The position numbers were made by a program, and so were the translations under genes. The notes beneath the pieces are model-generated. The model searched no databases. It was not told the origin of the DNA and worked only from the letters and a program-made list of their open reading frames with translations. Positions 1-64,000 of a DNA stretch of 64,000 bases are shown piece by piece (within the stretch, counting starts at the first letter, position 1; every line of letters begins with the position of its first letter). Source of the stretch: Isurus oxyrinchus (taxonomy: Eukaryota); NCBI GenBank assembly GCA_026770705.1, contig JANJGN010000150.1, forward strand, positions 434,001 through 498,000. The letters run 5' to 3'.

Positions 1-393
1 GCTATGATGTGAAAAGTTGCTTGCAAATGTACGTTTTTCACTGTATCCTGGATGGCTGAAACAGCTTGGACAACAGAATGAGCTAAAGCTACAACTTACA
101 ACCATTTCAGTCTTTCAGTTTTTGAAAGAACAATTAGCCTCCATCCTGAAGGCTGAGTGAATGGGCGGACTGTGCGATGTGTTACAGATTTCAGACACCA
201 ACATCCTCGATCCTGGTTCTGCTCTGTGTTTGATGAAAAGATCCTAACCAGACACATGGATAAAAGATTGGGAAAATAAATAGTCCTCCTGCATTAACCA
301 GTAACCAGTCACTAACTAAGTTAATCATGTGAGGACAGGATTGTGTTGGAGGCCATTAACCCCAGCATCAAACACATCCTTTGGACTGGCCAT

Positions 394-1180
394 TTACACA
401 GAAGAAAGGAGGAGGCCCCATTCAGCCCCTCGAGCCTGTTACACAGCAACAGGAGGAGGCCCATTCAGCTCCTCGAGCCTGTTACACAGGAACAGGAGGA
501 GGCCCATTCAGCCCCTCAAGCCTGTTACACAGGAACAGGAGGAGGCCCATTCAGCCCCCTCGAGCCTGTTACACAGTAACAGGAGGAGGGCCATTCAGCC
601 CCCTCGAGCCTGTTACACAGGAACAGGAGGAGGCCCATTCAGCCGCCTCGAGTCTGTTACACAGAAGAAAGGAGGAGGCCATTCAGCCCTTTGAGCCTGT
701 TACACAGGAACAGGAGGAGGCCCATTCAGCCCCTTGAGCCTGTTACACAGCAACAGGAGGAGGCCCACTCAGCCCCCTCGAGCCTGTTACACAGGAACAG
801 GAGGAGGCCCACTCAGCCCCCTCGAGCCTGTTACACAGGAACAGGAGGAGGCCCATTCAGCCCCCTCGAGCCTGTTACACAGGAACAGGAAGAGGACCAT
901 TCAGCCCCCTCAAGCCTGTGACACAGGAACAGGAGGAGGCCCATTCAGCCCATCGAGCCTGTGACAGAGGAACAGGAGGAGGCCCATTCAGCCCATCGAG
1001 CCTATGACACAGGAACAGGAGGAGGCCCATTCAGCCTCTCGAGCTTGTAAGAAAAGAAAAGGAGGAGGCCGTTCAACCCCTTGAGCCTGTTACACATGAA
1101 CATGAGGGGCCCATTCAGCCCCCTCAATCCCATTACACAGGAACAGGAGGAGGCCATTCAGCCCCTCGAGCCTGTTACAT
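394..1180. repeat. 43-44 bp minisatellite (~18 copies; TTACACAGGAACAGGAGGAGGCCCATTCAGCCCCTCGAGCCTG)
   Basis: Unit spacing counted directly (481 to 524). The core GGCCATTC(A/G)GCCCCTCGAGCCTG also occurs at the end of the CR1-like LINE fragment near 32300. A shorter array lies at ~63260-63500. Confidence 0.92.
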
Positions 1181-1214
1181 GGGAAAAAGTTTAATCACAT
1201 TCGGACACAGCCTT

Positions 1215-1490
1215 GGCACTCCAAGGGTTAACAGTTTGCTTTCATACTTTGACAGCAAACACCTCCCACTTTGTCTCAAAGTGACACATCCATCCTTTCT
1301 CATTAAATACACAGAGGGAGCGGCACAGGAAGAGGTCATTCAGCCCAAGCAGAGCGTGTGGGCAGTTCCTCCCCAGGCGAGCAGTCGGACAGGTCCTGGG
1401 TAAGTAACGGAACGATTGGAATTCACTTCCACCACCAACACCGTCCTTTGTTGATGTTGTGACTTTATAAAGACAGATTCCAATAATTCA
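1215..1490 (+). promoter_or_regulatory. Extra copy of the putative promoter / non-coding first exon (donor GTAAGT at 1400)
   Basis: Near-identical to 7790-7990 and 24400-24610, which precede the signal-peptide exons. This copy is cut off by the 33-bp array. Confidence 0.5.
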
Positions 1491-4400
1491 CAGTCCAGCA
1501 CTCCCTCAGTACTGACCCTCTGACAGTTCAGCACTCCCTCAGTACTGACCCTCTGACAGTTTAGCACTCCCTCAGTACTGACCCTCTGACAGTGCAACAC
1601 TTCCTCAGTACTGACCCTCTGACAGTGCAGCACTCCCTCAGTACTGACCCACCGATAATGCAGCATTCCCTCAGTACTGAACTTCTGGCAGTGCAGCACT
1701 CCCTCAGTACTGACCCACCATTAGTACAGCACTCCCTCAGTACTGACCCTCTGACAGTGCAGCTCTGCCTCAGTACTGACCCTCCGACAGTGCAGCACTC
1801 CCTCAGTACTGTCTCTCCCACAGTGCAGCACTCCCTCAGCATTGACCCTCTGACAGTGCAGCACCCTCTCAGTACTGACCCTCTGACAGTGCAGCACTCA
1901 CTCAGTACTGAACCTATGACAGTTCAGCACTCCCTCAGTACTGACCCTATGACAGTGCATCACTCCCTCAATACTGACCCACTGACAGTGCAGCATTGCC
2001 TCAGTACTGACCCTCTGACAGTGCAGCACTCCCTCAGTACTGACCCTCTGACAGTGCAGCACTCCCTCAGTACTGACCCTCTGACAATGCAGCACTCCCT
2101 CAGTACTGACCCTCTGACAGTGCAGCATTGCTTCAGTACTGACCCTCTTACAGTGCAGCACTCCCTCAGTACTGACCCTCTGACAGTGCAGCACTCCCTC
2201 AGTACTGACCCTCTGACAGTGCAGCACTCCCTCAGTACTGACCCTCTGACAGTGCAGCACTCCCTCAATACTGCCTCACTGACAGTGCAGCACTCCCTCA
2301 GTACTGACCCTCTGACAGTGCAGCACTCCCTCAGTACTGACCCTATGACAGTGCAGCACTCCCTCACTTCTGACCCTCTGACAGTGCAGCACTCCCTCAA
2401 TTCTGACCCTCTTACTGTGCAGCACTCCCTCAGTACTGACCCGCTTACAGTGCAGCACTCCCTCAATACTGACCCTCTGACAGTGCAGCATTGCTTCAGT
2501 ACTGACCCTCTGACAGTGCAGCACCTCTTCAGTACTGACCCTCTTACTGTGCAGCACTCCCTCAGTACTGACCCTCTGACAGTGCAGCACTCCCTCAGTA
2601 CTGAACTTCTGGCAGTGCAGCACTCCCTCAGTACTGACCCACCGATAGTACAGCACTCCCTCAGTACTGACCCTCTGACAGTGCAGCACTCCCTCAGTAC
2701 TGACCCTCTGACAGTGCAGCATTGCTTCAGTACTGACCCTCTGACAGTGCAGCACTCCCTCACTACTGACCCTCTGACAGTGCAGCACTCCCTCAGTACT
2801 GACCCTCTGACAGTGCAGCACTCCCTCAGTACTGACCCTCTGACAGTGCAGCACTCCCTCAGTACTGACCCTCTGACAGTGCAGCACTCCCTCAGTAATG
2901 ACCCTCTGACAGTGCAGCACTCCCTCAGTACTGACCCTCTGACAGTGCAGCACTCCCTCAAAACTGACCCTCTGACAGTGCAGCATTGCTTCAGTACTGA
3001 CCCTCTGACAGTGCAGCACTCCCTCAGTACTGAACTTCTGGCAGTACAGCACTCCCTCAGTACTGACCCTCTGACAGTGCAGCACTCCCTCAATACTGAC
3101 TCACTGACAGTGCAGCACTCCTTCAGTTCTGACCCACCGATAGTGAAGCAATCCCTCAGTACTGACCCTCTGACAGTGCAGCACTGCCTCAATACTGACT
3201 CACTGACAGTGCAGCACTCCCTCAGTACTGAACTTCTGGCAGTGCAGCACTCCCTCAATACTGACCCTCTGACAGTGCAGCACTCCCTCAATACTGACTC
3301 ACTGACAGTGCAGCACTCCCTCAGTACTGACCCACCGATAGTACAGCACTCCCTCAGTACTGACCCTCTGACAGTGCAGCATTGCTTCAGTACTGACCCT
3401 CTGACAGTGCAGCACTCCCTCAGTACTGACCCTCTGACAGTGCAGCACTCCCTCAGTACTGACCCTCTGACAGTGCAGCACTCCCTCAGTACTGACCCTC
3501 TGACAGTGCAGCACTCCCTCAGTACTGACCCTCTGACAGTGCAGCACTCCCTCAGTAATGACCCTCTGACAGTGCAGCACTCCATCAGTACTGACCCTCT
3601 GACAGTGCAGCACTCCCTCAGTACTGACCCTCTGACAGTGCAGCACTCCCTCAGTACTGACCCACCGATAGTGCAACACTCCCTCAGTACTGAACTTCTG
3701 GCAGTGCAGCACTCCCTCAGTACTGACCCTCTGACAGTGCAGCATTGCTTCAGTACTGACCCTCTGACAGTGCAGCACTCCCTCAGTACTGACCCTCTGA
3801 CAGTGCAGCACTCCCTCAGTACTGACCCACCGATAGTGCAGCACTCCCTCAATACTGACCCTCTGACAGTGCAGCACTCCTTCAGTTCTGACCCACCGAT
3901 AGTGAAGCAATCCCTCAGTACTGACCCTCTGACAGTGCAGCACTGCCTCAATACTGACTCACTGACAGTGCAGCACTCCCTCAGTACTGAACTTCTGGCA
4001 GTGCAGCACTCCCTCAATACTGACCCTCTGACAGTGCAGCACTCCCTCAATACTGACTCACTGACAGTGCAGCACTCCCTCAGTACTGACCCTCTGACAG
4101 TGCAGCACTCACTCAGTACTGACCCTATGACAGTGCAGCACTCCCTCACTTCTGACCCTCTGACAGTGCAGCACTCCCTCAATTCTGACCCTCTTACTGT
4201 GCAGCACTCCCTCAGTACTGACCCTCTTACAGTGCAGCACTCCCTCAATATTGACCCTTTGACAGTGCAGCATTGCTTCAGTACTGACCCTCTGACTTCG
4301 CAGCACTCCCTCAGTACTGACCCTCTGACAGTGCAGCACTCCCTCAGTACTGAACTTCTGGCAGTGCAGCACTCCCTCAGTACTGACCCACCGATAGTAC

Positions 4401-6134
4401 AGCACTCCCTCAGTACTGACCCTCTGACAGTGCAGCACTCCCTCAGTACTGACCCTCTGACAGTGCAGCATTGCTTCAGTACTGACCCTCTGACAGTGCA
4501 GCACTCCCTCAATACTGACCCTCTGACAGTGCAGCACTCCCTCAGTACTGACCCTCTGACAGTGCAGCACTCCCTCAGTACTGACCCTCTGACAGTGCAG
4601 CACTCCCTCAGTACTGACCCTCTGACAGTGCAGCACTCCCTCAGTAATGACCCTCTGACAGTGCAGCACTCCCTCAGTACTGACCCTCTGACAGTGCAGC
4701 ACTCCCTCAATACTGACCCTCTGACAGTGCAGCACTCCCTCAATACTGACCCTCTGACAGTGCAGCACTCCCTCAGTACTGACCCTCTGACAGTGCATCA
4801 CTCCCTCAGTACTGACCCTCTGACAGTGCAGCACTCCCTCAGTAATGACCCTCTGACAGTGCAGCACTCCCTCAGTACTGACCCTCTGACAGTGCAGCAC
4901 TCCCTCAGTACTGACCCTCTGACAGTGCATCACTCCCTCAGTACTGACCCTCTGACAGTGCAGCACTCCCTCAGTAATGACCCTCTGACAGTGCAGCACT
5001 CCCTCAGTACTGACCCTCTGACAGTGCAGCACTCCCTCAGTACTGACCCTCTGACAGTGCAGCACTCCCTCAGTACTGACCCACCGATAGTGCAACACTC
5101 CCTCACTACTGAACTTCTGGCAGTGCAGCACTCCCTCAGTACTGACCCACCGATAGTACAGCACTCCCTCAGTACTGACCCTCTGACAGTGCAGCACTCC
5201 CTCAGTACTGACCCTCTGACAGTGCAGCATTGCTTCAGTACTGACCCTCTGACAGTGCAGCACTCCCTCAGTACTGACCCTCTGACAGTGCAGCACTCCC
5301 TCAGTACTGACCCTCTGACAGTGCAGCACTCCCTCAGTACTGACCCTCTGACAGTGCAGCACTCCCTCAGTAATGACCCTCTGACAGTGCAGCACTCCCT
5401 CAGTACTGACCCTCTGACAGTGCAGCACTCCCTCAGTACTGACCCTCTGACAGTGCAGCACTCCCTCAGTACTGACCCACCGATAGTGCAACACTCCCTC
5501 AGTACTGAACTTCTGGCAGTGCAGCACTCCCTCAGTACTGACCCACCGATAGTACAGCAGTCCCTCAGTACTGACCCTCTGACAGTGCAGCACTCCCTCA
5601 GTACTGACCCTCTGACAGTGCAGCATTGCTTCAGTACTGACCCTCTGACAGTGCAGCACTCCCTCAGTACTGACCCTCTGACAGTGCAGCACTCCCTCAG
5701 TACTGACCCTCTGACAGTGCAGCACTCCCTCAGTACTGACCCTCTGACAGTGCAGCACTCCCTCAGTACTGACCCTCTGACAGCGCAGCACTCCCTCAGT
5801 AATGACCCTCTGACAGTGCAGCACTCCCTCAGTACTGACCCTCTGACAGTGCAGCACTCCCTCAGTATTGACCCTCTGACAGTGCAGCACTCCCTCAGTA
5901 CTGACCCTCTGACAGTGCAGCACTCCCTCAGTACTGACCCTCTGACAGTGCAGCACTCCCTCAGTACTGACCCTCTGACAGTGCAGCACTCCCTCAGTAC
6001 TGACCCTCTGACAGTGCAGCACTCCCTCAGTAATGACCCTCTGACAGTGCAGCACTCCCTCAGTACTGACCCTCTGACAGTGCAGCACTCCCTCAGTACT
6101 GACCCTCTGACAGTGCAGCACCTCTTCAGTACTG
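1489..6134. repeat. 33-bp satellite array (CAGTGCAGCACTCCCTCAGTACTGACCCTCTGA, ~140 units) with higher-order variant blocks
   Basis: Directly visible tandem unit. The unit resembles an internal segment of SacSINE1/DeuSINE-type SINEs (recalled consensus, not searched). It generates the 1516, 927 and 670 aa ORFs. Confidence 0.97.
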
Positions 6135-7139
6135 CGTCCTGAATCTTTGGAAGTCTCTCCTTAATCCTTGGGTGTGGAGGATCTCAGAGACTCTCATGTA
6201 ATTGAGAAGTCACCATGAGCACAGCAGCAGTCAGAATAGACAGATCTACAACCCAACACTCACACTTGCTGCACAGTTTCACCACCAAACCACAAGAATT
6301 AAGCAAACTGGCTGAAAATAAAGAGATGACAATTCAGCCTGTGTGGAAAGATCAGAAGTTTATTGTTTCCTGTTTGTCTCTGATCTGCAGCGCAGATAAA
6401 TATTAGAAAACCACAGAATCAAACAGCACAGAAAGAGGCCACTCAGCCCATTGTCCCTGTCCTGGTCTCCTGGGACAGATATCCAATTGGTCCCAATCTC
6501 CCATTCTCTCACACTCTGCAAGTATTTTGAAAGATCCTATTGAATCTGCTTCCACCGCCCTTTCAGGCAGCACCTTCCAGATCACAGCAACTCGCTGTGC
6601 ACAATAAAACCTAACCTGCCTGCTCAGTGATGGTTACTCCCATCTGAGGGGATTTATATTCATGAATTTGGATTCAATCTGGGACAGGAAGAATTTGAAG
6701 GACGATGGGGGAAGAGAGGTGGATTGAAACCAATTGTGTGCTTCTTTTAAAGAGCTAGCACAGCCAAAATGGCATGAATGGCCTCCTGCTATTCTGTGTG
6801 ATTCTGTGATATGATGAAGAAAGTTCCTTTTCAGCAACAGTTTACTTCTTCTGCTGAAACTCTTCATGTTGGAGAAGAGGAAGTGATGGTTTCCATCAGT
6901 GTTTAGTGTGTGTTCCAGTTCAGTTTTAACCGAAACTCAGTGAAGCGGATGGTGAAGGTCATGAACCCACCACAGCGGCACCTCCGACACATGCAGAGCT
7001 CAGGCTAGAGGCACTGCGTTAGTGTGTTTCACAGTCTCTGCTGGAGTAGGGTCAGTGCTGAGCTTGGGGACAAGTCAGTCTATAATGCTGCATCGGAATC
7101 AACAATACAACAATATGGGGTTTGGATCAGAAATAATTT

Positions 7140-7530
7140 GATCCTCTGACAGTGCAGCACTCCCTCAGTACTGATTCTCCAACAGTGCAGCACTCCCTCA
7201 GTACTGACCCTCTGACAGTGCAGCACTCCCTCAGTACTGACCCTCTGGCAGTGCAACACTCCCACAATACTGACCCTTCAACAGTGCAGCACGCCCTCAG
7301 GAATGACTCTCTGACAGTGCAGCACTCCCTCAGTACTGACCCTCTGGCAGTGCAGCACTCCCACAATACTGAGCCTCTGACAGTGCAGCATTCCCTCAGT
7401 ACTGACCCTCTGGCAGTGCAGCACTACCACAATACTGAGCCTCTGACAGTGCAGCACTGCTTCAGTACTGACCCTCCAACAGTGCAGCATGCCCTCAGGA
7501 ATGACCCTCTGACAGTGCAGGACTCTCAGT
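7140..7530. repeat. 33-bp satellite array, short and diverged
   Basis: Same unit as 1489-6134. Confidence 0.92.
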
Positions 7531-7739
7531 CCTGACACCGATTGCCGGTCTGGTTTGTCAGTCTGAATTTTGCCAAATGAATCTCGAACAGACGACCTTC
7601 TCACTCAGACAGCGAGAGAGGGTTTGAATCCCAATGACCCACAGGAGAATTCCTGGTCAATGACTTTCCACTTTTGAGCAGAAATATCATCACAAGTCCA
7701 GAACGCAAAGGGTTAACAGCTTCAAAAAACTCTAAACAT

Positions 7740-7903
7740 CAGTTGCATTCTCATAAAGTGACCACTTCCACATTTTGACTCACAGTGACACATCAACCAT
7801 TTCTAATTAAACACACAGAGGGAGCAGCACAGAAAGAGGTCATTCAGCCCAAGCAGAGCGTGTGGGCAGTTCCTCCCCAGGCGAGCAGTCGGACAGGTCC
7901 TGG
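7740..7903 (+). promoter_or_regulatory. Putative promoter and non-coding exon 1 of gene A
   Basis: Canonical donor CTGG|GTAAGT at 7904. Upstream ACCACTTCC (RUNX/ETS-like) and TGACTCA (AP-1). The same position relative to the signal exon is seen in gene B. Confidence 0.5.
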
Positions 7904-8353
7904 GTAAGTAACGGAACGATTGGAATTCACTTCCACCACCAACACCGTCCTTTATTGATGTTGTGACTTTATAAAGATAGATTCCAATGATTGATGCCTT
8001 TGAAAGATTTCTACTGATTATTGAGATCTGGGTGTGAGGCTCAAGTCTGTTGTTCAGAACATCTTTCTAGCTCAAGGGATGAGGGAAGAGCAGGGACATG
8101 AGCTTTGGGATATCCTGAGGTGTTGAAAGGTGCTATAGAAATGCAAGTCCTTCAATGTTTTCCTTTCTTAAAGCCTTGTAACTCTCTGCAGAGCACCTAT
8201 CATCCCACAGAGAATCAAATTAGTCTGTCAAGACATTGTCCAAAAACAGTTCTAATCTCTCGAGAGCTGTCGGACAAGAGGTGAGGTCTCATTAACTCCT
8301 TTCTCTTTCAGAAAATCAGAGTTAGAAGCTGAGGAATTATCTGGGAGTGGACA

Positions 8354-8393
8354 ATGATCGGGAAATCTTACTTCCTCCTGTCACTTCTCCAAG
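8354..8393 (+). CDS. Gene A signal-peptide exon (MIGKSYFLLSLLQ)
   Basis: ACAATG start, hydrophobic core, phase-1 donor CAAG|GTAATA, acceptor TTCTCTTTCAG ending 8311. Identical peptide at 24975 and 63796. Confidence 0.85.
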
Positions 8394-11300
8394 GTAATAT
8401 CATCGTCAGCTCGGACAGATTTATGGTGAATAGTCTTTGTAAAAGATCATTCTTATTGAGCTTTGATTGGTAACAGATTCAGCAGTGAGCCAGTGTACAA
8501 ACTCACACCAAGTCCCATTGACCCATCACCCCTGTGCTCACTGATATACACTGACTCCCTGTCTGACAGCAGAATTGGAGGAGAGCAGAGATCTCAGAGG
8601 GGTGAAGGGGCTGGATGAGGTTACAGAGGTAGGGACTGGAGAGGGGGTTGGGGGGATTGGGAATTGAGGATGAGAATCTTAAAATGGAGGCACTGCTTGA
8701 CTGGGAGCCTATGTAAGTCAGTGTGGATGGGGGGAAGGGTGGTAAAAGGTTGAGTAGAAAATCAGGGATAAAAACTGGAGGATGAAGTCTCTCCCTATGT
8801 TAGGTGTCTGATAGCAATATCCTAAAATGTGTCTTTTGCTGATTTTATTCAGAATTTCCCATGAAGACAACACAGCAGCTCCTAGAATAGACAGGCTGTT
8901 CAGTGTCACACTTCCTGTCCATTCTCACCTTGCTAGATACTTCAATAAGGGAGCAAGATAACTGAAAGAGAGAAGGAAGGTAAAGCTGTCCGTGTGTAAA
9001 GGTGTCAATATTCAGTTTGTATATTTGTCTTTCTCTCGACACATGCAGAGCTCAGGCGAGAGGCGCTTTGTTAGTGTGTTTCACAGTGTCTGCTGGAGTA
9101 GGGTCAGTGCTGAGCTTGGGGACAAGTCAGTCTACAATGCTGCATCGGAATCAACAATACAACAATATGGGGTTTGGATCAGAAATAATCCCTTAGACAA
9201 TGAGGATCCATAGAGATTCCTTAGACAATGAGGATCCAAAGAGATTCCTGAAACAATGAGGATCCAAAGAGATTCCTCAGACAATGAAGGTCTAAAGTGC
9301 ACCAATCATATTGAACCAGATTAACCAATCAGCTGTGTTGAAGAGCAGACAGGAATGTTAGGCTAATTAGTGATTCATGACGGTGATAATGGGGGGAGTT
9401 CTGACGGCTCCTAATCCATTGTCCTGTCTTGTAAATCAGCACTGAATGGATCTCAGTTGGTGTGTCTTGTAGACACAGTGTTGGGTCACATTTAATCATT
9501 GACATTAAAGTGATAATTAGCGGCTGCATTTGCACTGAACATGAAGCAGTCACCAGGCCGCTTGAAATGAAGAATCCAAATGGTCCAGATGAGCAGAGAG
9601 CAATAGATTATATTTACATAGCGCCTTAACTGTAACAAAAAACAATCCAAGGGGCTACACAGGAGCATTATAATACAAGGCACAGTGACACTGTCTCACT
9701 GGCTTCACTAAACAGGGTCCTGAGGACCATGAGCCAATGTAGAATGAACTTGTCCACTCCTGTGTCCAGGATTCTCTTCCATCCATTGTGAAACCTTGAG
9801 GAGTTCCTTGTGTGTCCTGTATATGGTCCACACTGCAGCCACTGTGCCCCAGTGATGGAGGGGGTGGATATCGAGTCTAGTGGATCTACAAACCTTCCAG
9901 AGTTAAATATTGATATTTCTCTCCCCAGTTGGACTGTCACAAGAGTGGAAAGGTGACAGTCCCCGAGAGGTGACAGCGCAGGAAGGTTCGTGTGTACAGA
10001 TTCCATGTCATTACAGTTACCCATCACATTTGGAAAGCCAACCGCGAGGTGGACTCTGGTTTAATAATGAGGAACAGATTCCCTGGGCTCCCATTGCCTT
10101 TCACTCCAAGGATCACAGTCACGAGTTACCATGGTTCCGCCATCGGACCCGGCTGTCTGGAGACCTGAAAGATGGCGACTGTTCCCTGATTATAAACAAC
10201 ATCAGACGGGAAGATGCAGGAACTTATTATTTCAGAATAGAATTTGACAATGGTCCGAGCCATAACTATTACCCTGTAACCCAGCTTCACGTTTCTGGTA
10301 AGTGCTGTGTTATAATTACTCAACAATTCACATTCAACACTCAATGGGAAATAACACAAACTGTGACGTTTACGTATTAACACAAAACACAGCTTATTAT
10401 AACACACTGTCTGATTCTCAATAACCTGGTGATAGCTTCCAGTTCAGTCCTAAAGCAACCTCTAATACTCACTTTAATATCAATGATGAAAAGCATTAAC
10501 TGTATTATCAGGTTATCCACTCCCATCAATCTCTCCTGTCCTGTTTAAAAGTCTGACTTATCGATAAAAGAAAGATGTGCATTTCTGCAGCGCAATTTAC
10601 CACCTCAGGAGGATCCAAATCCCTTCACAGCCAATGAAATTATTCCTGAATTGTGGTCACAGATGTTAAACACAGCAGGCAGTTTGTGCACAGCAAGATC
10701 CAGCAAACCACAATGTAATAAATCACCCAGATCGCTGAGGAAATGAGAAGCCAGTGAACTCAAACCTCTGGTCTGATGAAGAGTCATACGGACTCGAACG
10801 TTAACCCTGTCTTCCTCTCCACTGATACTGTCAGACCTGCTGAGTCTTTCCAGCAATTTTTGTTTTGGTTTCAGATTTCCAGCATCCACAGTATTCTGCT
10901 TTTAACTCCAATCTCTGGTCTGAGCCTCTTCTCTCATCCAGTGTTCTCAATTCACATGTCTCGGAGTGAACGTGTATTAAGCTGAGAGACAGAAACACTA
11001 CTGCCAAAGAGCAAGAAAATCTTTCCTGATCATTGTAACCTCTCAGTTCTGATATCATCCTTGTAAAAGTGCTTTCTCTTGTGGGACTGTGATTTCTATT
11101 TGAACTGATGCTTCACGTTATATTTCTCTAAAAGGATCCATTCTCTGTCTGTTAGATTTCACAGATAAACCCACAATATTCCCTGCGGAAATTATTGCAG
11201 GAAAGCGTGTGGATGTAAGCTGCACCTTCAACACAACGTGCAATGGAACAGCAGCACCTGTCTTAACCTGGGACACTCCCACTGACGTACCTGGATCAGT

Positions 11301-14300
11301 CTCAAACACTGTAACTCAGCATGGTGTCACTCTGACCTATACTTCTGTTCTGACCCTGATCCCATCACTCAAACACCACGGACACACTTTCAGCTGCAGA
11401 GTGAGATATCCAACTGTTTCATCGGAGCGGACCCTCGTACTAACTGTGCAATGTAAGTACGGACACCTTTTATTCTACATTAGCTAGAACAGTGTAGATA
11501 ATGCACAGCAGGATCCCATAGAAAGGTATTCTGATGAGAATCAGAGAATCTGTTTTTTAGGGAAAATTGTGACCGGAACACAATTAATAACAGTTTCTGA
11601 ACAGTAACACAGCGGCTTTTATTTCCAGCCAAGAGACCGATAGAGCAGAGCAGGAATCGCAATGTACTCACCCCCTGACAGTGCAGCACTCCCTCAGTAC
11701 TGACCCTCTGACAGTGCAGCACTCCCTCAGTACTGACCCTCTGACAGTGCAGCACTCCCTCAGTACTGAACCTCTGACAGTGCAGCACTCACTCAGTACT
11801 GACCCCCTGACAGTGCAGCACTCACTCAGTACTGACCCTCTGACAGTGCAGTACACCCTCAGTACTGACCCTCTGACAGTGCAGCACTCCCTCAGTACTC
11901 ACCCCCTGACAGTGCAGCACTCCCTCAGTACTGACCCTCCGACAGTGCAGCACTCCCTCAGTACTGACCCTCTGACAGTGCAGCACTCCCTCAGTACTGA
12001 CCCTCTGACAGTGCAGCACTCCCTCAGTACTGACCCTCTGACAGTGCAGCACTCACTCAATACTGAACCTCTGACAGTACAGCACTCCCTCAGTACTGAC
12101 CCCCTGACAGTGCAGCACTCCCTCAGTACTGACCCTCTGACAGTGCAGTACTCACTCAATACTGAACCTCTGACAGTGCAGCACTCCCTCAGTACTCACC
12201 CCCTGACAGTGCAGCACTCCCTCAGTACTGACCCTCTGACAGTGCAGCACTCCCTCAGTACTGACCCTCTGACAGTGCAGCACTCCCTCAGTACTGACCC
12301 CCTGACAGTGCAGCACTCCCTCAGTACTGACCCTCTGACAGTGCAGCACTCCCTCAGTACTGACCCTCTGACAGTGCAGCACTCCCTCAGTACTGACCCC
12401 CTGACCGTGCAGCACTCACTCAGTACTGACCTTCTGACTGTACAGCATTCCCTCAGTACTGACCCTCTGACTGTACAGCATTCCCTTAGTACTGACCCTC
12501 CGACAGTGCAGCTCTCCCTCAGTACTGGCCCTCTGACTGTGCAGCACTCCCTCAATACTGACCCTCTGACAGGGCAGCACTCCCTCAGTACTGACCCTTT
12601 GACAGTGCAGCACTCCCTCAGTACTGACCCTCTGACAGTGCAGCACCCCCTCAGTTCTGATCCTCCGACAGTGCAGCACCTCCTCAGTACTGACTCTCCG
12701 ACAGTGCAGCACTCCTTCAGTACTGACCCTCTGACAGTGCAGCACTCCCTTAGTACTGACCCTCCAACAGTGCAGCACTCAATCAGTACAGACCCTGCAA
12801 CAGTGTTGCAATCCCTCAGTACTGACCCCCTGATCGTGCAGCACTCCCTCAGTACTGATCCTCCGACATCGCAGCACTCCCTCAATAATGTCCCTCCAAC
12901 AGTGCAGCACTCCCTCAGTACTGACCCTCCGACAGTGCAGCACTCCTTCAGTACTGACCCTCTGACAGTGCAGCACTCCCTCAGTCCTGTCCCTCTGATA
13001 GTGCAACACTCTCTCAGAACTGACCCGCTGACAGTGCAGCACTCCCTCAGTACTGACCCTCTGACAGTGCAGCACTCCCTCAGTACTGACCCTCTGACAG
13101 TGCAGCACTCTCTCAGTACTGATCCTCCAACAGTTTAGAAATCTCTCTGTACTGATCCTCCATCCGTGCAGCACTCCCACAGTACAGACCCTCCAACAGT
13201 GCAGCACTCCCTCAGTACTGACCCTCTGACAGTGCAGCACTCCCTCAGTACTGACCCTCTGACAGTGCAGCACTCCTTCACTACTGAAGCTCCAACTCTG
13301 CAGCGCTCCCTCAGATCTTACAATCCAACATTGAATACCTCCCTCCCGACTGACCCTCAGATAATGCTGCAGTCCCTTGTTCCAGAGCTTCCAACTGTGC
13401 AACACTCCCTCAGTAATGACCCTTTGACAGTGCTGCTCTCCCTCAGTATTGCCTTTAAACTAAATAGATGGGGAGAGTGTTCTGGAGAGGGTATATGTAG
13501 GCTTACAAAGCAAAAGGATTTGTCAGCATTGCAGGATAGCTGTTTTGGTGATGATACCCAGTGTGTGACAGGTGGGTACACAGTGTCCAAACATTAAAAT
13601 ACATCAGCAAATAGTGTCAGAGGGAGGAAAATGATAAAAAGACAAAATTAATGGCTCTTGACTTAAATGCACATAGTATTTGGAACAACATAAATGAATT
13701 AAAGGCACAAATAGAGGTTAATGGGTTTGATCTTATAGCCATTATGGAGACATGGTTACAAGGAGATCAAAGCTTTGAAATAAATATTCAGGGGTATGTG
13801 ACTTTTCAAAAAGACAGGCAGGAAGGAAAGGTGGTGGGGTAGCTTTGTTAATAGGAGATGGAATAAGTACGAAAGCAAGAAATGATCTTGGATCGGAGGG
13901 TATAGAATCCATATGGCTCGAGGTAATGAATAACAAGTGGAGGAAGGAACTGGTGGGAGTGGTCTATCAACCCCATGACTGTAGCTCGGCTATAGGACAG
14001 AGAATAAATCATGAGATAATGAGGGCATGTAAAAAAGGCAGTACATTAATCTTCATGTAGATTGGGAAAACCCAATTGGCAGAGGTAGCCATGAGCAAGA
14101 ATTCATAGAGTGTATTCAAGACAGTTTCCTGGAATAATATGTCGTGGATCTAACCAGGGATCAGGCTATTTTGGATCTGGTAATGTGTAATGAGGCAGGT
14201 TTCATACATGATCTCAGAATAAATGATCCCCTGGAAAACAGTGACCATAACATGGTAGAATTTAGCATTCCGTTTGAGACTGAGAAACGTGGGTCGGAAA

Positions 14301-17300
14301 CAACTGTGCTGGACTTAAATAAGTGTAATGACAAAGGAATAAGGACAGGGTTGTCTGGAGTGGACTGGGAAAGGGGTTTAGCAGAAAAGATGCTGGATGA
14401 ACAATGGCAGATCTTTAACAAAATAGCTCATGACTCACAACAAAGATATATCCCAGTGAGGAAGAAGGATTGTAGGAAGAGAATAAACCAACCTGGGTTA
14501 CCCAAAGAAGTTAAGGTGTGTGTCAAATTGAAAGAAAAAACATGCAGCACGACAAAGATTAGTGGTAAGCCAGAGGATTGAGAGAGTTTTAAAAACCAAC
14601 AGAAGATGACCAAAAAATAAATAAAGAGGGAGAAAACTAGGTAAACTAGTAATTGATATAAAAAAGGACAGTAAAAGCTTCTTTAAATATATAAAAAGGG
14701 AGAGAGAGACCAAAGTGAACATGGGCCCCTTAGAGAACTAGGCTGGGGAAATAATAATGGGGAACCAGAAAATGACAGAGGAGTTGAATAAATACTTTGC
14801 ATCAGTCTTCACAATAGAACACACTAATATCATTCCAAAAATACTAAATAATCAAGGGGCAAAAGGGGGGTGGGGAGAGGAAATAAATACAATAACTATC
14901 ACTAGAGAATAACGCTAGCGAAACTAATGGGTCTCAAGTCTGATAGGTCTCCTGGACCTGATAGGTTGCATCTTAGGATATTAAAGGAAGTAGATGCAGA
15001 GATAGTGGATGTACTGGTTTTAATCTTCCAAGAATCCTTAGATTCTGGGAAACTCCCAGAGGATTGGAAATCTGCCAAAGTAACACCCATATTCAAAAAG
15101 GGAGGGAGACAACAAACAGGTAACTATAGGCCAGTTAGCTTAACATCTGTCATTGGGAACATGTTAGAGTCCATTATAAAGGATGTAATAGCAGACTATT
15201 TAGAAATGCATAATTTAAACAAACACAGGCTTCATGAAGGGGAAATCATGCATGACAAATTTATTAGAATTCTTTGAGGAGGTAACAAACAGGATAGATA
15301 AAGGGGAACCAGTAGATGTAATATATTTGGATTTCCAAAAGGCATTCAGTAAAGTACCACATATAAGGCTACTTAATAAGATAAGAGCCCATGGTGTTGG
15401 GGGCAGTATATTAGCATGGATAGAGGATCGGCTAACTAATAGAAGTCAGAGAGTTGGGATAAGGGGGGCATTTTCAGGATGACAACCTGTGGATTGCCAC
15501 ACGGATCAGTGCTGGGGCCACAATTATTTACAATATATAATTAATGACTTGGATGAGGGAAATTAATGTACTATCGCCAAGTTTGCGGATGACACAAAAA
15601 TAGATGGGAAGGCAAGCGGTGAGGGTGACACGAAGAGTCTACAGAGAGACATAGACAGGTTCAGTGAGTGGGCATCAACTTGGCAGATGGAATATAATGT
15701 GGGAAAATGTGAGCTGCTGCACTGTGGCAGGATGTATAGAGGAGCTGAATATTATTTCAATGGAGAAAGACATTGGAAAGCTGAAGCATAGAGGAATTTG
15801 GGGGTCATCAGAAAGATAACATACAAGTTCAGCAGTTAATAGGGAAGGCAGGTGGAATGTTGGCCTTTATTTCAAAGGGAATGGAGTATAAAAATAGGGA
15901 AGACTTGCTAAAACTTTACAAGGCACTCGTTAGACCACACCTAGAATACTGTGAGCAGTTTTGGTTCCCTTATCTAAGGAAAGATGTACTGGCATCGGAG
16001 GCAGTCCAGAGAAGGTTCACTAGGTTGATCCCAGTAATGGAGGGATTTTCATATGAGGAGAGGTTGAGTAGGATGGGCCTGTACTCATTGGAGTTTAGGA
16101 GAATGAGAGCTGACCTTATTGAAACATATAAGATTCTTAGGGTGCTTGACAGGGTAGATGCTGAGAGGTTGTTTCCCCTTGTGGGAGAGTCTAGGACCAG
16201 AGGGCATAATCTCAGAGTAAGGGGTCACCCATTTAAGACAGAGATGAGGAGTTTCTTCTCTCAGAGGGTAGTGAATGTGTGGAATTCTATACCGCAGAGA
16301 GCTGCAGAGGCTGGGTCATTAATTATATTCAAGGCTGAGATACACAGTTTTTTGGGGGACAAGTCAGTCTACAATGCTGCATCGGAATCAACAATACAAC
16401 AATATGGGGGTTGGATCAGAAATAATCCCTTAGACAATGAGGATCCAAAAAGATTCCTTAGACAAAGAAGATCCAAAGAGATTCATTAAACAATGAGGAT
16501 CCAGGGATAAATATTGAGATTTCTCTCCCCAGCTGGACTGTCACAAGAGTGGAAAGGTGACACTCCACGAGAGGTGACAGCGCAGGAATCTGTGTACAGA
16601 TTCCATTTCGTTACAGTTATCCAGTAGAGTTGGAAAACAAACCACGAGATGGAATCTGGTGTAATAAAGAAACACACAAATTGGGTTCTCCCATTGCCTT
16701 TCACTCCAAGGATCACAGTCACGAGTTACCACGGTTCCACCATCGGACCCGGCTGTCTGGAGACCTGAAAGATGGCGACTGTTCCCTGATTATAAACAAC
16801 ATCAGACGGGAAGATGCAGGACCTTATTTTTTCAGGATAGAATTTGACGGCAGGAAAAGATACAACTACTATCCTGTAACCCAGCTTCATGTTTCTGGTA
16901 AGTGCTGTGTTATAATTACTCAACAATTCACATTCAACACTCAATGGGAAATAACACAAACTGTGACGTTTACATATTAACACAAAACACAGTTTATTTT
17001 TACACACTGTCTGATTCTCAATAACCTGGTGATTGCTTCCAGTTCAGTCTTAAAGCAACCTCTAATAATCACTTTAATGTCAATGATTAAATGTATTGAC
17101 TGTGTCCATCAATGCTATCAGGCTATCCACTCCCATCAGTCTCTCTAATCCTGTTTAAAAGTCTAACAATTTGACAAAAGAAGGACGTGCATTCCTATAG
17201 CACCTTTCACCACCTCAACAAACTTCAAATCACTTCACAGACAATGAAGAAATTCTTGAAGTATAGTCACTGTCTAACGTGGCAGTGAGTTTGTACACAG

Positions 17301-20243
17301 GAAGCTCCCACAGAGAGCAATGGGATCAGTGACCCAGATCTCTGAGAGAATGATGAGCCAGGGTTCCATGAGCTGTGGACTGCTCCATCACCCACACCCC
17401 AGTGTTGGCAATTCAAGGTTCTGGGAGTGAAAGTGTATTCAGCTCAGTGACACATTCCCCACCAAGTTTGAAAATAGGAAAGTTGCTGCTGATTGTTGTG
17501 ACCTCTCAGTTCCCATCTCATCCTTGGAAACCTGCTTTCAAAATACAAAAGCAAGTCTCGCATTTCCATAGCGCCTTTCACCACCTCAGGACGATCCTAA
17601 ATCGATTCACAGCCAATGAAGTGATTCTTGAAGTACACATTCTCCCCACTCTCTGGGTAAAGAAGTTTCTCCTGAATTCCCCATTGGATTTATTAGTGAG
17701 GATGTTATACTGTCAGCCTCTGGTTTTGTTCATTGTGATGAGTGGAAACACTCTCTCCATGTCTACTCGATCAAAACCTTTCACTACTTCAAAGGTCAAA
17801 TGAGGTCACCCTTCAACCTTCTCTGTTCAAGAGAACAGAGACCCAGCCTGTACATCCTCTCCTGATAGGTAAAGCCTCACATTGCGGAGATCATCCTTGT
17901 GAAGCTTTTTACCACCCTCTCCAGTGTCTCTATATCCTTTTCCAAATGCTGAGTCTGTTCTCCCCGAGCTGTGAGCTGTTCCTCCACCCTCACCCAGTCT
18001 GGTCAAATCAAGGGTCACTGAGTGAGAGTGTATTAATCTGAGTGACAGAGATTCAACAAGTGTAAAAATAGACAATTCTAAAATGATCGTTGTAACCTCT
18101 CAGTTCTGATATCATCCTTGTAAAAGTGCTTTCTCTTGTGGGACTGTGATTTCTATTTGAACTGATGCTTCACGTTATATTTCTCTAAAAGGATCCATTC
18201 TCTGTCTGTTAGATTTCACTGATAAACCCACGATATTCCCTGCTGAAATTATTGCAGGAAAGCGTGTGGATGTAAGCTGCACCTTCAACACAACGTGCAA
18301 TGGAACAGCAGCACCTGTCCTAACCTGGGACACTCCCACTGACGTACCTGGATCAGTCTCAAACACTGTAACTCAGCATGGTGTCACTCTGACCTATACT
18401 TCTGTTCTGACCCTGATCCCATCACTCAAACACCACGGACACACTCTCAACTGCAGAGTGAGATATCCATCTGTTTCATCGGAGCAGACCCTCGTACTAA
18501 CTGTGCAAGGTAATTACATACACCTTTCATTCTACATCAGCACTCCCTCAGCGCTGACCCTCTGACAGTGCAGCCCGTTCTCAGTGTCCACATTCTCAGA
18601 CCTCTCAAAGTGCTTCACAGTCGATAGCAATTAACTGATCTTTAATTGATTATTGCTGAATGAAGGGACAAGCTGTCTAAACTTTACAGCTCGCACACAT
18701 TATTTTCCATGGCAACTCTCCTCCAATCAGAGATCACTTGCCACCCAATCAGCACTCTCTTCCCTTTAAATATAAATTGTTGTTCATTTTCTGTGGTAAA
18801 CCTGCGATCTGTCTTGTTGAGTCCTGCGCTGACATCTCAATGTCCCAATGAACAGAACAAGTTCCAACAATGAGCTGTGGTTGGTGATTCCTCATGTTAC
18901 ATCCATGGACACTGGAGACTATCAGTGTGTGGCAGAGAATGAACATGGAGCAGTGGAGGGGTTCATAACCATCACTGTGGAACGTGAGTTACACAGACTT
19001 CAACATCTCTCTTAGATTCAAACACTACACAAACACACATAAATATACAGACCTAAATAGACAGCTGCAGACACACAATCCCACATCTATGAGCACACAC
19101 AAAGACACACTCACAAACAAATACACTATCACATACTGCCCTGTGGGTTTCCTGACCTCCTTCAGTGTTGCACCGGAGAGTTGACCTGGATTCTGGGATT
19201 TGTGTTCCCTTTCATATTAATGGAAGAATATGGAAATTTCAAAGTCTACTACAGACACTCAGATGCACAGAGATACTCACAGATACTCTCTGCCTCTCCA
19301 ACTCTCTATCCTCCTTTAAGAAGCTTCCTGAAACCTAACCCTTTGACCAGTCACCTGTCCCAACTCGTCCTTATGTGATTTTGTGTGAAATTTTGTTTGA
19401 GTATCTGAGAGTAAGTGAGAGGTGGAGAGGTTTAGGAAGGGAATTCCTGTTGGTGAAAAGCTTACATCAAGTTCTCAGCTTTCCAGTGCACATATTTCAC
19501 ATGATGTCCAATGTCCATGTTCATAATGGGGATTGCCTATGTAAACGTTATGCTGTAGTTACACTCTCCCACCAGTGGTGGCACGGTTGCACTTAACCCT
19601 TGCATCTCCCAGCTTTTCAAGCAATTTCACTTCCTAATTCGCTACTACTCACCTCAACCACTCCCAGTGGGAGCGAGTTCCACATTCTCCCCTCTCTCTG
19701 GGTAAAGATTGGAACTGTTTATTAAGCGGGGGGTGTAAGTCCGTGGGGGAGTCCATCTCGATCCTGCCCGAATCACACACGCGTCCGAGATGGATTTCCA
19801 CCCTGCACTAAACGTTTCCAGAATTTTCTACAGCACAATCCTGTACACAGTGATGGAGAGAAACATTGGACAGGGAGTCCAACAGCACAATGATCCATTC
19901 TCACCAATGTTCCACGCTAACGGGAAAGTTCCGATTGTCCACTCTTCGAGTGTTTACAATGAAAACATTCATTCCACATTGAATCCCAGTGGATGAGTCA
20001 ATATTACAGCAAATGTTGCAGTGATATGAAGCTTGATTGTTCAGCCAGAGTGAGAGATTGAAAGCGGAGAGTCAGTGATGATTTCTTTCTGTGTGTTCTC
20101 TAGACAGTGGAGGAGAGATTCTGCACGTGATCCTGATCCTGGGAATACGAGCTGTGATATTCCTTGTGGCTGTGGTTATCACTATCACTGGAGTCTGTGT
20201 CTGGGAGAGACAAACAGTGAAAGGAAGTCGACAGACTGTTTGA
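8354..20243 (+). CDS. Gene A: putative activating Siglec-like receptor; join(8354..8393,9929..10297,11156..11452,18213..18509,20104..20243), 380 aa
   Basis: All exons have AG/GT ends with phase-1 junctions, and the joined frame is open when the frameshifted V and half-Ig exons are skipped. Siglec V-set and C2 motifs are present, with Arg in the TM and no cytoplasmic Tyr. Confidence 0.72.
9929..10297 (+). CDS. Gene A Siglec V-set exon V1 (essential Arg present)
   Basis: AQEGSCVQIPC...W...GDCSLIINNIRREDAGTYYFRIE, matching the Siglec B-E strand disulfide pattern and F-strand Arg. CCCCAG acceptor, G|GTAAGT donor, 369 nt open. Confidence 0.93.
10770..10905 (+). mobile_element. Short Penelope-derived terminal fragment with a degenerate hammerhead-like motif
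   Basis: CTGATGA-A-GAGTC-ATACG-GACTC-GAACG, followed by a tail similar to 39000-39115 and to the minus strand of 41190-41260. Confidence 0.65.
11156..11452 (+). CDS. Gene A C2-set exon (CD33-type second domain)
   Basis: FTDKPTIFPAEIIAGKRVDVSCTFNTTCNGTAAPVLTW...SVLTLIPSLKHHGHTFSCRV. The extra BC-loop Cys is typical of Siglec domain 2. 297 nt, AG/GT. Confidence 0.92.
11665..13450. repeat. 33-bp satellite array, intronic
   Basis: Same unit; homogeneous at the 5' end, degenerating toward the 3' end. Confidence 0.95.
13452..16352 (+). mobile_element. CR1-clade LINE, near-complete disrupted ORF2 (AP endonuclease + reverse transcriptase)
   Basis: LNAHSI...DLIAIMETWL (APE), SPGPD, NYRPVSLTS, SCMTNLLEFFE, VIYLDFQKAF, FADDTK, LYKALVRPHLEYC; multiple stops and frameshifts. 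Confidence 0.93.
16533..16897 (+). pseudogene. Frameshifted V-set exon V2
   Basis: 4-nt deletion (GAAGGTTCGTGTG to GAATCTGTG) gives TAG at 16625-16627. The B-strand Cys codon is changed TGT to TTT. Splice sites are intact and FFRIE is retained in the shifted frame. Confidence 0.88.
17640..17945 (-). mobile_element. CR1-like LINE 3' fragment
   Basis: Resembles the 3' end of the other CR1 copies in the window, in reverse orientation. Confidence 0.6.
18213..18509 (+). CDS. Gene A second C2-set exon (duplicate of 11156-11452)
   Basis: 297 nt open, AG acceptor, CAAG|GTAATT donor; nearly the same peptide. Confidence 0.85.
18831..18983 (+). pseudogene. 3' half of an Ig exon (HLNVPMNRTSSNNELWLVIPHVTSMDTGDYQCVAENEHG...)
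   Basis: Near-identical to the 3' half of exons 39400-39681 and 40585-40866. The donor C|GTGAGT is retained; the 5' half and acceptor are replaced by unrelated sequence. Confidence 0.85.
20104..20243 (+). CDS. Gene A TM/tail exon with intramembrane Arg (SGGEILHVILILGIRAVIFLVAVVITITGVCVWERQTVKGSRQTV*)
   Basis: Polypyrimidine acceptor TTTCTTTCTGTGTGTTCTCTAG, phase 1; hydrophobic segment with CGA (Arg) at 20148-20150; TGA at 20241-20243. Not in the ORF track because it lacks a start codon. Confidence 0.85.
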
Positions 20244-20369
20244 AGCTTTGTACAGCAACAATCTGGTCAGTCAGTGCGGACAAATAACGTGTGATGTTGG
20301 GTTAAGTTGTAATGAAACTGGTCAGTGTCCTGGTTAGAATCACCTTCGTATCAGAGAGGTATTCCAGCA

Positions 20370-20940
20370 CAGTAGGAGCCCATTCAGCCCATTGAGTCCA
20401 TGCTGCCTCTCTGTAGAGCAATCCACTCAGTCCCATTTCCCCCGCTCTATCCCCGTATCCCTGTGAGTTTATTTCCCCTCATGTGTCCATCCAATTTCCT
20501 TTTGAAATCGTTCATCGTCTCCACTTCCACCATCCTCGTAGGCAGCGAGTTCCAGCTCATTACCACTCGCTGTGTAAAAAAGTTCCTTCTCACATCACCC
20601 CCTGTCCAAATCCTTCAATCTGTGTCCCCCAGTCCTTGTACCATCAGCTAATGGCAACAGCATCTCTTTGTCTGCCTTATCTAAACCCATCATCATCTTG
20701 TACACCTCGATCAGATCCCCCCTCAATCTCCTTTGCTCCAAGGAGAACAACCCCAGCTTCTCCAACCCAACCTTGTAGCTAAAATCCCTCATCCCTGGAC
20801 CCATTCTGCTCAATCTCCTCCCCACCCTCTCAAGGACCCTCACTTCCTTCCCAAAGTGAGGAGACCAGAACTGGACACAATACTCTAGTTGTGACCTAAC
20901 CAGAGCTTTATAAATGTTCAGCATAACCTCCCTGTGTTTT
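20370..20940 (-). mobile_element. CR1-like LINE 3' fragment
   Basis: ORF 20595-20924: KALVRSQLEYCVQFWSPH...LGLFSLEQRRLRGDLIEVYK. Confidence 0.88.
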
Positions 20941-21679
20941 TACTCAATCCCTCGATTTATGAAAAGCTTATTCTTTCCATCAGCACAAACAGCAATTTCC
21001 AAGCGGACTCCCATCAGCAGACAGAGTGCAATGAAACATCGGCATGCCTGCTTCTTAATGTACGGAGAGAAACCTGCAACGAGAGATTCTCCTTCTTCTC
21101 CTCAGCAAGCTGAAACTTTTCCTTATACCTGGTGCTCCCCAGTCCTGCTGTGTGGACACATCATAACCACGGCATTATCTGGCTGTGTGCAGCCAACATG
21201 GTCGAATAGGAATGAACGGAAATGTGACGTTGCTAAACTCTGTTCTCTGATTGGAATGTGCTTTCTGAATGCTGCACCTTTTTCATGCTGCGATAGATTG
21301 TAAGAAGCATTTGGGTTATGAATAAAATTACATTGATTAACACAAGTGATTAAAATGCTCAGCCTGTTCTGTAGATATTTATAGATTAAAATTCTTATTT
21401 TGAAGCCAAATTTTTGGCTCAAAGACATTACTTCATGTTGTCACATTTGTTCTATCATACGAATTCCTGTGCCCAGCTTTATAATAGAAATTTCCCATGT
21501 AAACATGTCACATTGTAGTTTCACACTCCTGCCAGTGGTGGTGCCATTCCAAAGCTGTCTTGCTGCACCGAACAGTGGGAAATATTCTCGACGTGTACAT
21601 GATGTTGTTGTTACACGGACATCAGGCGGAACCTTGGGCAGTGCCTAGAATGCACTTAGAACAGTGCAGACCACGCTCA

Positions 21680-24160
21680 GAACTGACAGTGCAGCGTTTC
21701 CTCAGTGCTGACCCTCCGTCAGTGCAGCGCTCCCTCATTACTGTCCCTCTGACAGTGCTGCACTACCTCATTATTGACCCTTTTCAAGTGCAGCACCCCG
21801 TCAGCACTGACCTTCTGACAGTGCAGCACTCCCTCATGGATGACAATCTGACAGTGCAGCACTCCCTCAGTACTCACTCACCCACAGTGCAGCATTACCT
21901 CAGTACTGATCCTCTGATACTGTATCCCTCCCTCACTACTGACCTTCCGACAGTTCGGCACTCCCTCGGTACACACCTTCTGACTGTGCAGCACTCCCAC
22001 AGTGCTGACAAACTGACAGTGCAGCATTCCCTCAGTACTGACCCTCTGACACTGTATCCCTCCCTCACTACTGACCTTCCGACAGTTCAGCACTCCCTCA
22101 GTACTGACGCTCCCACAGTGCAGTACTCCCTCAATTCTCACCCTCCCACAGTGCAGCACTCCCTCAGTACTCACCCTCCCACTGTGCTGTGCGAGTTGTT
22201 TCAATCAAGACTGATGCCCAAAGAGGGAGGTTTCATTGCTAAATCATTGAAATCGTGAAAATTATTTTTAGGCTTACGGGAACAAAACTTAGTTCCTCAA
22301 ATCCTTTCTTTTGCAATAACACACAGTACAAGAATTGTGTTTAAATAAATTCCAGTTAAACTTTGCCATGAAAGGATATCTCTCCGCTCTACCTCAGTAC
22401 TAACCCTCCCACAGTCCGGCACCCCCTCAATACTGACCCTCCAACTGTGCGGAACTCACTCAGTACAGACCCTCCGACAGTGCAGCACTCCCACATTACT
22501 GACCCTCTGACAGTGCAGCCCTCCCACATTACTGACCCTCTGACAGTGCAGCAATCCCTCATTACTGACCATCTGACAGTGCAGCCCTCCCACATTACTG
22601 ACCCTCTGATAGTGCAGCACTCCCTCATTACTGACCAACTGACAGTGCAGACCTCCCACATTACTGACCCTCTGACAGTGCAGCCCTCCCACATTACTGA
22701 CCCTCTGACAGTGCAGCCCTCCCACATTACTGACCCTCTGATAGTGCAGCACTCCCTCATTACTGACCACGTGACAGTGCAGACCTCCCACATTACTGAC
22801 CCTCTGACAGTGCAGCCCTCCCACATTACTGACCCTCTGACAGTGCAGCACTCCCTCATTACTGATCCTCTGACAGTGCAGCACTCCCTCAGTACTCACT
22901 CTCCCACAGTGCAGCACTCCCTCAGTACTCACTCTCCCGAAGTGCAGCCCTCCCTCAGTACTCACCCTCCCACAGTGCTGTGTGAGTTGTTTCAATCAAG
23001 ACTGGTGCACAAAGAGGGAGGTTTCAATGCTAAATCATTGAATCGGTGAAAATTATTTTTAGGCTGAGGGGAACAAGACTTAGTTCCTCAAATCCTTTCT
23101 TTTGCAATAACACACAGTACAAGAATTCTGTTTAAATAAATTCCAGTTAAACTATGCCATGAAAGGATATCTCCTCACGCTCCGCTCTACCTCAGTACTA
23201 ACCCTCCCACAGTCCGGCACCCCCTCAATACTGACCCTCCAACTGTGCGGAACTCACTCAGTACTGACCCTCCGACAGTGCAACACTCCCACATTACTGA
23301 CCCTCTGACAGTGCAGCCTTCCCACATTACTGACCCTCTGACAGTGCAGCACTCCCTCATTACTGACCATCTGACAGTGCAGACCTCCCACATTACTGAC
23401 CCTCTGACAGTGCAGCCCTCCCACATTACTGACCCTCTGACAGTGCAGCCCTCCCACATTACTGACCCTCTGACAGTGCAGCACTCCCTCATTACTGAAC
23501 CTCTGACAGTGCAGCACTCCCTCAGTACTCACTCTCCCACAGTGCAGCACTCCCTCAGTACTCATACTCCCACAGTGCAGCACTCCCTCAGTACTCACCC
23601 TCCCACAGTGCAGCACTCCCTCAGTACTCACCCTCCCACTGTGCTGAGCGAGTTGTTTCAATCAAGACTGGTGCACAAAGAGGGAGGTTTCATTGCTAAA
23701 TCATTGAAATCCGTGAAAATTATTTTTAGGCTTACGGGAACAAGACTTAGTTCCTCAAATCCTTTCTTTTGCAATAACACACAGTACAAGAATTGTGTTT
23801 AAATAAATTCCAGTTAAACTTTGCCATGAAAGGATATCTCCTCACACTCCACTCTACCTCAGTACTAACCCTCCCACAGTCCGGCACCCCCTCAATACTG
23901 ACCCTCCAACTGTGCGGAACTCACTCAGTTCAGACCCACCGACAGTTCAGCACTCCCTTATTACTTACCCTCTGATAGTGCAGCACTCACTCATTACTGA
24001 CGCTCTGATGTTGCAGCACTCCCACATTACTGACTCTCTGACAGTGCAGCCCTCCCACATTACTGACTCTCTGACAGTGCAGCCCTCCCACATTACTGAC
24101 CCTCTGATAGTGCAGCACTCCCACAGTAAACTCCCGCTGACAGTGCAGCACTCCCTCCGT
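21680..24160. repeat. 33-bp satellite variants interleaved with a triplicated ~195-bp spacer
   Basis: Spacer GAGTTGTTTCAATCAAGACTG...GCCATGAAAGGATATCTC at ~22192, ~22983 and ~23650. A local unit variant contains CCCACATTACTG. Confidence 0.9.
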
Positions 24161-24379
24161 AATGATAACAGGGATCGTTGAAATGTATCATAAGGCCAGA
24201 GACCTGTATTGGGAACTCTTATCGCCTGAGTTTCAGCCTCCGAGGTGAGGGGCAGGAGTCTAATCCCACAGAGCCAATGGAGAAGCTTCATGACTACAGC
24301 TGCCCAAATATGAGCTGACAGATCATCACATGGTAAGCGTTTTGCTGAGAGCACAAAACATCCTCGATCTTCTCACTGG

Positions 24380-24525
24380 TTACCCACTTCCTCATTTTGT
24401 CTCACAGTGACACATCCACCCTTTCTAATTAAATACACAGAGGGAGCAGCACAGGAAGAGGTCATTCAGCCCAAGCAGAGCGTGTGGGCAGTTCCTCCCC
24501 AGGCGAGCAGTCGGACATGTCCTGG
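24380..24525 (+). promoter_or_regulatory. Putative promoter and non-coding exon 1 of gene B
   Basis: CACTTCCTC (PU.1/ETS-like on the minus strand) and donor CTGG|GTAAGT at 24526; paralog of 7740-7903. Confidence 0.5.
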
Positions 24526-24974
24526 GTAAGTAACGGAACGATTAGAATTCACTTCCACCACCAACACCGTCCTTTGTTGATGTTGTGACTTTATAAAGAC
24601 AGATCCAATGATTGATGCATTTGAAAGATTTCTACTGGTTATTGAGATCTGGGTGTGAGACTCAAGTCTGTTGTACAGAACATCTTTCTAGCTCAAGGGA
24701 TGAGGGAAGTGCAGAGACATGAGCTTTGGGACGTCTTGAGGTGGTGAAAGGTGCTATAGAAATGCAAATCCTTCAATGTTTTTCTTTCTTAAAGCCTTGT
24801 AACTCTCTGCAGAGCACCTATCATCCCACAGAGAATCAAATTACTCTGTAAAGACATTGTCCAAAAACAGTTCTGATCTCTTGAGAGCTGTCGGACAAGA
24901 GGTGAGGTCTCATTAACTCCTTTCTCTTTCAGAGTTTGAGAGTCAGAAGCTTATGAAATATCTGGGAGTGGACA

Positions 24975-25014
24975 ATGATCGGGAAATCCTACTTCCTCCT
25001 GTCACTTCTCCAAG
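24975..25014 (+). CDS. Gene B signal-peptide exon
   Basis: MIGKSYFLLSLLQ, then G|GTAATA. Confidence 0.85.
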
Positions 25015-28000
25015 GTAATAACATCGTCAGCTCGGACTGGTTTATGGCTAATAGTCTTTGTAAAAGATCATTCTTATTGAGTGTGATTGGGAACCGATTC
25101 AGCAGTGAGCCAGTGCACAAACTCACACCAAGTCCCATTCACCCATCACCCCTGTGCTCACTGATATACACTGACTCCCTGTCTGACAGCAGAATTGGAG
25201 GAGAGCAGAGATCTCAGAGGGTTTTAGGGTTGGAGGAGGTTACAGGGATCGGGAGTGTAGAGGGGGGATGGTGGGGTAAGAAATCGATGATGAGAATTTG
25301 AAATTTGAGTCATTGCTGGACTGGGAGCCAGTGTAGTTCAGCCAGTGACAGGGGAGCGATCAGCTGAATAGAGAATCAGGAATACCAACTGGGGGATGAA
25401 GTCTATCCTGATGCTGGGACTCGGATAACAATGCCCTGAAATTTTGTGTCTTTTGCTGATTTTGTCAGAATTGCCCATGAAGACAACACAGCAGCTCCTA
25501 GAATAGACAGGCTGTTCAGTGTCACACTTCCTGTCCATTCTCACCATGCTAGATACTTCAATAAGGGAGCAAGATAACTGAAAGAGGGAAGGAAGGTAAA
25601 GCTGTCTGTGTGTAAAACTGTCAAATATTCTGAGTTATCATGATTGTCTCTGATCTGCTGCAGAGTTTAAAGTTCTCAGAACATTAGCACTTTGCAGCTC
25701 AGAGAGAGACCATTGACTCACTGCCTGAAAGGGCGGTGGCAGCAGATTCAACAGGAACTTTCAGAAAGGGAACTAGATAAGTACTTGAAGGAGACATTTT
25801 GCAGGGCTGTGGAGGAGAGAGCAGAGGTTAGAATGGGACTAATTGGACAGATTTTTCAAAGGCCCAGCACAGGCTCGATGGGCCAAATGGCATCCTTCTG
25901 TTCCGGATCATTCTACAATCTGATAAATTAAGCCCCACATCAGTAACTCTTCAGGCTCCTGCTGCAGGGATGGATCTTTGAGAAGGACAGGGAACAAGAG
26001 GTTCCTGGTATCATTTTCATATTTCTTGACAATTACATAAGTGTATAGATCTGTTGAATATTTGAGTCTCTAAAGCGTAGAGGTAATCTGCTGTTATGTC
26101 GAGATCTTGTGGTGGCAAAATTGTCTGGAGGTTTCTTTAATTGCTCACATTGATCTGTGGGATTGTCATTCTTCGATGTTGTCCCTGGTTTCAACTGACA
26201 TTACACCCTTGATGCAATTGAGGAGGCTTTAAACTAATATGGCAGGGGATGGGATCCCGAGAGGAGGTTCAACAGAGAGAGATGCACAGCCAAAATTAGA
26301 AGAGAGACCAAATGAACCTGGAAGGCATAGAAATTATTGGCCATTTAAGGCTCAAGATAGCGTGGCAAAGTTGGATTGTATTAATTTTAATGCAAGGAGT
26401 CTGACAGACTTGCATTCTCCTGCAGGTGTAATGTTGCAGCTCCCTTGAAACTGCCAATATTGTTGAATCTTTCTGCATATTTCAATGTTATGTCATGCAC
26501 TGAGCTGATGGGATAGTTTCTGAGACTGGGACAGACGTAAATCCATTGGTTTTCGGCCGGACCGGACAATCATGGAAGTGGGTGGGGCCAGAAAATCCCA
26601 CCCCTATGGGAACATTTTCAGTTTATTTGATGTGCCCAGAGAGATCAATAAAGACCACAATCCACAATTTATTGGCAAGCCACGTCAGGATATGTGTGAG
26701 AGGTGGAATATCGATCACCGCTCCTAGTCTCGTCGTGTACATCATCGCCATTTCCTGGTTTGTCAGTCACCACATGTATATGTTCCTGATGGGATAGCGG
26801 ATGGTCATTCTTATTGCTTGAAGGTTCCCCGTTGTGCAGGGTTTGTTTGGATCAGCGCACGGCTCTTTGTAGCTGCATCAGCCTTTGCTCTAGTGCCCTG
26901 CCGCTGTCAATGGCCCTTTCTGCCCCAAGCCTTGCAGTATTGGTGGAAAGCTGGGCATTTCCTTGGTGTCCGCAGAAGGCCACACCTTCCACACGTCTCA
27001 CTAGGTTTGGATGTTCTAGTGAGTGTGTCAACAATTGATGTTGTACTGAGGACCTATAAGCTTCGTTGACCTGCGAGGATCACTTCGTATTTATGTCCAT
27101 CCTAGAGTAGCTCTTCAATGCTATAGGTTTTGGTCTTATCTAGCAGATCTTTCTGGAAGGCTTCCATGGGAGTGGATGCGATCACCAACTCAACAACTGT
27201 GTCTGCAGGCTCTGTGTTTGAAATCACAGTGCGTACCCTTTTCTCTACATCGGCTGATGAAGTGGTCTATGGATTGTGTAGGCTGATGAAATGACATAAA
27301 CTCTAGTTGATGAATATGGAGTTTCACCTGATTCTGAACCAGTCTTCCAATGTCGTCCATATCTATTGGGGATCCTTTCGCTCTTCTGCTGTTAATCCTG
27401 ACGTGTTCAGCCTGTGTAGACCTTCATTCCCAATCGCGAGGTGAATTTTTATGGGTGGTTCGTCTGGTTCAGTCACACCTGAATCAGGAAACCAGAGCTC
27501 TGTACGCTGTTTAAACATTCTGAATTCAGATAGTCGGTCAGCTACATCCCAGTTCAAACTGGGGAATTTCGTGGACATTCTGACAATATTCCTTTGACGT
27601 TCCTTCTTCTACAGGACCTGGGATGAGTGTCGCTTTAGCCCCTTTTGTGCGCTTTTCTGAAGCTCCGCCCACGGAGACGGGTTGTGGCAGGAACACACCA
27701 CGGAGTAATGGAGTCTTTGTTTTTTATTCAATTTGCTGTTCATCAATCTCAAAGCCGCCCATTATAATCACTAACTTCTCTGGGCTGATTTTTATAATGG
27801 TTTTTGTGTGTTTGAATCTCCCTCGCTCACTATCAATCCAGCCCACACCCTGGTCACTCGTCTTCCGTGACTGAGCTAACCCGCTGCTGGTCCTGGCAAT
27901 ACACACTGTCCCACTCACTGACCTACAGGCCGTGTGCTGTAATCTCACCACGAGGGATCCGTCTGCTCCCCAGCTCTTTACTTGAGCTCTTTCCCGTCAC

Positions 28001-31000
28001 TGTGTCTTCAAAGGTTTCCTGAGCAGTCAGTACACTGCGATTTCAACCCTCTCTGATGCTGTGTCTCTGTTGTGGTCTGACCAAAGCGTCGAGGGTCGTC
28101 TCATGCCATGTAGTTCGATCTAAGGCTGTTCACCATGTCATACCTGTACTGAATCTTGCTGCCAGAATGTTTGGCCACCGCTGATCACCATGTTGTGTTT
28201 TTCTAATGATATAAAGGCACCAGCCACTGATACGGAATTGGGTAAATACATTGTGGGTTCAGTTATTTAGAACAGGGACATGAGAACAGATATACAAGGA
28301 TAGAAAGCTGGGAGACACCTGCGGCCAAACTGTGTGAGCTGTGTTCTGCTCACAGGCCAAAGTGAAACTTGGACTGGATGGTGTTATCATCCCAGCTGAT
28401 GTTACTGCTGGGCAAGTCAGATCCCAGGGTGGAACTCAGCTTGATAGGTCCTAACTTTTATTTTTTATTTAGGAATGTGGAGTGCGGCTACTGAACAGAG
28501 TCACAGGAGTCATCTGTTGATCTTCTAACAAAAGAATAAAACATTTATTAAACTAGGAAAGACAAACTATATTACATTACACCTTCACCCAGATCTATAC
28601 CTTTGCAGATTCATAAGTAGAACACAAGTTACAATAACTATCTTATATTCTCATGTTCACCCTAAGTGCACTTTCGATATAAACCAATAGACGACCTGTG
28701 GTCAGGGACACCACATTCTGAAAGCAAGTGGCAGAGCCCACTTGAAACAATATCTATGTCTCATCTGTCCCCAGACGCTTGTTACACTGTGAGCCAACCA
28801 GTCTCACTGAAAAGCTTCTTTCATATGAGAGTTTCCAATCTCCACTCTCCAAGAACTCACTTTGGAATCTTCTCCAACATGACACTTTCACTCAGACACC
28901 TTCCACAAGGGTCCACTTTCACTATTTCAAACTCTCCTTCCCATGTTCCTGCCCCCTGGATCGCCACGTGCATTCAGCCTTCCTTCCACGCCCTGTCTCT
29001 CCAATGCTCAGCCGTGTCAATGGAACACCATGGCTTCACATGGCCGTAGTAATGAGTCACCAACCTGTGGTGTCTCCTAGGATCTTCTGGCTTCTCGCAA
29101 GCCTATTTTGCTTTAGGCAAAACAAAATCAGCAAGTTAACCCAATGTCCCGGACAGTGGAATTCCAAATGCATTGTCCCAACTTCAGTTCTGTTGGATAG
29201 CAGGCTTCTGTACAAACAGGGTCCTGAGGACCATGAACCAATGTAGAATGAACTTTTCCACTTTTGTGTCCAGGATTCTCTTCCATCTGGTGTGATACCT
29301 TGTGGAGTTCATTGTGTGTCCTGTAGATGGTCCACACTGCAGCCACTGTGCCCGAGTGATGGAGGGGGTGGATATCGAGTCTAGTGGATCAACAAAACAT
29401 CCAGAGTTAAATATTGATATTTCTCTCCCCAGTTGGATTGTCACAAGAGTGGAAAGGTGACACTCCACGAGAGGTGACAGCGCAGGAAGGTTCGTGTGTA
29501 CAGATTCCATGTCATTACAGTTATCCATCAGATTTGGTAAAGAAACCACATGTCGGAATCTGGAAAATGAGAAGCTACATACGGAACAAATGGTCTAAAT
29601 GGTCTACAGCCTTTCACTCCAAGGGTCACAGTCACGAGTTACCACGGTTCCGCCATCGGACCCGGCTGTCTGGAGACCTGAAAGATGGCGACTGTTCCCT
29701 GATTATAAACAACATCAGACGGGAAGATGCAGGACCTTATTTTTTCACGATAAAATTTGGCAATCGTCCGAGCCATAACTATTACCCTGTAACCCAGCTT
29801 CAGGTTTCTGGTAAGTGCTGTGTTATAATTACTCAACAATTCACATCCAACACTCAATGGGAAATAATAGTGTTTGATTTGCTTGTTTTTTGGCCGTGTT
29901 AACCTGCGTCACTATTTTTAATGATTTGTCTATTTCTGCTCCCAGATCCATGAGCTTATTGTGTGTGATTGAATCCACATCATAGCTGTAATGTAAACCG
30001 AGCTGAGGGGTGATGACACCTCCCCCCTGAGTGAAGTATCTCCTCCCCACTACACCTTCCACCCCTCACACTGTCCGTGTAAACCCCCGTCCCATCTCCA
30101 GCCTCTCTTTCCCCTCCAAAGTCCTTGAACGTGTTTCCATCTCCCGAATCCGTTCCCATCTTTCCCGGATCTCCATGTTTGAATCCCTCCAATCAGGTTC
30201 CCACCCCAGCCACTGTGCTGAAACAGCTCCTATCAAGGTCAGAAATGGCATCCTGTGTGACTGTGACAAAGGTCAACTTTCCCTCCTCGTCCTTCTCGAT
30301 CTGTCTGCAGCCTTTGACACGCTCGACCACACCATCCTCCTCAAACACCTGTCCACTGTCGTCCAGCTGGGTGGGACTGCTCTCCCCTGGCTCCATTCTT
30401 ATCCATCTCATCGTAGCCAGAGAATCACTTGCAATGGCTTTGCAGCATCATCTGAACAGTGTTAGTTTTCACCTGTCCACTGAGGATCCCCAGCTCTACC
30501 TCACCACCACCTCTCTCGACTCCGCCACTGCTGCTAAATTATCAGGCTGCTTATCCGACATCCAGTACTGGATGGGCAGAAATTCCCTCCAATTAAATAT
30601 TGGAAAGACTGAAGCCATTGTCTTCATTCCCTGCTCCAAACTCTGTTCCCTCGCTACCAACTCCATTCCTCTCCCTGGCAGCTCTCTGAGATTGAAGCCA
30701 ATCTGTTCACAGCTTTGTTGTCCCATTTGATCCTGAGATGAGCTTCCGGCCTCATATCTGCGCCCTCACTAACACCGTCTATTTCCACCTCCGTAACATT
30801 GTACGACGTCACCCTGTCTCAGCTCATCTGCTGCTGAAACCCTCATCCACGCCTTCATTACCTCCAGACTCGACTGTTCCAACACACGCTCTACACTCCA
30901 TAAACTTGAGGCCATCCAAAACTGCTGACCACATCCTTACTCACACCAAGTCCCGAGACTGGTTCCTGGTCAAGCAAAGTCTCAATGTCCAAATTTTTGA

Positions 31001-34000
31001 ATATTTTTCCTCCCTATTACAGTAATCTCCTCCTCTTCCTTCATCCACGGCAACATTCCCTATCTCAGGAGTCTCCTCCTGTCCCTACAACCCTCCCTAT
31101 CTCAGGAGCCTCCTCCAGTCCCTACAACCCTCCCTATTTCAGGAGCCTCCTCCAGTCCCGACAACCCTCCCTATCTCAGGAGCCTCCTCCAGTCCCTACA
31201 ACCCTCCCTATTTCAGGAGCCTCCTCCAGTCCCTACAACCCTCCCTATCTCAGGAGCCTCTTCCAGTCCCTACAACCCTCCCTATCTCAGGAGCCTCCTC
31301 CAGTCCCTACAACCCTCCCTATCTCAGGAGCCTCCTCCAGTCCCTACAACCCTCCCTATCTCAGGAGACTCCTCCAGTCTCTACAACCCTCCTATCTCAG
31401 TACCTTCTTCCAATCCTGAAAACCATTCCTATCACTGCAAACTCCTCCGGACCCAACACCCCTCCCTATCTCTTTAACCTCCTCAAGCCCCGATAACCCT
31501 CGCGATATTTGTAGCCTCCTTCAGTCCTAACAACCTCCCCTATCTCTGCAACCTCCTCCAGACCGAATACCTCTCCCTATCTCTGTAAGCTGCTCCATCT
31601 CTTACAACCCTTCATATTTCTGTAACCTCATCCAGCCCACTACAACCCTCCCTATCTCTGTAACCTCCTCCAGTCCTTAAAAGCTTCCATTATCTCTGTA
31701 ACCTCCTCCAGCCATTATAACCCTCCCTATCTGTAGCCTCCCTGAGCCCCAGCCACACTCCATATCTATGTAACCTCGTCCTGCCCCTACAACCCTTCCT
31801 ATCTCTGTAACCCCATCCTGCCCCAAAAACTCCCCCATCTCTGTAAACCCCTCCAGTCCCTGCAACCTTCCCTACCTCTGAAACCTCCACCAGCCTTTCC
31901 AACCCTCCCTACCTCTGCAATCCGTCCAGGCCCTACAACTCTTCCTATCCCTGTAAACTCCTCCTGCCCCTAAAACCCTCTCTGCTCTTGCAGCCTCCTC
32001 CAGTCCCTACACGCTCCCCATCTCCATAAACTCCTCAAGTCCCTACAGCCCTCCCTATCTCTGCAACCTCCTCCAGGTCCTACCACCCTCCCTATCTGCG
32101 TAACCTCCTCCAGCATCTACAGCCCTCCCTATCTCTGTTACCTCCTCCAGCCCCCACAAACCTCCCTATCTGTGTAAGCTCCTCCAGCCCCTGATGGAAG
32201 GTGGGTTGAGCGGGTCAGTCACTTGCATGTTTATTCTGCAGCTTTAATATTTTAAGATGGTAAGAATGTAGGAACATAAGAAATAGGGACAGGAGCAGGC
32301 CATTCGGCCCCTCGAGCCTGCTCTCACTGATCTGGTTGTGGCCTTAACTCCATTTTCCTGCCTGTCCCCCAAACCCTTGACTCCCTTGTCGATCAAAAAC
32401 CTGCCTCACTCAGCCTTGAGTCTATTCAATGGCCCAGCTTCCACTGCTCTCTGGGGAAGAGAATTCCACAGGCTAGCGCCCCTCTGAGAGAGGAAATTCC
32501 TCCTCATCTCAGTCTTAAATGGGAGAGCCCTCATTCCGAAACTGTGCTCCCTGGTTCTAGATTCCCCCACGAGGGGGAAACATCCTCCCAGTATCCACCC
32601 TGTCAAGCCCCCTCGGAATCGGATATGTTTCAATAAGGTCACCCCTCATTCTTCTAAACTCCAATGGATACAGGCCCAACCTGCTCAACATTTCCTCACA
32701 GGACAAACCCTTTAATCCCAGGAATCAGCCCAGTGAACCTCCTCTGGACTGCGTTCAATGCAACTCTATCCCTCCATAAGTAAGGAGACCAGAACTGTAC
32801 ACACTGCTCCTGATACAATCTCACCCTGTGCAGCTGTTGCAAGACTTCCCTCCTTTTATACTCCATCCCTTTGCAATAAAGGCCAACATTCCACTTGCCT
32901 TCCTCATTCCGTGGTGTTCCTGAATGCTGACTTTCTGTGATTCATGTACAAGGACACCCAGATCCCTCTGTACTGCATTCTGCATCATGTCTCCATTTAA
33001 ATAATATCCTGTTTTTCTATTCTTCCTGCCAAAATAATTTGTTGCCATTCTCCTCAGTATTGACCATCCCCCCAATTCAGCCTCATCAGTAAATTTTGAG
33101 TCTAGTGGATCCACAAACCATCCAGAGTTAAATATTGATATTTCTCTCCCCAGCTGAACCCTCACAAGAGTGGAAAGGTGACACTCCACGAGAGGTGACA
33201 GCGCAGGAAGGTTCGTGTGTACAGATTCCATGTCATTACAGTTATCCATCGTGTCTGGAAAACCAAACGCGACGTGGAGTCTGGTTTAATAATGAGAAAG
33301 AGATTCCCTGGGCTCCCATTGCCTTTCACTCCAAGGATCACAGTCACGAGTTACCACGGTTCCACCATCGGACCCGGCTGTCTGGAGACCTGAAAGATGG
33401 CGACTGTTCCCTGATTATAAACAACATCAGACGGGAAGATGCAGGACCTTATTTTTTCAGAATAGAATTTGACAATGGTCCGAGCTATAACTATTACCCT
33501 GTAACCCAGCTTCACGTTTCTGGTAAGTGCTGTGTTATAATTACTCAACAATTCACATTCAACACTCAATGGGAAATAACACAAACTGTGACGTTTACAT
33601 ATTAACACAAAACACAGCTTATTATAACACACTGTCTGATTCTCAATAACCTGGTGATAGCTTCCAGTTCAGTCCTAAAACAACCTCTAATACCACTTTA
33701 ATATCAATGATTAAATGTATTGACTGTGTCCATCAATGTTATCAGGTTATCCACTTACATCAATCTCCCTAATCCTGTTTAAAACTTTTACATATCAACA
33801 AAAGAAAGATTTGCATTTCTATAGCACCTTTCACCACCTCTGGACGTCGCAAATGGATTCACAACCATTGAAATAATTCTTGAAATGTAGCCCTTGTTGT
33901 AATCTGGGAAACACAGCAGCCAATTTGTGCACAGGAAGCTCCCAGAAACAGCAATGTGATCAATAACCTGATCGTCTGCTTTAAATGCCGGTTCAGTGAT

Positions 34001-37000
34001 TGGTTCAAATGGATTCTCTCCTGCTGGGAACTGGATAGAATTTAAATCTGGCAGATTTCGGAGAAAGTAACAAGCCAGTGTGTCAGGAACTGTGAGCTGA
34101 TCCCCCACCCTCACCCGGGATTGTCAATTCAATTGTCTCAAAGTGGAAGTGAATTCATCTGAGTGACAGAAACTCCACTAAGTCTGAAAACAGGAAATTC
34201 TCTCCTGATCATTGTAATCTCTCAGTTCTGATATCATCCTTGTAAAAGTGCTTTCTCTTGTGGGACTGTGATTTCTATTTGAACTGATGCTTCACGTTAT
34301 ATTTCTCTAAAAGGATCCATTCTCTGTGTGTTAGATTTCACAGATAAACCCATGATATTCCCTGCTGAAATTATTGCAGGAAAGCGTGTGGATGTAAGCT
34401 GCACCTTCAACACAACGTGCAATGGAACAGCAGCACCTGTCTTAACCTGGGACACTCTCACTGACGTACCTGGATCAATCTCAAACACTGTAACTCAGCA
34501 TGGTGTCACTCTGACCTATACTTCTGTTCTGACCCTGATCCCATCACTCAAACACCACGGACACACTCTTAGCTGCAGAGTGAGATATCCATCTGTTTCA
34601 TCGGAGCAGACCCTTATGCTAACTGTAAAATGTAAGTATGGATTCCCTTCATTCTATATTAGCTGTAATAGGATACAATGTGCAGAGCAAGATCCCACAA
34701 ACATCACTGGGTTGAAGACAAAACAGGTCCTTTTTTATTAGTGATATTGACCAGGGAGAGCTCTTCCTGTATTGAGCCTTGGGATTGTTTATGCCTACCT
34801 GATAGGGCAGAGGGGGCCAAGGTTGAACTTAAAAGACAATATAGGATAATATAAATATTGTCTTCATTGATGTCAAAGATTTTGGGGGAGATGTAGTATA
34901 AAAGTTTAATATTAACAATGTAAATAGATAGTATTTATCATCAGTTACTCAAGGTCACATGAGAATAGAACACGGAGAGAGATAGTTCTATAGATACCTA
35001 GGTACATAGAAACTAGGAGCACGATTAGGACATTCAGCCCTTCAAGCCTTCTCCGCCATTCAATATGATCAAGGCTGACCCTCTATCTCAAAGCCTTATT
35101 CCCGCTTTCTCTCCGTACCCTTTGATGCCCCTAATATCAAAATATTTATCAGTTTCTTTCTTGAATACACTCAGTGACCCGGCCTCCACAGCCTCTGTGA
35201 TGGAGAATTCCACAGATTGACCACCCTCTGAGTGAAGAAATGTTTCCCTATCTCAGTCCAAAATGGCCTGCCCTGTATCCTGAGATTGTCGCCCTTGGTT
35301 TTAGACTCCCCAACCAAGGGATGCATCCTCCCTCCATCCAGTCTGTCTATCTCTGTTAGAATTTCTTACGTTTATTCAGGTCTCCTCTCATTCTTCTAAA
35401 CTCTAGTGAATACAGACCCAGTCGTACCAATTCTCCTCATACGACAGTCCTGCCGCCCCTGGTATCAGCCTAGAGAACCTTCTCTGCGCTCTCTCGACGG
35501 CAAGTCTATCCTTTTTTAGGGAGGGAGAGCAAAACGGCACGTAGTATCCCATGTGCAGTCTCACCAAGACCTTGTATAACTGCAGTAAGACATCCCTACT
35601 CCTGAACACAAATCCTCTTGCAATGAAGGCCAACATACCATTTGCCTTCCGAATTACTTGCTGCACCTGCCTGTTTACTTTCATTGGCTAGTGCACAAGG
35701 ACACCCAGATCCCTTTATACATCCACATTTCCCATTATATCACCATTTAAATAATACTCTGCCTTTCTGTTTTTCACACCAAAGCCTACAATGTCACATT
35801 CATCCACATCATCTGCCATGTGTTTGCCCACACACACAACTTGTCTAAATCGCCTTGAAGCCTCTTTGCATCCTCCTCACAGCTCACACCCTTACCCAGC
35901 GTTGTGTCATCAGAAAACCTGGAAATATTGCACTTGGCTCCCTCACCCAAGTCATTTAAATATATCGTGAATAGTTAGGTCCCAAGCACGGATCCCTGTG
36001 GTATACCACTAGTCACCGCCTGCCACTCAGATAAAGACTAATTTATTCTGACCCTCTGTTTCCTGTCTGTCGACCAATTCTCAATCCATGCCAGTAAATT
36101 ACCCCCAATCCCATGGGCTTTAATGTTGCCCACTAGCCTCTTATGTGGGACCTTATCAAAAGCCTTCTTGAAATCTAAAAACACCACATCCACTTATCTA
36201 TTCCACAAGTTACATCCTCAAAATCTCCAGTAGATTAGTTAAGCATGATTTTCCTTTCATTAACCCATGCTGACTTTGTCTAATCCCATTAAGGCTTTCC
36301 AAGCGTTCCATTAGCACACCTTATATAATAGGCTCTAGCGTTTTCCCCATGTTAGACTAACTGGTCTGTAATTCCCAGTTTTTTTCTCTCCCTTCTATTT
36401 TAAATAGTGGGGTTACAATTGCCACTCTCCAATCTATAGGAACTGCTCCAGAGCCTATAGAATTTTGGAGGATGACCACCAGTGCTTCCAATATTTCCAG
36501 GGTCACTTCCGTTAGTCTCTGGGATGTAGATTTTCAGGCCCTGGGGACTGTTCAACCTTTAACCCATTAATTTCTCCAGCTCCATTTTTTAAAACTAATC
36601 CTGATTATCTTCAATTCCTCCCTCTCACTAGACACTTGGTTCCCTAACATTCCTGGGAAATTATTTGTGTCCTCTTTTGTGAAGACAGAACCAAAATATA
36701 TGTTCAGTTCTTCTGCCATTTCTTTGTTTCTCATTAGAATTTCCCCCATTTCTGACTGCAAGGAACCTACATCGGTCACTGCTAATCTTCCTCTCTTCAC
36801 ATATTTATAGAAGCTTTTACAGTCGGTTTTTACGTTCCCTGCAAGTTTACTCCCATGTTCCATTTTCCCCTTCTTGATCAATCTTTTTGTCCACTTTTGC
36901 TGAATTCTAAACTGCTCCCAATCCTCAGCATTGCTGCTTCCCCTGGCAATTTTATGTCTCCTCTCTGGATCTAATACTATCCCTAATTTCTTTTGTAAGC

Positions 37001-39705
37001 CCTGGTTGAGCACCATTTCCTGATTTATTTTTACGCCAGACAGAAATGGATAATTGTTGTAGCAAATGCTTCAGCCTTATCTTTTGCCCTGATGTGCTGG
37101 GCTCCCCCTTCATTGAGGATGGGGATATTTGTGGATTCCCCTCCTCCAGTGAGCTAATTGTCCGTTACCATTGGATACGAGCATTAGTGGACTGTATTAG
37201 ACCATTATCGAAAATGAAAGCCGGACTCCAGTATGGCCTCACTATGATGGATATGACAACTCGATTTCCAGAGACCATCCCTTTAGGAACAATTACAGCT
37301 AAAGTAGTAATAGGGAAGTTAACCCAATTTTTTACCCATTATGGATTACTGCTGGAGATCCAGTCAGATCAAGGTTCCATCTCTATGTCTTAAAATTTTC
37401 TGAACATAATGAGTAATTTGGGTATAAAACAGTTAAAGTCCACAGCATATCATCCATAGACACAGGGATCTTTAGAGAGGGACCAACAAACACTCAAAAC
37501 AATGATTGAAGCTATTGTCATGAACTCCCCATGACTGGGACAAAGGACTGGATTTTCTTGTATTTCCCACACGAGATTCACCAACTGAATCGGCAGGTTT
37601 TAGTCTTTTTGGAATAACTTATGGACACGAGATAAGAGGCTGTCTGAAATACATCAAAGAAAGATATTCCGGACAGAGGGATGAATCCTCTATTTCAGAT
37701 GATGTGTCCATGTTTCAGGAACGGCTCATAGGAGCCTCCAAAGTGGCACAAGAACATCTTATAGTTTCTCAAACAGAGATGAAGGAATGGGGCAGACAGG
37801 CAAGCTGTGACCCGAACATCACAACCAGGGGGATGACGTGTTAGTATCATTGCCTTGGCAGGGGGAGCCTCTGAAAGCGCGGTTCAGTGGTCCCCACAAG
37901 GTAATTAGGAGGGTTGGTCAAGTAAATTATTTGATAGACACCCCAGATTGTAGAATAAAGAATCGGCTGTGACACATCAATATGTTAAAACGATACCATC
38001 GTAGGGAGGGAGGTAAAAAGGAGCAGGTATTTCATTTCCAACCAGATTCTGCATAGATTACAGAAAGGTTAATGCAGCAATAAAACCAGATTCCTACCCA
38101 ATCCCCTGTTTAGAAGATGGTATTGACGGGGTTGGCAGTGCCATGTTCCTTACTGAGATAAATTTGTTGGTAGTGGGGGGTGTTCGTGACCATCAGTGTG
38201 GAAGGGTTAGGTTTACAGGTTACACAGACCACACACGCACCAACAGACACACACACACATGNNNNNNNNNNNNNNNNNNNNNNNNNNNNNNNNNNNNNNN
38301 NNNNNNNNNNNNNNNNNNNNNNNNNNNNNNNNNNNNNNNNNNNNNNNNNNNNNNNNNNNNNNNNNNNNNNNNNNNNNNNNNNNNNNNNNNNNNNNNNNNN
38401 NNNNNNNNNNNNNNNNNNNNNNNCATGCACANNNNNNNNNNNNNNNNNNNNNNNNNNNNNNNNNNNNNNNNNNNNNNNNNNNNNNNNNNNNNNNNNNNNN
38501 NNNNNNNNNNNNNNNNNNNNNNNNNNNNNNNNNNNNNNNNNNNNNNNNNNNNNNNNNNNNNNNNNNNNNNNNNNNNNNNNNNNNNNNNNNNNNNNNNNNN
38601 NNNNNNNNNNNNNNNNNNNNNNNNNNNNNNNNNNNNNNNNNNNNNNNNNNNNNNNNNNNNNNNNNNNNNNNNNNNNNNNNNNNNNNNNNNNNNNNNNNNN
38701 NNNNNNNNNNNNNNNNNNNNNNNNNTCAGTGCTGCACTGGAGTCTCGGTGTCAGCTCCGATTCTGTGCTGAAGGAAGGTAAACTCCAGATCAACAAGACC
38801 CTGAATTGGATGAGCAAAATCCTTAACAGAGAATTGTAGATTTACCCCTCAGTGCTCCATCGATTAAATATAATTCATTACAAAAACAGAATTACCTGGA
38901 AAAACTCAGCAAGTCTGGCAGCATCGGCGGAGAAGAAAAGAGTTGACGTTTCGAGTCTTCATGACCCTTCGACAGAACTTTAGTTCTGTCGAAGGGTCAT
39001 GAAGACTCGAAACGTCAACTCTTTTCTTCTCCGCCGATGCTGCCAGACCTGCTGAGTTTTTCCAGGTAATTCTGTTTTTGTTTTGGATTTCCAGCATCCG
39101 CAGTTCTCTTTGTTTTTATCTCTGTGTTTAATATAATTCATTGCCTGTCAAGCCCTTGGGGACATCCTGAGGATGTGAAAGGGAGTTTCTTTAAATCTGG
39201 ATGGGCAGGGTCTCTGGTGGGAGAATGCTCCTGCAGTGTGACAGTTTACATAGGCAGTGCCCATTGTAAATGTGACATAGGAACTTATCTTGAGGGAAGG
39301 TGCCTAGAAATGCACACAGGCATCAGATACAGAGACATGATGCATGGAGTCTTGCTGTGCACAGTGCTTGCTCACATTAAACACTTGATTTGTTCTTAGA
39401 TGCACCACAGAATCTCTCAATTACTTCTCTTGATATGATTAACGCTTCATGGATCAATATAATTGAGGGGAATTCTGCAGAGATAATCTGCTCTGTCGAG
39501 AGCTTCCCAGCTTCTAACCTGACGTGGCAACATCTTAATGTCCCAATGAACAGAACAAGTTCCAACAATGAGCTGTGGTTGGTGATTCCTCACGTTACAT
39601 CCAGGGACACTGGAGACTATCAGTGTGTGGCAGAGAATGAACATGGAGCAGTGGAGGGATTCATAACCATCACTGTGGAATGTGAGTTAATGCAAACTTC
39701 AACAG

Positions 39706-39769
<64 letters not shown>

Positions 39770-42700
39770 CACACACAAACACAGATACACGCACACGTGT
39801 CAGCTCCCTCTCCTGTCTCAGTGCTGCACTCGAGTCTCGGTAGCAGCTCTGATTCTGTGTTGAAGGAAGGTAAACTCCAGATCATCAAGACACTGAATTG
39901 GATGGAGCAACCTCCTGAACAGTGAATTGTAGGTTTATCACCCAATACCCCATTATTCCAAAGCAATTCCTCCATGGTGAAATCTCCGTGAACATCCTGA
40001 TCATGTGATTTTCCTCTAGCCCAAAAGTGTCTCCTCTGGTGGAAGGCTGTAATTACAGCGTGACAGTTTACATATCCACACGCAGCAAGAGCTGAACAAC
40101 ACTCAGCTTGGGCTGAGAAATGACAAGTAATGTTCACATCACACAAGGACCAGGCAGTGATCATCTCCAACAAGAGAGAATCTAACCATCTCCCCTTGAT
40201 ATTCAATCACTTTCACATCGCTGAATCCCCCACAATCCACATCCTGGGGAATGTTAACCAAACAACTAACTGGACCGGCCATAAATACTGTGGCTACAGG
40301 AGCCGGTCAGAGGCTGGGAATTCTGTGGGGGTGAAAAACTCACCACCACCTCCTCAAGGGCAATTAGGGATGGGTAATAAATGCTGGTCTAGATAGATAC
40401 AGCCACTTCCCATGAATATGCAAAAAGGAACACACTGGCAGTGAATGTTACAAATGGTGACAGAGAAAATTATAATGGAGAAAGAAGCCTTGACATGCAC
40501 ATAGACACCAGATGGAGAGAGATAATACCTGGAGTCTTGCTGTGCACTGTGTTTGCTCACAATGAAACCTTTATTTGTATTTAGATGCACCACGGAACCC
40601 ATCAATTACTTCTCTTGATATGATTAACGCTTCATCGATCAACATAATTGAGGGGAATTCTGCAGTGATAATCTGCTCTGTCGAGAGCTTCCCAGCTTCT
40701 AACCTGACGTGGCGACATCTTAATGTCCCAATGAACAGAACAAGTTCCAACAATGAGCTGTGGTTGGTGATTCCTCACGTTACATCCAGGGACACTGGAG
40801 ACTATCAGTGTGTGGCAGAGAATGAACATGGAGCAGTGGAGGGGTTCATAACCATCACTGTGGAACGTGAGTGTGGAGATACATTTGTTTGTTTGTTGTC
40901 TCCGTGGTCTCCGTGGAGCCATTGGGATCGTGTTGTTTTTAATCCAGTTTTCTTCAATCCTCGCTCAGTCCACATTATCCACACACCCAATTTTTCCTCT
41001 CCCTTTCTGTTTTTGGTCTCAGTTTCTCCTTCAATGGTTGTGAGGACAAGGCTGTCAGGTCTTCGTTTCCAATCTCCGTACTTGATGAACTTTCTCTCTC
41101 TAACTGTCCTGAACAACCCTTTTAATTGCTGAACGTCTCCTCTTGATCTCAGCCACTCATTGGTCTTTCTGTCCATCCAGCTGATTCTGAGCATCTGGCA
41201 GCATCTGTGGAGAGAAAGACAGGGTTAGCGTTTGGAGTCCGTAAGACTCCTCTTCAGAGCTAAAGGGAAGTAGACATGTGGTGAAATATATCCTGTCTAA
41301 GGCGGGGCGATGGGACAGGTGGAGCTGGATAGAAAACCAGCGATAGGTGGAGGCAATGGAGAGATTGTGGAAGATGTCATAAACAAAAGGTCAATGGGTT
41401 GTTAACAGTGGTGGTATTGGATAAAGGAGGTGCTAATGGTGACATTAAGCAGAGTGTGATAATGGGCGGACCAGGGTAAGCACTCTGGAAAGAGACAGAT
41501 GGCCCTCGTGGGGGTGTGGCAGGGGGAGGGGACGGTGGAGGGAATAAAGATCGAAAATAGACTAAAATCTGCGGTTTAACACAATCAATAAAATGGAAAT
41601 GAATTTCAAATAATAATAATAAAAATAAGTGGAAAACAGTCAACAAATAAAACAATTAAAATGAATATATAAAAAAGGGTTCAAAAAGCAGTGAAGATCG
41701 AGGAGAGAGTTCATGATCTGAAAGTGTTGAACTCAATATTCAGTCGGGAAGGCTGTAAAGTGCCAGGTCGGAAGATGAGGTGCTGTTCCTCCAGTTTGCG
41801 TTGGGCTTCACTGGAACAATGCAGCAGGCCAAGGACGGACATGTGGGCATGAGAGCAGGGTGGGGTGTTAAAATGGCAAGCGACAGGGAGGTCTGGGTCA
41901 TGCTTGTGGACAGACCGAAGGTGTTCATCAGAGCGATCACCCAGTCTGTGTTTGGTGTCTCCAATGTAGAGGAGACCACATTGGGAGCAGTGAATGCAGT
42001 AGATTAAATTGAAGGAAGTCTGCATGAAGCGCTGCTTCACCTGGAAGGAGTGTTTGGGTCATTGGACAGTGAGGGGGGAGGAAGTAAAGGGGCAGGTGTT
42101 GCACCTTCTGTAAATACATGGGAAGATGTCATCGGAGAGGGTTGAGGTGCTAGGGGTGATGGAGGAGTGGACCAGGGTGTCCTCGAGGGAATGATCCCTG
42201 TGGAATGCCAATGGGGTGGGGGTGGGGGGGGGGCGGATGTGGTGAAGGGAAGATGTGTTTGGTGGTGGCATCATGCTGGAGTTGGCGGAAATGGCGGAGA
42301 ATGATCCTTTGAATGAGGAGGCTGGTGGGGTGAAAAGTGAAGACAGGAGGGACCCTTACATTGCTCTGGGAGGAAGAGGAATTTGCAAGGGGGGATGCGC
42401 GGGAGATACACAATCTCCAACTCTTTCTCAACCATTAAGATGCTCCTTAAAACCATTAAGACACACCGTTAAAACCTCCTGCTTTCAGCGAGCTTTTGCT
42501 CACCTTTCCTAATATCTCCTAATGTGACTCAGGGTCAGATTTTGTCCGAAGGAGGTGAGAAATGATGGAGGGAATTCCAGAGGTTAGGGTCCAGGCAGCT
42601 TAAGGCACGGCCGCCAATGGTGGAGAGATGGGAATGGGAGAATGTCCAAGAGTTCAGAATTGGAGGAGCGCAGAGATTTCGGAGAGCTGTGGGGTGTGGG

Positions 42701-45700
42701 GATTACCTGCTGATTGTTCTCTGTCTTTGTTCCAGATCCCCCACAGGAGACGATGGTGTCCATCAGCAGATCCTCAGGTGGGATAAGAGAGGGAAGCAAT
42801 ATCACATTAACCTGCTCCAGTGAAAGTGTCCCACCGATATCTCATTACACCTGGTTCAGGATCGAGGGGAACACCAGCACCCAGTTAAATACAAGTAGCC
42901 GCACTCTCTCCTTCACTCCTGTAACACGGGAGAATGATGCAGGTTTCTACTGCACAGCGAGGAACCCAATGGGTAACAGCATCTCCAACATCACCCACCT
43001 GAACGTACAATGTAAGCATTTTACTCCCCCTGTCTCTGCTTAAAACTCAAACACTTTCTGTCTGAGGGCAGCTTCCTTGCTGTGGTTTAGCATAACTAGC
43101 ATCACCTCCCTGCTTTTTTCACCCTGCGCCTCTCCGAGATACATAAGGAGATATCAGAACAGGGACTGAAAGTTCAGAGAAAGAGGCCAGATTTTAAGGA
43201 GTGTCTGAAATGAGGAGAGAGATAGACATGGAGAGGTTTACGGTGGGAATTCTAGAGCTCGGGGCCCAGGCAGCTGAAGGCACGGCCGCCAATGGTGGAG
43301 CGATAGGAATCGGGGGATGGTCAAGAGGCCGGAATTGGAGGAACACAGAGATCTCGGAGGGTTGTAGAGGCTGGAGGAGGTTACAGAGATAGGGAGGGTT
43401 GTGATGGCTGGAGGAGGTTACAGAGATAGGGAGGGTTGTAGGGGCTGGAGGAGGTAACAGAGATAGGGAGGGTTGTAGATGCTGGAGGAGGTAACAGAGA
43501 TAGGGAGGTGTGTAGGGGCTGGAGGAGGTTACAGAGATAGGGAGGGTTGTGGGGTCTGGAGGAGGTTACAGAGATAGGGAGGGTTGAAGGGGCTGGAGGA
43601 GGTTACAGAGATAGGGAGGGTTGTAGATGCTGGAGGAGGTAACAGAGATAGGGAGGGAGTAAGGAGGAATTTGAAACGATGTAAATTTTAAAATTGTGGC
43701 ATTGTCGGACCGGGAGCCAGTGTAGCTCAGTGACCAACAGGGAGTGATGTGTGAACGGGACTCGGTGTGAGTTAGGACATGGGGACAGCAGAGTTTGGGA
43801 TGAGCTGATGTTTCCGGAGAGTGGAAGATGGGAGGTCGGGCAGGAGAGTGTTGGGATAGTCGAGTGCGGAGGTAACAAAGGCGGGAATGAGTGTTTCAGT
43901 GTTAAGATTCTATCTTACGCTCTAACTTTGCTATGAAGTTGTCTCATTGTTGTCCTTCCCTCCTCAGATAAGCCGGAGATTTCCCAGCAGTCGGAGTGCA
44001 CTCGGAGGTCAGAGGGGGTCACCTGCGTCTGTGTGGCCAACTCCAACCCACCCGGAGACCTCACCTGGCACCTGCCCAGTGCCAAAATCAGTGGTAACCA
44101 AACACACGGAGGTTTTGTGTCGTGGCAGGTCAGAGATGGGCATCTGGTGACTGGTTCCCTCACCCTGATGAGACCCCAGGATGAGGGGGGAGTGATGGCA
44201 TCCTGCTCGGTTCAAAACCCACACGGGGAAGCCATGTTCAAGATGTATCTGTGGGTCAAAGGTGAGAGACTCGCTCAGGATCGATCTCCACTCAGCTGGA
44301 TTGATCCCTAAACTCGAGAATTCCCTCCCTCAACCTCTCCACCTCTCTCTCTACCTCCTCTAAGATGCTCTTTACAATTGACCCCTTTGACCAAGCTTTG
44401 AATCGCCTGACCTCATGTGACAATGGCAACTCTTGGTCAAATTGGAGCCAGGCCGTTCAGTGGGTGATGTCAGGAAGCACTTCTTCACACAAAGGGGAGT
44501 GGAAATCTGGAACCCTCTCCCCCAGATAAGCTGCTTCATTGGGTGCAAGACAGAAAGCTTTGACAAAATGTCCTTTCTCAGCAATACTCAGGTTCTCCTC
44601 CCAAACGATAAAATATTTTATATAAACATTTCATAGATTACATTGATAAATATTATATATAAATGTTACATAGATTACATTGATAAATATTATATATAAA
44701 TGTTACATAGATTACATTGATAAATATTATATATAAATGTTACATAGATTACGTTGAGAAACGCAACAGCTGATTTGTGCAGAGCAAGATCCCACAAACA
44801 ACAGTGTGAAGATGAGGTGATAAATGATTATTTTAGTCATGTTAGTTGATACATATATATAGAAATTAAAGATATAATTACACATTTAGTGAGGGAAACC
44901 TGTCCATTTTAACAGGTCTGGGTGTATATGTGACTCCAGTCTCAAACACCAACATGGTTAACTCTTACCTGCCCTCTGAACTGGTCTCCCAGTTTGGGAC
45001 AAACCAGTGGTTCAGGAGGAAGACCCCCCACCACCTTCTCAAGGGAAACTAGGGATGGACAATAAATGTCAGCATTGCCCGAGAATGAGTATTTAAACAC
45101 TGAGTGAGTGTATCGCTTCTCGAGATACATCGGAGCATCATTGTAAACCTGTAGTGCAGTAATTAATGGCTGTTTTTACAGGTAGAGACTCCAGTAAATG
45201 GACAGTAGGATTGTTCACGGCTGGGATCATGTTGAGTGTTTTCCTGGCTGGAATCTTCATCTTCATCTGTGTGAGAAAGTAAGTCTGAAGATTTAACTTG
45301 ATTTTAATATAAACATTTGTTTAGGATTAATTGGACAGTTTTTACAAAGGGCCAGCACAGGCACGATGGGCTGAGTGGCTTCCTCCTGAGCTGTGAGATT
45401 TTAAATTCTTTCATCGAATGTGACTGTCACTGGCGTGGCCAATACTAATTGCCCATTCCCTAATTGCCCCTTGAGAATGAGGTAGTGAGATGCCTTCTTG
45501 ACCCGCTGCAGTCCATGTGGTGTAGGTACACCCACAGTGCTGTTAGAGAGGGAGTTCCAGGAGTTTGACCCAGCGACAGTGAAGGAACGGTGATATATTT
45601 CCAAGTCAGGATGGTGAGTGACTTGGAGGGGAACTTCCAGGTGGTGGTGTTCCCATGTGTCTGCTGCCCTTGTCCTTCTAGATGGTAGAGGTCGTGGGTT

Positions 45701-48700
45701 TGGAAGGTGCTGTTGAAGGAGCCTTGCTGAGTTGCCGCAGTGCATCTTGTAGATGGTACACACACTGCTGCCACTGTGTGTTCATGGTGGAGGGAGTAAA
45801 TGTTTAATGTGGTGGATGGGGTGTCGATCAATCGGGCTGCTTTGTCCTGGATGGTGTCAAGCTTCTTGATTCTGTGCTTTGTGCAGAAGTGATTGAAAGT
45901 GACAGTCCAGTCGTTGGTGTAAGGTTACAGTGGGCTCTGTGTCTGTGCTGCACTGACTCTCTGCTATATGATAACCACAGTGTGATATTGTGTTATTTCA
46001 GGAGAAAGACAGCGATGGAGGAGAGAGTTTCGGGGACCAGTGACATTGCATTGACCCCCAGTCCACTCTCTGTGAAGCACCAGGTACAGGAGCTGTTTAC
46101 ACTCACTCCAAAGCTTCAATCTCAGTGTGTAGACAACACATGTCCCAGATTGCCAGCCCTGTTACCCACTGATTTGTACCTGTGGAGTCAGCAATGGTTC
46201 AGTATCATGCTGTCTCTCTGTTATGACACAGCAACTGGTAAAGGCTGTTGTTTAAAATCCCAGAGGGAAACTTTAAACAACTGTCATAAACTATATTTCC
46301 CAGTGGAATGTTTGAGATGCATCTCTAAATTCAGGAATAAGACCACCAGTTCTCGAGATGGGTTTATATCAAACTAAATGAGACATATATTAATTTACAC
46401 AAGTTAAACATATGCACATGGCTACAAACTAGTATTATCATAACTTTTTAACAAATTCTCAAACTAATCTCCTCTAAGACAACCCATAGTCTTTAAGCAG
46501 ATTCCAGGCATTTTCACCTCTCAAATTCCAGTCTCTCTCTCTATCTCAACCTCCCTTTCTTTCTCTCTCTTTCTCTCTCTCTCATCCTCTCTCTGATTAC
46601 AAGGTGCACGTTAATGAGCTTCACACCAGAAACTTGAGTGAAGAATCCAAGCCGTCACTCACCAGAGCCATTACCGAGGGAGTGCGAGACTGACAGCGGG
46701 TCAGTACTGAGGGAGTGCGAGACTGACAGAGGGTCACTATTGAGGAAGTGCTGCACTGTTGGAGGGTCAGTCCTGAGGGAGCACTGCACTGCCATAGGTG
46801 GTTTCTTTCATAAGACATGGGAGAGAGAGTTAAACCCACTGAGACACGACTGACATTAACGAAGCTGCACAATAATTTAACCCTATCAGTGCCAGTAAAT
46901 AATGTGAGGATGTCTTCTGTTTCCATTTCTCTGTAGGGTAAACAGAACGTGCTGATTACTGAGCCCCGGAACACAACCAGAGACACAACTAGCGAGGGGG
47001 AGACCCCAGCTCCCCGGGGTCCCTCTGAAGGTGCAGTGGGAGGCGATGCTGGACTTGGGAACCCCGGCAAACCTGAAGAGTTTCTCTACGCCAATCCCCA
47101 AGTTTTGAGGGTGTCCAGTGGTGATGGGTCTGTCCACAGGGAAGAGGAGACGGAATACGCACAGATCAGGTTTGAGCATAACTGAATGAGAAATGGGGAG
47201 TGGGAGTGAGGAAATGTGGGTGTGCGGGTAGGGATTGAGATTCCTGGGAACAGGAAACAACCCACTGGGGGAGAGGGGGAGAGAGGGAGGAAGGGATGGA
47301 ATTGGGCTACGGTTGGTGTGGTTTGGAATGAAATGCTTCTCCAGAGAGGACTGGATGCTGAGCCATTGGGGAGTGAGATTCACTGTCTCTCTCTCTTTCT
47401 CTCTCTCTCTTCCTCTCTGTCTCTCTCTTTCTTTCTGTGTCTGTCTCTCATTCTCTATCTCCAGCTCCTCCTTTAAGATGCCCGTTAATAACTGACTTTG
47501 TTGACTCAGCAGTTGGTCTCCTGTCCCTAATATCTCCTCATGTGCCTCAGAGTCAGGTGAAATGTGACTAACAATCCCCGGATGAGCCTTGGGACATTTT
47601 GCTACATTGAAGGTGCTATATAAATGCAAGTTGTTGCAGTAACTCTGATCTGCTTCGATTAACAATGGAACCACAGAGGTTCCTTCGACAGGGCGTGTGT
47701 GCAGCAGGGTCACAATAAATACATTGAGCTGTGAGGTTTTTAATTCTTACATCGAATGTGGCTGTCACTGGTGATGTCCGCATTGATGCCAATCTCTAAC
47801 TGCCCTTGAGAAGGTGGTGGTGAGCTGCCTTCTTCACCCGCTGCAGTCCATGTGGTGTAGGTACACCCACAGTGCTGTTAGAGAGGGAATTCCAGGATGT
47901 TAACCCAGCGACAGTGAAGGAACGGTGATATATTTCCAAGTCAGGATGGTGAGTGACTTGGAGGGGAACTTCCAGGTGGTGGTGTTCCCATGTGTCTGCT
48001 GTCCTTGTCCTTCTGGATGGTAGAGGTCGCGTATTTGGAAGGTGCTGTTGAAGGAGCCTTGCTGAGTTGCTGCAGTGCATCTTGTAGATGGTACACACAC
48101 TGCTGCCACTGTGTGTTCATGGTGGAGGGAGTGAATGTTTAATGTGGTGGATGTGGTATGGATCAATCGGGCTGCTTTGTCCTGGATGGTGTCGAGCGTC
48201 TTGATTCTGTGCTTTGTGCAGAAGTGATTTAAAGAGAGAGTCCAGTCATTGGTGTAAGGTTACAGTGGGCTCTGTGTCTGTGCTGCACTGACTCTCTGCT
48301 ATATGATAACCACAGTGTGATATTTTGTTATTGCAGGAGAAAGACAGCGATGGAGGAGAGAGTTTCAGGGACCAGTGACATTGCATTGACCCCCAGTCCA
48401 CTCTCTGTGAAGCACCAGGTACAGGAGCTGTTTACACTCACTCCAAAGCTTCAATCTCAGTGTGTAGACAACATATGTCCCAGATTCCCAGCCCAGTTAC
48501 CCACTGATTTGTACCTGTGGGGTCAGCAATGGTTCAGTATCATGCTGTCTCTCTGTTATGACACAGCAACTGGTAAAGGCTGTTGCTTAAAATCCCAGAG
48601 GGAAACTTTAAACAGCTGTCGTAACCTATATTTCCCAGTGGAATGTTTGAGATGCAGCTCTAAATTCAGGAATAAGACCACCAGTTCTCAAGATGATTTT

Positions 48701-50366
48701 ATATCAATCTAAATGAGACATTTATTAATTTTCACAAGTTAAACATATGCACATGGCTACAAACTAGTATTATCATAACTTTATAACAAATTCTCAAACT
48801 AATCTCCTCCAAGACAACCCATAGACTTTAAGCAGACACTAGGCAAAGCATTTTCACCTCACAAATTCCAAATGAGGTTCCTTTCACTTTGGTTCCTTTG
48901 CAGACAGGTGAAGTATTACAGCTGCTTTGATGTTACAAGCCTCTGCTCTGCACACACAAAACTGCTCAAGTTATACCCAGCTCTTGAGTGTGAAGAAGAT
49001 GGAGATTGATGGGCTCTTGATTGGTCAGGGGATCAATGGTTAGGAGAGAAGGTGGGAGAATGGGGTTTGTGAAACATATCACCCATGTATGAATGGTGGA
49101 GCAGACTCGATGGACCGAATGGTCTAATTTCTCATCCTATGTCTTATGGTCTTATGGCTTCTGTTTGAAGGTAAATTCGCAATGTATCATCAGGACCTTT
49201 GAACTCCATCTCTTCCAATAATAAATCCCCTTTCATCGTATCAATTTTATTAGTAATATAAACGTTGATTGGTTTAAGATTTCACTCTCAGACTTTGAAT
49301 GTTTTATTTAAAAATGCAAATTACCACTTTACCTCTTTGTTTGCATCTCAAAACTACTATACATCAAAGCACACAGACTGGCTGTCTTTAATCCAATTTA
49401 AATACACACAGACACACACACAGACTAAACCTCTGTTTAAAAAGACAGTTTGCATTTATAATACAAACATTAATAGATTAATAACACTCTGTCTCTGTCC
49501 CTTCATCTCTATCTCTCTCTCTCATCCTCTCTCTCTGATTACAAGGTTCATGTTATTGAGCCTCACACCAGGCACCTGAGTGCAGAATCCAAGCCGTCAC
49601 TCACCAGAGCCATTACCGAGGGAGTGCGGGACTGACAGCGGGTCAGTACTGAAGGAGTGCTGCACTGTCGGAGGGTCAGTACTGAGGGAGTGCTGCACTG
49701 TCAGAGGGTCAGTACTGAGGGAGTGCTGCACTGTTGGAGGGTCAGTACTGAGGGAGTGCTGCACTGACAGAGGGTCAGTACTAAGGGAGCGCTGTATTGT
49801 CGGAGGGTCAGCACTGAGGGAGTGCTGCACTGTTGGAGGGTCAGTACTGAGGGAGTGCTGCACTGACAGAGGGTCAGTACTGAGGGAGTGCTGCACTGTC
49901 GATGGGTCAGTACTGAGGGAGCGCTGTATTGTCGGAGGGTCAGCACTGAGGGAGTGCTGCACTGTTGGAGGGTCAGTACTGAGGGAGTGCTGCACTGCCA
50001 TAGGTGGTGCCTTTTATCCGATAGGAGACAGAGAATTAAACAAGTCTGCACAATAATTTAACCCTATCAGTGCCAGTAATTGATGTGAGGATGTCTTCTG
50101 TTTCCATTTCTCTGTAGGGTAAACAGAACGTGCTGATTACTGAGCCCCGGGACACAACCAGAGACACAACTAGTGAGGGGGAGACCCCAGCTCCCCGGGA
50201 TCTCTCTGAAGGTCCAGTAGGAGGCGATGTTGGACATGGGAATCCTGACAAACCCGACGAGATTCTCTACGCCAACATCAACTTTTCAAAGCTGCCCAGC
50301 GGTGACAGGACTGTGCACAGGAGCGAGGACACGGAATACGCACAGATCAGGTTCCAGAAAAACTGA
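24975..50366 (+). CDS. Gene B: putative inhibitory Siglec-like receptor with 7 Ig domains (V-V-C2x5), TM, ITIM+ITSM; 881 aa with either cytoplasmic cassette
   Basis: join(24975..25014,29433..29810,33154..33522,34335..34631,39400..39681,40585..40866,42736..43011,43968..44261,45182..45278, then 46002..46083+46937..47185 or 48337..48418+50118..50366). Phases are all compatible and the total is 2646 nt with no internal stop. Confidence 0.82.
26500..28400 (-). mobile_element. Degenerate Gypsy-type LTR retrotransposon 5' part (LTR, PBS-like site, gag)
   Basis: gag-like MSTKFPSLNWDVADRLSEFRMFKQRTELWF (27363-27578), a Cys/His knuckle-like remnant near 26900-27000, and minus-strand ...CAACA-TGGTGATCAGCGG near 28190. 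Confidence 0.6.
29433..29810 (+). CDS. Gene B V-set exon V3 (essential Arg replaced by Thr)
   Basis: 378 nt open. DAGPYFFTIKF with ACG at 29747-29749. Longer, basic C-C' loop KMRSYIRNKWSKWST. Confidence 0.9.
30030..31000 (+). mobile_element. L2-like LINE reverse transcriptase fragment
   Basis: RPISSLSFPSKVLER...ETAPIKV...LVLLDLSAAFDTLDH...DPQLYL...LQLNIGKTE. Confidence 0.88.
31055..32192. repeat. 37-bp minisatellite at the L2 3' end (CCCTCCCTATCTC(AGGA/TGTA)xCCTCCTCCAGTCCCTACAA)
   Basis: Period of 37 counted (31091 to 31128); homogeneous to ~31400, then degenerate. Confidence 0.9.
32270..33040 (-). mobile_element. CR1-like LINE 3' fragment
   Basis: FPLVGESRTR...FKTEMRRNF; QRDLGVLVHESQK; GMLAFIAKG. 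Confidence 0.88.
33154..33522 (+). CDS. Gene B V-set exon V4 (essential Arg present, extra Cys)
   Basis: 369 nt open; DAGPYFFRIE; extra TGT at 33252-33254 (YPSCLEN). Confidence 0.93.
34335..34631 (+). CDS. Gene B C2-set exon (CD33-type)
   Basis: 297 nt, AG/GTAAGT; paralog of 11156-11452. Confidence 0.92.
35010..37060 (-). mobile_element. CR1-like LINE, degenerate ORF2 3' portion
   Basis: ORFs 35403-35684 (KANGMLAFIARG) and 36567-37016 (KSFYKYVKR...AEELNIYFGSVFT). Confidence 0.88.
37180..38200 (+). mobile_element. Gypsy-type integrase fragment
   Basis: LTMMDMTTRFPETIPL...FFTHYGL...IQSDQGS (DDE core); downstream AYHP, RFSGP and HINMLK remnants. Confidence 0.82.
38262..38725. other. N-run (masked or unresolved), following a (CA)n tract
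   Basis: Ns seen directly; similar runs at 56842-57028, 57246-57464 and 61045-61313. Confidence 0.95.
38880..39129. mobile_element. Short Penelope-derived insertion forming a 100-bp-arm inverted repeat, with a 13-bp TSD
   Basis: 38880-38979 is the reverse complement of 38982-39081 with one mismatch. AATATAATTCATT occurs at 38867-38879 and 39130-39142. Confidence 0.85.
39400..39681 (+). CDS. Gene B Ig (C2/I-type) exon
   Basis: APQNLSI...IEGNSAEIICSVESFPASNLTW...DTGDYQCVAENEHG; 282 nt, AG/GTGAGT. Confidence 0.92.
40585..40866 (+). CDS. Gene B Ig exon, tandem duplicate of 39400-39681
   Basis: 282 nt, AG/GTGAGT; only about 5 amino acid differences. Confidence 0.9.
40900..41190 (-). mobile_element. 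RTE-clade LINE 3' fragment
   Basis: MLRISWMDRKTNEWL...RERK..YG...IEG is typical of the RTE RT C-terminus. Confidence 0.65.
41190..42405 (-). mobile_element. Penelope-like element 3' portion with GIY-YIG endonuclease
   Basis: ORF 41711-42040 NLIYCIHCSQCGLLYIGDTKHRLGDRSDEH...VACHFN...RKLEEQHLIF...LNIE; upstream RVPPVFTFHP; terminal hammerhead-like remnant at 41225-41260. Confidence 0.88.
42736..43011 (+). CDS. Gene B C2-set exon (CD22-like)
   Basis: PPQETMVSI...IREGSNITLTCSSESVPPISHYTWF...DAGFYCTARNPMG; 276 nt, AG/GTAAGC. Confidence 0.92.
43130..43900 (-). mobile_element. L2-like 3' fragments with an internal 37-bp minisatellite (~43360-43660)
   Basis: Reverse complement of the 31055-32192 unit; ELHWLPVRQ...FKI motif. 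Confidence 0.75.
43968..44261 (+). CDS. Gene B membrane-proximal Ig exon (MAG domain-5-like)
   Basis: KPEISQQSECTRRSEGVTCVCVANSNPP...VTGSLTL...CSVQNPHG has the S-x-C...C-x-C...SNP pattern of the last Ig domain of MAG and CD33-related Siglecs; 294 nt. Confidence 0.9.
44632..44757. repeat. 37-bp AT-rich tandem repeat (~3.4 copies)
   Basis: CATAGATTACATTGATAAATATTATATATAAATGTTA. Confidence 0.9.
45182..45278 (+). CDS. Gene B transmembrane exon (RDSSKWTVGLFTAGIMLSVFLAGIFIFICVRK), uncharged
   Basis: TTTTTACAG acceptor, phase 1; AA|GTAAGT donor, phase 2. Confidence 0.9.
45400..45870 (-). mobile_element. LINE 3' fragment (same family as 50561-52660), duplicated at 47735-48205
   Basis: Reverse complement of the 52230-52620 region. 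Confidence 0.8.
46002..46083 (+). CDS. Gene B cytoplasmic exon 1a (RKTAMEERVSGTSDIALTPSPLSVKHQ)
   Basis: Phase 2 in, phase 0 out; AG/GT. Confidence 0.82.
46937..47185 (+). CDS. Gene B terminal exon 2a: degenerate ITIM (FLYANP) plus ITSM (TEYAQI)
   Basis: CTGTAG acceptor, 249 nt to TGA; AATAAA at 47714-47719. Confidence 0.82.
   Translation, partial: GKQNVLITEPRNTTRDTTSEGETPAPRGPSEGAVGGDAGLGNPGKPEEFLYANPQVLRVSSGDGSVHREEETEYAQIRFEHN
48337..48418 (+). CDS. Gene B cytoplasmic exon 1b (duplicate of 1a)
   Basis: Identical peptide, AG/GT intact. Confidence 0.8.
48554..49487 (-). mobile_element. Solo-LTR-like element (TGTTATGAC...AATAACA); truncated copy at ~46220-46530
   Basis: TG...CA ends; reverse-oriented relative of 50658-51619 and 57492-58667. 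Confidence 0.6.
49615..49998. repeat. 33-bp satellite array in reverse orientation
   Basis: TCAGTACTGAGGGAGTGCTGCACTG units; a shorter paralogous array lies at ~46675-46790. Confidence 0.92.
50118..50366 (+). CDS. Gene B terminal exon 2b: canonical ITIM (ILYANI) plus ITSM (TEYAQI)
   Basis: DEILYANINF...DTEYAQIRF matches the ELHYASLNF...TEYSEVR pattern of CD33-related Siglecs. Confidence 0.9.
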   Translation, partial: GKQNVLITEPRDTTRDTTSEGETPAPRDLSEGPVGGDVGHGNPDKPDEILYANINFSKLPSGDRTVHRSEDTEYAQIRFQKN

Positions 50367-50560
50367 GTGTGAAACAGGGAGCGGGGCTGTGGGGTGTGTG
50401 CAGCCAACATGGCCAAATAGTAATGAACAGAAATATGATGTTGCTCAACTTTTTTTTATTAGTTCTGAGTGAGCTTTCTGAATGCTGCACCTTTTTCCAT
50501 GCTGTAAAAGATTGTGAGAAGCTTATGAATTATGTATAATGTTACATCTGTTAATACAAG

Positions 50561-52660
50561 GTGAGGTGAGAGTGACTGCCTTTGACATCAAGGCTGCATT
50601 TGACCGAGTGTGGCATCTAGGAGCCCGAGTAAAACTGGAGTCAATGGGAATCAGGGGTGGTACGAAAGTATAATAATTTGCTTAATATTTTCCTGGTTTG
50701 TTGTAAACTAGGTTTATGGGTGTGAGTGTAGATGGGTCTGTCTGTGTGGTTTAATTACATCTGGAGTCAGGTAGACTGCAAGTTTGAGATTATCAAAAGA
50801 AGCTAGATGTAGAAATGTACTTGAAATGCTAATGAGAACACATGGAGGCTGACTTAGCATGTAAGGTGTGAGGGGAATTTGCATTTTTAGATAAGTGACG
50901 GGATTGTTTGGATTTCAAAGGGCTGTTGGTCTGTTTACAACGAGGCCGATATGCAAGGCAAAGGAGTGTGTTTATTTTTCCCAAAGGTTATTGACAACAT
51001 TGGCAACATGAAAGTTTTTATATTATGGGAAATGTATCATTCCAAAGACATATGGAACAATGAAATTTACATATCAAAGAGAGAGGAACATAAACAAAGG
51101 AGAATGAAAGGCTATTTTGGGGACCATGTAAAATCTAACAAGAGTGTGTGAATCAGCCTTGAAGAAGCCTCCAGGCATTTCTCCATAGGTCTGTTATGTT
51201 CAGTGACTATAGATTGAGAAAGCCATTTGGAATTCCACTCTCAAGTGTGTTCTGTGTTAACTTGCTGGTTTTGTTTTTAAATCTAAAATCTATTTTGGAC
51301 TGTTGCCTTAAATGGGGTTGTACTACTCATCTCCAGACTTCCCAATGCCTGTCCACCATCTTTAAGGTTAATTAGGAAGTTTAGGATTTGTTATAGTAGT
51401 AACCGTATCCTTATGTGTGTGCTTGAAATCTTGTATTTTGTTAATAAATATTGAAATTTAATTTTTAAGATCTCTAAATGTCTTGGTTGACACATTACTC
51501 CTGAATTCAGTGCACACATCTCATAATAAATACAAATTGCAAAACCGTTGTAATAGTGTGACCAAGTTTCCCTTGTGGATTTTGTCCCCCTGGCACACAT
51601 CATCTACCACATCATAACAGAGGGAAAACTCTCCACTGGTTGGAGCCATACCCAGCACAAAGGAAGATAGTTGTGGATGTTGGAGGTCAATCATCTCAGT
51701 TCCAAGACTTCACTGCAGGAGTTACTCAGAGTAGTGTCCTCGGCCCAACCATCTTCAGCTGCTTCATCAATGACCTTCCTTCCATCATAAGGACAGAAGT
51801 GTGGATGTTCACTGATGATTGCACAATGTTCAGCACCGTTCACGGCTCCTCAGATACTGAAACAGTCCTTGTCCAAATGCAGCAAGACCTGGACAATATC
51901 CAGGCTTGCGCTGACAAGTGTCAGGCAATGACCATCTCCAATAAGAGAGAATCTAACCATCGCCCTTTAATGTTCAATGGCATTACCATTGCTGAATCCC
52001 CCACTATCAACATCCTGGGGATTACCATTGACCAGAAACTGAACTGGACTAGCCATATAAACACTGTGGCTACAAGAGCAGATCAGTGTCTGGGAATCAT
52101 GCAGTGAGTAACTCACTCCAGACTCCCCAAAGCCTGTCCACCACCTTCAAGGCACAGGTCAGGAGTGTGATGGAAGACTCTCCACTTGCCTGGATGAGTG
52201 CAGCTCCAACAAGATTCAGTAAACTCAACACCACTCAGGACAAAGCAGCCCCGCTAGATCCACTCTCTGCACAACCGACACACAGTAGCAGCAGTGTGTA
52301 CCATCTACAAGGTGCACTGCAGGAACTCACCAAGACTCCTTAGGCAGCACCTTCAAACACACAACCACTACCATCTCGAATTACAGGGCAGCAGATACAT
52401 GGTAACAGCACCACCTGGAAGTTACCCTCAGAGTCACTCACCCCCATCCTGACTTGGAAATATACGGCCGTTCCTGCACTGTCACTGGGTCCAAATCCTG
52501 CAATTCCCTCCCTAACAGCACTGTGGGTGTACCTACCCCACATGGACTGCAACAGTTCAAGACGGCAGCTCACTACCACATTCTCAAGGGCTATTAGAGA
52601 TGGGCAATAATTCTGGCCTAGACAGCGCCACCCACATCCCATAAATGAATATAAAAAACA
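50561..52660 (+). mobile_element. 5'-truncated CR1-group (L2/Crack-like) LINE in the gene B 3' region, interrupted by a solo LTR
   Basis: DIKAAFDRVWH at the 5' end; GVTQSSVLGPTIFSCFINDL, FTDDCT, ILGITIDQKLNW. Confidence 0.85.
50658..51619 (+). mobile_element. Solo-LTR-like element nested in the LINE
   Basis: TG...CATAACA ends; LINE sequence resumes colinearly (GGAATCAGGGG | GAGGGAAAACTCTCC); contains AATAAA. Confidence 0.7.
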
Positions 52661-54209
52661 AGCAATTAAAATGCTCAGACATTTCTGTACATTGTTTTTC
52701 AAATGTGAATACCATTCTCTGGTGAATAATTCCATTCTCAAGGCACCATTTCCTGTTATCACATGCCCTTTTCATTATTTACAATCATGTACCTTCATTT
52801 GTAATGTAACATTCCCATGTAAACATGTCACACTGTAGTTACACCCTCCTGCCAGTGGCGATGCTCTAGTGTCATAGTTTTACCTCTCAGAGGCTGGAGG
52901 AAATATGCCCACTGTGTTTACAATATTAGAAACACTCAGGGGTGACCAGGGGATTCTTTAGGTCATGTTTACGATGTTGTTAAGATACAAGGGGCCAGTG
53001 GGATTTTTCCTACTGCGTTTACAATGTTGTTAAGACAGGATTCGGGTGAAAGATGACCTTCAACCCATCATCCCTCTCATGCCGCGAGGGAACAATAGCC
53101 TTAAGTCAGGGCCTGGCAGTTTGTGGGAACAGTCCCTGTGCCTGATTGGATAGGCTCAAAGTGAACCCAATGTTGGGTCTTGAGCCTCAAGATCCTGGAA
53201 CAGGCACAGAGTGGACACCTCGGATGGATGTCAAAAACCCCATGGACACTTTTTGGGTGAAGTGTAGGGGGTGGGTATGGAGTCGGGTGGGGCAGTTATC
53301 CCCAGTGTCCTGGGACCAATATTTATCCCTAAACCAACATCATTAAAAAAAAACAGATGTTCTGGGTCTGTATCTCACTGCTGTTTGTGGGATCCTGCTG
53401 TGCAGAAATTGTCTGCCATGTTTCCTACTGTTCCACAGCATCCACTGTTCAAAACCATTTCTCAGGGAATGAAGGACTATCTGTGAAGTGCAGATCCCCG
53501 TTGTAATGTAGGAAACACCACAGTCAATTTGCGCACAGCAAGCTCCCACAAACAGCAATGTGAGAATGAGCCAGACCATCTGTTTTTAGGGTGTTAGTTG
53601 GGGGTAAATATTGGCCCCAGGTGGAGCTCTGCAATCTGCCCCAGCAAGGGTATGAAGAATGTGCTGCCTGCTCCTCTGTCCGTTTGGAAGATTCTGGAAG
53701 GGATGAGGATGAGGAAGCGGCCAATGACAGAGCAGCTGGGGGGCGTGGCCATGTAGCCAGGGCTGCCCCTGTGTGGGGCGGGGTCATCGCCAGACGCTCC
53801 TTGTGTAAAAACAGATTCTCATAAGCTCCTCCCATCTCCCAATTGCTCTCAGCCAATCCCTGGTGAGACCCTCCCACATAAAGAAGCTCGTCCATTGTCC
53901 CCACCATGACTCAAGGGACTGCCCCTCCCCCACAGGGACTTCACCATTGATGGGAAAGCCCATGATGGGCCGAACGTTCCAGGCTCAGGTAACAGGCGGA
54001 CAGAGTTTACAGTCGGACACTCGCCTGACAAGACGACGACGTCTCCCCCGAGGCACAGGGTCTTCACCATTGACCACCCACCTCTCAAATGGGCCTTTCT
54101 GAAGGCCCCGCTTTTTATCGGTGCCTGAGGGACCCGACCCCCACCGGGCCCTCCCCTGACCCCTCACCGCTCCGGGGTCACCCAGTCGGACTGCTATTCT
54201 AGACCACAT

Positions 54210-55030
54210 CACCCCCTCCCCACCCCCACAACCAACCCCACCCCCACACCCCCACCCCCACCACCCCCCTCCCCCATACCCCCACCCCCTCCACCTCACC
54301 CACCCCCACGCCCACCACCCACACCCCACCCCCACCCCCACACCCCACCCCCACCCCCACACCCCCACGCCCACCCCCACGCCCAGCACCCACACCCTCC
54401 CCCACCACCACCCCACCAGCTCCCCCACACCCACCCCCAAACCCACCCCCTCCCCCACCCCCACCACCACCTCCAAACCCTCCCCCTCCCCCACCCTCAC
54501 CACTCCCTCCCCCACCCCCACCCCCCCCAACCCCACACCCTACCCCTCCCCAACCCCACACCCCCACCCCCACACCCACCCCCACATGCACCCCCACCAC
54601 CCCCACCACCCCCTCCCCCACCCACACCCCCAACATCCCCACCCCCACCGCACCCCCACCCCCACCACCCCCACCACCACCCCCTCCCCTGCCCCCACCC
54701 CCACCGCCCCCACCCACACCCACACCCCATCACCACCCCCACCCCCTCCCCCACCCCTACCACCTCCACCCCCACCATCACCCATGCTACCACCCCCACA
54801 ACCCCCACCCCCACCCCCACCACCCCCACCCCCACCCCCAGCCCCACCCACACTCCCACCGACACCCACATCCAGACCCCCACCCTCTTCCCCACCTCCA
54901 CCCCCACCATCCACACCCCCACCCCCACCACCATGTCCGACCAACCCACCCCCCTCCCCAACCATCCCTACCACCCCCCTCCCCCACCCCCACCACCATG
55001 ACCGACCCACCCACAGCCCCCGACCCCTGG
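54210..55030. repeat. C-rich low-complexity tract (CCCCCA-like), G-rich on the minus strand
   Basis: Seen directly; generates the poly-Pro and poly-Gly ORFs. Confidence 0.95.
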
Positions 55031-55689
55031 ACCACACATCGGAATCTGGGACTGACATGTTTAGAGGTCGAGTTGGCGGAGCCGGGAATTCTGCCGTCTC
55101 TGTGACCCCCAACCCGGGAGTGAAAATCCGTCCTTAACTTCCACTTTCTAGTGTCTGAGACAAGAGGCAATGAGTGAGTGGGCTGACGGTCAGGATTAAT
55201 GCTGTTAATCTGTGTTTGAGGGGCTGTGAATTCTCGGGGGACTAGTTACTCTCTGAGCTGCAGCTTCCAAATCCTTATTTGATGCCGTGCATGTGGGGTT
55301 GGAAGATTTTTTTTAAAACCACAGGCAGTTCACAGAAACCCACAGGAAACCCACAGAGAGACAGTCACTGAGAAACACACTCACTCCTTGTGGTTTCACC
55401 TTTTAACCACATCCTGTCTGTGTGGCTTAAATGTTAAACACACCGGCCACACTCAGGGAAGTTTCACTCTGTGAAATGCTCTCTCTCTCACACAAAAACA
55501 CACACACAGACACACACACACACACATACAGACAGACACACATACACACAGGCACACTCACACTCACACACATAGACATGCACACACACATACACAAACA
55601 AACACACTCACATTCACACACAAACACACTCACTCACACACTCACTCACACGCATGTACAAACACACACACAAAGATAATATCCCAACG

Positions 55690-56540
55690 ACAGCAAACTG
55701 CGATTAAGAGCTTCCTACAACTTAGCTAACAGACCAAAGATGTATTGAACCGTCTAAAAGTGACCTATTTTTAAAAGAAATACAAGATTGTGCACAGGTG
55801 AAAAATGGCTGACACAAGTGATCTGATTGCTGATACTGTGAAGTTGATCACTTCTCTGGAAAAGTTCAAATGAATTGCACTTCAGTCCTGTTGCATGGAA
55901 ATTCACGCCTGCGGTGTGTCAGGGTCCACTTCAAACAGGGACACTCTTCAAAGGAAGGTATTAAAATGCAAAGTGCTGGACTTTGATCAGCTGTAGTTCT
56001 GTCAAAACATTGGGAACTGCTCACCAAGCGGATAATCATCAGCCATTCAAAACCCCCTGTGGAGGATGCAATACCCCCATCTCCTGTTGATTTATATCTT
56101 GAAATGCATCAAATGTTTTGGAGATGCAAAGATAAAAAATGGGAATACTTGGACTATAACAATGAATGTAAAACATGCTGATCGAATTCCCTCTCAGGAA
56201 TATACAGACAGAAGTTTAACAAATGGTTCTGCCAAGCAGATATAAGAGAAAGGAGGGGAAAAAGAAATATGGCAGTCATCTAAAAACCCTGCTAGAAAAG
56301 AACAGAAATGATTTTTCCTTCTCTCTCTCTCTCTCTGTCTCTCTTTCGCTTTCTCTCTCTCTCTGTCTGAAGCTAACAGAATGTCTTCAAACACATCCAA
56401 GTCTGAGCTAGATGAACTACAGGATTCTAGAGCAAACCAACTAATTTAAAACAGCTTCAACATTCACAACCGACACCACAAAGACAAGCAAACAATTTAA
56501 TCATATCCTCTTTTAAATTTTTATTGCACTCTATAATTAT
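55690..56540 (+). repeat. ~850-bp dispersed direct repeat; second copy at ~57466-57490 plus 58668-59460
   Basis: Colinear similarity from GAGCTTCC..CAACTTAGC through TTTTAAATTTTTATT; both copies are followed by (TG)n-rich tracts. Confidence 0.8.
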
Positions 56541-57491
56541 ATTACCTCTGATATCTGTCTGTGTTTGTGAGTATGTGTGTGTTTGTGTATGTGTGTGTGT
56601 GTGTGTGCCTTCCTGTGTGAGCGTGTGTGTGTGTGTGTCTGTGCCTGTCTGTGTGTATGAGTAGTGTCTTTGTACTTGTCTGTGTGAGCTTGTGTGTGTG
56701 CATGCATTTGTCTGTGTGTGTGTGAGCCTGTCTGTGTGTGTGTGTGCCTTTGTGTATGACTATGCATTTCTGTGTACCTGTCTGTGAGTGTGTGTGTGTG
56801 TGTGTTTATGTGTGCGTGTGTGCGTTTGTTTGTGTATGCATNNNNNNNNNNNNNNNNNNNNNNNNNNNNNNNNNNNNNNNNNNNNNNNNNNNNNNNNNNN
56901 NNNNNNNNNNNNNNNNNNNNNNNNNNNNNNNNNNNNNNNNNNNNNNNNNNNNNNNNNNNNNNNNNNNNNNNNNNNNNNNNNNNNNNNNNNNNNNNNNNNN
57001 NNNNNNNNNNNNNNNNNNNNNNNNNNNNTGTGTGTGTTTTGTCACAGTTTTATTATTTTTTCTCCAGTTAGGTAACTAATAAAATTACTCTTTCTTTGAC
57101 TCAACCAAACATGGTTTAATTGGTTCACTCTTAACAACCAAAGACACTTGTTTTGGAAATTGCATTTGGGGGAAAATATATTTTAAAACGCTTTTTTGCG
57201 ACCAACCATGGGGTTTGAATAGAAAGGGAGCCAGTTCACTCCCCGNNNNNNNNNNNNNNNNNNNNNNNNNNNNNNNNNNNNNNNNNNNNNNNNNNNNNNN
57301 NNNNNNNNNNNNNNNNNNNNNNNNNNNNNNNNNNNNNNNNNNNNNNNNNNNNNNNNNNNNNNNNNNNNNNNNNNNNNNNNNNNNNNNNNNNNNNNNNNNN
57401 NNNNNNNNNNNNNNNNNNNNNNNNNNNNNNNNNNNNNNNNNNNNNNNNNNNNNNNNNNNNNNNNACAGGAAACTGCGACTGAGTGACAGCA

Positions 57492-58667
57492 TGTCAGGAA
57501 TATATAATAATCTCCATAATGTTATTGGAATTTATTGTAAAATAGAGTCCAGGTCTCTGTGTCCACATGTGTCTGTGATGTGTTTGTGTGAGACTTATTT
57601 GAATTAGAGGAAGCTGGTCCGGGTTTTTTGATGTGAGAAGTTCGTAAACTGTTTATTAGGTAAACATGGGGAAGTTTTAGAATGTGAAGTGTAAAGGAAG
57701 CAATTTGCATTTTAAATTAAACCAAACTAGATTGTTTTCAAAGAAGGAGAGAAATGTGTCACCGAGCCAGGTCAAGATAAGAAACAGTGTGTTTATTTTT
57801 GCCAAAGCTCAGGTAAAAGTTAGGGCTATGAGAGATTTGTATTATTACAAAGATAAAGTCCAAAGACATAGTGAAACAATGGGAATTTGCGTTCAGAGGA
57901 GAAAATATGTATCAAGGAGTGAAGGCTGTGTGTAAGGGTTGGTGTTTTTAAGAACTAGCAACGGTGAAAAGCCTTCAGACTGCATGTACCAAACTGCTGC
58001 CTCCAGGGACTGAAGTTAAGAAAACTCACTTTGAACACTACTATTCAGAGTATCATTTACTTTTCCTGGGACTTTTAAAGTCTCTGTGTTTTACTGCTGC
58101 CTTAACAAAAGTGTAAATGGAAGTTAGATTAATTAAGAGATTTAGAAGTTATTATCGTGGTAATTTATAGACATATGTGAATGCTTAAAAATCATTTTTC
58201 TTGTTAATCAATGTTTAATTTAGTTTTATAAAAACCTCTTGCGCTTCAAAGAAAGGGTGAACTCTATTGTAAAGTGTTCTGGGACATCCAGAGACCATGC
58301 TGTACAGAAGAGATTTGACAGGAGCAGCAAGTGTTTTACTTACAGGAGAATGAGTCCCCAGGGTTGTAGAGTCAATCCTGTCAGATGAATGTCTAACTGG
58401 AGACACTTCAGGGAGCTGATCTAATTCTGGAAATGTTCAGTTTACCAGGATCGGAGGAGAGATGATCTTCCTCTCCTGACTGCATCAGACAAGTGGTGAA
58501 CCTGTTGAGGTGAACAGAATTACCTGTTAAACCTCTTAATCTCATTACTACTGAATTCAAAGCCCACATCTCAAAACATACAAGTTGGAAATTAGTTGTG
58601 TCAGTTGTTTCAAGTTTCCCTCCAGGATTTGAACAGCTCAGCATTTACCATCTGTTATGTCATAACA
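57492..58667 (+). mobile_element. Solo-LTR-like element inserted in the second copy of the 850-bp repeat
   Basis: TGTCAGG...GTCATAACA; internal similarity to 50658-51619; absent from the 55690 copy. Confidence 0.65.
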
Positions 58668-59469
58668 GAGCTTCCTTCAACTTAGCCAATGAGCCAAAAA
58701 TGTATTGAACTGTTTAAAGGAGACCTGTTTTTCAAAAGTACAAGATTAGACATTGATCAAAAATGGCTGTCACGAGTCACCTGATTGCTGATACTGCAAA
58801 CTTGATCACTTCTCTGGAAAGTTTCAAATGAATTGCACTACAGACATGTTGCATGAAAGTTCTCACTGAGGTGTGTCAGGGTCCACTTGAAACAGGGGCT
58901 CCCTTAAAAATGCAAAGCGCTGGACTCTGATCACTGTAGGTCTATCAAGGTAATGGGAACTGCTCACCATGCAGATATTCATCAACCATTCAAAACCCCT
59001 TGTGGAGGATGAAATGCCTCCATCTCGTGTTGATTTATATCTTGAAATGCATCAAATGTTTCAGAGATGCAAAGATCAAAAAATGGGATAACTTGGTCTG
59101 TAACAATGAATGCAAGACATGCTGATCGAATTCCCTTTGGGAATATACAGACAGGAGTTTAACAACAGGTTCTGTCAAGCAGATATAAGAGAAAGTAGGA
59201 GGAAAAAGAAAGATGGCAGTCACCCAAACACATTGCTGGAAAAGAGCAGAAATTCTCTCTCTCTCTCTCTCTCTTTCTGAAGCTAACAGAGCGTCTTTAA
59301 CAAAGTGCAAATCTGAATCAAATCACCACCAGGATGCCACAGGAAACCAATTAACCTTGAACAGCTGCAACCTTCAACAATTTATTTCTCAAAGACAAGC
59401 AAAGGTATTAATCATATATTCTTTTAAATTTTTATTAGACTCTAACTTTTTAATTCTGACGTTTGTCTG

Positions 59470-59471
59470 GG

Positions 59472-59511
<40 letters not shown>

Positions 59512-59890
59512 TGCCTATGTGTGTGTGTGTGTCTGTCTGTCTGTGTGCCTGTCTGTGCGAATTTATGTGAGTGTGTGTGTGTATGTCTCTCTGTGTCAGT
59601 GTGTGGGTGTGTCTGCCTGTGGAAGCGTGTGTCAGTGTGAACGTGTGTGAGTGTTTTTGTGTGTCTGCGTGTGTCTATGTGTCTGTGTGTATGTGTCTGC
59701 GTGCGTCTGTGTGAACTTGTGTGAGTGTGTGTGTGTCTGTCTGTGTGAACATGTGTGAATGTGTGTGAGTATGTGTGTGTCTGCGTCTCTGTGAACGTGT
59801 GTGAGTGTGTGTGTGTCTGTGTCTATGTGTGTGTGTGTGTGTGTCTGTGTATGTGCGTGTGTGTGTGTGTACCTGTGTGTGTGTGTATTG
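59470..59890. repeat. (TG)n-rich degenerate microsatellite
   Basis: Seen directly; other tracts at 39705-39800, 55485-55675, 56555-56840 and 60450-61040. Confidence 0.92.
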
Positions 59891-60079
59891 TCGCATCTTT
59901 ATTATTAACGTTATTTAAAAATAGTGATCACACAAGCCTGGTTTCTAAGGAAATGAAACTGCAAACAATTTACAGTAAAGTGAAATGTACAAGAATACTC
60001 TATTTATTTTGAGCTGATGATATATAATTATACATGAGGCATGTTGTTAATTTCAAACATCAATTGAAATATGGCAGTT

Positions 60080-60375
60080 CTGACAGAGCAGCATTCCCTC
60101 AGTGCTCATCCTCTGACAGTGCAGCACTCACTCAGCACTGAGCCTCTGACAGTGCAGCACTCCCTCACTACCGACCCTCTGACAGTGCAGCCGTCCCTCA
60201 GTACTGACCCTCTGACAGTGCAGCATTCCCTCAGTACTGACCCTCCGACAGTGCAGCACTCCCTCAGTACTAACCCTCTGGGATTGCAGCACTCCCTCAA
60301 TACTGACTGTATGGGAGTGCAGCACTCCCTCAGCGCAGACCCTCCAACAGTGCAGCACTCCCTCAGCACTCCCTC
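60080..60375. repeat. 33-bp satellite array
   Basis: Same unit; preceded by a ~180-bp flank that is duplicated at 62655-62825. Confidence 0.9.
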
Positions 60376-61829
60376 ACTGGTGAGTGTCCATCTGCGTTTT
60401 GAGCTGAAACCTTGAGATGGCCTCAAAACCCCAAACTTCCGTCTCGGAGACAGAAAGAAAGAGTGAGTGTGTGAGAGAGAGAGACAATGCGCGTGTGAGA
60501 CAGTGAGAGTGTGTATGTTTGAGAGAGAGAAGGATAGAGAGAAAGAGAAAATGTGTGTGAGAGAGCATGAGAGAGGTAGAGTGTGTGTGCATGAGAGAGG
60601 GAGGTAGCTTGTGTGTGTGAGAGAGAGAGTGTGTGTGAGAGAGCATGAGAGAGGTAGAGTGTGTGTGCATGAGAGAGGGAGGTAGCTTGTGTGTGTGAGA
60701 GAGAGAGTGTGTGTGAGAGAAAGAGAATATCTGTGTGAGAGTGAGAGAGAGTTTATGTGTGAGAGAGAAAGGTAGAGAGAGAATGTGTGTGTGAGATAGT
60801 GTGTGTGCGAAAGAGAGAGTGTGTCTGTGAGAGAGTTTGAGTATGTGAGAGAGTGTGTGTTTGAGATAGGGAGTGTGGGTGTGTTTAAGAGAGTGAACGA
60901 GTGAAAATGTGTGTATGTGTGTGTGTGTGACAGAGAGGGTGTGTGTGTTTGAGAAAGGGAGTGTGCGAGAGAGAGGTGGTGTGCGTGTCTGAGAGAGAGG
61001 GAGATTGTGCATTTGAGAGAGGGAGTGAGAGTGAACGTTGATGTNNNNNNNNNNNNNNNNNNNNNNNNNNNNNNNNNNNNNNNNNNNNNNNNNNNNNNNN
61101 NNNNNNNNNNNNNNNNNNNNNNNNNNNNNNNNNNNNNNNNNNNNNNNNNNNNNNNNNNNNNNNNNNNNNNNNNNNNNNNNNNNNNNNNNNNNNNNNNNNN
61201 NNNNNNNNNNNNNNNNNNNNNNNNNNNNNNNNNNNNNNNNNNNNNNNNNNNNNNNNNNNNNNNNNNNNNNNNNNNNNNNNNNNNNNNNNNNNNNNNNNNN
61301 NNNNNNNNNNNNNGTCGAGTTCACAGTTTCACACGTTGCTAGGGACCACTTTTCCGCCTCTCTGTCAGACTGTGTGTATCTGACAGCAGGTCAGGCAGAA
61401 ATAGTCCAGAATGCACTGTGGTTTTGTAGCATTGAAACAACGACATGAACTAAATGAGTGCTGCACCAAATAAAGACATGGAGTGACCACACCAAAAAAC
61501 CACGTGACTTCCCCAGTTTCACATCTCCCTCAAACACAGAAAAACTGGGTTAACACTGACCCTCCTCCCAGAGCCAGTTCACCTCGTGTCCGATGCAGTC
61601 AGGAGAGGAAGATCATCTCTCCTCCGATCCTGCTAAACTGAACATTTCCAGAATTAGATCAGCTCCCTGAAGTGTCTCCAGTTAGACATTCATCTGACAG
61701 GATTGACTCTACAACCCTGGGGACTCATTCTCCTGTAAGTAAAACATTTGCTGCTCCTGTCAAATCTCTTCTGTACAGCATGGTCTCTGGATGTCCCAGA
61801 ACACTTTACAATAGAGTTCACCCTTTTTT

Positions 61830-62055
61830 TGAAGTGTGGTTACTGTTGTAATGTAGGAAACGCAGCAGCCAATTAGCGCACAGCAAGCTCCCACAAACAG
61901 CAATGTGAGCATCTGTTTTCAGTGATGTTGGTTGAGGGATAAATACTGGTCCCAGGACACCGGGGAGATCTCCCCCCTGCTCTTCCTCCAAATAGTGGCT
62001 GTGGGATCTTTCACACCCGCCCGAGAGGGCAGACGGGGGTCTCGGTTTAATGTCT
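61830..62055 (-). mobile_element. SacSINE1/DeuSINE-like SINE fragment
   Basis: Minus strand reads ...TTAAACCGAGACCCCCGTCTGCCCTCTC...AAAGATCCCA...ATTTATCCCTCAACCAACATCACT...ATTGCTGTTTGTGGGAGCTTGCTGTGCGC (recalled consensus). Other fragments near 10570, 17185, 33810 and 53290-53620. Confidence 0.75.
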
Positions 62056-62823
62056 AATATTGGACTAATCTCCAGGCGAGGTTGGCTGGATGGATTATTG
62101 ACAAGGTCCATTCACCCTGTAAAGAGTTTCTCTGGTTTGAAATACCCGATCAAACATCGAGTTCTGTGTCTAAACCTTGTGTTGAAAAGACACCTTTCCA
62201 GCTCTTCACCTGCCATTAGCTTGTTGAGTCTTCACATGCTCCGTCTGTCCGTGACCAACCCCTCTTAGCTCATCCTTTCCTTGTCGTACATCGAGCTGTT
62301 CATCCTGACGGGTTCCCTCCTTCCCAGTAACACTCCAACTCCGACATCAAACTAACTCCCAACACGTTGATGAATTGTATGGATTCCAGCGTCAGTTGGT
62401 TCTGTCTGAGGCTGTTTCTCTGATCGGGGACCGAGCTGTTCTGAACGGACATTGTGTTCAGCAGTTCTTATTGCAGATCAGGCTGTTCAACCAATGCTGC
62501 TGTTCACTGAGGTGACTCCGATTCTACATTCACACATTAATGATCTCATGTCCAGCAGCAAACATCTGAATGAAGCCAGGTTCAAGAAAAATCCCAGCTG
62601 CTTGATCCGACAGTTATCTGTTCAGGCATGGCCCCTTGTTCCAAATAACAAACATTATTTAAAAATAGTCATCACATGAGCCTGGTTAACAAGGAAATGA
62701 AACCATGAACAATTTGCAGTAAAGTGAAACATACAGGACTAATCTATTTATATTGAGCTGATGATTTAGAATTTTAAATGAGGCATGTTGCTAATTTCAA
62801 ACATCATCTGAAGTATGGCAGTT

Positions 62824-63185
62824 CTGACAGTGCAGCACTCCCTCAGTACTGACCCTCCGACAGTGCAGCACTCCCTCAGGACTGACCCTCCGACAGTGCA
62901 GCACTCCCTCAGTACTTACACTCCGACAGTGCAGCACTCCCTCAGTACTGACACTCTGACAGTGCAGCACTCCCTCAGTACTGACACTCTGACAGTGCAG
63001 CACACCCTCAGTACTGACCCTCTGACAGTGCAGCACTCCCTCAGTACTGACCCTCTGACAGTGCAGCACTCCCTCAGTACTGACCCTCTGACAGTGCAGC
63101 ACTCCCTCAGTACTGACACTCTGACAGTGCAGCACTACCTCAGTACTGACCCTCCGACAGTGCAGCACTCCCTCAGTACTGACCC
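62824..63185. repeat. 33-bp satellite array
   Basis: Same unit. Confidence 0.92.
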
Positions 63186-63795
63186 AAGAGATAAAAGGAA
63201 TAGACTAAAGAGCTGAAGATTCAGCTGAATGAAACAAAAGAGGCAGTTACAGCAACAAGGTTACAGTACAGAAGGAGGCCATTCAGTCCCTCGAGCCTGT
63301 TACAAAGGAACAGAAGGAGGCCATACAGTCCCTCGAGCCTGTTACACAGGATCAGGTGGAGGCCATTCAGCCCCTCGAGCCTGTTACACAGGAACAGGAG
63401 GAGGCCATTCAGCCCCCTCGGGCCTGTCACACAGGAAAAGGAAGAGGCCTATTTAGCCACCTTGAATCTGTTACACGGGAACAGGATGAGGCCATTCAAC
63501 CACAGTCTTGGCACCAAAGGGATGAGGAATTGCAGAGACATGAGCTTTGGGACACCCTGAGGAGGTGAAAGGTGCTATGGAAATGCAAGTCCTTCCTTGC
63601 TTTTCTTTCTTAAAGCCTTGTAACTCTCTGCAGAGCACCTATCATCCCACAGAGAATCAAATTAGTCTGTGAAGACATTGTCTAAAAGCAGTTCTGATCT
63701 CTCAAGAGCATTCGGACAAGAGGTGAAGTCTCATTAACTCCTTTCTCTTTCAGAACTTCAGAGTTAGAAGCTGAGGAAATATCTGGGAGTGGACA

Positions 63796-63835
63796 ATGAT
63801 CGGTAAATCTTACTTCCTCCTGTCACTTCTCCAAG
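63796..63835 (+). CDS. Signal-peptide exon of a third paralog (gene C), continuing beyond the window
   Basis: MIGKSYFLLSLLQ then G|GTAATA; flanks 63515-64000 are paralogous to 8075-8560. Confidence 0.85.
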
Positions 63836-64000
63836 GTAATACCATCGTCAGCTCGGACAGATTCATGGTGAATAGTCTTTGTAAAAGATCATTCTTATTG
63901 AGCTCTGATTGGGAACTGATTCAGCAGTGAGGCAGTGTACAAACTCACACCAAGTCCCATTCACCCATCACCCCTGTGCTCACTGATATACACTGACTCC

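What the first reader, a model, noticed from the sequence alone, without database searches (positions are those of the whole stretch)
8354..50366. Candidate paired activating/inhibitory Siglec receptor system in a probable cartilaginous fish
Seen: two adjacent genes share an identical signal peptide, Arg-bearing V domains differing at 16 of 123 residues by manual count (V1 vs V4) and near-identical C2 exons, but have opposite signalling ends. Gene A has an Arg-containing TM and an 11-aa tail without Tyr; gene B has an uncharged TM and ITIM+ITSM. Known: this is the design of mammalian Siglec-14/5 and Siglec-16/11, where the activating partner counters pathogens that exploit the inhibitory one. 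Inference: an independently evolved or ancient paired sialic-acid-sensing system; I am not aware of one described in sharks but cannot check the literature.
Basis: partly seen in the sequence, partly recalled or inferred. Interest (0 to 1): 0.92.

Follow-up and report, generated by a model that had tools for sequence, protein, structure and literature searches.

The report
Shark activating/inhibitory Siglec-like gene pair
Two neighbouring shark genes encode immune sensors of the sialic-acid-binding Siglec type with very similar sensing ends, one wired to switch cells on and one to switch them off. This design is described in mammals, and I found no paper describing it in sharks.

Summary
Gene A (8354 to about 21345) and gene B (24975-50366) start with the same signal peptide. 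Their Siglec-type V domains carry the key arginine and differ at 16 of 123 residues. Their C2 exons are 91-96% alike.

Gene A ends in a membrane exon with a buried Arg and a 12-residue tail without Tyr. Gene B ends in an uncharged membrane exon followed by ITIM and ITSM motifs.

Siglec membership is well supported:
- The sequence search of solved structures ranks 17 Siglec chains first.
- The first 46 fold matches are Siglec V domains.
- A family profile scores CD33, Siglec-5, Siglec-10, MAG and Siglec-8 far above CD22 and Siglec-15.

Contigs from public sequencing runs (labelled RNA by guess) join a C2 exon to the Arg membrane exon. At about 99% identity they could come from a close paralogue.

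- Gene A carries a frameshifted V exon, a second C2 exon and a half Ig exon.
- V1 is a recombinant of an outer-type and an inner-type V.
- Gene B has a tandem V-V head whose outer V has lost the arginine, and two alternative tail cassettes.

NCBI's automatic annotation already names this family Siglec-like in more than 20 sharks and rays, but I found no paper on it. The scan noted the same family earlier on other pieces of this genome. Ligand binding, the adaptor chain and real functional pairing remain untested.

The parts
8354..8393 (+). Gene A leader exon (signal peptide MIGKSYFLLSLLQ, ends in phase 1)
   Evidence: ATG, GT donor and translation. The 1.25 kb around it is 90% identical to gene B's promoter and leader region.
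9929..10297 (+). V1, gene A's intact V-set exon with the essential Arg (YYFRIE). It is a hybrid of an outer-type 5' part and an inner-type 3' part.
   Evidence: Pfam V-set and Ig_CD22. Top PDB sequence matches are Siglecs. AlphaFold2 pLDDT 89 and a Siglec-only top of the fold search. Mosaic flanks.
11156..11452 (+). C2-1, the first C2-set exon of gene A (donor CAAT|GT)
   Evidence: AG/GT sites and phase 1. Pfam C2-set_2.
16533..16897 (+). V2psi, a dead V exon with a 4-nt deletion and the B-strand Cys changed to Phe. Entered in phase 1 it reaches a stop after 30 codons.
   Evidence: Alignment of the four V exons and translation. Contigs from two runs carry the missing 4 nt at this site (table 4).
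18213..18509 (+). C2-2, the second C2-set exon of gene A (donor CAAG|GT). This is the type seen joined to the Arg membrane exon.
   Evidence: Joints 16896->18212 and 18507->20102 in runs X1, X4 and X7. PDB matches to domain 2 of MAG and CD33.
18831..18983 (+). Remnant of an Ig3 exon. Only the 3' 51 codons and the donor remain. It is 98% identical to gene B's Ig3b.
   Evidence: Self-BLAST and translation. One contig, about 94% alike and so from a paralogue, joins this donor to the membrane exon.
20104..20265 (+). TM-A exon: a short stalk, a membrane span with a central Arg, a 12-residue tail and a stop at 20241-20243, followed by a donor
   Evidence: Splice joints into and out of it. The same cassette occurs in shark protein models P0166, P0154, P0155, P0156, P0165 and P0019.
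20984..21345 (+). Non-coding last exon of gene A (AATAAA at 21321). Its 3' 170 nt are 79% identical to the 3'UTR that follows gene B's tail-b stop codon.
   Evidence: Joint 20264/5->20983/4 in X4 and X7. BLAST and poly(A) signals.
24975..25014 (+). Gene B leader exon, encoding the same peptide as gene A
29433..29810 (+). V3, the outer V exon of gene B. It is intact but the essential Arg is replaced (YFFTIK).
   Evidence: It groups with the outer V domains of basking and white shark proteins.
33154..33522 (+). V4, the inner V exon of gene B, with the essential Arg (YFFRIE) and an extra Cys in the B-C loop
34335..34631 (+). C2-B, gene B's C2-set exon
38262..38725 (.). Assembly gap inside the intron between C2-B and Ig3a (not filled)
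39400..39681 (+). Ig3a exon
40585..40866 (+). Ig3b exon, a tandem copy 90.5% identical to the Ig3a unit
42736..43011 (+). Ig4 exon
43968..44261 (+). Ig5 exon, the membrane-proximal Ig domain
45182..45278 (+). TM-B exon with an uncharged membrane span
46002..47185 (+). First tail cassette: cyt1a (46002-46083) and tail-a (46937-47185). Tail-a has FLYANP, which does not fit the ITIM pattern, plus TEYAQI.
   Evidence: The same tail variant is present in white-shark model P0014.
48337..50366 (+). Second tail cassette: cyt1b (48337-48418) and tail-b (50118-50366), carrying ITIM ILYANI and ITSM TEYAQI
   Evidence: It is 90% identical to the tails of P0002 and P0203.
63797..63836 (+). Leader exon of a third family member at the edge of the window

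Best explanation
The window covers part of a tandem cluster of shark Siglec genes of the CD33/MAG-like type.

Gene A is an activating-type member. Its open path is a leader, one arginine-bearing V domain, a C2 domain, and a membrane exon with a buried Arg and almost no tail. Such a receptor should signal by pairing in the membrane with a separate ITAM-bearing adaptor chain that carries an acidic residue.

Gene B is an inhibitory-type member. It has the same leader, a V-V head in which only the inner V keeps the arginine, five or more further Ig domains, an uncharged membrane span, and a tail whose ITIM and ITSM should recruit SHP-type phosphatases once phosphorylated.

Because the ligand-binding V and C2 exons of the two genes stay similar through recombination, the same or similar sialylated ligands could give opposite signals. 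This is the arrangement of mammalian Siglec-5/14 and Siglec-11/16.

Shown here: the exon structure, Siglec membership of the V and C2 domains, the opposite signalling ends, splicing of a C2 exon to the Arg membrane exon in contigs of runs labelled RNA by guess, and mosaic sequence exchange between A and B.

Inferred: sialic-acid binding, the identity of the adaptor, phosphatase recruitment, co-expression, and any role against pathogens.
For: - Siglec hallmarks in V1 and V4: the F-strand Arg in YFFRIE, a B-E strand cysteine pair with no F-strand Cys, and the extra V and C2 cysteines at the positions of the Siglec inter-domain bond.
- The PDB sequence search ranks 17 Siglec chains first (Siglec-5 at E 1.5e-15). 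The next family, pIgR, is at 5e-8.
- The AlphaFold2 model has pLDDT 89, and the first 46 Foldseek matches are all Siglec V domains with TM-scores of 0.80-0.87.
- A family profile scores CD33 129 bits, Siglec-5 119, Siglec-10 119, MAG 115, Siglec-8 115, CD22 71 and Siglec-15 46.
- Contigs give joints V donor->C2-2, C2-2->TM-A and TM-A->last exon in runs of two organisms. One 559-nt contig has 5 mismatches in 459 laid bases.
- Gene models with the same builds exist: V-C2-TMA, V-V-C2-TMA and V-C2-Ig3-Ig3-Ig4-Ig5-TMB-tail.
- The Arg cassette is conserved in lamniform, catshark and carpet-shark proteins.
- V1 and V4 are 97.8% identical over 10051-10450, against about 90% for other segments shared by A and B. 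Gene A's Ig3 remnant is 98% identical to gene B's Ig3b.
Against: - Gene A holds a frameshifted V exon, a half Ig exon, a retroelement insertion and satellite DNA, so it may be decaying.
- The contigs are about 99% rather than 100% identical, and the family has many near-copies, so transcription of this exact copy is not shown.
- Only the 16400-21400 stretch could be laid, so the leader->V1 and V1->C2 joints of gene A were not examined.
- V1 and V4 differ at 16 residues, several in loops, so their ligands may differ.
- The Arg-to-adaptor step rests on analogy. A 2014 survey found no FcR gamma chain in sharks (PMC4016189).
- A scaffold gap sits inside gene B.
Confidence: 0.7

Rival explanations
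1. These are neighbours in a modular multigene repertoire, not a dedicated pair. V, C2, Ig and signalling exons are shuffled freely across dozens of genes, so A and B are adjacent by chance of duplication. Each has its own ligand preference, and the activating-inhibitory balance works at the level of the family, as with KIR, LILR or teleost NITR genes.
For: - On the V-domain tree the activating label needs 9 changes for 9 rows, no better than shuffled labels.
- V4's nearest relatives are V domains of white-shark activating models (94-96% identity), closer than gene A's V1 at 88%.
- At least four tail types occur in the family: the Arg cassette, ITIM+ITSM, a YENC...IYANV tail, and an ITAM tail in P0012.
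- A third gene starts at the window's end.
- The scan noted many such clusters elsewhere in this genome.
Against: The 400-bp tract at 97.8% identity between V1 and V4, and the 98% identity between the Ig3 remnant and Ig3b, show that these two neighbours, or very close copies, have exchanged sequence recently. This reading overlaps with the best explanation and differs mainly in emphasis.
Confidence: 0.45
2. Gene A at this locus is a non-functional relic. The contigs come from intact paralogues elsewhere, and the open leader-V1-C2-TM path is only what remains of a composite, decaying gene.
For: - V2psi has a frameshift and has lost a cysteine. The Ig3 exon is half deleted. A reverse-transcriptase-bearing element (13845-16489) and 1.8 kb of satellite sit between C2-1 and V2psi.
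- The contigs show about 1% mismatch, and one is about 6% diverged.
- No database protein matches V1 exactly.
Against: - Every exon needed for a 281-residue receptor is intact, with AG/GT sites and matching phases.
- The promoter and leader region is conserved.
- The TM-A exon differs from white-shark models at only 3-5 of 45 residues and keeps the Arg.
- The C2-2 donor form (CAAG) is the one seen joined to TM-A.
- Dead exons can simply be skipped.
Confidence: 0.2
3. The receptors recognise something other than sialic acid, such as protein ligands, or they act in adhesion as MAG does. The Siglec fold would then be only ancestry.
For: - V3 has lost the arginine yet stays open.
- V1 versus V4 has dN/dS of 0.88, with changes clustered in loops.
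- MAG scores nearly as high as the CD33-related Siglecs.
Against: - Arg is kept in V1, V4 and more than 90% of 37 aligned family members (column R102).
- The immune-type ITIM/ITSM and Arg-membrane ends are unlike MAG.
Confidence: 0.12

Closest known systems
Mammalian paired Siglecs: Siglec-5/Siglec-14 and Siglec-11/Siglec-16
   Same: - Adjacent genes with similar V-C2 ligand-binding ends.
- One partner has ITIM plus a membrane-distal ITIM-like or ITSM motif. The other has a basic residue in the membrane span and a short tail.
- There are signs of sequence exchange between the partners.
- Family members have lost the essential Arg.

The pair concept is described in PMC4042635 and PMC13358205.
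   Different: - The shark V domains are 88% identical overall and reach about 98% only over a 400-bp tract. From memory, the human pair is near-identical across both binding domains.
- Gene B has a tandem V-V head, which I do not know of in any mammalian Siglec (from memory).
- The activating end is a self-contained exon with its own stop, followed by a non-coding last exon.
- The pair sits in a much larger, freely recombining family.
- An origin independent of the primate pairs is likely but was not tested.
CD33-related Siglecs as a subgroup (CD33, Siglec-5 to -12)
   Same: - Highest profile scores against solved structures.
- The tail layout of ITIM (I/L-x-Y-A-x-I/L) followed about 25 residues later by T-E-Y-x-x-I (comparison with the mammalian tails from memory).
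- A clustered, fast-changing gene family.
   Different: - Orthology and synteny with the mammalian cluster were not tested, and MAG scores almost as high.
- A paper on bony fish states that fish have only Siglec-1, CD22, MAG and Siglec-15 and lack CD33-related Siglecs (PMC7226832). That paper does not mention sharks.
Other paired Ig-superfamily receptor families (KIR, LILR, PILR, SIRP, Xenopus CEACAMs, teleost NITRs)
   Same: Multigene clusters with similar ectodomains and opposite signalling ends. The ends are an ITIM tail versus a charged membrane residue, and they arise by exon shuffling (PMC5112662 for Xenopus CEACAMs; the others from memory).
   Different: The binding domain here is a Siglec V-set with the sialic-acid arginine, not a C2-only or CEACAM-type head. 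A 2014 survey found no KIR/LILR-type genes in sharks (PMC4016189), so this family may fill that role. That last point is speculation.

Membership tests
Siglec family (I-type lectins) | N-terminal V-set Ig domain with the conserved sialic-acid-binding arginine on strand F | tested here: met
   V1 (YYFRIE) and V4 (YFFRIE) align Arg-to-Arg with Siglec-5 and Siglec-7. V3 has Thr at this position. The Arg column is kept in at least 90% of 37 family members.
Siglec family (I-type lectins) | Unusual intra-sheet disulfide (strand B to strand E) with no strand-F cysteine | tested here: met
   The cysteines in IPC and GDCSL are invariant, and the canonical Y-x-C on strand F reads Y-F-F or Y-Y-F. The bond itself was not shown.
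Siglec family (I-type lectins) | Extra cysteines in the V domain and in domain 2 that form the inter-domain disulfide | tested here: inconclusive
   The first V cysteine (GSC) and the second C2 cysteine (NTTC) sit where MAG and CD33 have theirs. No coordinates were available to measure the distance between them.
Siglec family (I-type lectins) | Fold of the V domain closest to solved Siglec V domains | tested here: met
   The first 46 Foldseek matches are sialoadhesin, CD33, Siglec-7, MAG, Siglec-10, Siglec-8 and Siglec-5. The first non-Siglec is at rank 47.
Siglec family (I-type lectins) | Binding of sialylated glycans | not testable with these tools
   Needs a glycan array or cell binding with an arginine mutant.
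CD33-related Siglec subgroup | Cytoplasmic ITIM plus a membrane-distal ITIM-like or ITSM motif | tested here: met
   Tail-b has ILYANI and TEYAQI. Tail-a keeps only TEYAQI.
CD33-related Siglec subgroup | Phylogenetic grouping with, or synteny to, the mammalian CD33-related cluster | tested here: inconclusive
   Profile scores favour CD33, Siglec-5 and Siglec-10, but MAG is within 15 bits. No tree with named tetrapod references and no synteny test was made.
Paired activating/inhibitory receptors | Closely linked genes with similar ligand-binding domains and opposite signalling ends | tested here: met
   A and B are 3.6 kb apart on one strand. V is 87% and C2 91-94% identical in protein. One ends in an Arg membrane span with a short tail, the other in ITIM/ITSM.
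Paired activating/inhibitory receptors | Sequence exchange (gene conversion) that keeps the binding domains alike | tested here: met
   V1 and V4 are 97.8% identical over 400 bp, including 152 of 153 intron bases, against 90-92% elsewhere. The Ig3 remnant and Ig3b are 98% identical. A donor copy elsewhere in the genome cannot be excluded.
Paired activating/inhibitory receptors | Association of the charged membrane span with an ITAM adaptor, the same ligand for both partners, and co-expression | not testable with these tools
   There was no access to shark adaptor sequences or to expression by cell type. The TM-A exon has no match among solved structures.

The most novel reading that the evidence does not exclude
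Sharks and rays carry an old, greatly expanded CD33/MAG-like Siglec family. It is built from interchangeable exons: single or stacked V heads, variable Ig stalks, and at least four signalling ends. It works as their main paired-receptor system for sensing sialic acids as 'self', evolved independently of the primate Siglec pairs, and fills the place that KIR/LILR-type families hold in bony vertebrates. Local exchange between neighbours such as A and B keeps activating decoys matched to inhibitory receptors.
Probability: 0.4. Interest if true: 0.75.

Novelty: new variant of a known kind. Interest (0 to 1): 0.6.

Why it matters
Paired Siglecs are a textbook case of host-pathogen arms races, but they have been studied almost only in mammals. 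A paper on bony fish states that fish lack CD33-related Siglecs.

A shark family with the same activating versus inhibitory logic would have two consequences:
- It would push this way of sensing sialic acid back to, or show it re-invented in, the oldest living jawed vertebrates.
- It would give a natural experiment in how such pairs are made. Here the process is visible in the DNA: a membrane exon with its own stop placed ahead of an old 3'UTR, a V domain rebuilt by recombination, and fresh exchange between neighbours.

The family also offers new sialoglycan-binding domains to test, including stacked V-V heads.

Tried and rejected
- No spliced, joined protein of gene A or B was handed to any tool. 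All searches and the fold were done exon by exon, by reference, as required.
Window exons are 90-98% identical to white-shark and basking-shark models, and none is 100%.
- The TM-A exon has no match among solved structures.
- A search restricted to the TM cassette of P0166 returned only three white-shark Siglec-like models.
- dN/dS for V1 versus V4 is 0.88. The 5 replacement and 0 silent changes in codons 51-122 are not significant (my estimate from the site counts, about 0.29), so positive selection is not claimed.
- No ITIM-exon remnant was found upstream of gene A's last exon. Only the 3'UTR part is homologous.
- No hidden Ig3 exon was found beside the gap. Whether one lies inside it is unknown, and the gap was left unfilled.
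- Six literature searches found no paper on shark or ray Siglec families. The Cao and Crocker review was not held, and subscription journals are mostly missing from the library.
- Only one read-laying run was allowed, so the leader, V1 and C2-1 of gene A and all of gene B have no transcript check.


Full report
**Layout of the window**

Self-comparison and ORF listing show a tandem array of related units on the + strand, separated by a 33-bp satellite and retroelement fragments.

A 1.25-kb promoter and leader block occurs at 7762-9013 and again at 24384-25630, at 90% identity. A third copy runs off the window's end at 63517-64000 (92-93% to the other two). All three encode the same leader peptide, MIGKSYFLLSLLQ, ending in phase 1.

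Four V-type exons, three C2 exons, two and a half Ig3 exons, one Ig4, one Ig5, two different membrane exons and two tail cassettes follow. Every exon I count as functional has an AG acceptor, a GT donor and a matching phase.

- V1 (9929-10297) and V4 (33154-33522) differ at 15 of 122 whole codons plus the split first codon.
- The C2 exons differ at 4-8 of 98 whole codons in protein.
- Gene A's membrane exon (20104-20265) encodes a hydrophobic span with a central Arg, 12 further residues without Tyr, and a stop at 20241-20243.
- Gene B's membrane exon (45182-45278) is uncharged. Its last exon (50118-50366) has ILYANI and TEYAQI, which are ITIM and ITSM by their usual patterns.
- Summing exon lengths, leader-V1-C2-TM-A gives 281 residues. 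Gene B gives 881 residues with both V exons, or 755 with V4 alone.

**The assembly gap**

The gap (38262-38423 and 38432-38725) lies in the intron between C2-B (which ends at 34631) and Ig3a (which starts at 39400). A CA-rich tract lies on its left. On its right is a 119-nt stretch that is 89% identical to sequence downstream of Ig3a.

No exon or frame crosses the gap. I did not fill it. Whether it hides another exon, or joins two contigs wrongly, cannot be told from the window. The exon order on both sides (V, C2, Ig3, Ig3, Ig4, Ig5, TM, tail) matches the domain order of a zebra-shark gene model, P0017, which argues for continuity.

Gene A:
- V2psi (16533-16897) has a 4-nt deletion and a Cys-to-Phe change. 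Read in phase it stops after 30 codons, so it must be skipped.
- A second C2 exon, C2-2 (18213-18509), follows V2psi.
- An Ig3 remnant lies at 18831-18983. It has lost its 5' half and its acceptor.
- A reverse-transcriptase-bearing element and 1.8 kb of satellite lie between C2-1 and V2psi.

Gene B:
- It has two V exons. V3 (29433-29810) is intact, but the key arginine is replaced by Thr.
- The tail is duplicated as a cassette: 45387-46530 matches 47725-48870 at 94%, and 46669-47204 matches 49875-50385 at 82%. The first copy reads FLYANP, which does not fit the ITIM pattern, but it keeps TEYAQI. The same variant tail ends a white-shark model, P0014.

**Is it a Siglec?**

- Pfam finds V-set and the CD22-type first Ig domain in V1, V3 and V4, and C2-set_2 in the C2 exons.
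- A sequence search of all solved structures with V1 puts 17 Siglec chains first: Siglec-5 at E 1.5e-15, then Siglec-7, Siglec-8, MAG, Siglec-10, CD33 and sialoadhesin. The next family, pIgR, is at 5e-8. Siglec-15 (2e-6) and CD22 (2.5e-5) are far weaker.
- The alignment to Siglec-5 places the arginine of YYFRIE on the essential arginine. It also shows the Siglec-type cysteine pattern, with B and E strand cysteines and none on strand F.
- The C2 exon matches domain 2 of MAG and CD33 and carries the second cysteine used for the inter-domain bond.
- An AlphaFold2 model of V1, built with 36 relatives, has mean pLDDT 89. In the Foldseek search of the PDB the first 46 matches are all Siglec V domains, with TM-scores of 0.80-0.87. 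The first non-Siglec is at rank 47.
- A profile of the shark and ray family scores CD33 129 bits, Siglec-5 119, Siglec-10 119, MAG 115, Siglec-8 115, CD22 71 and Siglec-15 46. The family belongs with the CD33-related/MAG group, not with CD22 or Siglec-15. Orthology to the mammalian cluster was not tested.

**Is the activating build expressed?**

I could lay runs on one stretch only, 16400-21400. All four runs are kept as contigs and are labelled RNA by guess. They show these canonical GT..AG joints:
- V donor to C2-2 acceptor (16896->18212), in X1, X4 and X7.
- C2-2 donor to TM-A acceptor (18507->20102), in X1, X4 and X7.
- TM-A donor to a last exon (20264/5->20983/4), in X4 and X7.

One 559-nt contig of X4 runs C2, then TM-A, then into the last exon, with 5 mismatches in 459 laid bases. 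The overlap of two bases at the C2/TM joint fits C2-2's CAAG end and not C2-1's CAAT end.

Caveats:
- About 1% mismatch, in a family full of near-copies, does not tie the contigs to this locus.
- The V part of one contig differs from V2psi at 15 of 157 bases, much as V1 (17) or V4 (14) would. It comes from an intact V exon that I cannot place.
- The leader and V1 of gene A were outside the laid stretch.
- A fourth run joins the Ig3-remnant donor to TM-A at about 94% identity, so it clearly comes from a paralogue.
- A 'goes back' joint, V donor to V acceptor, shows that V-V heads are spliced in one run.

**How gene A was built**

The stop codon lies 22 nt before the last exon junction, and the last exon (20984 to about 21345, AATAAA at 21321) is non-coding. 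Its 3' 170 nt are 79% identical to the 3'UTR right after gene B's tail-b stop. No ITIM-exon remnant is left upstream of it. This fits an activating gene derived from an inhibitory-type gene by use of a self-terminating membrane exon ahead of the old terminal exon.

V1 is a recombinant:
- Its 5' intron flank (9705-9880) is 87-98% identical to V3's flank and cannot be aligned to V4's.
- From about 10050 through the 3' intron flank to 10450 it is V4-like, and V3 cannot be aligned.
- Over 10051-10450, V1 and V4 are 391/400 = 97.8% identical, including 152/153 intron bases. V1-V2psi is 90.0% and V2psi-V4 is 91.5%. The other segments shared by A and B are about 90-92% identical.

Gene A's Ig3 remnant is 98% identical to gene B's Ig3b, while Ig3a and Ig3b are only 90.5% alike.

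This mosaic is what repeated unequal recombination or gene conversion between neighbours would leave. In mammals that process keeps paired Siglecs alike. A donor copy elsewhere in the genome cannot be excluded.

I checked it only on the few sequences seen here.

**The wider family**

A scan of 1.8 billion representative proteins with V1 found 1513 hits and 36 below E 1e-30. Word-index searches added named proteins.

[quoted passage not shown] They occur in more than 20 elasmobranchs, including white, basking, cat, hound, horn, bamboo, epaulette, zebra and whale sharks, sawfish, skates and rays.

The builds include:
- V-C2-TMA: P0166, P0156 and P0165, 270-273 residues.
- V-V-C2-TMA: P0154 and P0155.
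- V-C2-Ig3x4-TMA: P0019.
- V-V-TMB-tail: P0002.
- V-C2-Ig3-Ig3-Ig4-Ig5-TMB-tail: P0017.

The Arg cassette is conserved in lamniform sharks, catsharks and carpet sharks. This conservation argues that it is functional. Other members end in an ITAM (P0012; Pfam ITAM hit at 18.7 bits, below its 22.2 cut-off) or in a YENC...IYANV tail.

On a tree of 44 V domains, V3 groups with outer V domains (support 93). V1 and V4 fall in one lamniform group. The activating and inhibitory labels are fully interspersed: 9 changes for 9 activating rows, which all 500 shuffles match. V4's closest relative is the V of a white-shark activating model, at 94-96% identity. Pairing of similar heads with opposite ends is thus a property of the whole family, made again and again by exon shuffling.

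The window's exons are 90-98% identical to white-shark and basking-shark models, and none is identical.

**Mechanism, with what is shown and what is inferred**

Shown:
- Two adjacent genes with Siglec V-C2 heads and opposite signalling ends.
- Splicing of the activating build in run contigs.
- Recent sequence exchange between the two genes.

Inferred from established knowledge of Siglec-14, -15 and -16, KIR and related receptors: a basic residue in the membrane span pairs with an acidic residue of an ITAM adaptor. The adaptor in sharks is open. A 2014 survey found no FcR gamma chain and no KIR/LILR-type genes in sharks, on the much poorer data of that time (PMC4016189).

Inferred from the motif patterns: the phosphorylated ITIM and ITSM recruit SHP-type phosphatases.

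Inferred from the arginine and the fold: sialic-acid binding.

The idea that the activating partner counters pathogens that exploit the inhibitory one is carried over from the mammalian literature (PMC4042635, PMC13358205) and is untested here.

**Novelty**

A paper on Siglecs of bony fish says that only Siglec-1, CD22, MAG and Siglec-15 are regularly present in fish and that fish genomes lack CD33-related Siglecs (PMC7226832). It does not mention sharks. The whale-shark genome paper only lists Siglecs among Ig gene families.

Six full-text searches found no description of a shark or ray Siglec family or of its paired design. The library lacks most subscription journals, so this absence is weak evidence.

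Public gene models already carry Siglec names, and this scan noted the same family earlier on other pieces of this genome. What this window adds is a worked example with the recombination history still visible.

I rate it a new variant of a known kind, of moderate to good interest to people who study Siglecs and comparative immunology.

Noticed in passing
1490-6134, 7139-7536, 11664-13448, 21683-24157, 49614-49997 (inverted), 60079-60370, 62823-63185: A 33-bp satellite, up to 141 copies and 4.6 kb long, sits between and inside the Siglec-like genes in both orientations. One unit lies directly after the C2-2 exon at about 18541-18575. It may serve as a substrate for the unequal recombination that shuffles exons here. 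Run contigs show very high word depth over it.
   Followed up: partly
63517-64000: A third promoter and leader block (92-93% identical to those of genes A and B) encodes the same signal peptide at about 63797-63836. The gene cluster therefore continues beyond the window.
   Followed up: partly
24950-24974: Gene B has an out-of-frame ATG 25 nt upstream of the leader ATG, and gene A does not. A white-shark model (P0014) starts with a peptide that reads like this upstream frame (MKYLGVDNDREI...), which suggests a mis-set start in that model or a small upstream ORF.
   Followed up: no
46937-47185 versus 50118-50366: The upstream tail copy does not fit the ITIM pattern (FLYANP) but keeps the ITSM. 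It has no AATAAA or ATTAAA within 500 nt after its stop and lacks the 3'UTR homology of the downstream copy. Even so, the same tail variant ends a white-shark gene model.
   Followed up: partly
31057-32192 and 43356-43657: A 37-bp satellite lies in the V3-V4 intron, and an inverted shorter array lies in the Ig4-Ig5 intron of gene B.
   Followed up: no
13845-16489, 30031-30730, 32379-32903, 35160-35775, 51640-52107: Fragments of retroelements lie in introns and between genes. Pfam gives weak reverse-transcriptase hits at 15234-15479 and 51640-52104, both below the curated cut-off. The fragment at 13845-16489 ends at the acceptor side of the dead V2psi exon.
   Followed up: partly
16400-21400 (laid contigs): One contig joins a V donor back to a V acceptor (16896->16532). 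This is transcript-level evidence for stacked V-V heads in this family. Two runs carry the 4 nt that V2psi lacks.
   Followed up: partly
P0012 (sawfish), P0170, P0173 and P0175 (other sharks): Family members outside the window end in an ITAM-like YxxL-x7-YxxL tail, or in a YENC...(I/V)Y(A/G)NV tail. The family therefore uses at least four signalling ends.
   Followed up: partly
54203-55028: A very GC-rich stretch (59% GC, strong C skew) made of CACCCC-type simple repeats lies downstream of gene B.
   Followed up: no

What the first reader, a model, noticed from the sequence alone, without database searches (positions are those of the whole stretch)
20104..20243. Hidden TM exon with an intramembrane arginine and no signalling tail
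Absent from the ORF track. From a strong acceptor in phase 1 it reads SGGEILHVILILGI-R-AVIFLVAVVITITGVCVW-ERQTVKGSRQTV*. A basic residue inside the TM is the established docking feature for ITAM adaptors (Arg in Siglec-14 with DAP12; Arg in LILRA, GPVI and FcalphaRI with FcRgamma). It shows no visible similarity to gene B's TM exon, so it appears to have been recruited separately.
Basis: partly seen in the sequence, partly recalled or inferred. Interest (0 to 1): 0.85.

Follow-up and report, generated by a model that had tools for sequence, protein, structure and literature searches.

The report
Shark Siglec-like receptor arginine membrane exon
This short exon is a real last exon of a shark Siglec-like immune receptor family: it encodes a membrane anchor with a conserved buried arginine and almost no tail, the usual build of an "activating" receptor, but public annotation already shows the family and this copy sits behind a broken exon.

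Summary
After a strong acceptor, 20104-20243 reads in phase 1 as (D)SGGEILHVILILGIRAVIFLVAVVITITGVCVWERQTVKGSRQTV*.

- **Not a chance ORF.** A search of 1.84 billion proteins puts this peptide at the C-terminus of annotated immune receptors from seven shark species in three orders (best E 3e-13). The motif ILGIRA is invariant in 17 distinct versions.
- **Arginine is buried.** It lies 7-11 residues into the hydrophobic stretch. The tail has no tyrosine.
- **Acceptor is used.** RNA-like contigs from three studies join the C2 exon (ends 18509) to 20104 with GT..AG ends.
- **Separate origin.** The exon is unrelated to gene B's uncharged TM exon. The same cassette ends Siglec-like, CD22-like and SLAM-like receptors.

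- No adaptor was tested.
- The contigs cannot be assigned to this copy. Every contig that spans the defect in the neighbouring V exon (16533-16897: 4-bp loss, early stop, Cys to Phe) carries the intact form.
- Great white shark RefSeq models already hold near-identical exons.
- This scan had already followed the same exon up on other DNA of this genome (s1-868598, s1-300793).

It is a new member of a known kind, of moderate interest.

The parts
20104..20243 (+). Terminal coding exon: short stalk, TM helix with conserved ILGIRA arginine, 12-residue tail and TGA stop. The 3' UTR continues downstream; paralogue contigs run on to at least 20514-20571.
   Evidence: (joints into 20104)
18213..18509 (+). 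C2-set Ig exon C2(2), intact, phase 1 to phase 1. Its donor G|GTAATT is joined to 20104 in contigs.
   Evidence: (PF08205)
16533..16897 (+). V-set exon V2, broken as assembled: 4 bp missing near 16588 gives a stop 12 codons later, and the B-strand Cys is replaced by Phe (IPFRYSYP). The F-strand FFRIEF is kept.
   Evidence: Every contig spanning the site carries the 4 letters (table 4).
18831..18983 (+). 5'-truncated remnant of an Ig3-type exon. It is 98% identical over 159 nt to gene B's exon at 40714-40872, is closed upstream by a stop, and has an intact donor C|GTGAGT. A paralogue-like contig joins this donor to 20104.
   Evidence: (X8 record 26)
8354..8393 (+). Leader exon MIGKSYFLLSLLQ plus G (phase 1), the only leader upstream of this TM exon. 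Its twin lies at about 24975 before gene B.
9929..10297 (+). V-set exon V1, intact and Siglec-type: GTYYFRIEF aligns with the essential Arg motif of Siglec-5 and Siglec-7.
11156..11452 (+). C2-set exon C2(1), intact, with a consensus donor T|GTAAGT. No TM exon lies between it and 20104.
11646..13454 (.). 33-bp satellite array lying in the gap between C2(1) and V2.
14144..16489 (+). LINE-type reverse-transcriptase remnant that ends about 40 bp before the V2 acceptor.
45182..45279 (+). Gene B's TM exon (RDSSKWTVGLFTAGIMLSVFLAGIFIFICVRK), uncharged. Listed for comparison only.

Best explanation
The stretch 20104-20243 is a copy of the conserved last coding exon of an activating-type branch of shark Siglec-like receptors. 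Shown: it encodes a short stalk, a single TM helix whose motif ILGIRA places an arginine 7-11 residues into the bilayer on the outer side, and an 8-12-residue tail without tyrosines. In the family it is spliced in phase 1 behind a C2-set or Ig3-type exon. The same cassette closes several different shark Ig-receptor architectures. Inferred: like Arg/Lys-TM receptors of mammals and teleosts, the arginine pairs with the TM aspartates of a disulfide-linked ITAM adaptor dimer. That pairing would be needed both for surface expression and for signalling, which would make this the activating counterpart of the neighbouring inhibitory-type gene B, whose V4 exon is 88.5% identical in DNA to V1. The depth of the Arg favours an FcR-gamma/CD3-zeta-type partner over DAP12, but the sequence cannot settle this. 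Whether this copy still makes protein is open. Leader-V1-C2(1) is intact, but the V2 exon between them and the TM exon is frameshifted, so a product requires V2 to be skipped.
For: The sequence and frame are as described. There are eight homologues at E 3e-13 to 4e-5, all C-terminal, among 1.84e9 proteins. They are named RefSeq or GenBank shark proteins. ILGIRA is invariant in 17 distinct cassettes. The Arg lies inside the best hydrophobic windows. GT..AG joints 16897->18213, 18509->20104 and 18983->20104 occur in contigs of four runs from four studies. V1 is a Siglec-type V-set domain with the essential Arg aligned to Siglec-5 and Siglec-7. Gene B's TM exon is uncharged and unrelated. The cassette occurs on Siglec V-C2, V-V-Ig3-Ig3, Ig_2/Ig_3 array, single-V and SLAM-like ectodomains. 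Macaque activating KIR acquired an Arg-TM by recombination and use FcR-gamma, a published precedent (PMC8102735, abstract).
Against: No adaptor binding was tested, and no adaptor sequence was available to me. Akula et al. 2014 (PMC4016189) found no FcR-gamma chain in the shark data of that time; an untested note of this scan (s1-863553) says the gene is present in this genome. The joint contigs have only 21-30 letters on the upstream side and differ from the window by about 4 letters in about 150 nt of the TM exon, so they probably derive from paralogues. Expression of this copy is therefore not shown. V2 is frameshifted and has lost its canonical Cys. A LINE remnant and a truncated Ig3 remnant lie in the same gene body. 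The run type 'RNA' is the tool's guess, and X1 also holds intronic contigs.
Confidence: 0.72

Rival explanations
1. This copy is the still-intact end of a decaying gene. The locus is a patchwork (V1-C2, satellite, LINE, broken V2, C2, truncated Ig3 remnant, TM), and the TM exon is preserved only by youth or by gene conversion from working paralogues. It makes no receptor here.
For: V2 has a 4-bp loss, an early stop and Cys to Phe. The LINE remnant abuts the V2 acceptor. The truncated Ig3 remnant has a live donor. All contigs that span the V2 defect carry the intact form. No RefSeq model is identical to this copy.
Against: The leader, V1, C2(1), C2(2) and the TM exon are all open with good splice sites and the same phase, so skipping V2 gives an in-frame receptor. 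The TM exon has no defect, and its three differences from great white shark paralogues (Leu, Thr, Arg) match residues seen in other sharks. The 4-bp loss could be an allele or an assembly error.
Confidence: 0.4
2. The conserved arginine serves something other than ITAM-adaptor docking. Examples are pairing with a YxxM (DAP10-type) or unknown partner, ER retention or quality control, or helix-helix contact within receptor dimers, with output through the PDZ-like C-terminus -QTV.
For: No adaptor is identified. The tail ends in -TV or -SV in lamniform and catshark versions. A 2014 survey failed to find FcR-gamma in sharks.
Against: The build of basic TM residue, tyrosine-free short tail and inhibitory neighbour with a similar V domain is the established signature of adaptor-coupled paired receptors. 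The -TV end is not kept in orectolobiform versions, which end -KGS or -KGN.
Confidence: 0.15
3. It is a chance open frame behind a chance AG and not an exon.
For: It is short and has no ATG.
Against: E 3e-13 to annotated C-termini, an invariant motif and spliced contigs.
Confidence: 0.01

Closest known systems
RefSeq models of great white shark (Carcharodon carcharias) Siglec-like two-Ig receptors, e.g. XP_041037236.1, XP_041037232.1, XP_041037190.1 (P0017, P0018, P0014)
   Same: They share the leader-V-C2-TM build. The TM exon is 89-93% identical, including DSGGEILHVI.ILGIRAVIFLVAVVITI.GVCVWE and the end KGSRQTV. The C2 exon is 88-92% identical.
   Different: None is identical to this copy, which has Leu10, Thr28 and Arg35 instead of Gln, Ala and Gly. 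This locus carries an extra V-C2 pair with a broken V2. The names given by the pipeline (Siglec-7, -12, -13, CD33-like) are best-hit labels and do not indicate orthology.
Mammalian activating Siglecs (Siglec-14, -15, -16, mouse Siglec-H) that couple to DAP12
   Same: They have a Siglec V-set head with the essential Arg, a basic residue in the TM, a short tail, and an inhibitory neighbour with a very similar head (the Siglec-5/14 and Siglec-11/16 pattern).
   Different: No similarity of the TM exon to them was tested, and no solved chain resembles it. The shark cassette is shared with non-Siglec receptors, which points to an independent origin. The adaptor is unknown.
Arg-TM receptors that use FcR-gamma: Fc-alpha-RI, GPVI, LILRA, OSCAR, KIR2DL4 and macaque KIR3DS
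   Same: The arginine sits in the outer third of the TM and the tail is short. Macaque KIR3DS gained this TM by recombination of a TM/tail module onto another ectodomain (PMC8102735), the same modular logic as here.
   Different: The ectodomain family differs and no sequence relation is shown. Whether sharks use FcR-gamma is unsettled (PMC4016189 against scan note s1-863553).
Teleost LITR, NITR and similar paired receptor families
   Same: They are multigene clusters with inhibitory (ITIM) and activating (charged TM) members that pair with FcR-gamma-, CD3-zeta-like or DAP12 adaptors (PMC4810170, listed; general knowledge).
   Different: The Ig families differ and there is no lectin-type V domain. 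I found no hit to the cassette outside galeomorph sharks.

Membership tests
Siglec (I-type lectin) family | N-terminal V-set domain of the Siglec/CD22 type | tested here: met
   V1 (9929-10297): Pfam V-set 2.1e-12 and Ig_CD22 1.4e-09. The best solved relatives are Siglec-5, -7 and -8, MAG, Siglec-10, CD33 and sialoadhesin, at E 1.5e-15 to 7e-13.
Siglec (I-type lectin) family | Essential sialic-acid-binding arginine on strand F (F-R-x-E) | tested here: met
   GTYYFRIEF aligns with GSYFFRVER of Siglec-5 and GRYFFRMEK of Siglec-7. V2 keeps FFRIEF.
Siglec (I-type lectin) family | V-set domain followed by C2-set domain(s) | tested here: met
   The C2-set_2 exons at 11156-11452 and 18213-18509 score 5e-08. 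V->C2 joints are seen in contigs.
Siglec (I-type lectin) family | Binding of sialylated glycans | not testable with these tools
   This needs a glycan array or binding assay.
Adaptor-coupled activating immunoreceptors (paired-receptor type) | Basic residue inside the TM helix, conserved among relatives | tested here: met
   The Arg is at position 7-11 of the best hydrophobic windows. It is invariant in 17 distinct cassettes from seven species.
Adaptor-coupled activating immunoreceptors (paired-receptor type) | Short cytoplasmic tail without ITIM, ITSM or ITAM | tested here: met
   The tail is ERQTVKGSRQTV, 12 residues with no Tyr. Homologues have tails of 5-13 residues with no Tyr.
Adaptor-coupled activating immunoreceptors (paired-receptor type) | Neighbouring inhibitory-type gene with a closely similar ligand-binding domain | tested here: inconclusive
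   V1 is 88.5% identical in DNA to gene B's V4, and gene B's TM is uncharged. I did not verify gene B's ITIM/ITSM tail; that is a first-reader note only (s1-864029).
Adaptor-coupled activating immunoreceptors (paired-receptor type) | Physical association with an Asp-bearing ITAM adaptor dimer, dependent on the basic residue | not testable with these tools
   No shark adaptor sequence was available by reference. Complex prediction takes only session sequences or microbial Swiss-Prot references.
Orthologue of mammalian Siglec-14/-15/-16 | Shared ancestry of the TM/tail exon and orthologous position | not tested
   No mammalian sequence was compared. The sharing of the cassette with CD22-like and SLAM-like shark receptors argues for an independent origin within sharks.

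The most novel reading that the evidence does not exclude
A single Arg-TM 'activating cassette' (ILGIRA) has been moved by exon shuffling or gene conversion onto at least three or four unrelated Ig-receptor families in galeomorph sharks, so that one adaptor serves them all. At this locus it would still yield an activating partner (leader-V1-C2-TM, with V2 skipped) for inhibitory gene B. If the adaptor is a shark FcR-gamma/CD3-zeta-type chain, this would put adaptor-coupled paired lectin receptors at the base of jawed vertebrates, against the published view that the FcR-gamma module began in bony fish.
Probability: 0.3. Interest if true: 0.55.

Novelty: new member of a known kind. Interest (0 to 1): 0.35.

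Why it matters
Paired activating and inhibitory receptors are central to innate immune control in mammals. How old the adaptor-coupled design is, and how activating partners arise, remain open questions. Here a lectin-type (Siglec-like) receptor cluster of a shark shows the full design. One conserved arginine-bearing membrane exon is reused on several receptor families across three shark orders. That gives a concrete, testable module for asking which adaptor cartilaginous fish use. The weight of this particular finding is limited. The exon family is already in public automatic annotation, the scan has already reported it at other loci, and this copy may belong to a damaged gene.

Tried and rejected
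- **Paralogue of the exon inside the window.** There is none. blastn and tblastn found only low-complexity or satellite noise.
- **Similarity to gene B's TM exon.** There is none.
- **Similarity of the cassette to any solved chain.** There is none even at E up to 10.
- **Literature on shark activating Siglecs or on DAP12/FcR-gamma in sharks.** Six full-text searches found nothing specific. The exception is Akula et al. 2014, who report no FcR-gamma in the shark data of that time.
- **P0026 as a guide to gene B's cytoplasmic exons.** Its tail matched only repeat-derived sequence, and I dropped it.
- **P0008 from the protein search.** It is a repetitive false positive with 10 short stretches and no ILGIR.
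- **Copy-specific expression.** The single read-laying run, at 92% likeness, cannot separate this copy from paralogues. Table 3 was truncated and shows no rows for the exon itself.
- **Joined (spliced) protein model.** Exons were searched one at a time by reference.
- **Complex prediction.** I did not attempt it, because no adaptor sequence was available by reference.
Full report
**1. What is there**

A long pyrimidine tract ends in AG at 20102-20103. The exon starts at 20104. From 20106 it reads SGGEILHVILILGIRAVIFLVAVVITITGVCVWERQTVKGSRQTV, followed by TGA at 20241-20243. The two letters AC at 20104-20105 complete a phase-1 codon.

All the Ig exons upstream are phase 1 as well:
- leader, 8354-8393
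- V1, 9929-10297
- C2(1), 11156-11452
- V2, 16533-16897
- C2(2), 18213-18509

The exon is unique in the window. It is not TE-derived; repeat sequence only begins about 100 nt after the stop.

**2. Is it more than chance?**

Yes. I ran phmmer with the 45 residues against 1.84 billion representative proteins. It gave nine hits at E up to 0.001.

Eight of them align the whole query to the extreme C-terminus of a protein (E 3e-13 to 4e-5, 68-82% identity). The ninth, P0008, is a repetitive false positive.

The eight are NCBI models from Scyliorhinus torazame, Chiloscyllium punctatum, Hemiscyllium ocellatum, Rhincodon typus and Mustelus asterias. A word-indexed search restricted to the cassette added Carcharodon carcharias and Scyliorhinus canicula.

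In total there are 24 proteins with 16 distinct cassettes, plus the window's own, making 17. In all of them ILGIRA, the following IF and a G.CV near the inner end are invariant. Every true hit of the unbiased search carried ILGIR, so the invariance does not come from how I cut the sequences.

**3. Where is the arginine?**

Two scales were used: Kyte-Doolittle, and the Hessa biological scale with values recalled from the literature. On both, the best 19-25-residue windows all contain the Arg, at position 7-11.

The stretch from the Arg to Trp33 has only 18 residues, and Glu-Arg follows it. Seven to ten conserved hydrophobic residues (vilILGI) precede the Arg. The Arg is therefore buried in the outer part of the bilayer.

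The tail (ERQTVKGSRQTV) has no tyrosine, so it carries no ITIM, ITSM or ITAM.

**4. Is the acceptor used?**

I laid the contigs of four runs on 16400-21000 at 92% likeness. The runs come from four studies and two coded organisms, and their RNA status is the tool's guess.

| Joint (all GT..AG) | Exons joined | Runs |
|---|---|---|
| 16897>18213 | V to C2 | X1, X5, X6 |
| 18509>20104 | C2 to this exon | X1, X5, X6 |
| 18983>20104 | Ig3-type exon to this exon | X8, one 674-nt contig |

Joints that skip 1.1-1.6 kb exactly at GT..AG are themselves the sign of spliced RNA.

The limits are real:
- The upstream side of the C2>TM joints is only 21-30 letters.
- The X5 and X6 contigs differ from the window by about 4 letters in about 150 nt. 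That matches the three amino-acid differences from the common great white shark paralogue type.
- The X8 contig is 93-95% alike.
- At the V2 defect, every contig that spans the site carries the four letters the window lacks. The others stop at the site (table 4).

So the contigs show that the family uses this acceptor. They do not show that this copy is expressed.

**5. The local gene**

V1 is a good Siglec-type V domain. Its GTYYFRIEF aligns with the essential-arginine motif of Siglec-5 and Siglec-7. C2(1) and C2(2) are intact.

V2 is broken as assembled:
- Four letters are missing after ...GCGCAGGAA.
- The phase-correct frame reads GLSQEWKGDTPREVTAQE-SVYRFHFVTVIQ-stop.
- The rest of the exon reads in another frame, with the B-strand Cys replaced by Phe.

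A LINE-type remnant (14144-16489) ends about 40 bp before the V2 acceptor. A satellite array (11646-13454) lies behind C2(1).

Between C2(2) and the TM exon lies a 5'-truncated remnant of an Ig3-type exon (18831-18983). It is 98% identical over 159 nt to gene B's exon at 40714-40872. It is closed upstream by a stop but keeps its donor.

No other TM exon lies between the leader at 8354 and 20104. Three outcomes are therefore possible:
- V2 is skipped, giving V1-C2(1)-(C2(2))-TM, which is in frame.
- The transcript is terminated within V2.
- V1-C2(1) ends by read-through (TVQ-CKYGHLLFYIS-stop), as in RefSeq model P0025.

I put the odds that this copy is functional at roughly even.

**6. Relation to gene B and origin**

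Gene B's TM exon (45182-45279, RDSSKWTVGLFTAGIMLSVFLAGIFIFICVRK) is uncharged and shows no alignment to this exon.

The cassette is found on several ectodomain types:
- Siglec V-C2 receptors
- V-V-Ig3-Ig3 Siglec-like receptors (P0002, P0003)
- arrays of Ig_2/Ig_3 domains without a lectin head (P0004, P0005, named CD22-like)
- a single Ig_CD22-type V domain (P0006)
- SLAM-family-like receptors (P0007, P0009)

So it is a mobile module rather than a diverged copy of the neighbour's anchor. The Ig3 remnant in front of it here, and the Ig3>TM joint in X8 and in P0002, suggest that the two-Ig genes derive from a longer Ig3-containing form.

**7. How it most likely works**

Shown: a conserved buried Arg, a tyrosine-free tail, family-level splicing, a Siglec-type head, and an inhibitory-type neighbour with an 88.5% identical V exon.

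Inferred from established receptor biology (Siglec-14/DAP12; Fc-alpha-RI, GPVI, LILRA and KIR2DL4/FcR-gamma): the Arg pairs with TM aspartates of an ITAM adaptor dimer, which permits surface expression and signalling through Syk-type kinases.

The outer-leaflet depth fits the FcR-gamma/CD3-zeta type better than the mid-membrane Lys of DAP12 partners, but this is weak evidence.

A 2014 survey found no FcR-gamma in sharks (PMC4016189). A follow-up note of this scan (s1-863553, not tested by me) reports an FcR-gamma gene in this very genome. The macaque KIR case (PMC8102735) is a published precedent for gaining an Arg-TM module by recombination.

**8. Novelty and verdict**

The closest relatives are great white shark RefSeq models (89-93% over the exon, none identical). 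The genome is therefore probably a lamniform shark or a close relative, though I did not establish this.

Public automatic annotation already holds the exon family. This scan had already followed it up elsewhere in the genome, with the same conclusions (s1-868598, s1-300793), which I reproduced independently here. I found no paper describing these receptors.

The finding is real and its reading sound. It is a new member of a known kind, and this copy may be damaged.

**9. Steps not done**

- I tested no adaptor.
- I filled in or looked up no N stretch.

Noticed in passing
window 16533-16897: V-set exon V2 is frameshifted (4 bp missing near 16588, stop 12 codons later) and has Phe in place of the canonical B-strand Cys. 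All RNA-like contigs that span the site carry the four missing letters.
   Followed up: yes
window 18831-18983 vs 40714-40872: This is a 5'-truncated remnant of an Ig3-type exon, 98% identical over 159 nt to gene B's exon. That is far closer than the 84-91% between the other duplicated exons, which suggests recent conversion or transfer. Its donor is spliced to the TM exon in a paralogue-like contig of run X8.
   Followed up: partly
window 18540-18575, and arrays at 1490-6135, 11646-13454, 21683-24165, 49611-50004, 62823-63185: A 33-bp satellite flanks many Ig exons of the cluster. In the RNA-like runs the bins covering its short copy just after the C2(2) donor reach summed depths of 38,000-91,000, so the satellite is either abundantly transcribed or very abundant in those libraries.
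   Followed up: no
window 14144-16489: A LINE-type reverse-transcriptase remnant ends about 40 bp before the V2 acceptor. It marks the 5' edge of the V2-C2(2) duplication unit.
   Followed up: partly
window 20205-20243: The tail holds a short internal repeat (RQTV-KGS-RQTV) and ends in -QTV, which fits a class I PDZ-binding end. Catshark versions stop at ERRTV or end -QSV, while carpet-shark versions end -KGS. The CGA (Arg) codon after KGS is one C-to-T change from a stop.
   Followed up: partly
window 11452-11487: The C2(1) donor is a perfect T|GTAAGT. Read-through gives CKYGHLLFYIS-stop, like the C-terminus of RefSeq model XP_041037187.1 (P0025), so a secreted V-C2 form is possible.
   Followed up: no
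window 29414-29902: Gene B's outer V exon reads YFFTIKF where the others read YFFRIEF, so it lacks the essential arginine, as another first-reader note (s1-864041) says.
   Followed up: no
literature vs this genome: Akula et al. 2014 (PMC4016189) state that the FcR-gamma chain is absent from cartilaginous fish. Scan note s1-863553 reports an FcR-gamma gene in this genome with a 99% identical great white shark protein in public annotation. If that holds, the published statement is outdated.
   Followed up: no

What the first reader, a model, noticed from the sequence alone, without database searches (positions are those of the whole stretch)
29433..33522. Tandem V-V head in gene B with the outer V lacking the essential Arg
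V3 has YFFTIK where the other three V exons have Y(Y/F)FRIE, plus a 3-aa longer, strongly basic C-C' loop. V4 beneath it keeps the Arg. Known: loss of this Arg abolishes sialic-acid binding, and human SIGLEC12 also has two V-set domains with the Arg lost from the N-terminal one. Both exons are phase 1/1, so they could also be used alternatively, giving sialic-acid-binding and non-binding isoforms. V4 begins AEPSQ rather than VGLSQ (the signal-peptide tail), consistent with an internal position.
Basis: partly seen in the sequence, partly recalled or inferred. Interest (0 to 1): 0.72.

Follow-up and report, generated by a model that had tools for sequence, protein, structure and literature searches.

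The report
Shark Siglec with dedicated arginine-less head
A shark immune-receptor gene stacks two sugar-binding-type domains; the outer one belongs to a family of dozens of copies that have lost the arginine used to grip sialic acid and sit on an inner domain that keeps it, so the outer domain likely senses something else while the inner one likely still reads sialic acid.

Summary
Observation confirmed: V3 (29433-29810, YFFTIK, 3 aa longer, net +8) precedes V4 (33154-33522, YFFRIE, AEPSQ) in an intact 881-aa Siglec-like gene. It is not a one-off. The assembly holds about 1,060 V-exon candidates. Of the 60 closest V3-like exons, 59 are followed by a second V, all 59 with Arg and 56 with an extra BC-loop cysteine that first-position V exons lack (1 of 34); 50 of 51 in V3's own subfamily lack Arg. 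Heads lost Arg three times (Thr/Met, Gly, Ser), sit on 1-6 inner V exons and carry inhibitory or Arg-type tails. A contig from a run guessed to be RNA joins a Thr-type exon directly to an AEPSQ exon. So V3 and V4 are specialised head and inner domains used together; alternative use is weakly supported (skipping V3 would leave a free cysteine; skipping V4 stays possible). The basic hairpin is older than the Arg loss. Human Siglec-XII lacks Arg in both V domains, so the parallel is partial. Ligand and disulfide are untested. The scan noted both the Arg loss and the cysteine before on other DNA of this genome.

The parts
24975..25014 (+). Gene B signal-peptide exon (MIGKSYFLLSLLQ, phase 1)
   Evidence: SP-to-V GT..AG joint 25012>29431 in contigs of 4 of 4 runs, any paralogue
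29433..29810 (+). V3, head V-set exon: Arg->Thr (ACG), TIK motif, long basic C-C' hairpin, Cys35/40/101, no BC-loop Cys
33154..33522 (+). V4, inner V-set exon: canonical Arg, AEPSQ start, Cys161/166/224 plus extra BC-loop Cys173 (YSYPSC)
34335..34631 (+). First C2 exon with the Siglec second Cys (SCTFNTTC), aligned to MAG domain 2
   Evidence: V-to-C2 joint 33521>34334 in 3 of 4 runs
39400..39681 (+). Ig exon C2b copy 1
40585..40866 (+). Ig exon C2b copy 2
42736..43011 (+). Ig exon C2c
43968..44261 (+). Ig exon C2d
45182..45278 (+). Uncharged transmembrane exon
46002..46083 (+). Cytoplasmic exon 1 (duplicate at 48337-48418)
46937..47185 (+). Last cytoplasmic exon, FLYANP and TEYAQI tyrosine motifs
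50118..50366 (+). Duplicate last cytoplasmic exon, ILYANI (ITIM consensus, recalled) and TEYAQI

Best explanation
Gene B encodes a Siglec-like receptor with inhibitory-type tail motifs whose two V-set exons are likely used together as a specialised head (V3) on a specialised inner domain (V4), the two predicted to be stapled by a disulfide, with V4 likely still binding sialic acid and V3 likely binding a different, probably anionic, ligand. Shown: exon anatomy; position-specific Arg and Cys patterns across the family; head-to-inner splicing in a paralogue; Arg-less heads on both tail types. Inferred: V3 Cys35 pairs with V4 Cys173 and V4 Cys161 with C2 Cys291, extending the V-C2 disulfide of Siglecs one domain up; with a sialic-acid site kept below, the exposed head is free to change ligand; V3's basic Trp-rich hairpin and basic F-G face (RIE->TIK, DNG->GNR) point to a polyanion such as a microbial surface or sulfated glycan; copies with Arg-type transmembrane exons would act as activating partners.
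For: 59 of the 60 best V3-like exons are followed by a second V, 59 of 59 with Arg and 56 of 59 with the BC Cys (all 51 intact ones); 50 of 51 'KMR' heads lack Arg and 45 of 51 are intact, the same share as inner exons. In 1.06 Mb of contiguous DNA (chosen for V3-like exons) 19 of 19 Arg-less V exons directly follow an SP exon and precede an Arg-bearing V; tails: 10 inhibitory with cytoplasmic exons, 4 uncharged TM only, 5 Arg-type TM. Three separate non-conservative losses (T/M, G, S) fall in the head clade of the tree (support 0.999; contexts). Other sharks and rays: Cys in 38 of 49 scorable inner V domains vs 1 of 81 first ones. X3 contig 13 (137 nt, depth 6.15) carries the Thr-Ile-Lys codons over 105 nt and runs 32 nt into the AEPSQ exon start; X3 contig 12 covers V3's basic segment with 2 differences in 124 nt. 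V3 folds as a Siglec V-set (pLDDT 85; MAG Z 18.3, rmsd 1.6 over 117); three Cys, both Trp and the F-strand Tyr are invariant in 31 of 31 heads, while the G-strand YY became VS in 19 of 31 heads and 0 of 68 inner exons. CD33 C36-C169 disulfide and loss of binding in R119A: PMC6669322 (passages).
Against: No binding data for either domain. The disulfide is not shown: the V-V-C2 model of a basking-shark relative has pTM 0.49, a low-confidence linker and gave no distances. dN/dS does not separate selection from drift: heads 30 N:3 S in loops (ratio 2.8, p 0.09), framework 1.0, inner exons 0.7-0.85, none significant. All Thr/Met copies are one event multiplied, so counts are not independent. Exceptions: Arg->Lys in 4 inner and 2 single V exons; 11 of 49 inner domains in other species lack the Cys. 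The RNA contigs come from runs only guessed to be RNA, of an organism that may not be this species, and contig 13 is a paralogue of V3, not gene B itself. Gly- and Ser-type heads are not basic (mean -3.7 and -1), so an anionic ligand cannot be the general rule.
Confidence: 0.5

Rival explanations
1. Tolerated drift: the tandem is real and co-spliced, but V3 has no new ligand. Arg loss was harmless because V4 keeps the site, and the copy was amplified by birth-and-death duplication; V3 acts as a spacer or steric cap over V4.
For: Framework dN/dS near 1 in heads (22 N:7 S); many broken exons in the family; restriction of Arg loss to heads with a back-up is equally predicted by relaxation; human Siglec-XII is a precedent for retirement after Arg loss (PMC6288428, passages).
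Against: Structural residues invariant in 31 of 31 heads; heads as often intact as inner exons (45 of 51 vs 51 of 59); changes cluster on the ligand face and towards basic residues; loop N:S 30:3.
Confidence: 0.25
2. V3 still binds sialylated or sulfated glycans through a shifted basic site: Lys two residues along strand F (same face as the lost Arg), Arg in the F-G turn and the basic hairpin replace the canonical Arg.
For: RIE->TIK and DNG->GNR changes accompany the loss; A-strand Trp kept; Siglec-6 binds gangliosides without its canonical Arg (PMC10122656, passages); many Siglecs bind 6-O-sulfated glycosaminoglycans (PMC13331776, passages).
Against: Canonical-Arg mutation abolishes binding in CD33 (PMC6669322) and in Siglec-1, -5, -7, -9, -10 (PMC10122656); further G-strand erosion (YY->VS) in 19 of 31 heads.
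Confidence: 0.13
3. One reading: V3 and V4 are alternative exons giving sialic-acid-binding (SP-V4) and non-binding (SP-V3-C2) receptors.
For: Both exons are phase 1/1; SP-V3-C2 would keep all cysteines paired; head-type exons directly before C2 exist (L118; C121:337258, broken) and one Cys-bearing single V exists (C546:100539).
Against: Head-to-inner splice contig; V-end to V-start joints also in X1 and X6 (sides of 30 or fewer letters in X6); BC Cys and AEPSQ specialisation conserved in catsharks, houndshark and whale shark models; SP-V4 would leave Cys173 free.
Confidence: 0.12

Closest known systems
Primate Siglec-12 / human Siglec-XII (SIGLEC12)
   Same: Two N-terminal V-set domains; Arg lost from the outer V; tyrosine-motif tail (PMC7876704, PMC6288428, PMC7379906; passages).
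   Different: Human protein has the Arg mutated in both V domains and is a single decaying locus; chimpanzee Siglec-12 binds through the terminal V. Here the inner V keeps Arg, the head is a multi-copy clade, inner V number runs from 1 to at least 9, and inner V has an extra Cys (whether Siglec-12 V2 has one was not tested). Tandem V arose independently (inference from the shark-specific exon sequences).
CD33-related Siglecs and MAG (Siglec-4)
   Same: V-set with B-E disulfide Cys, interdomain Cys, F-strand Arg; C2 with second Cys; best sequence and fold matches are Siglec-5, MAG, Siglec-7, CD33, sialoadhesin.
   Different: One V domain only; 14-15 genes in humans versus at least 377 signal-peptide exons and about 1,060 V candidates in this assembly (haplotype duplicates not removed).
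Paired Siglecs (Siglec-5/14, -11/16)
   Same: Near-identical ectodomains on inhibitory and charged-TM tails; Arg lost or polymorphic in ape Siglec-5/14 (PMC7379906, passages).
   Different: Charged residue here is an Arg near the start of the TM exon; pairing involves many genes, and the Arg-less head is backed by an Arg-bearing inner V.
[quoted passage not shown]
   Same: Multi-V heads with AEPSQ linkers and inner Cys in 33 of 86 hits with more than one V.
   Different: Automatic names only; none of the 86 has the Thr/Met head (non-Arg residues seen: K, S, Y); white and basking shark long-hairpin heads keep Arg.

Membership tests
Siglec | N-terminal V-set domain of Siglec type followed by C2-set domains, TM and tail | tested here: met
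Siglec | Intra-sheet B-E disulfide Cys and V-C2 interdomain Cys pair | tested here: met
   Cys 35/40/101, 161/166/224, 285/291/343 in sequence, aligned to Siglec-5 and MAG; bonds themselves not observed
Siglec | Essential F-strand Arg in the N-terminal V domain | tested here: not met
   V3 has Thr; V4 (second domain) has Arg. By the primate naming rule this is an Arg-mutant, Siglec-like protein
Siglec | Sialic-acid-dependent binding | not testable with these tools
   needs glycan arrays
Siglec | Cytoplasmic ITIM/ITIM-like motifs or charged TM | tested here: met
   ILYANI / FLYANP and TEYAQI; consensus recalled; signalling untested
SIGLEC12 orthologue | Descent from the primate CD33-related cluster gene | not tested
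   no vertebrate-wide tree built; V3 and V4 differ only in two patches and share intron flanks, which points to duplication within sharks
SIGLEC12-like layout | Both V domains without Arg (human) or Arg in the terminal V (chimpanzee) | tested here: not met
   outer minus, inner plus versus PMC7876704 passages
Alternatively used V-exon array | Mutually exclusive or skipped V exons in transcripts | tested here: inconclusive
   V-V joints present; no SP-AEPSQ row shown, but contigs cannot show absence

The most novel reading that the evidence does not exclude
Sharks run a germline repertoire of several hundred paired Siglec-like receptors built as a variable head V on a disulfide-stapled stalk of 1 to 9 or more sialic-acid-binding V repeats. 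Heads have repeatedly dropped the sialic-acid Arg and taken new ligands, so one receptor reads self sialic acid and a foreign or damage ligand together, and V3 is one such repurposed head.
Probability: 0.3. Interest if true: 0.8.

Novelty: new variant of a known kind. Interest (0 to 1): 0.55.

Why it matters
Siglec biology is read from a family of about 15 single-V genes in which Arg loss means retirement, and teleosts are reported to lack CD33-related Siglecs (PMC7226832, passages). A shark family of hundreds of exons with head and inner V domains, head-restricted Arg loss and paired tails would show that a Siglec V-set can be repurposed while a second site keeps sialic-acid reading, and that an inner V can bind glycan at all. 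V3 and V4 are 77% identical and an Arg-bearing sister head with the same hairpin exists, which makes a clean three-way binding comparison possible.

Tried and rejected
Self-BLAST of the window was swamped by minisatellites. A first motif script had a spacing error and found nothing (redone). No run is on record as RNA (no RNA holder listed; kinds are guesses). The 10-kb lay showed no V3-V4 joint among its 15 listed rows (303 hidden, repeats dominate). No SP-to-AEPSQ row appeared; contigs show presence only, so this is not counted. No complex prediction was run (the domains are one chain). SignalP was not available; cleavage of SP-V4 is untested. Selection tests were not significant (pairwise ratio 3.7 is inflated by non-independence). 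Rejected: V3 as a private mutation or assembly error (identical protein on C546, dozens of relatives); V3 as a plain pseudo-exon (open frame, splice sites, spliced paralogue); coupling of hairpin and Arg loss. Literature: four searches pairing siglec with shark terms and one on fish Siglec evolution listed no paper on this family; only listings were seen, plus one passage of PMC8455134 (single mention); subscription journals are mostly not held. PMC3123068 and PMC516556 were not held, so the residue-level state of Siglec-12 V2 rests on one sentence of PMC7876704.
Full report
OBSERVATION. The window lies on contig C150 of a 4.98-Gb assembly; the closest named proteins are from white and basking sharks (up to 82% identity), so it is a shark. 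Gene B runs SP 24975-25014, V3 29433-29810, V4 33154-33522, five further Ig exons, an uncharged TM exon and duplicated cytoplasmic exons. All splice sites are AG/GT, V3 and V4 are phase 1/1, and the exons give one 881-aa frame. V3 reads YFFTIK, V4 YFFRIE; the V4 Arg aligns with the Arg of Siglec-5 and MAG, the position at which R119A removes binding in CD33 (PMC6669322, passages). V3 is 3 aa longer and has net charge +8 against -4 for V4; outside two patches (BC loop to C' strand, F-G hairpin) the two exons and their flanks are almost identical. V2 of the upstream gene is frameshifted.

SCALE. Protein searches of the own genome gave 1,064 and 1,058 first-look candidates, 150 scored each. An exact F-strand motif occurs 588 times (control 0): 520 with Arg, 47 Thr, 7 Met, 6 Lys, 7 Gly, 1 Ser (Arg by subtraction). 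There are 377 exact signal-peptide donor motifs and 205 exact BC-loop Cys motifs. These are lower bounds by pattern and upper bounds by haplotype: C546:40-86 kb repeats the window's two genes at 96.5-99.7% but has three V exons in gene B.

HEAD AND INNER EXONS. I fetched 10 kb around the 60 best V3-like exons after the window's own (rows 2-61; about 68 rows have this length). In 59 of 60 a second V follows; 59 of 59 second exons have Arg and 56 of 59 an extra Cys seven residues after the B-strand Cys (all 51 intact ones). No V lies within about 4.4 kb upstream in any; an SP exon was in range in 12. Of 51 'KMR' heads, 43 have Thr, 7 Met and 1 (broken) Arg; 45 are intact. Nine sister 'YMR' heads have the same long segment and keep Arg, as do long-segment heads of basking and white sharks: the hairpin is older than the loss. 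In 1.06 Mb of contiguous DNA, chosen for V3-like exons and overlapping the 60 loci, the Cys is in 26 of 28 V exons that follow a V (both exceptions are frameshifted) and 1 of 34 that follow SP; all 19 Arg-less exons follow SP and precede an Arg-bearing V; their tails are inhibitory-type with cytoplasmic exons (10), uncharged TM only (4) or Arg-type TM (5). The six other Gly exons are each followed by an Arg/Cys exon; a Ser head tops six inner exons; arrays of 6, 7 and at least 10 V exons occur. Against the pattern: Lys stands in 4 inner and 2 single V exons, and Ser in one broken single exon. In a tree of 130 unique intact exons, 51 of 53 heads form one clade (0.999) with Thr/Met, Gly and Ser losses on separate branches; gene conversion makes deeper branches unreliable. 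In 86 public shark and ray gene models, 38 of 49 scorable inner V domains have the Cys against 1 of 81 first ones (10 not scorable).

WHY THE CYS MATTERS. In CD33, V-domain C36 pairs with C169 of the next domain (PMC6669322, passages); the shark C2 has the matching second Cys six residues after its B-strand Cys. An outer V has no such partner unless the inner V supplies one. Gene B's ten first cysteines pair fully as 40-101, 166-224, 285-343, 35-173 and 161-291 (inference). Dropping V3 leaves 173 free; dropping V4 does not leave any free. A V-V-C2 model of a basking-shark relative did not resolve domain orientation (pTM 0.49), so the bond is predicted, not shown.

TRANSCRIPTS. No holder is on record as RNA, but contigs of runs guessed to be RNA skip the SP-V intron (4 of 4 runs) and the V-C2 intron (3 of 4) at GT..AG. 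In one search, X3 contig 13 (137 nt, depth 6.15) lies on the last 105 nt of the V exon with the changes G33460C, A33461G and G33465A, which spell Thr-Ile-Lys, and its other 32 letters are the start of an AEPSQ exon: a Thr-type head spliced onto an inner V. It differs from V4 at 11 sites and matches none of the five fetched heads that share its other listed change (7-13 sites), so it is a paralogue or an orthologue in a relative. V-end to VGLSQ-start joints appear in X1 and X6. SP letters were seen only before VGLSQ starts; this does not exclude SP-V4.

FOLD AND SELECTION. V3 models as an intact Siglec V-set (pLDDT 85.4; MAG Z 18.3, rmsd 1.6, 117 aligned; sialoadhesin Z 17.8), with the basic stretch as an extended C-C' hairpin. 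In 31 unique Thr/Met heads the three Cys, two Trp and the F-strand Tyr are invariant; the G-strand YY is VS in 19 of 31 against 0 of 68 inner exons. Loop changes are 30 non-synonymous to 3 synonymous (ratio 2.8, p 0.09), framework 22:7 (1.0); nothing is significant.

MECHANISM. Most likely (0.5) an obligate tandem in which V4 keeps sialic-acid reading and V3 has a new, probably anionic ligand, on inhibitory and activating-type tails. Rivals: tolerated drift or steric cap (0.25), a shifted basic site that still binds sialylated or sulfated glycans (0.13; Siglec-6 precedent, PMC10122656, passages), alternative exon use (0.12).

KNOWN AND NEW. It works like a CD33-related paired Siglec and fails the strict membership feature of an N-terminal Arg. 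Two-V layout and Arg loss are known from SIGLEC12, but human Siglec-XII lacks the Arg in both domains (PMC7876704, passages). My five searches on shark or fish Siglecs (listings) showed no description of this family. Earlier notes of this scan report the Arg loss, the Cys and the Arg-type TM on other pieces of this genome; I had reached these before looking. What this report adds is the family-wide count, the three head-only losses, the long arrays and the splice contig. Verdict: real, new variant of a known kind, interest 0.55.

Noticed in passing
window 8354-20217 (gene A): SP-V1(Arg)-C2, then a frameshifted V2, a second C2, a half C2b exon and a TM exon with an Arg and a short Tyr-free tail (activating-type); same layout on C546 and C52.
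   Followed up: partly
window 46002-47185 and 48337-50366: Cytoplasmic exon pair duplicated; the two last exons differ at the first tyrosine motif (FLYANP vs ILYANI), so alternative last exons could tune inhibition. The duplication recurs in several paralogues.
   Followed up: partly
L238-L239 (C52:2280001-2300000), L236-L237, L234-L235: Arrays of at least 10, 7 and 6 tandem V exons at about 2-kb spacing: one divergent head over near-identical Arg/Cys inner exons; in two arrays the second exon is frameshifted and would need skipping.
   Followed up: partly
G000:C546:40000-86000: Near-identical twin of the window's two genes with one more inner V exon: allele, haplotig or recent duplicate with V-number variation.
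   Followed up: partly
L069-L074, L087, C546:317432, C646:141182: Mosaic V exons: the TIK end joined to a different C-C' segment, and heads paired with different inner types, suggesting patchwise gene conversion.
   Followed up: no
C546:359034, C646:237750, C121:293174: Genes with SP joined to C2 and an Arg-type TM but no intact V exon.
   Followed up: no
P0010, P0016 (rays); P0024, P0025, P0032 (carpet sharks): Inner V domains carry Lys or Ser in place of Arg, and in rays Cys-bearing and Cys-less inner domains alternate: the reverse of the pattern in this genome.
   Followed up: no
window 1490-6134, 11664-13451, 21683-24165, 31009-32192, 49611-50004: Large 33-bp and about 37-bp minisatellite arrays, and LINE and LTR-element fragments in introns (for example 13600-16340, 37190-38150); ordinary shark repeats by appearance.
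   Followed up: no

What the first reader, a model, noticed from the sequence alone, without database searches (positions are those of the whole stretch)
45388..50400. Duplicated cytoplasmic cassette offers two alternative tails: ITSM-only versus ITIM+ITSM
The two-exon cytoplasmic unit is tandemly duplicated (from ~45388 and ~47726). Both copies keep splice sites, length (82 + 249 nt) and an open frame. Exons 1a and 1b encode identical peptides, while differences in the last exon hit the proximal motif (FLYANPQV in 2a vs ILYANINF in 2b) and leave TEYAQI intact. Copy a has its own AATAAA at 47714. Inference: alternative last-exon choice could switch one ectodomain between tandem-SH2 phosphatase recruitment and ITSM-only signalling.
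Basis: partly seen in the sequence, partly recalled or inferred. Interest (0 to 1): 0.78.

Follow-up and report, generated by a model that had tools for sequence, protein, structure and literature searches.

The report
Shark Siglec with doubled signalling tail
A shark immune-receptor gene of the Siglec type carries its two tail exons twice in a row, and in its closest annotated relative the first copy is spliced in series with, or skipped in favour of, the second copy rather than ending the gene.

Summary
The two cytoplasmic exons (82 + 249 nt) of a Siglec-like receptor gene on the + strand are tandemly duplicated. Both copies have open frames and intact splice sites. Exons 1a and 1b encode identical peptides. 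Exon 2a reads FLYANP + TEYAQI; exon 2b reads ILYANI (a canonical ITIM) + TEYAQI.

It is not an assembly artefact. The great white shark ortholog (NCBI isoforms X1-X6) has the same a-then-b order.

No ortholog isoform ends at 2a's own stop.
- X1, X2 and X6 splice from a donor inside 2a (window 47169|47170, 16 nt before the stop) into exon 1b. This gives one tail with four tyrosine motifs.
- X4 and X5 skip cassette a.
- X3 joins 2a to 2b out of frame and keeps only cassette a's motifs.

1a + shortened 2a is 315 nt (105 codons), so it is a frame-neutral module.

The 2a motif is not decay. The Y-A-N/S-P type is the sole tail of many lamniform paralogs and is absent from the seven non-lamniform shark species hit.

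Splicing in the window's own species was not resolved. The scan found the same layout on two other pieces of this genome.

The parts
45182..45278 (+). Transmembrane exon of the Siglec-like gene. It ends with 2 nt of a codon; donor GT at 45279-45280.
   Evidence: tblastn of P0034 residues 555-587. In run X1 a loose end at 45279 continues with the first letters of exon 1, showing a spliced TM-to-exon-1 join.
45387..47204 (+). Duplication unit a: repeat-element part, exon 1a, intron, exon 2a, and 19 nt past the stop.
   Evidence: blastn against unit b. 45399-45781 also matches 52656-52278 in reverse at 83%, so this part is a dispersed repeat.
46002..46083 (+). Cytoplasmic exon 1a (82 nt), with no tyrosine.
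46937..47185 (+). Exon 2a (249 nt including stop 47183-47185): P-type motif FLYANP plus ITSM TEYAQI.
   Evidence: It best matches cassette a of the ortholog: 81% against 62% for 2b.
47167..47175 (+). Internal 5' splice site CAG|GTTTGA (cut 47169|47170), 16 nt before 2a's stop. With it, 1a + 2a' = 82 + 233 = 315 nt.
   Evidence: Sequence. The junction after TEYAQIR into exon 1 appears in P0034, P0017, P0032, P0033, P0031, P0018, P0038 and P0001.
47205..47724 (+). 520-nt spacer unique to copy a, with the only AATAAA after 2a (47714-47719). It is probably intronic.
   Evidence: No other copy in the window. AATAAA scan. X1 contigs 47473-47614 and 47616-47771 have depth 160 and 82, and the second runs across the AATAAA and the a/b junction.
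47725..50385 (+). Duplication unit b.
48337..48418 (+). Cytoplasmic exon 1b (82 nt), encoding the same peptide as 1a.
48871..49500 (.). 630-nt insertion present only in the intron of copy b.
49540..50034 (.). 33-nt satellite array in the intron of copy b. A shorter array lies at 46598-46861 in copy a.
   Evidence: family D1.
50118..50366 (+). Exon 2b (249 nt including the stop): canonical ITIM ILYANI plus ITSM TEYAQI. This is the true last coding exon.
   Evidence: 92.6% to cassette b of the ortholog. 90% to P0002 and P0003.
50367..51465 (+). 3' UTR after 2b. AATAAA/ATTAAA signals lie at 51443 and 51525. 50392-50564 is 80% like 21181-21349, in the upstream paralog's 3' region.
   Evidence: Contigs of X1, X5 and X6 lie on 50116-50900 (records 8, 24, 32).

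Best explanation
This is the 3' end of a lamniform-shark Siglec-like inhibitory receptor gene. Its two-exon tail cassette exists twice: cassette a is P-type (FLYANP + TEYAQI) and cassette b is I-type (ITIM ILYANI + TEYAQI).

Cassette a most likely acts as an internal, skippable module and not as an alternative gene end. A 5' splice site inside exon 2a (CAG|GTTTGA, cut 47169|47170) lies 16 nt before 2a's stop. It has the same codon phase as the TM exon's donor. So 1a + shortened 2a (315 nt, 105 codons) can be spliced in series into 1b-2b.

Three products follow:
- Inclusion gives one long tail with four tyrosines: YxN-type, ITSM, ITIM, ITSM.
- Skipping (TM-1b-2b or TM-1a-2b) gives the ancestral ITIM + ITSM tail.
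- Joining shortened 2a directly to 2b shifts the frame, stops after five codons, and leaves only cassette a's motifs.

Shown: the DNA anatomy in the window, and these exact junction products in the annotated ortholog. Inferred: that the same splicing occurs in the window's species, and that the tails differ in the SH2 partners they recruit.
For: 1. Anatomy and phases in the window.
2. The Carcharodon 'myelin-associated glycoprotein-like' protein is colinear with the window gene. Its cassette a fits 2a best (81% against 62%) and its cassette b fits 2b best (92.6% against 70.4%).
3. Its six isoforms: X1, X2 and X6 carry the series tail with the junction after TEYAQIR into exon 1b. X4 is TM-1b-2b. 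X5 is TM-1a-2b. X3 is the 2a-to-2b frameshift.
4. Series tails also appear in 4 further Carcharodon models (P0033, P0031, P0018, P0038) and 1 Cetorhinus model (P0001).
5. The P-type cassette is conserved. There are 16 distinct P-type sequences against 9 I-type, and P-type is the sole tail of many paralogs.
6. Window 2a against ortholog cassette a: 11 of 78 residues differ, 9 of them in residues 1-45 and only 2 in residues 46-78, which hold both motifs.
7. In run X1 the TM-to-exon-1 splice is seen. Contigs over 47473-47771 have depth 82-160, like intron contigs (56-582), against 2192 on the UTR after 2b.
Against: - No exon-exon joint for 1a-2a, 2a'-1b, 1a-2b or 1b-2b was listed for the window's own species. 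Tables 5 and 7 were filled by repeat joints, with 706 joints and 3333 loose ends not shown.
- Contigs laid on 2a at 90% likeness may come from P-type paralogs. All 12 X1 contigs read T at 47022, and a loose end at 47082 looks paralogous.
- The ortholog isoforms are automated Gnomon models, and I could not see their RNA support.
- The internal donor matches the MAG|GTRAGT consensus at only 6 of 9 positions, with T at +3 and +4.
- An AATAAA does exist 529 nt after 2a's stop.
- Cassette a evolves faster than cassette b between the two species (14% against 8.5% of residues).
Confidence: 0.6

Rival explanations
1. Exon 2a is an alternative last exon that ends at its own stop (47183-47185) and is polyadenylated after the AATAAA at 47714. 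It gives a tail that competes with the 2b tail.
For: 2a keeps an open frame to a stop. A single AATAAA lies 529 nt downstream. Contigs of RNA-like runs lie on 2a (records 27 and 28 of X6, and high word depth in X1).
Against: 0 of 6 ortholog isoforms end at 2a's stop. X1 contigs over 47473-47771 have intron-like depth, and record 5 runs through the AATAAA into unit b. After the internal donor, the last four codons read FEHN against the P-type FK(R/Q)N, which fits relaxed constraint, though the numbers are tiny. Contigs on 2a may come from paralogs.
Confidence: 0.12
2. Cassette a is a silent relic. Only TM-1b-2b or TM-1a-2b messages are made in meaningful amounts, and the series and frameshift isoforms in the public annotation are splicing noise or prediction artefacts.
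For: Two of six ortholog isoforms skip 2a. In run X5 word depth on 2b is 36-44 against 1.4-5 on 2a. The internal donor is weak. Cassette a diverges faster than cassette b. Another paralog in this genome was reported to carry a stop in its first cassette (scan note s1-865411, not checked here).
Against: The frame, splice sites and both motifs of cassette a are kept in two species, with only 2 of 33 motif-region residues changed. The series arrangement recurs in at least 8 gene models of two species. In X6 word depth on 2a (167) exceeds that on 2b (74). The depth comparisons are unreliable in both directions.
Confidence: 0.23
3. The duplication is an assembly artefact: a haplotype mis-join or a collapsed paralog.
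For: The locus is repeat-rich, the window has N gaps elsewhere, and several exons of the gene are duplicated.
Against: The copies differ by 6-22% and by large indels. This is far above what I would expect between alleles; that expectation is general knowledge and was not tested. The same a-then-b order, with matching type-specific residues, is in an independent assembly of another species. Contigs of independent runs bridge the a/b junction at 47724/47725: X1 record 5 (47616-47771) and X6 record 29 (47643-47812).
Confidence: 0.03

Closest known systems
CD33-related Siglecs (Siglec-5, -7, -8, -9, CD33)
   Same: V-set lectin domain with the YFFR(I/V)E arginine strand. The best solved-structure matches are Siglec-5, MAG, Siglec-7, Siglec-8 and CD33. 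C2-set domains, a single TM, and a membrane-proximal ITIM plus a distal TEY-type ITIM-like/ITSM motif. The 18-25-residue spacing typical of such pairs is recalled, not tested; here it is 23.
   Different: The whole two-exon tail unit is present twice and can be read in series. The first unit has a Pro at Y+3 in place of the ITIM's hydrophobic residue. As far as I recall, no mammalian Siglec has such a tandem tail cassette.
Siglec-10 / Siglec-G and CD22 tails (recalled, not tested here)
   Same: Tails that combine ITIM and ITIM-like motifs with an extra YxN (Grb2-type) tyrosine. CD22 has several ITIMs in a row. The four-tyrosine series tail resembles this layout.
   Different: In those receptors the motifs lie in one fixed tail, not in a duplicated, skippable exon module. 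The V-set exon matches CD22 only weakly (E 7.8e-5 against 2e-15 for Siglec-5).
CEACAM1-L/-S, PECAM-1 and L-/S-MAG tail isoforms (recalled, not tested here)
   Same: Alternative splicing of small cytoplasmic exons changes which tyrosine motifs an Ig-superfamily receptor carries. In CEACAM1 and MAG it does so by a frame change or an in-exon stop, like the X3-type 2a'-2b frameshift.
   Different: Those genes use unique exons. Here the choice is between one and two copies of a duplicated cassette, made possible by a donor site lying in the coding sequence just before the stop.
NCBI models of the great white shark ortholog (XP_041037215.1 to XP_041037221.1) and paralogs
   Same: Same exon order, same a (P-type) then b (I-type) cassettes, and same junction positions.
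   Different: It is a different species: 81% identity in 2a and 92.6% in 2b. The window gene has two copies of one C2 exon (39381, 40566) and two V exons. These are automatic annotations, and I found no paper describing them.

Membership tests
Siglec family (I-type sialic-acid lectins) | N-terminal V-set domain of the Siglec type | tested here: met
   Pfam V-set (E 5.6e-12) and Ig_CD22 (E 1.9e-9, above cutoff) on 33132-33602; likewise on 29411 and 9907. The top PDB matches are all Siglecs: Siglec-5 at 2e-15, then MAG, Siglec-7, Siglec-8, CD33, Siglec-10 and sialoadhesin.
Siglec family (I-type sialic-acid lectins) | Essential ligand-binding arginine on strand F (YFFR.E) | tested here: met
   GPYFFRIE of exon 33132 aligns on GSYFFRVE of Siglec-5. 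That this Arg is the essential one is recalled. The outer V exon (29411) reads YFFTIKF and lacks it.
Siglec family (I-type sialic-acid lectins) | Sialic-acid binding | not testable with these tools
   This needs glycan-binding assays.
Inhibitory (CD33-related type) Siglec tail | Proximal ITIM [ILVS]xYxx[ILV] plus distal ITIM-like/ITSM TxYxx[IV] | tested here: met
   Exon 2b has ILYANI and TEYAQI, 23 residues apart.
Inhibitory (CD33-related type) Siglec tail | The same pair of motifs in cassette a | tested here: not met
   Exon 2a has FLYANP, which fails the ITIM pattern at -2 and +3. Only the ITSM is kept.
   AATAAA is present. None of 6 ortholog isoforms ends there. The contig evidence is weak, and raw reads were not available.
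Cassette-exon alternative splicing | A frame-neutral module with usable splice sites, both included and skipped in transcripts | tested here: met
   82 + 233 = 315 nt, with GT at 47170 and AG before 46002, 46937 and 48337. Inclusion and skipping are both seen, but only in the ortholog's annotated isoforms, not in the window's species.

The most novel reading that the evidence does not exclude
Lamniform sharks have turned the Siglec inhibitory tail into a modular system.

A derived, conserved non-ITIM motif (Y-A-N/S-P-x-V followed by TEYAQI) and the ancestral ITIM/ITSM cassette are shuffled among paralogs as single units, P+I pairs and P+P pairs. A splice donor hidden in the codons just before the stop lets any duplicated cassette be read in series.

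Alternative splicing would then tune one lectin ectodomain between three tails: two tyrosines, four tyrosines, or P-type only. The P-type tyrosine would recruit a partner other than SHP-1/2, for example a Grb2-type SH2.
Probability: 0.3. Interest if true: 0.55.

Novelty: new variant of a known kind. Interest (0 to 1): 0.4.

Why it matters
Paired and graded inhibitory receptors are a recurring theme in vertebrate immunity, but cartilaginous-fish Siglecs are almost unstudied.

A duplicated tail cassette that is read in series or skipped would be a simple genomic way to vary inhibitory signal strength or adaptor choice on a fixed lectin head. It would also be a clear case of a terminal exon turned into an internal one by a donor pre-existing in its coding sequence.

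The lamniform-only P-type motif gives a concrete, testable question: what binds phospho-YANP?

Two things limit the value. The layout is already present in automated public annotation of a related shark. And the biology is inferred, not measured.

Tried and rejected
- Pfam on the two last-exon peptides gave 0 families.
- I ran the large HMMER search before the word search. An 82-residue query in the word search sees only proteins of 45-143 residues, so it could not find full-length receptors. I used the word search afterwards with stored full-length proteins and a tail region.
- Read laying was meant to give exon-exon joints. The repeat element (45387-45960 and 47725-48295) and the 33-nt satellite filled the joint and loose-end tables, so only indirect evidence came out.
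- dN/dS between 2a and 2b is 0.71 (NG86). I rejected it as a test of decay, because 2a and 2b belong to two old family-wide tail types, not to a recent pair.
- A simple model of unequal recombination between flanking repeat copies does not fit. The 520-nt spacer has no partner after 2b, and the third repeat copy (52278-52656) is inverted. The alternative, that cassette a came from a P-type neighbour gene, could not be tested without other loci.
- ARAGORN found no tRNA-like SINE head in 45000-51500.
- Paper searches found nothing on shark Siglec tails. For these I saw only listings and abstract starts. For PMC13262535 I saw three passages, none relevant. Supplements were not opened.
- No protein of the window's own genome appeared, so its own annotation, if any exists, was not seen.
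- I did not build, translate or search a joined (spliced) model of the window gene. Frames were worked out from exon lengths and single-exon translations, and searches were exon by exon.

Full report
**What is there.**
The region is the 3' end of a gene on the + strand. Upstream exons encode Siglec-type V-set domains and C2-set Ig domains:
- V-set exons at 29411 and 33132 match Pfam V-set and Ig_CD22.
- C2-set exons lie at 34283, 39381, 40566, 42714 and 43937.

The V exon at 33132 finds solved Siglec structures first: Siglec-5 at E 2e-15, then MAG, Siglec-7, Siglec-8 and CD33. Its GPYFFRIE aligns on the GSYFFRVE strand of Siglec-5.

The TM exon is 45182-45278. It is followed by four cytoplasmic exons: 1a (46002-46083), 2a (46937-47185), 1b (48337-48418) and 2b (50118-50366).

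**The duplication.**
Unit a (45387-47204) and unit b (47725-50385) align as follows:

| Unit a | Unit b | Identity |
|---|---|---|
| 45387-46530 | 47725-48870 | 93.65% over 1150 columns |
| 46566-46791 | 49506-49733 | 88.6% |
| 46669-47204 | 49875-50385 | 81.6%, with gaps |

- Unit b carries a 630-nt insertion and a longer 33-nt satellite.
- A 520-nt spacer (47205-47724) with no other copy in the window separates the units.
- Exons 1a and 1b differ at 1 of 82 nt and encode the same peptide.
- Exons 2a and 2b differ at 38 of 249 nt, 36 of them after nt 82. The adjacent intron differs by 3-6%.
- By pattern, 2a has FLYANP (no ITIM, but YxN) and TEYAQI (ITSM). 2b has ILYANI (ITIM) and TEYAQI. Spacing is 23 residues in both.

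**Who the relatives are.**
Pfam knows nothing in the tail exons. A full HMMER scan with the 2b peptide found 13 proteins, and the source names of ten of them were looked up. They are NCBI models of shark Siglec-like receptors from Cetorhinus maximus, Carcharodon carcharias, Stegostoma, Hemiscyllium, Scyliorhinus and Mustelus. The closest are the two lamniform species, at 90% identity.

Word searches with the tail regions of stored proteins added more.

A Carcharodon gene named 'myelin-associated glycoprotein-like' is colinear with the window gene from the V exon to the tail. Its first cassette fits window 2a best (81% against 62% for 2b). Its second cassette fits 2b best (92.6% against 70.4% for 2a). 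The a/b pair therefore predates the split of the two species and is not an assembly error. Contigs of two independent runs also bridge the a/b junction (records 5 and 29).

**How the cassettes are used in the ortholog.**
The 90% cluster of that protein holds six isoforms of one gene. Their tails are:

| Isoform | Length | Tail |
|---|---|---|
| X1, X2, X6 | 801, 794, 671 aa | TM-1a-2a-1b-2b in series. 2a is left after TEYAQIR, before its last four codons and stop. |
| X4 | 696 aa | TM-1b-2b |
| X5 | 696 aa | TM-1a-2b |
| X3 | 697 aa | 2a joined directly to 2b out of frame. It ends six residues after TEYAQI. |

None ends at 2a's own stop.

In the window the corresponding donor is CAG|GTTTGA, cut at 47169|47170. 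Exon 2a up to it is 233 nt, and 82 + 233 = 315 nt, or 105 codons. The donor leaves two bases of a codon, exactly as the TM exon's donor does, so exon 1b follows in frame. Reading 2b one base out of frame gives VNRTC and a stop (frame 1 of 2b). The X3-type product is therefore possible here too. I derived this from lengths and single-exon translations and built no joined model.

**The first motif is a type, not damage.**
I cut all cassettes from the stored proteins and aligned them. This gave 16 distinct P-type cassettes, with Y-A-N/S-P, then QV(F/L)R, SGDG, and EEETEYAQIR. It gave 9 distinct I-type cassettes, with YANINFSKLPSGDRTVHRSEDTEYAQIRFQKN-like tails.

P-type is the only tail of many Carcharodon and Cetorhinus paralogs. 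Series tails occur as P+I (the window gene's ortholog, P0033, P0031) and as P+P (P0018, P0038, P0001).

The P-type motif was found only in the two lamniform species among the 58 stored proteins. Hits from Stegostoma, Hemiscyllium, Rhincodon, both Scyliorhinus species, Mustelus and Pristiophorus have the ITIM form. In one search, only the two Carcharodon clusters among 23 hits covered the whole double-tail query.

The I-type is therefore probably ancestral and the P-type a lamniform novelty. The sharp rise in a/b divergence inside exon 2 reflects these two old types.

Between the window and Carcharodon, 2a differs at 11 of 78 residues: 9 in the first 45 and 2 in the 33 that hold both motifs. 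This fits constraint on the motifs.

**RNA evidence in hand.**
Runs are coded and kept as contigs only.

Run X1 behaves as RNA. A contig ends at the TM donor and continues with the first letters of exon 1. Exon bins carry far more word depth than intron bins.

Contigs of X1, X5 and X6 lie on both 2a and 2b. X6 record 27 enters 2a with 17 unlaid letters upstream, and X5 record 24 enters 2b with 18. Both look spliced.

The stretch between 2a and unit b is covered in X1 only by contigs of depth 82-160. These are like intron contigs, and one runs through the AATAAA.

Against over-reading this:
- Contig depth is a poor measure.
- Likeness was set at 90%.
- P-type paralogs are numerous.
- All 12 X1 contigs differ from the window at 47022.
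- No exon-exon joint of the cassettes was among the rows shown.

The splicing pattern in this species remains unproven.

**Mechanism proposed.**
Shown:
- the anatomy
- the phase-compatible internal donor
- the orthologous series, skipped and frameshift products in public models
- conservation of the P-type motif

Inferred:
- that the window gene is spliced in the same ways
- that the ITIM + ITSM pair recruits tandem-SH2 phosphatases, as in mammalian CD33-related Siglecs (established knowledge, not tested)
- that the P-type tyrosine, which keeps Asn at +2, binds something else such as a Grb2-type SH2 (my inference from the recalled pYxN rule)

**Comparison and novelty.**
By the tested features the gene is a Siglec-family member with a CD33-related-type inhibitory tail. 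The tandem, serially readable tail cassette and the P-type motif are variants I could not find described in four paper searches. In those searches I saw listings and abstract starts only, and supplements were closed.

The arrangement is, however, already visible in NCBI's automatic annotation. The scan's own notes report the same layout on two other pieces of this genome. One of the follow-ups there reached the same reading (s1-865407, s1-865411).

I rate it a new variant of a known kind, of moderate interest.

**Limits.**
- The window's own annotation was not in the databases searched.

Noticed in passing
window 50392-50564 and 21181-21349: The 3' UTR just after exon 2b is 80% identical over 174 nt to sequence downstream of the upstream paralog's short TM exon. 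The two genes therefore share an ancestral 3' end, although one has no signalling tail.
   Followed up: partly
window 39381-39700 and 40566-40880; also 18833-18982: One C2-set exon is present twice in tandem in this gene (93.7% and 87.6% to the same ortholog residues). A 50-residue piece of it, 98% identical, lies in the upstream gene region. Carcharodon and Cetorhinus models named 'hemicentin-1-like' and 'ICAM5-like' (P0003, P0020) consist of 4-5 copies of this exon.
   Followed up: partly
P0003 (Carcharodon, XP_041037176.1), tail: The ITIM tyrosine is replaced by cysteine (LLCANINF) in an otherwise I-type tail, so this paralog keeps only the ITSM.
   Followed up: no
window 1565-6139, 11591-13135, 22372-24178, 46598-46861, 49540-50034, 60068-60412, 62800-63213: A 33-nt satellite fills several kilobases of the window on both sides of the genes and gives very long stop-free frames on both strands. 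It swamped the read-laying tables.
   Followed up: no
window 43319-43725 and 44611-44795: Two separate 37-nt tandem arrays lie in the introns just upstream of the TM exon (families D2 and D7).
   Followed up: no
window 13615-16486 and 51562-52104: Stop-free frames that look to me like reverse transcriptase of LINE-type retroelements lie between the receptor genes and after the 3' UTR. This is by eye only; no family scan was run.
   Followed up: no
window 29411-29899: The outer V-set exon reads YFFTIKF where the inner one reads YFFRIE, so it lacks the lectin arginine. Carcharodon model P0033 (855 aa) has a V-V head matching both exons. This was already noted by the scan (s1-864041).
   Followed up: partly
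window 54129-55134: About 1 kb of G+C-rich, proline-codon-rich low-complexity sequence is open in several frames on both strands.
   Followed up: no
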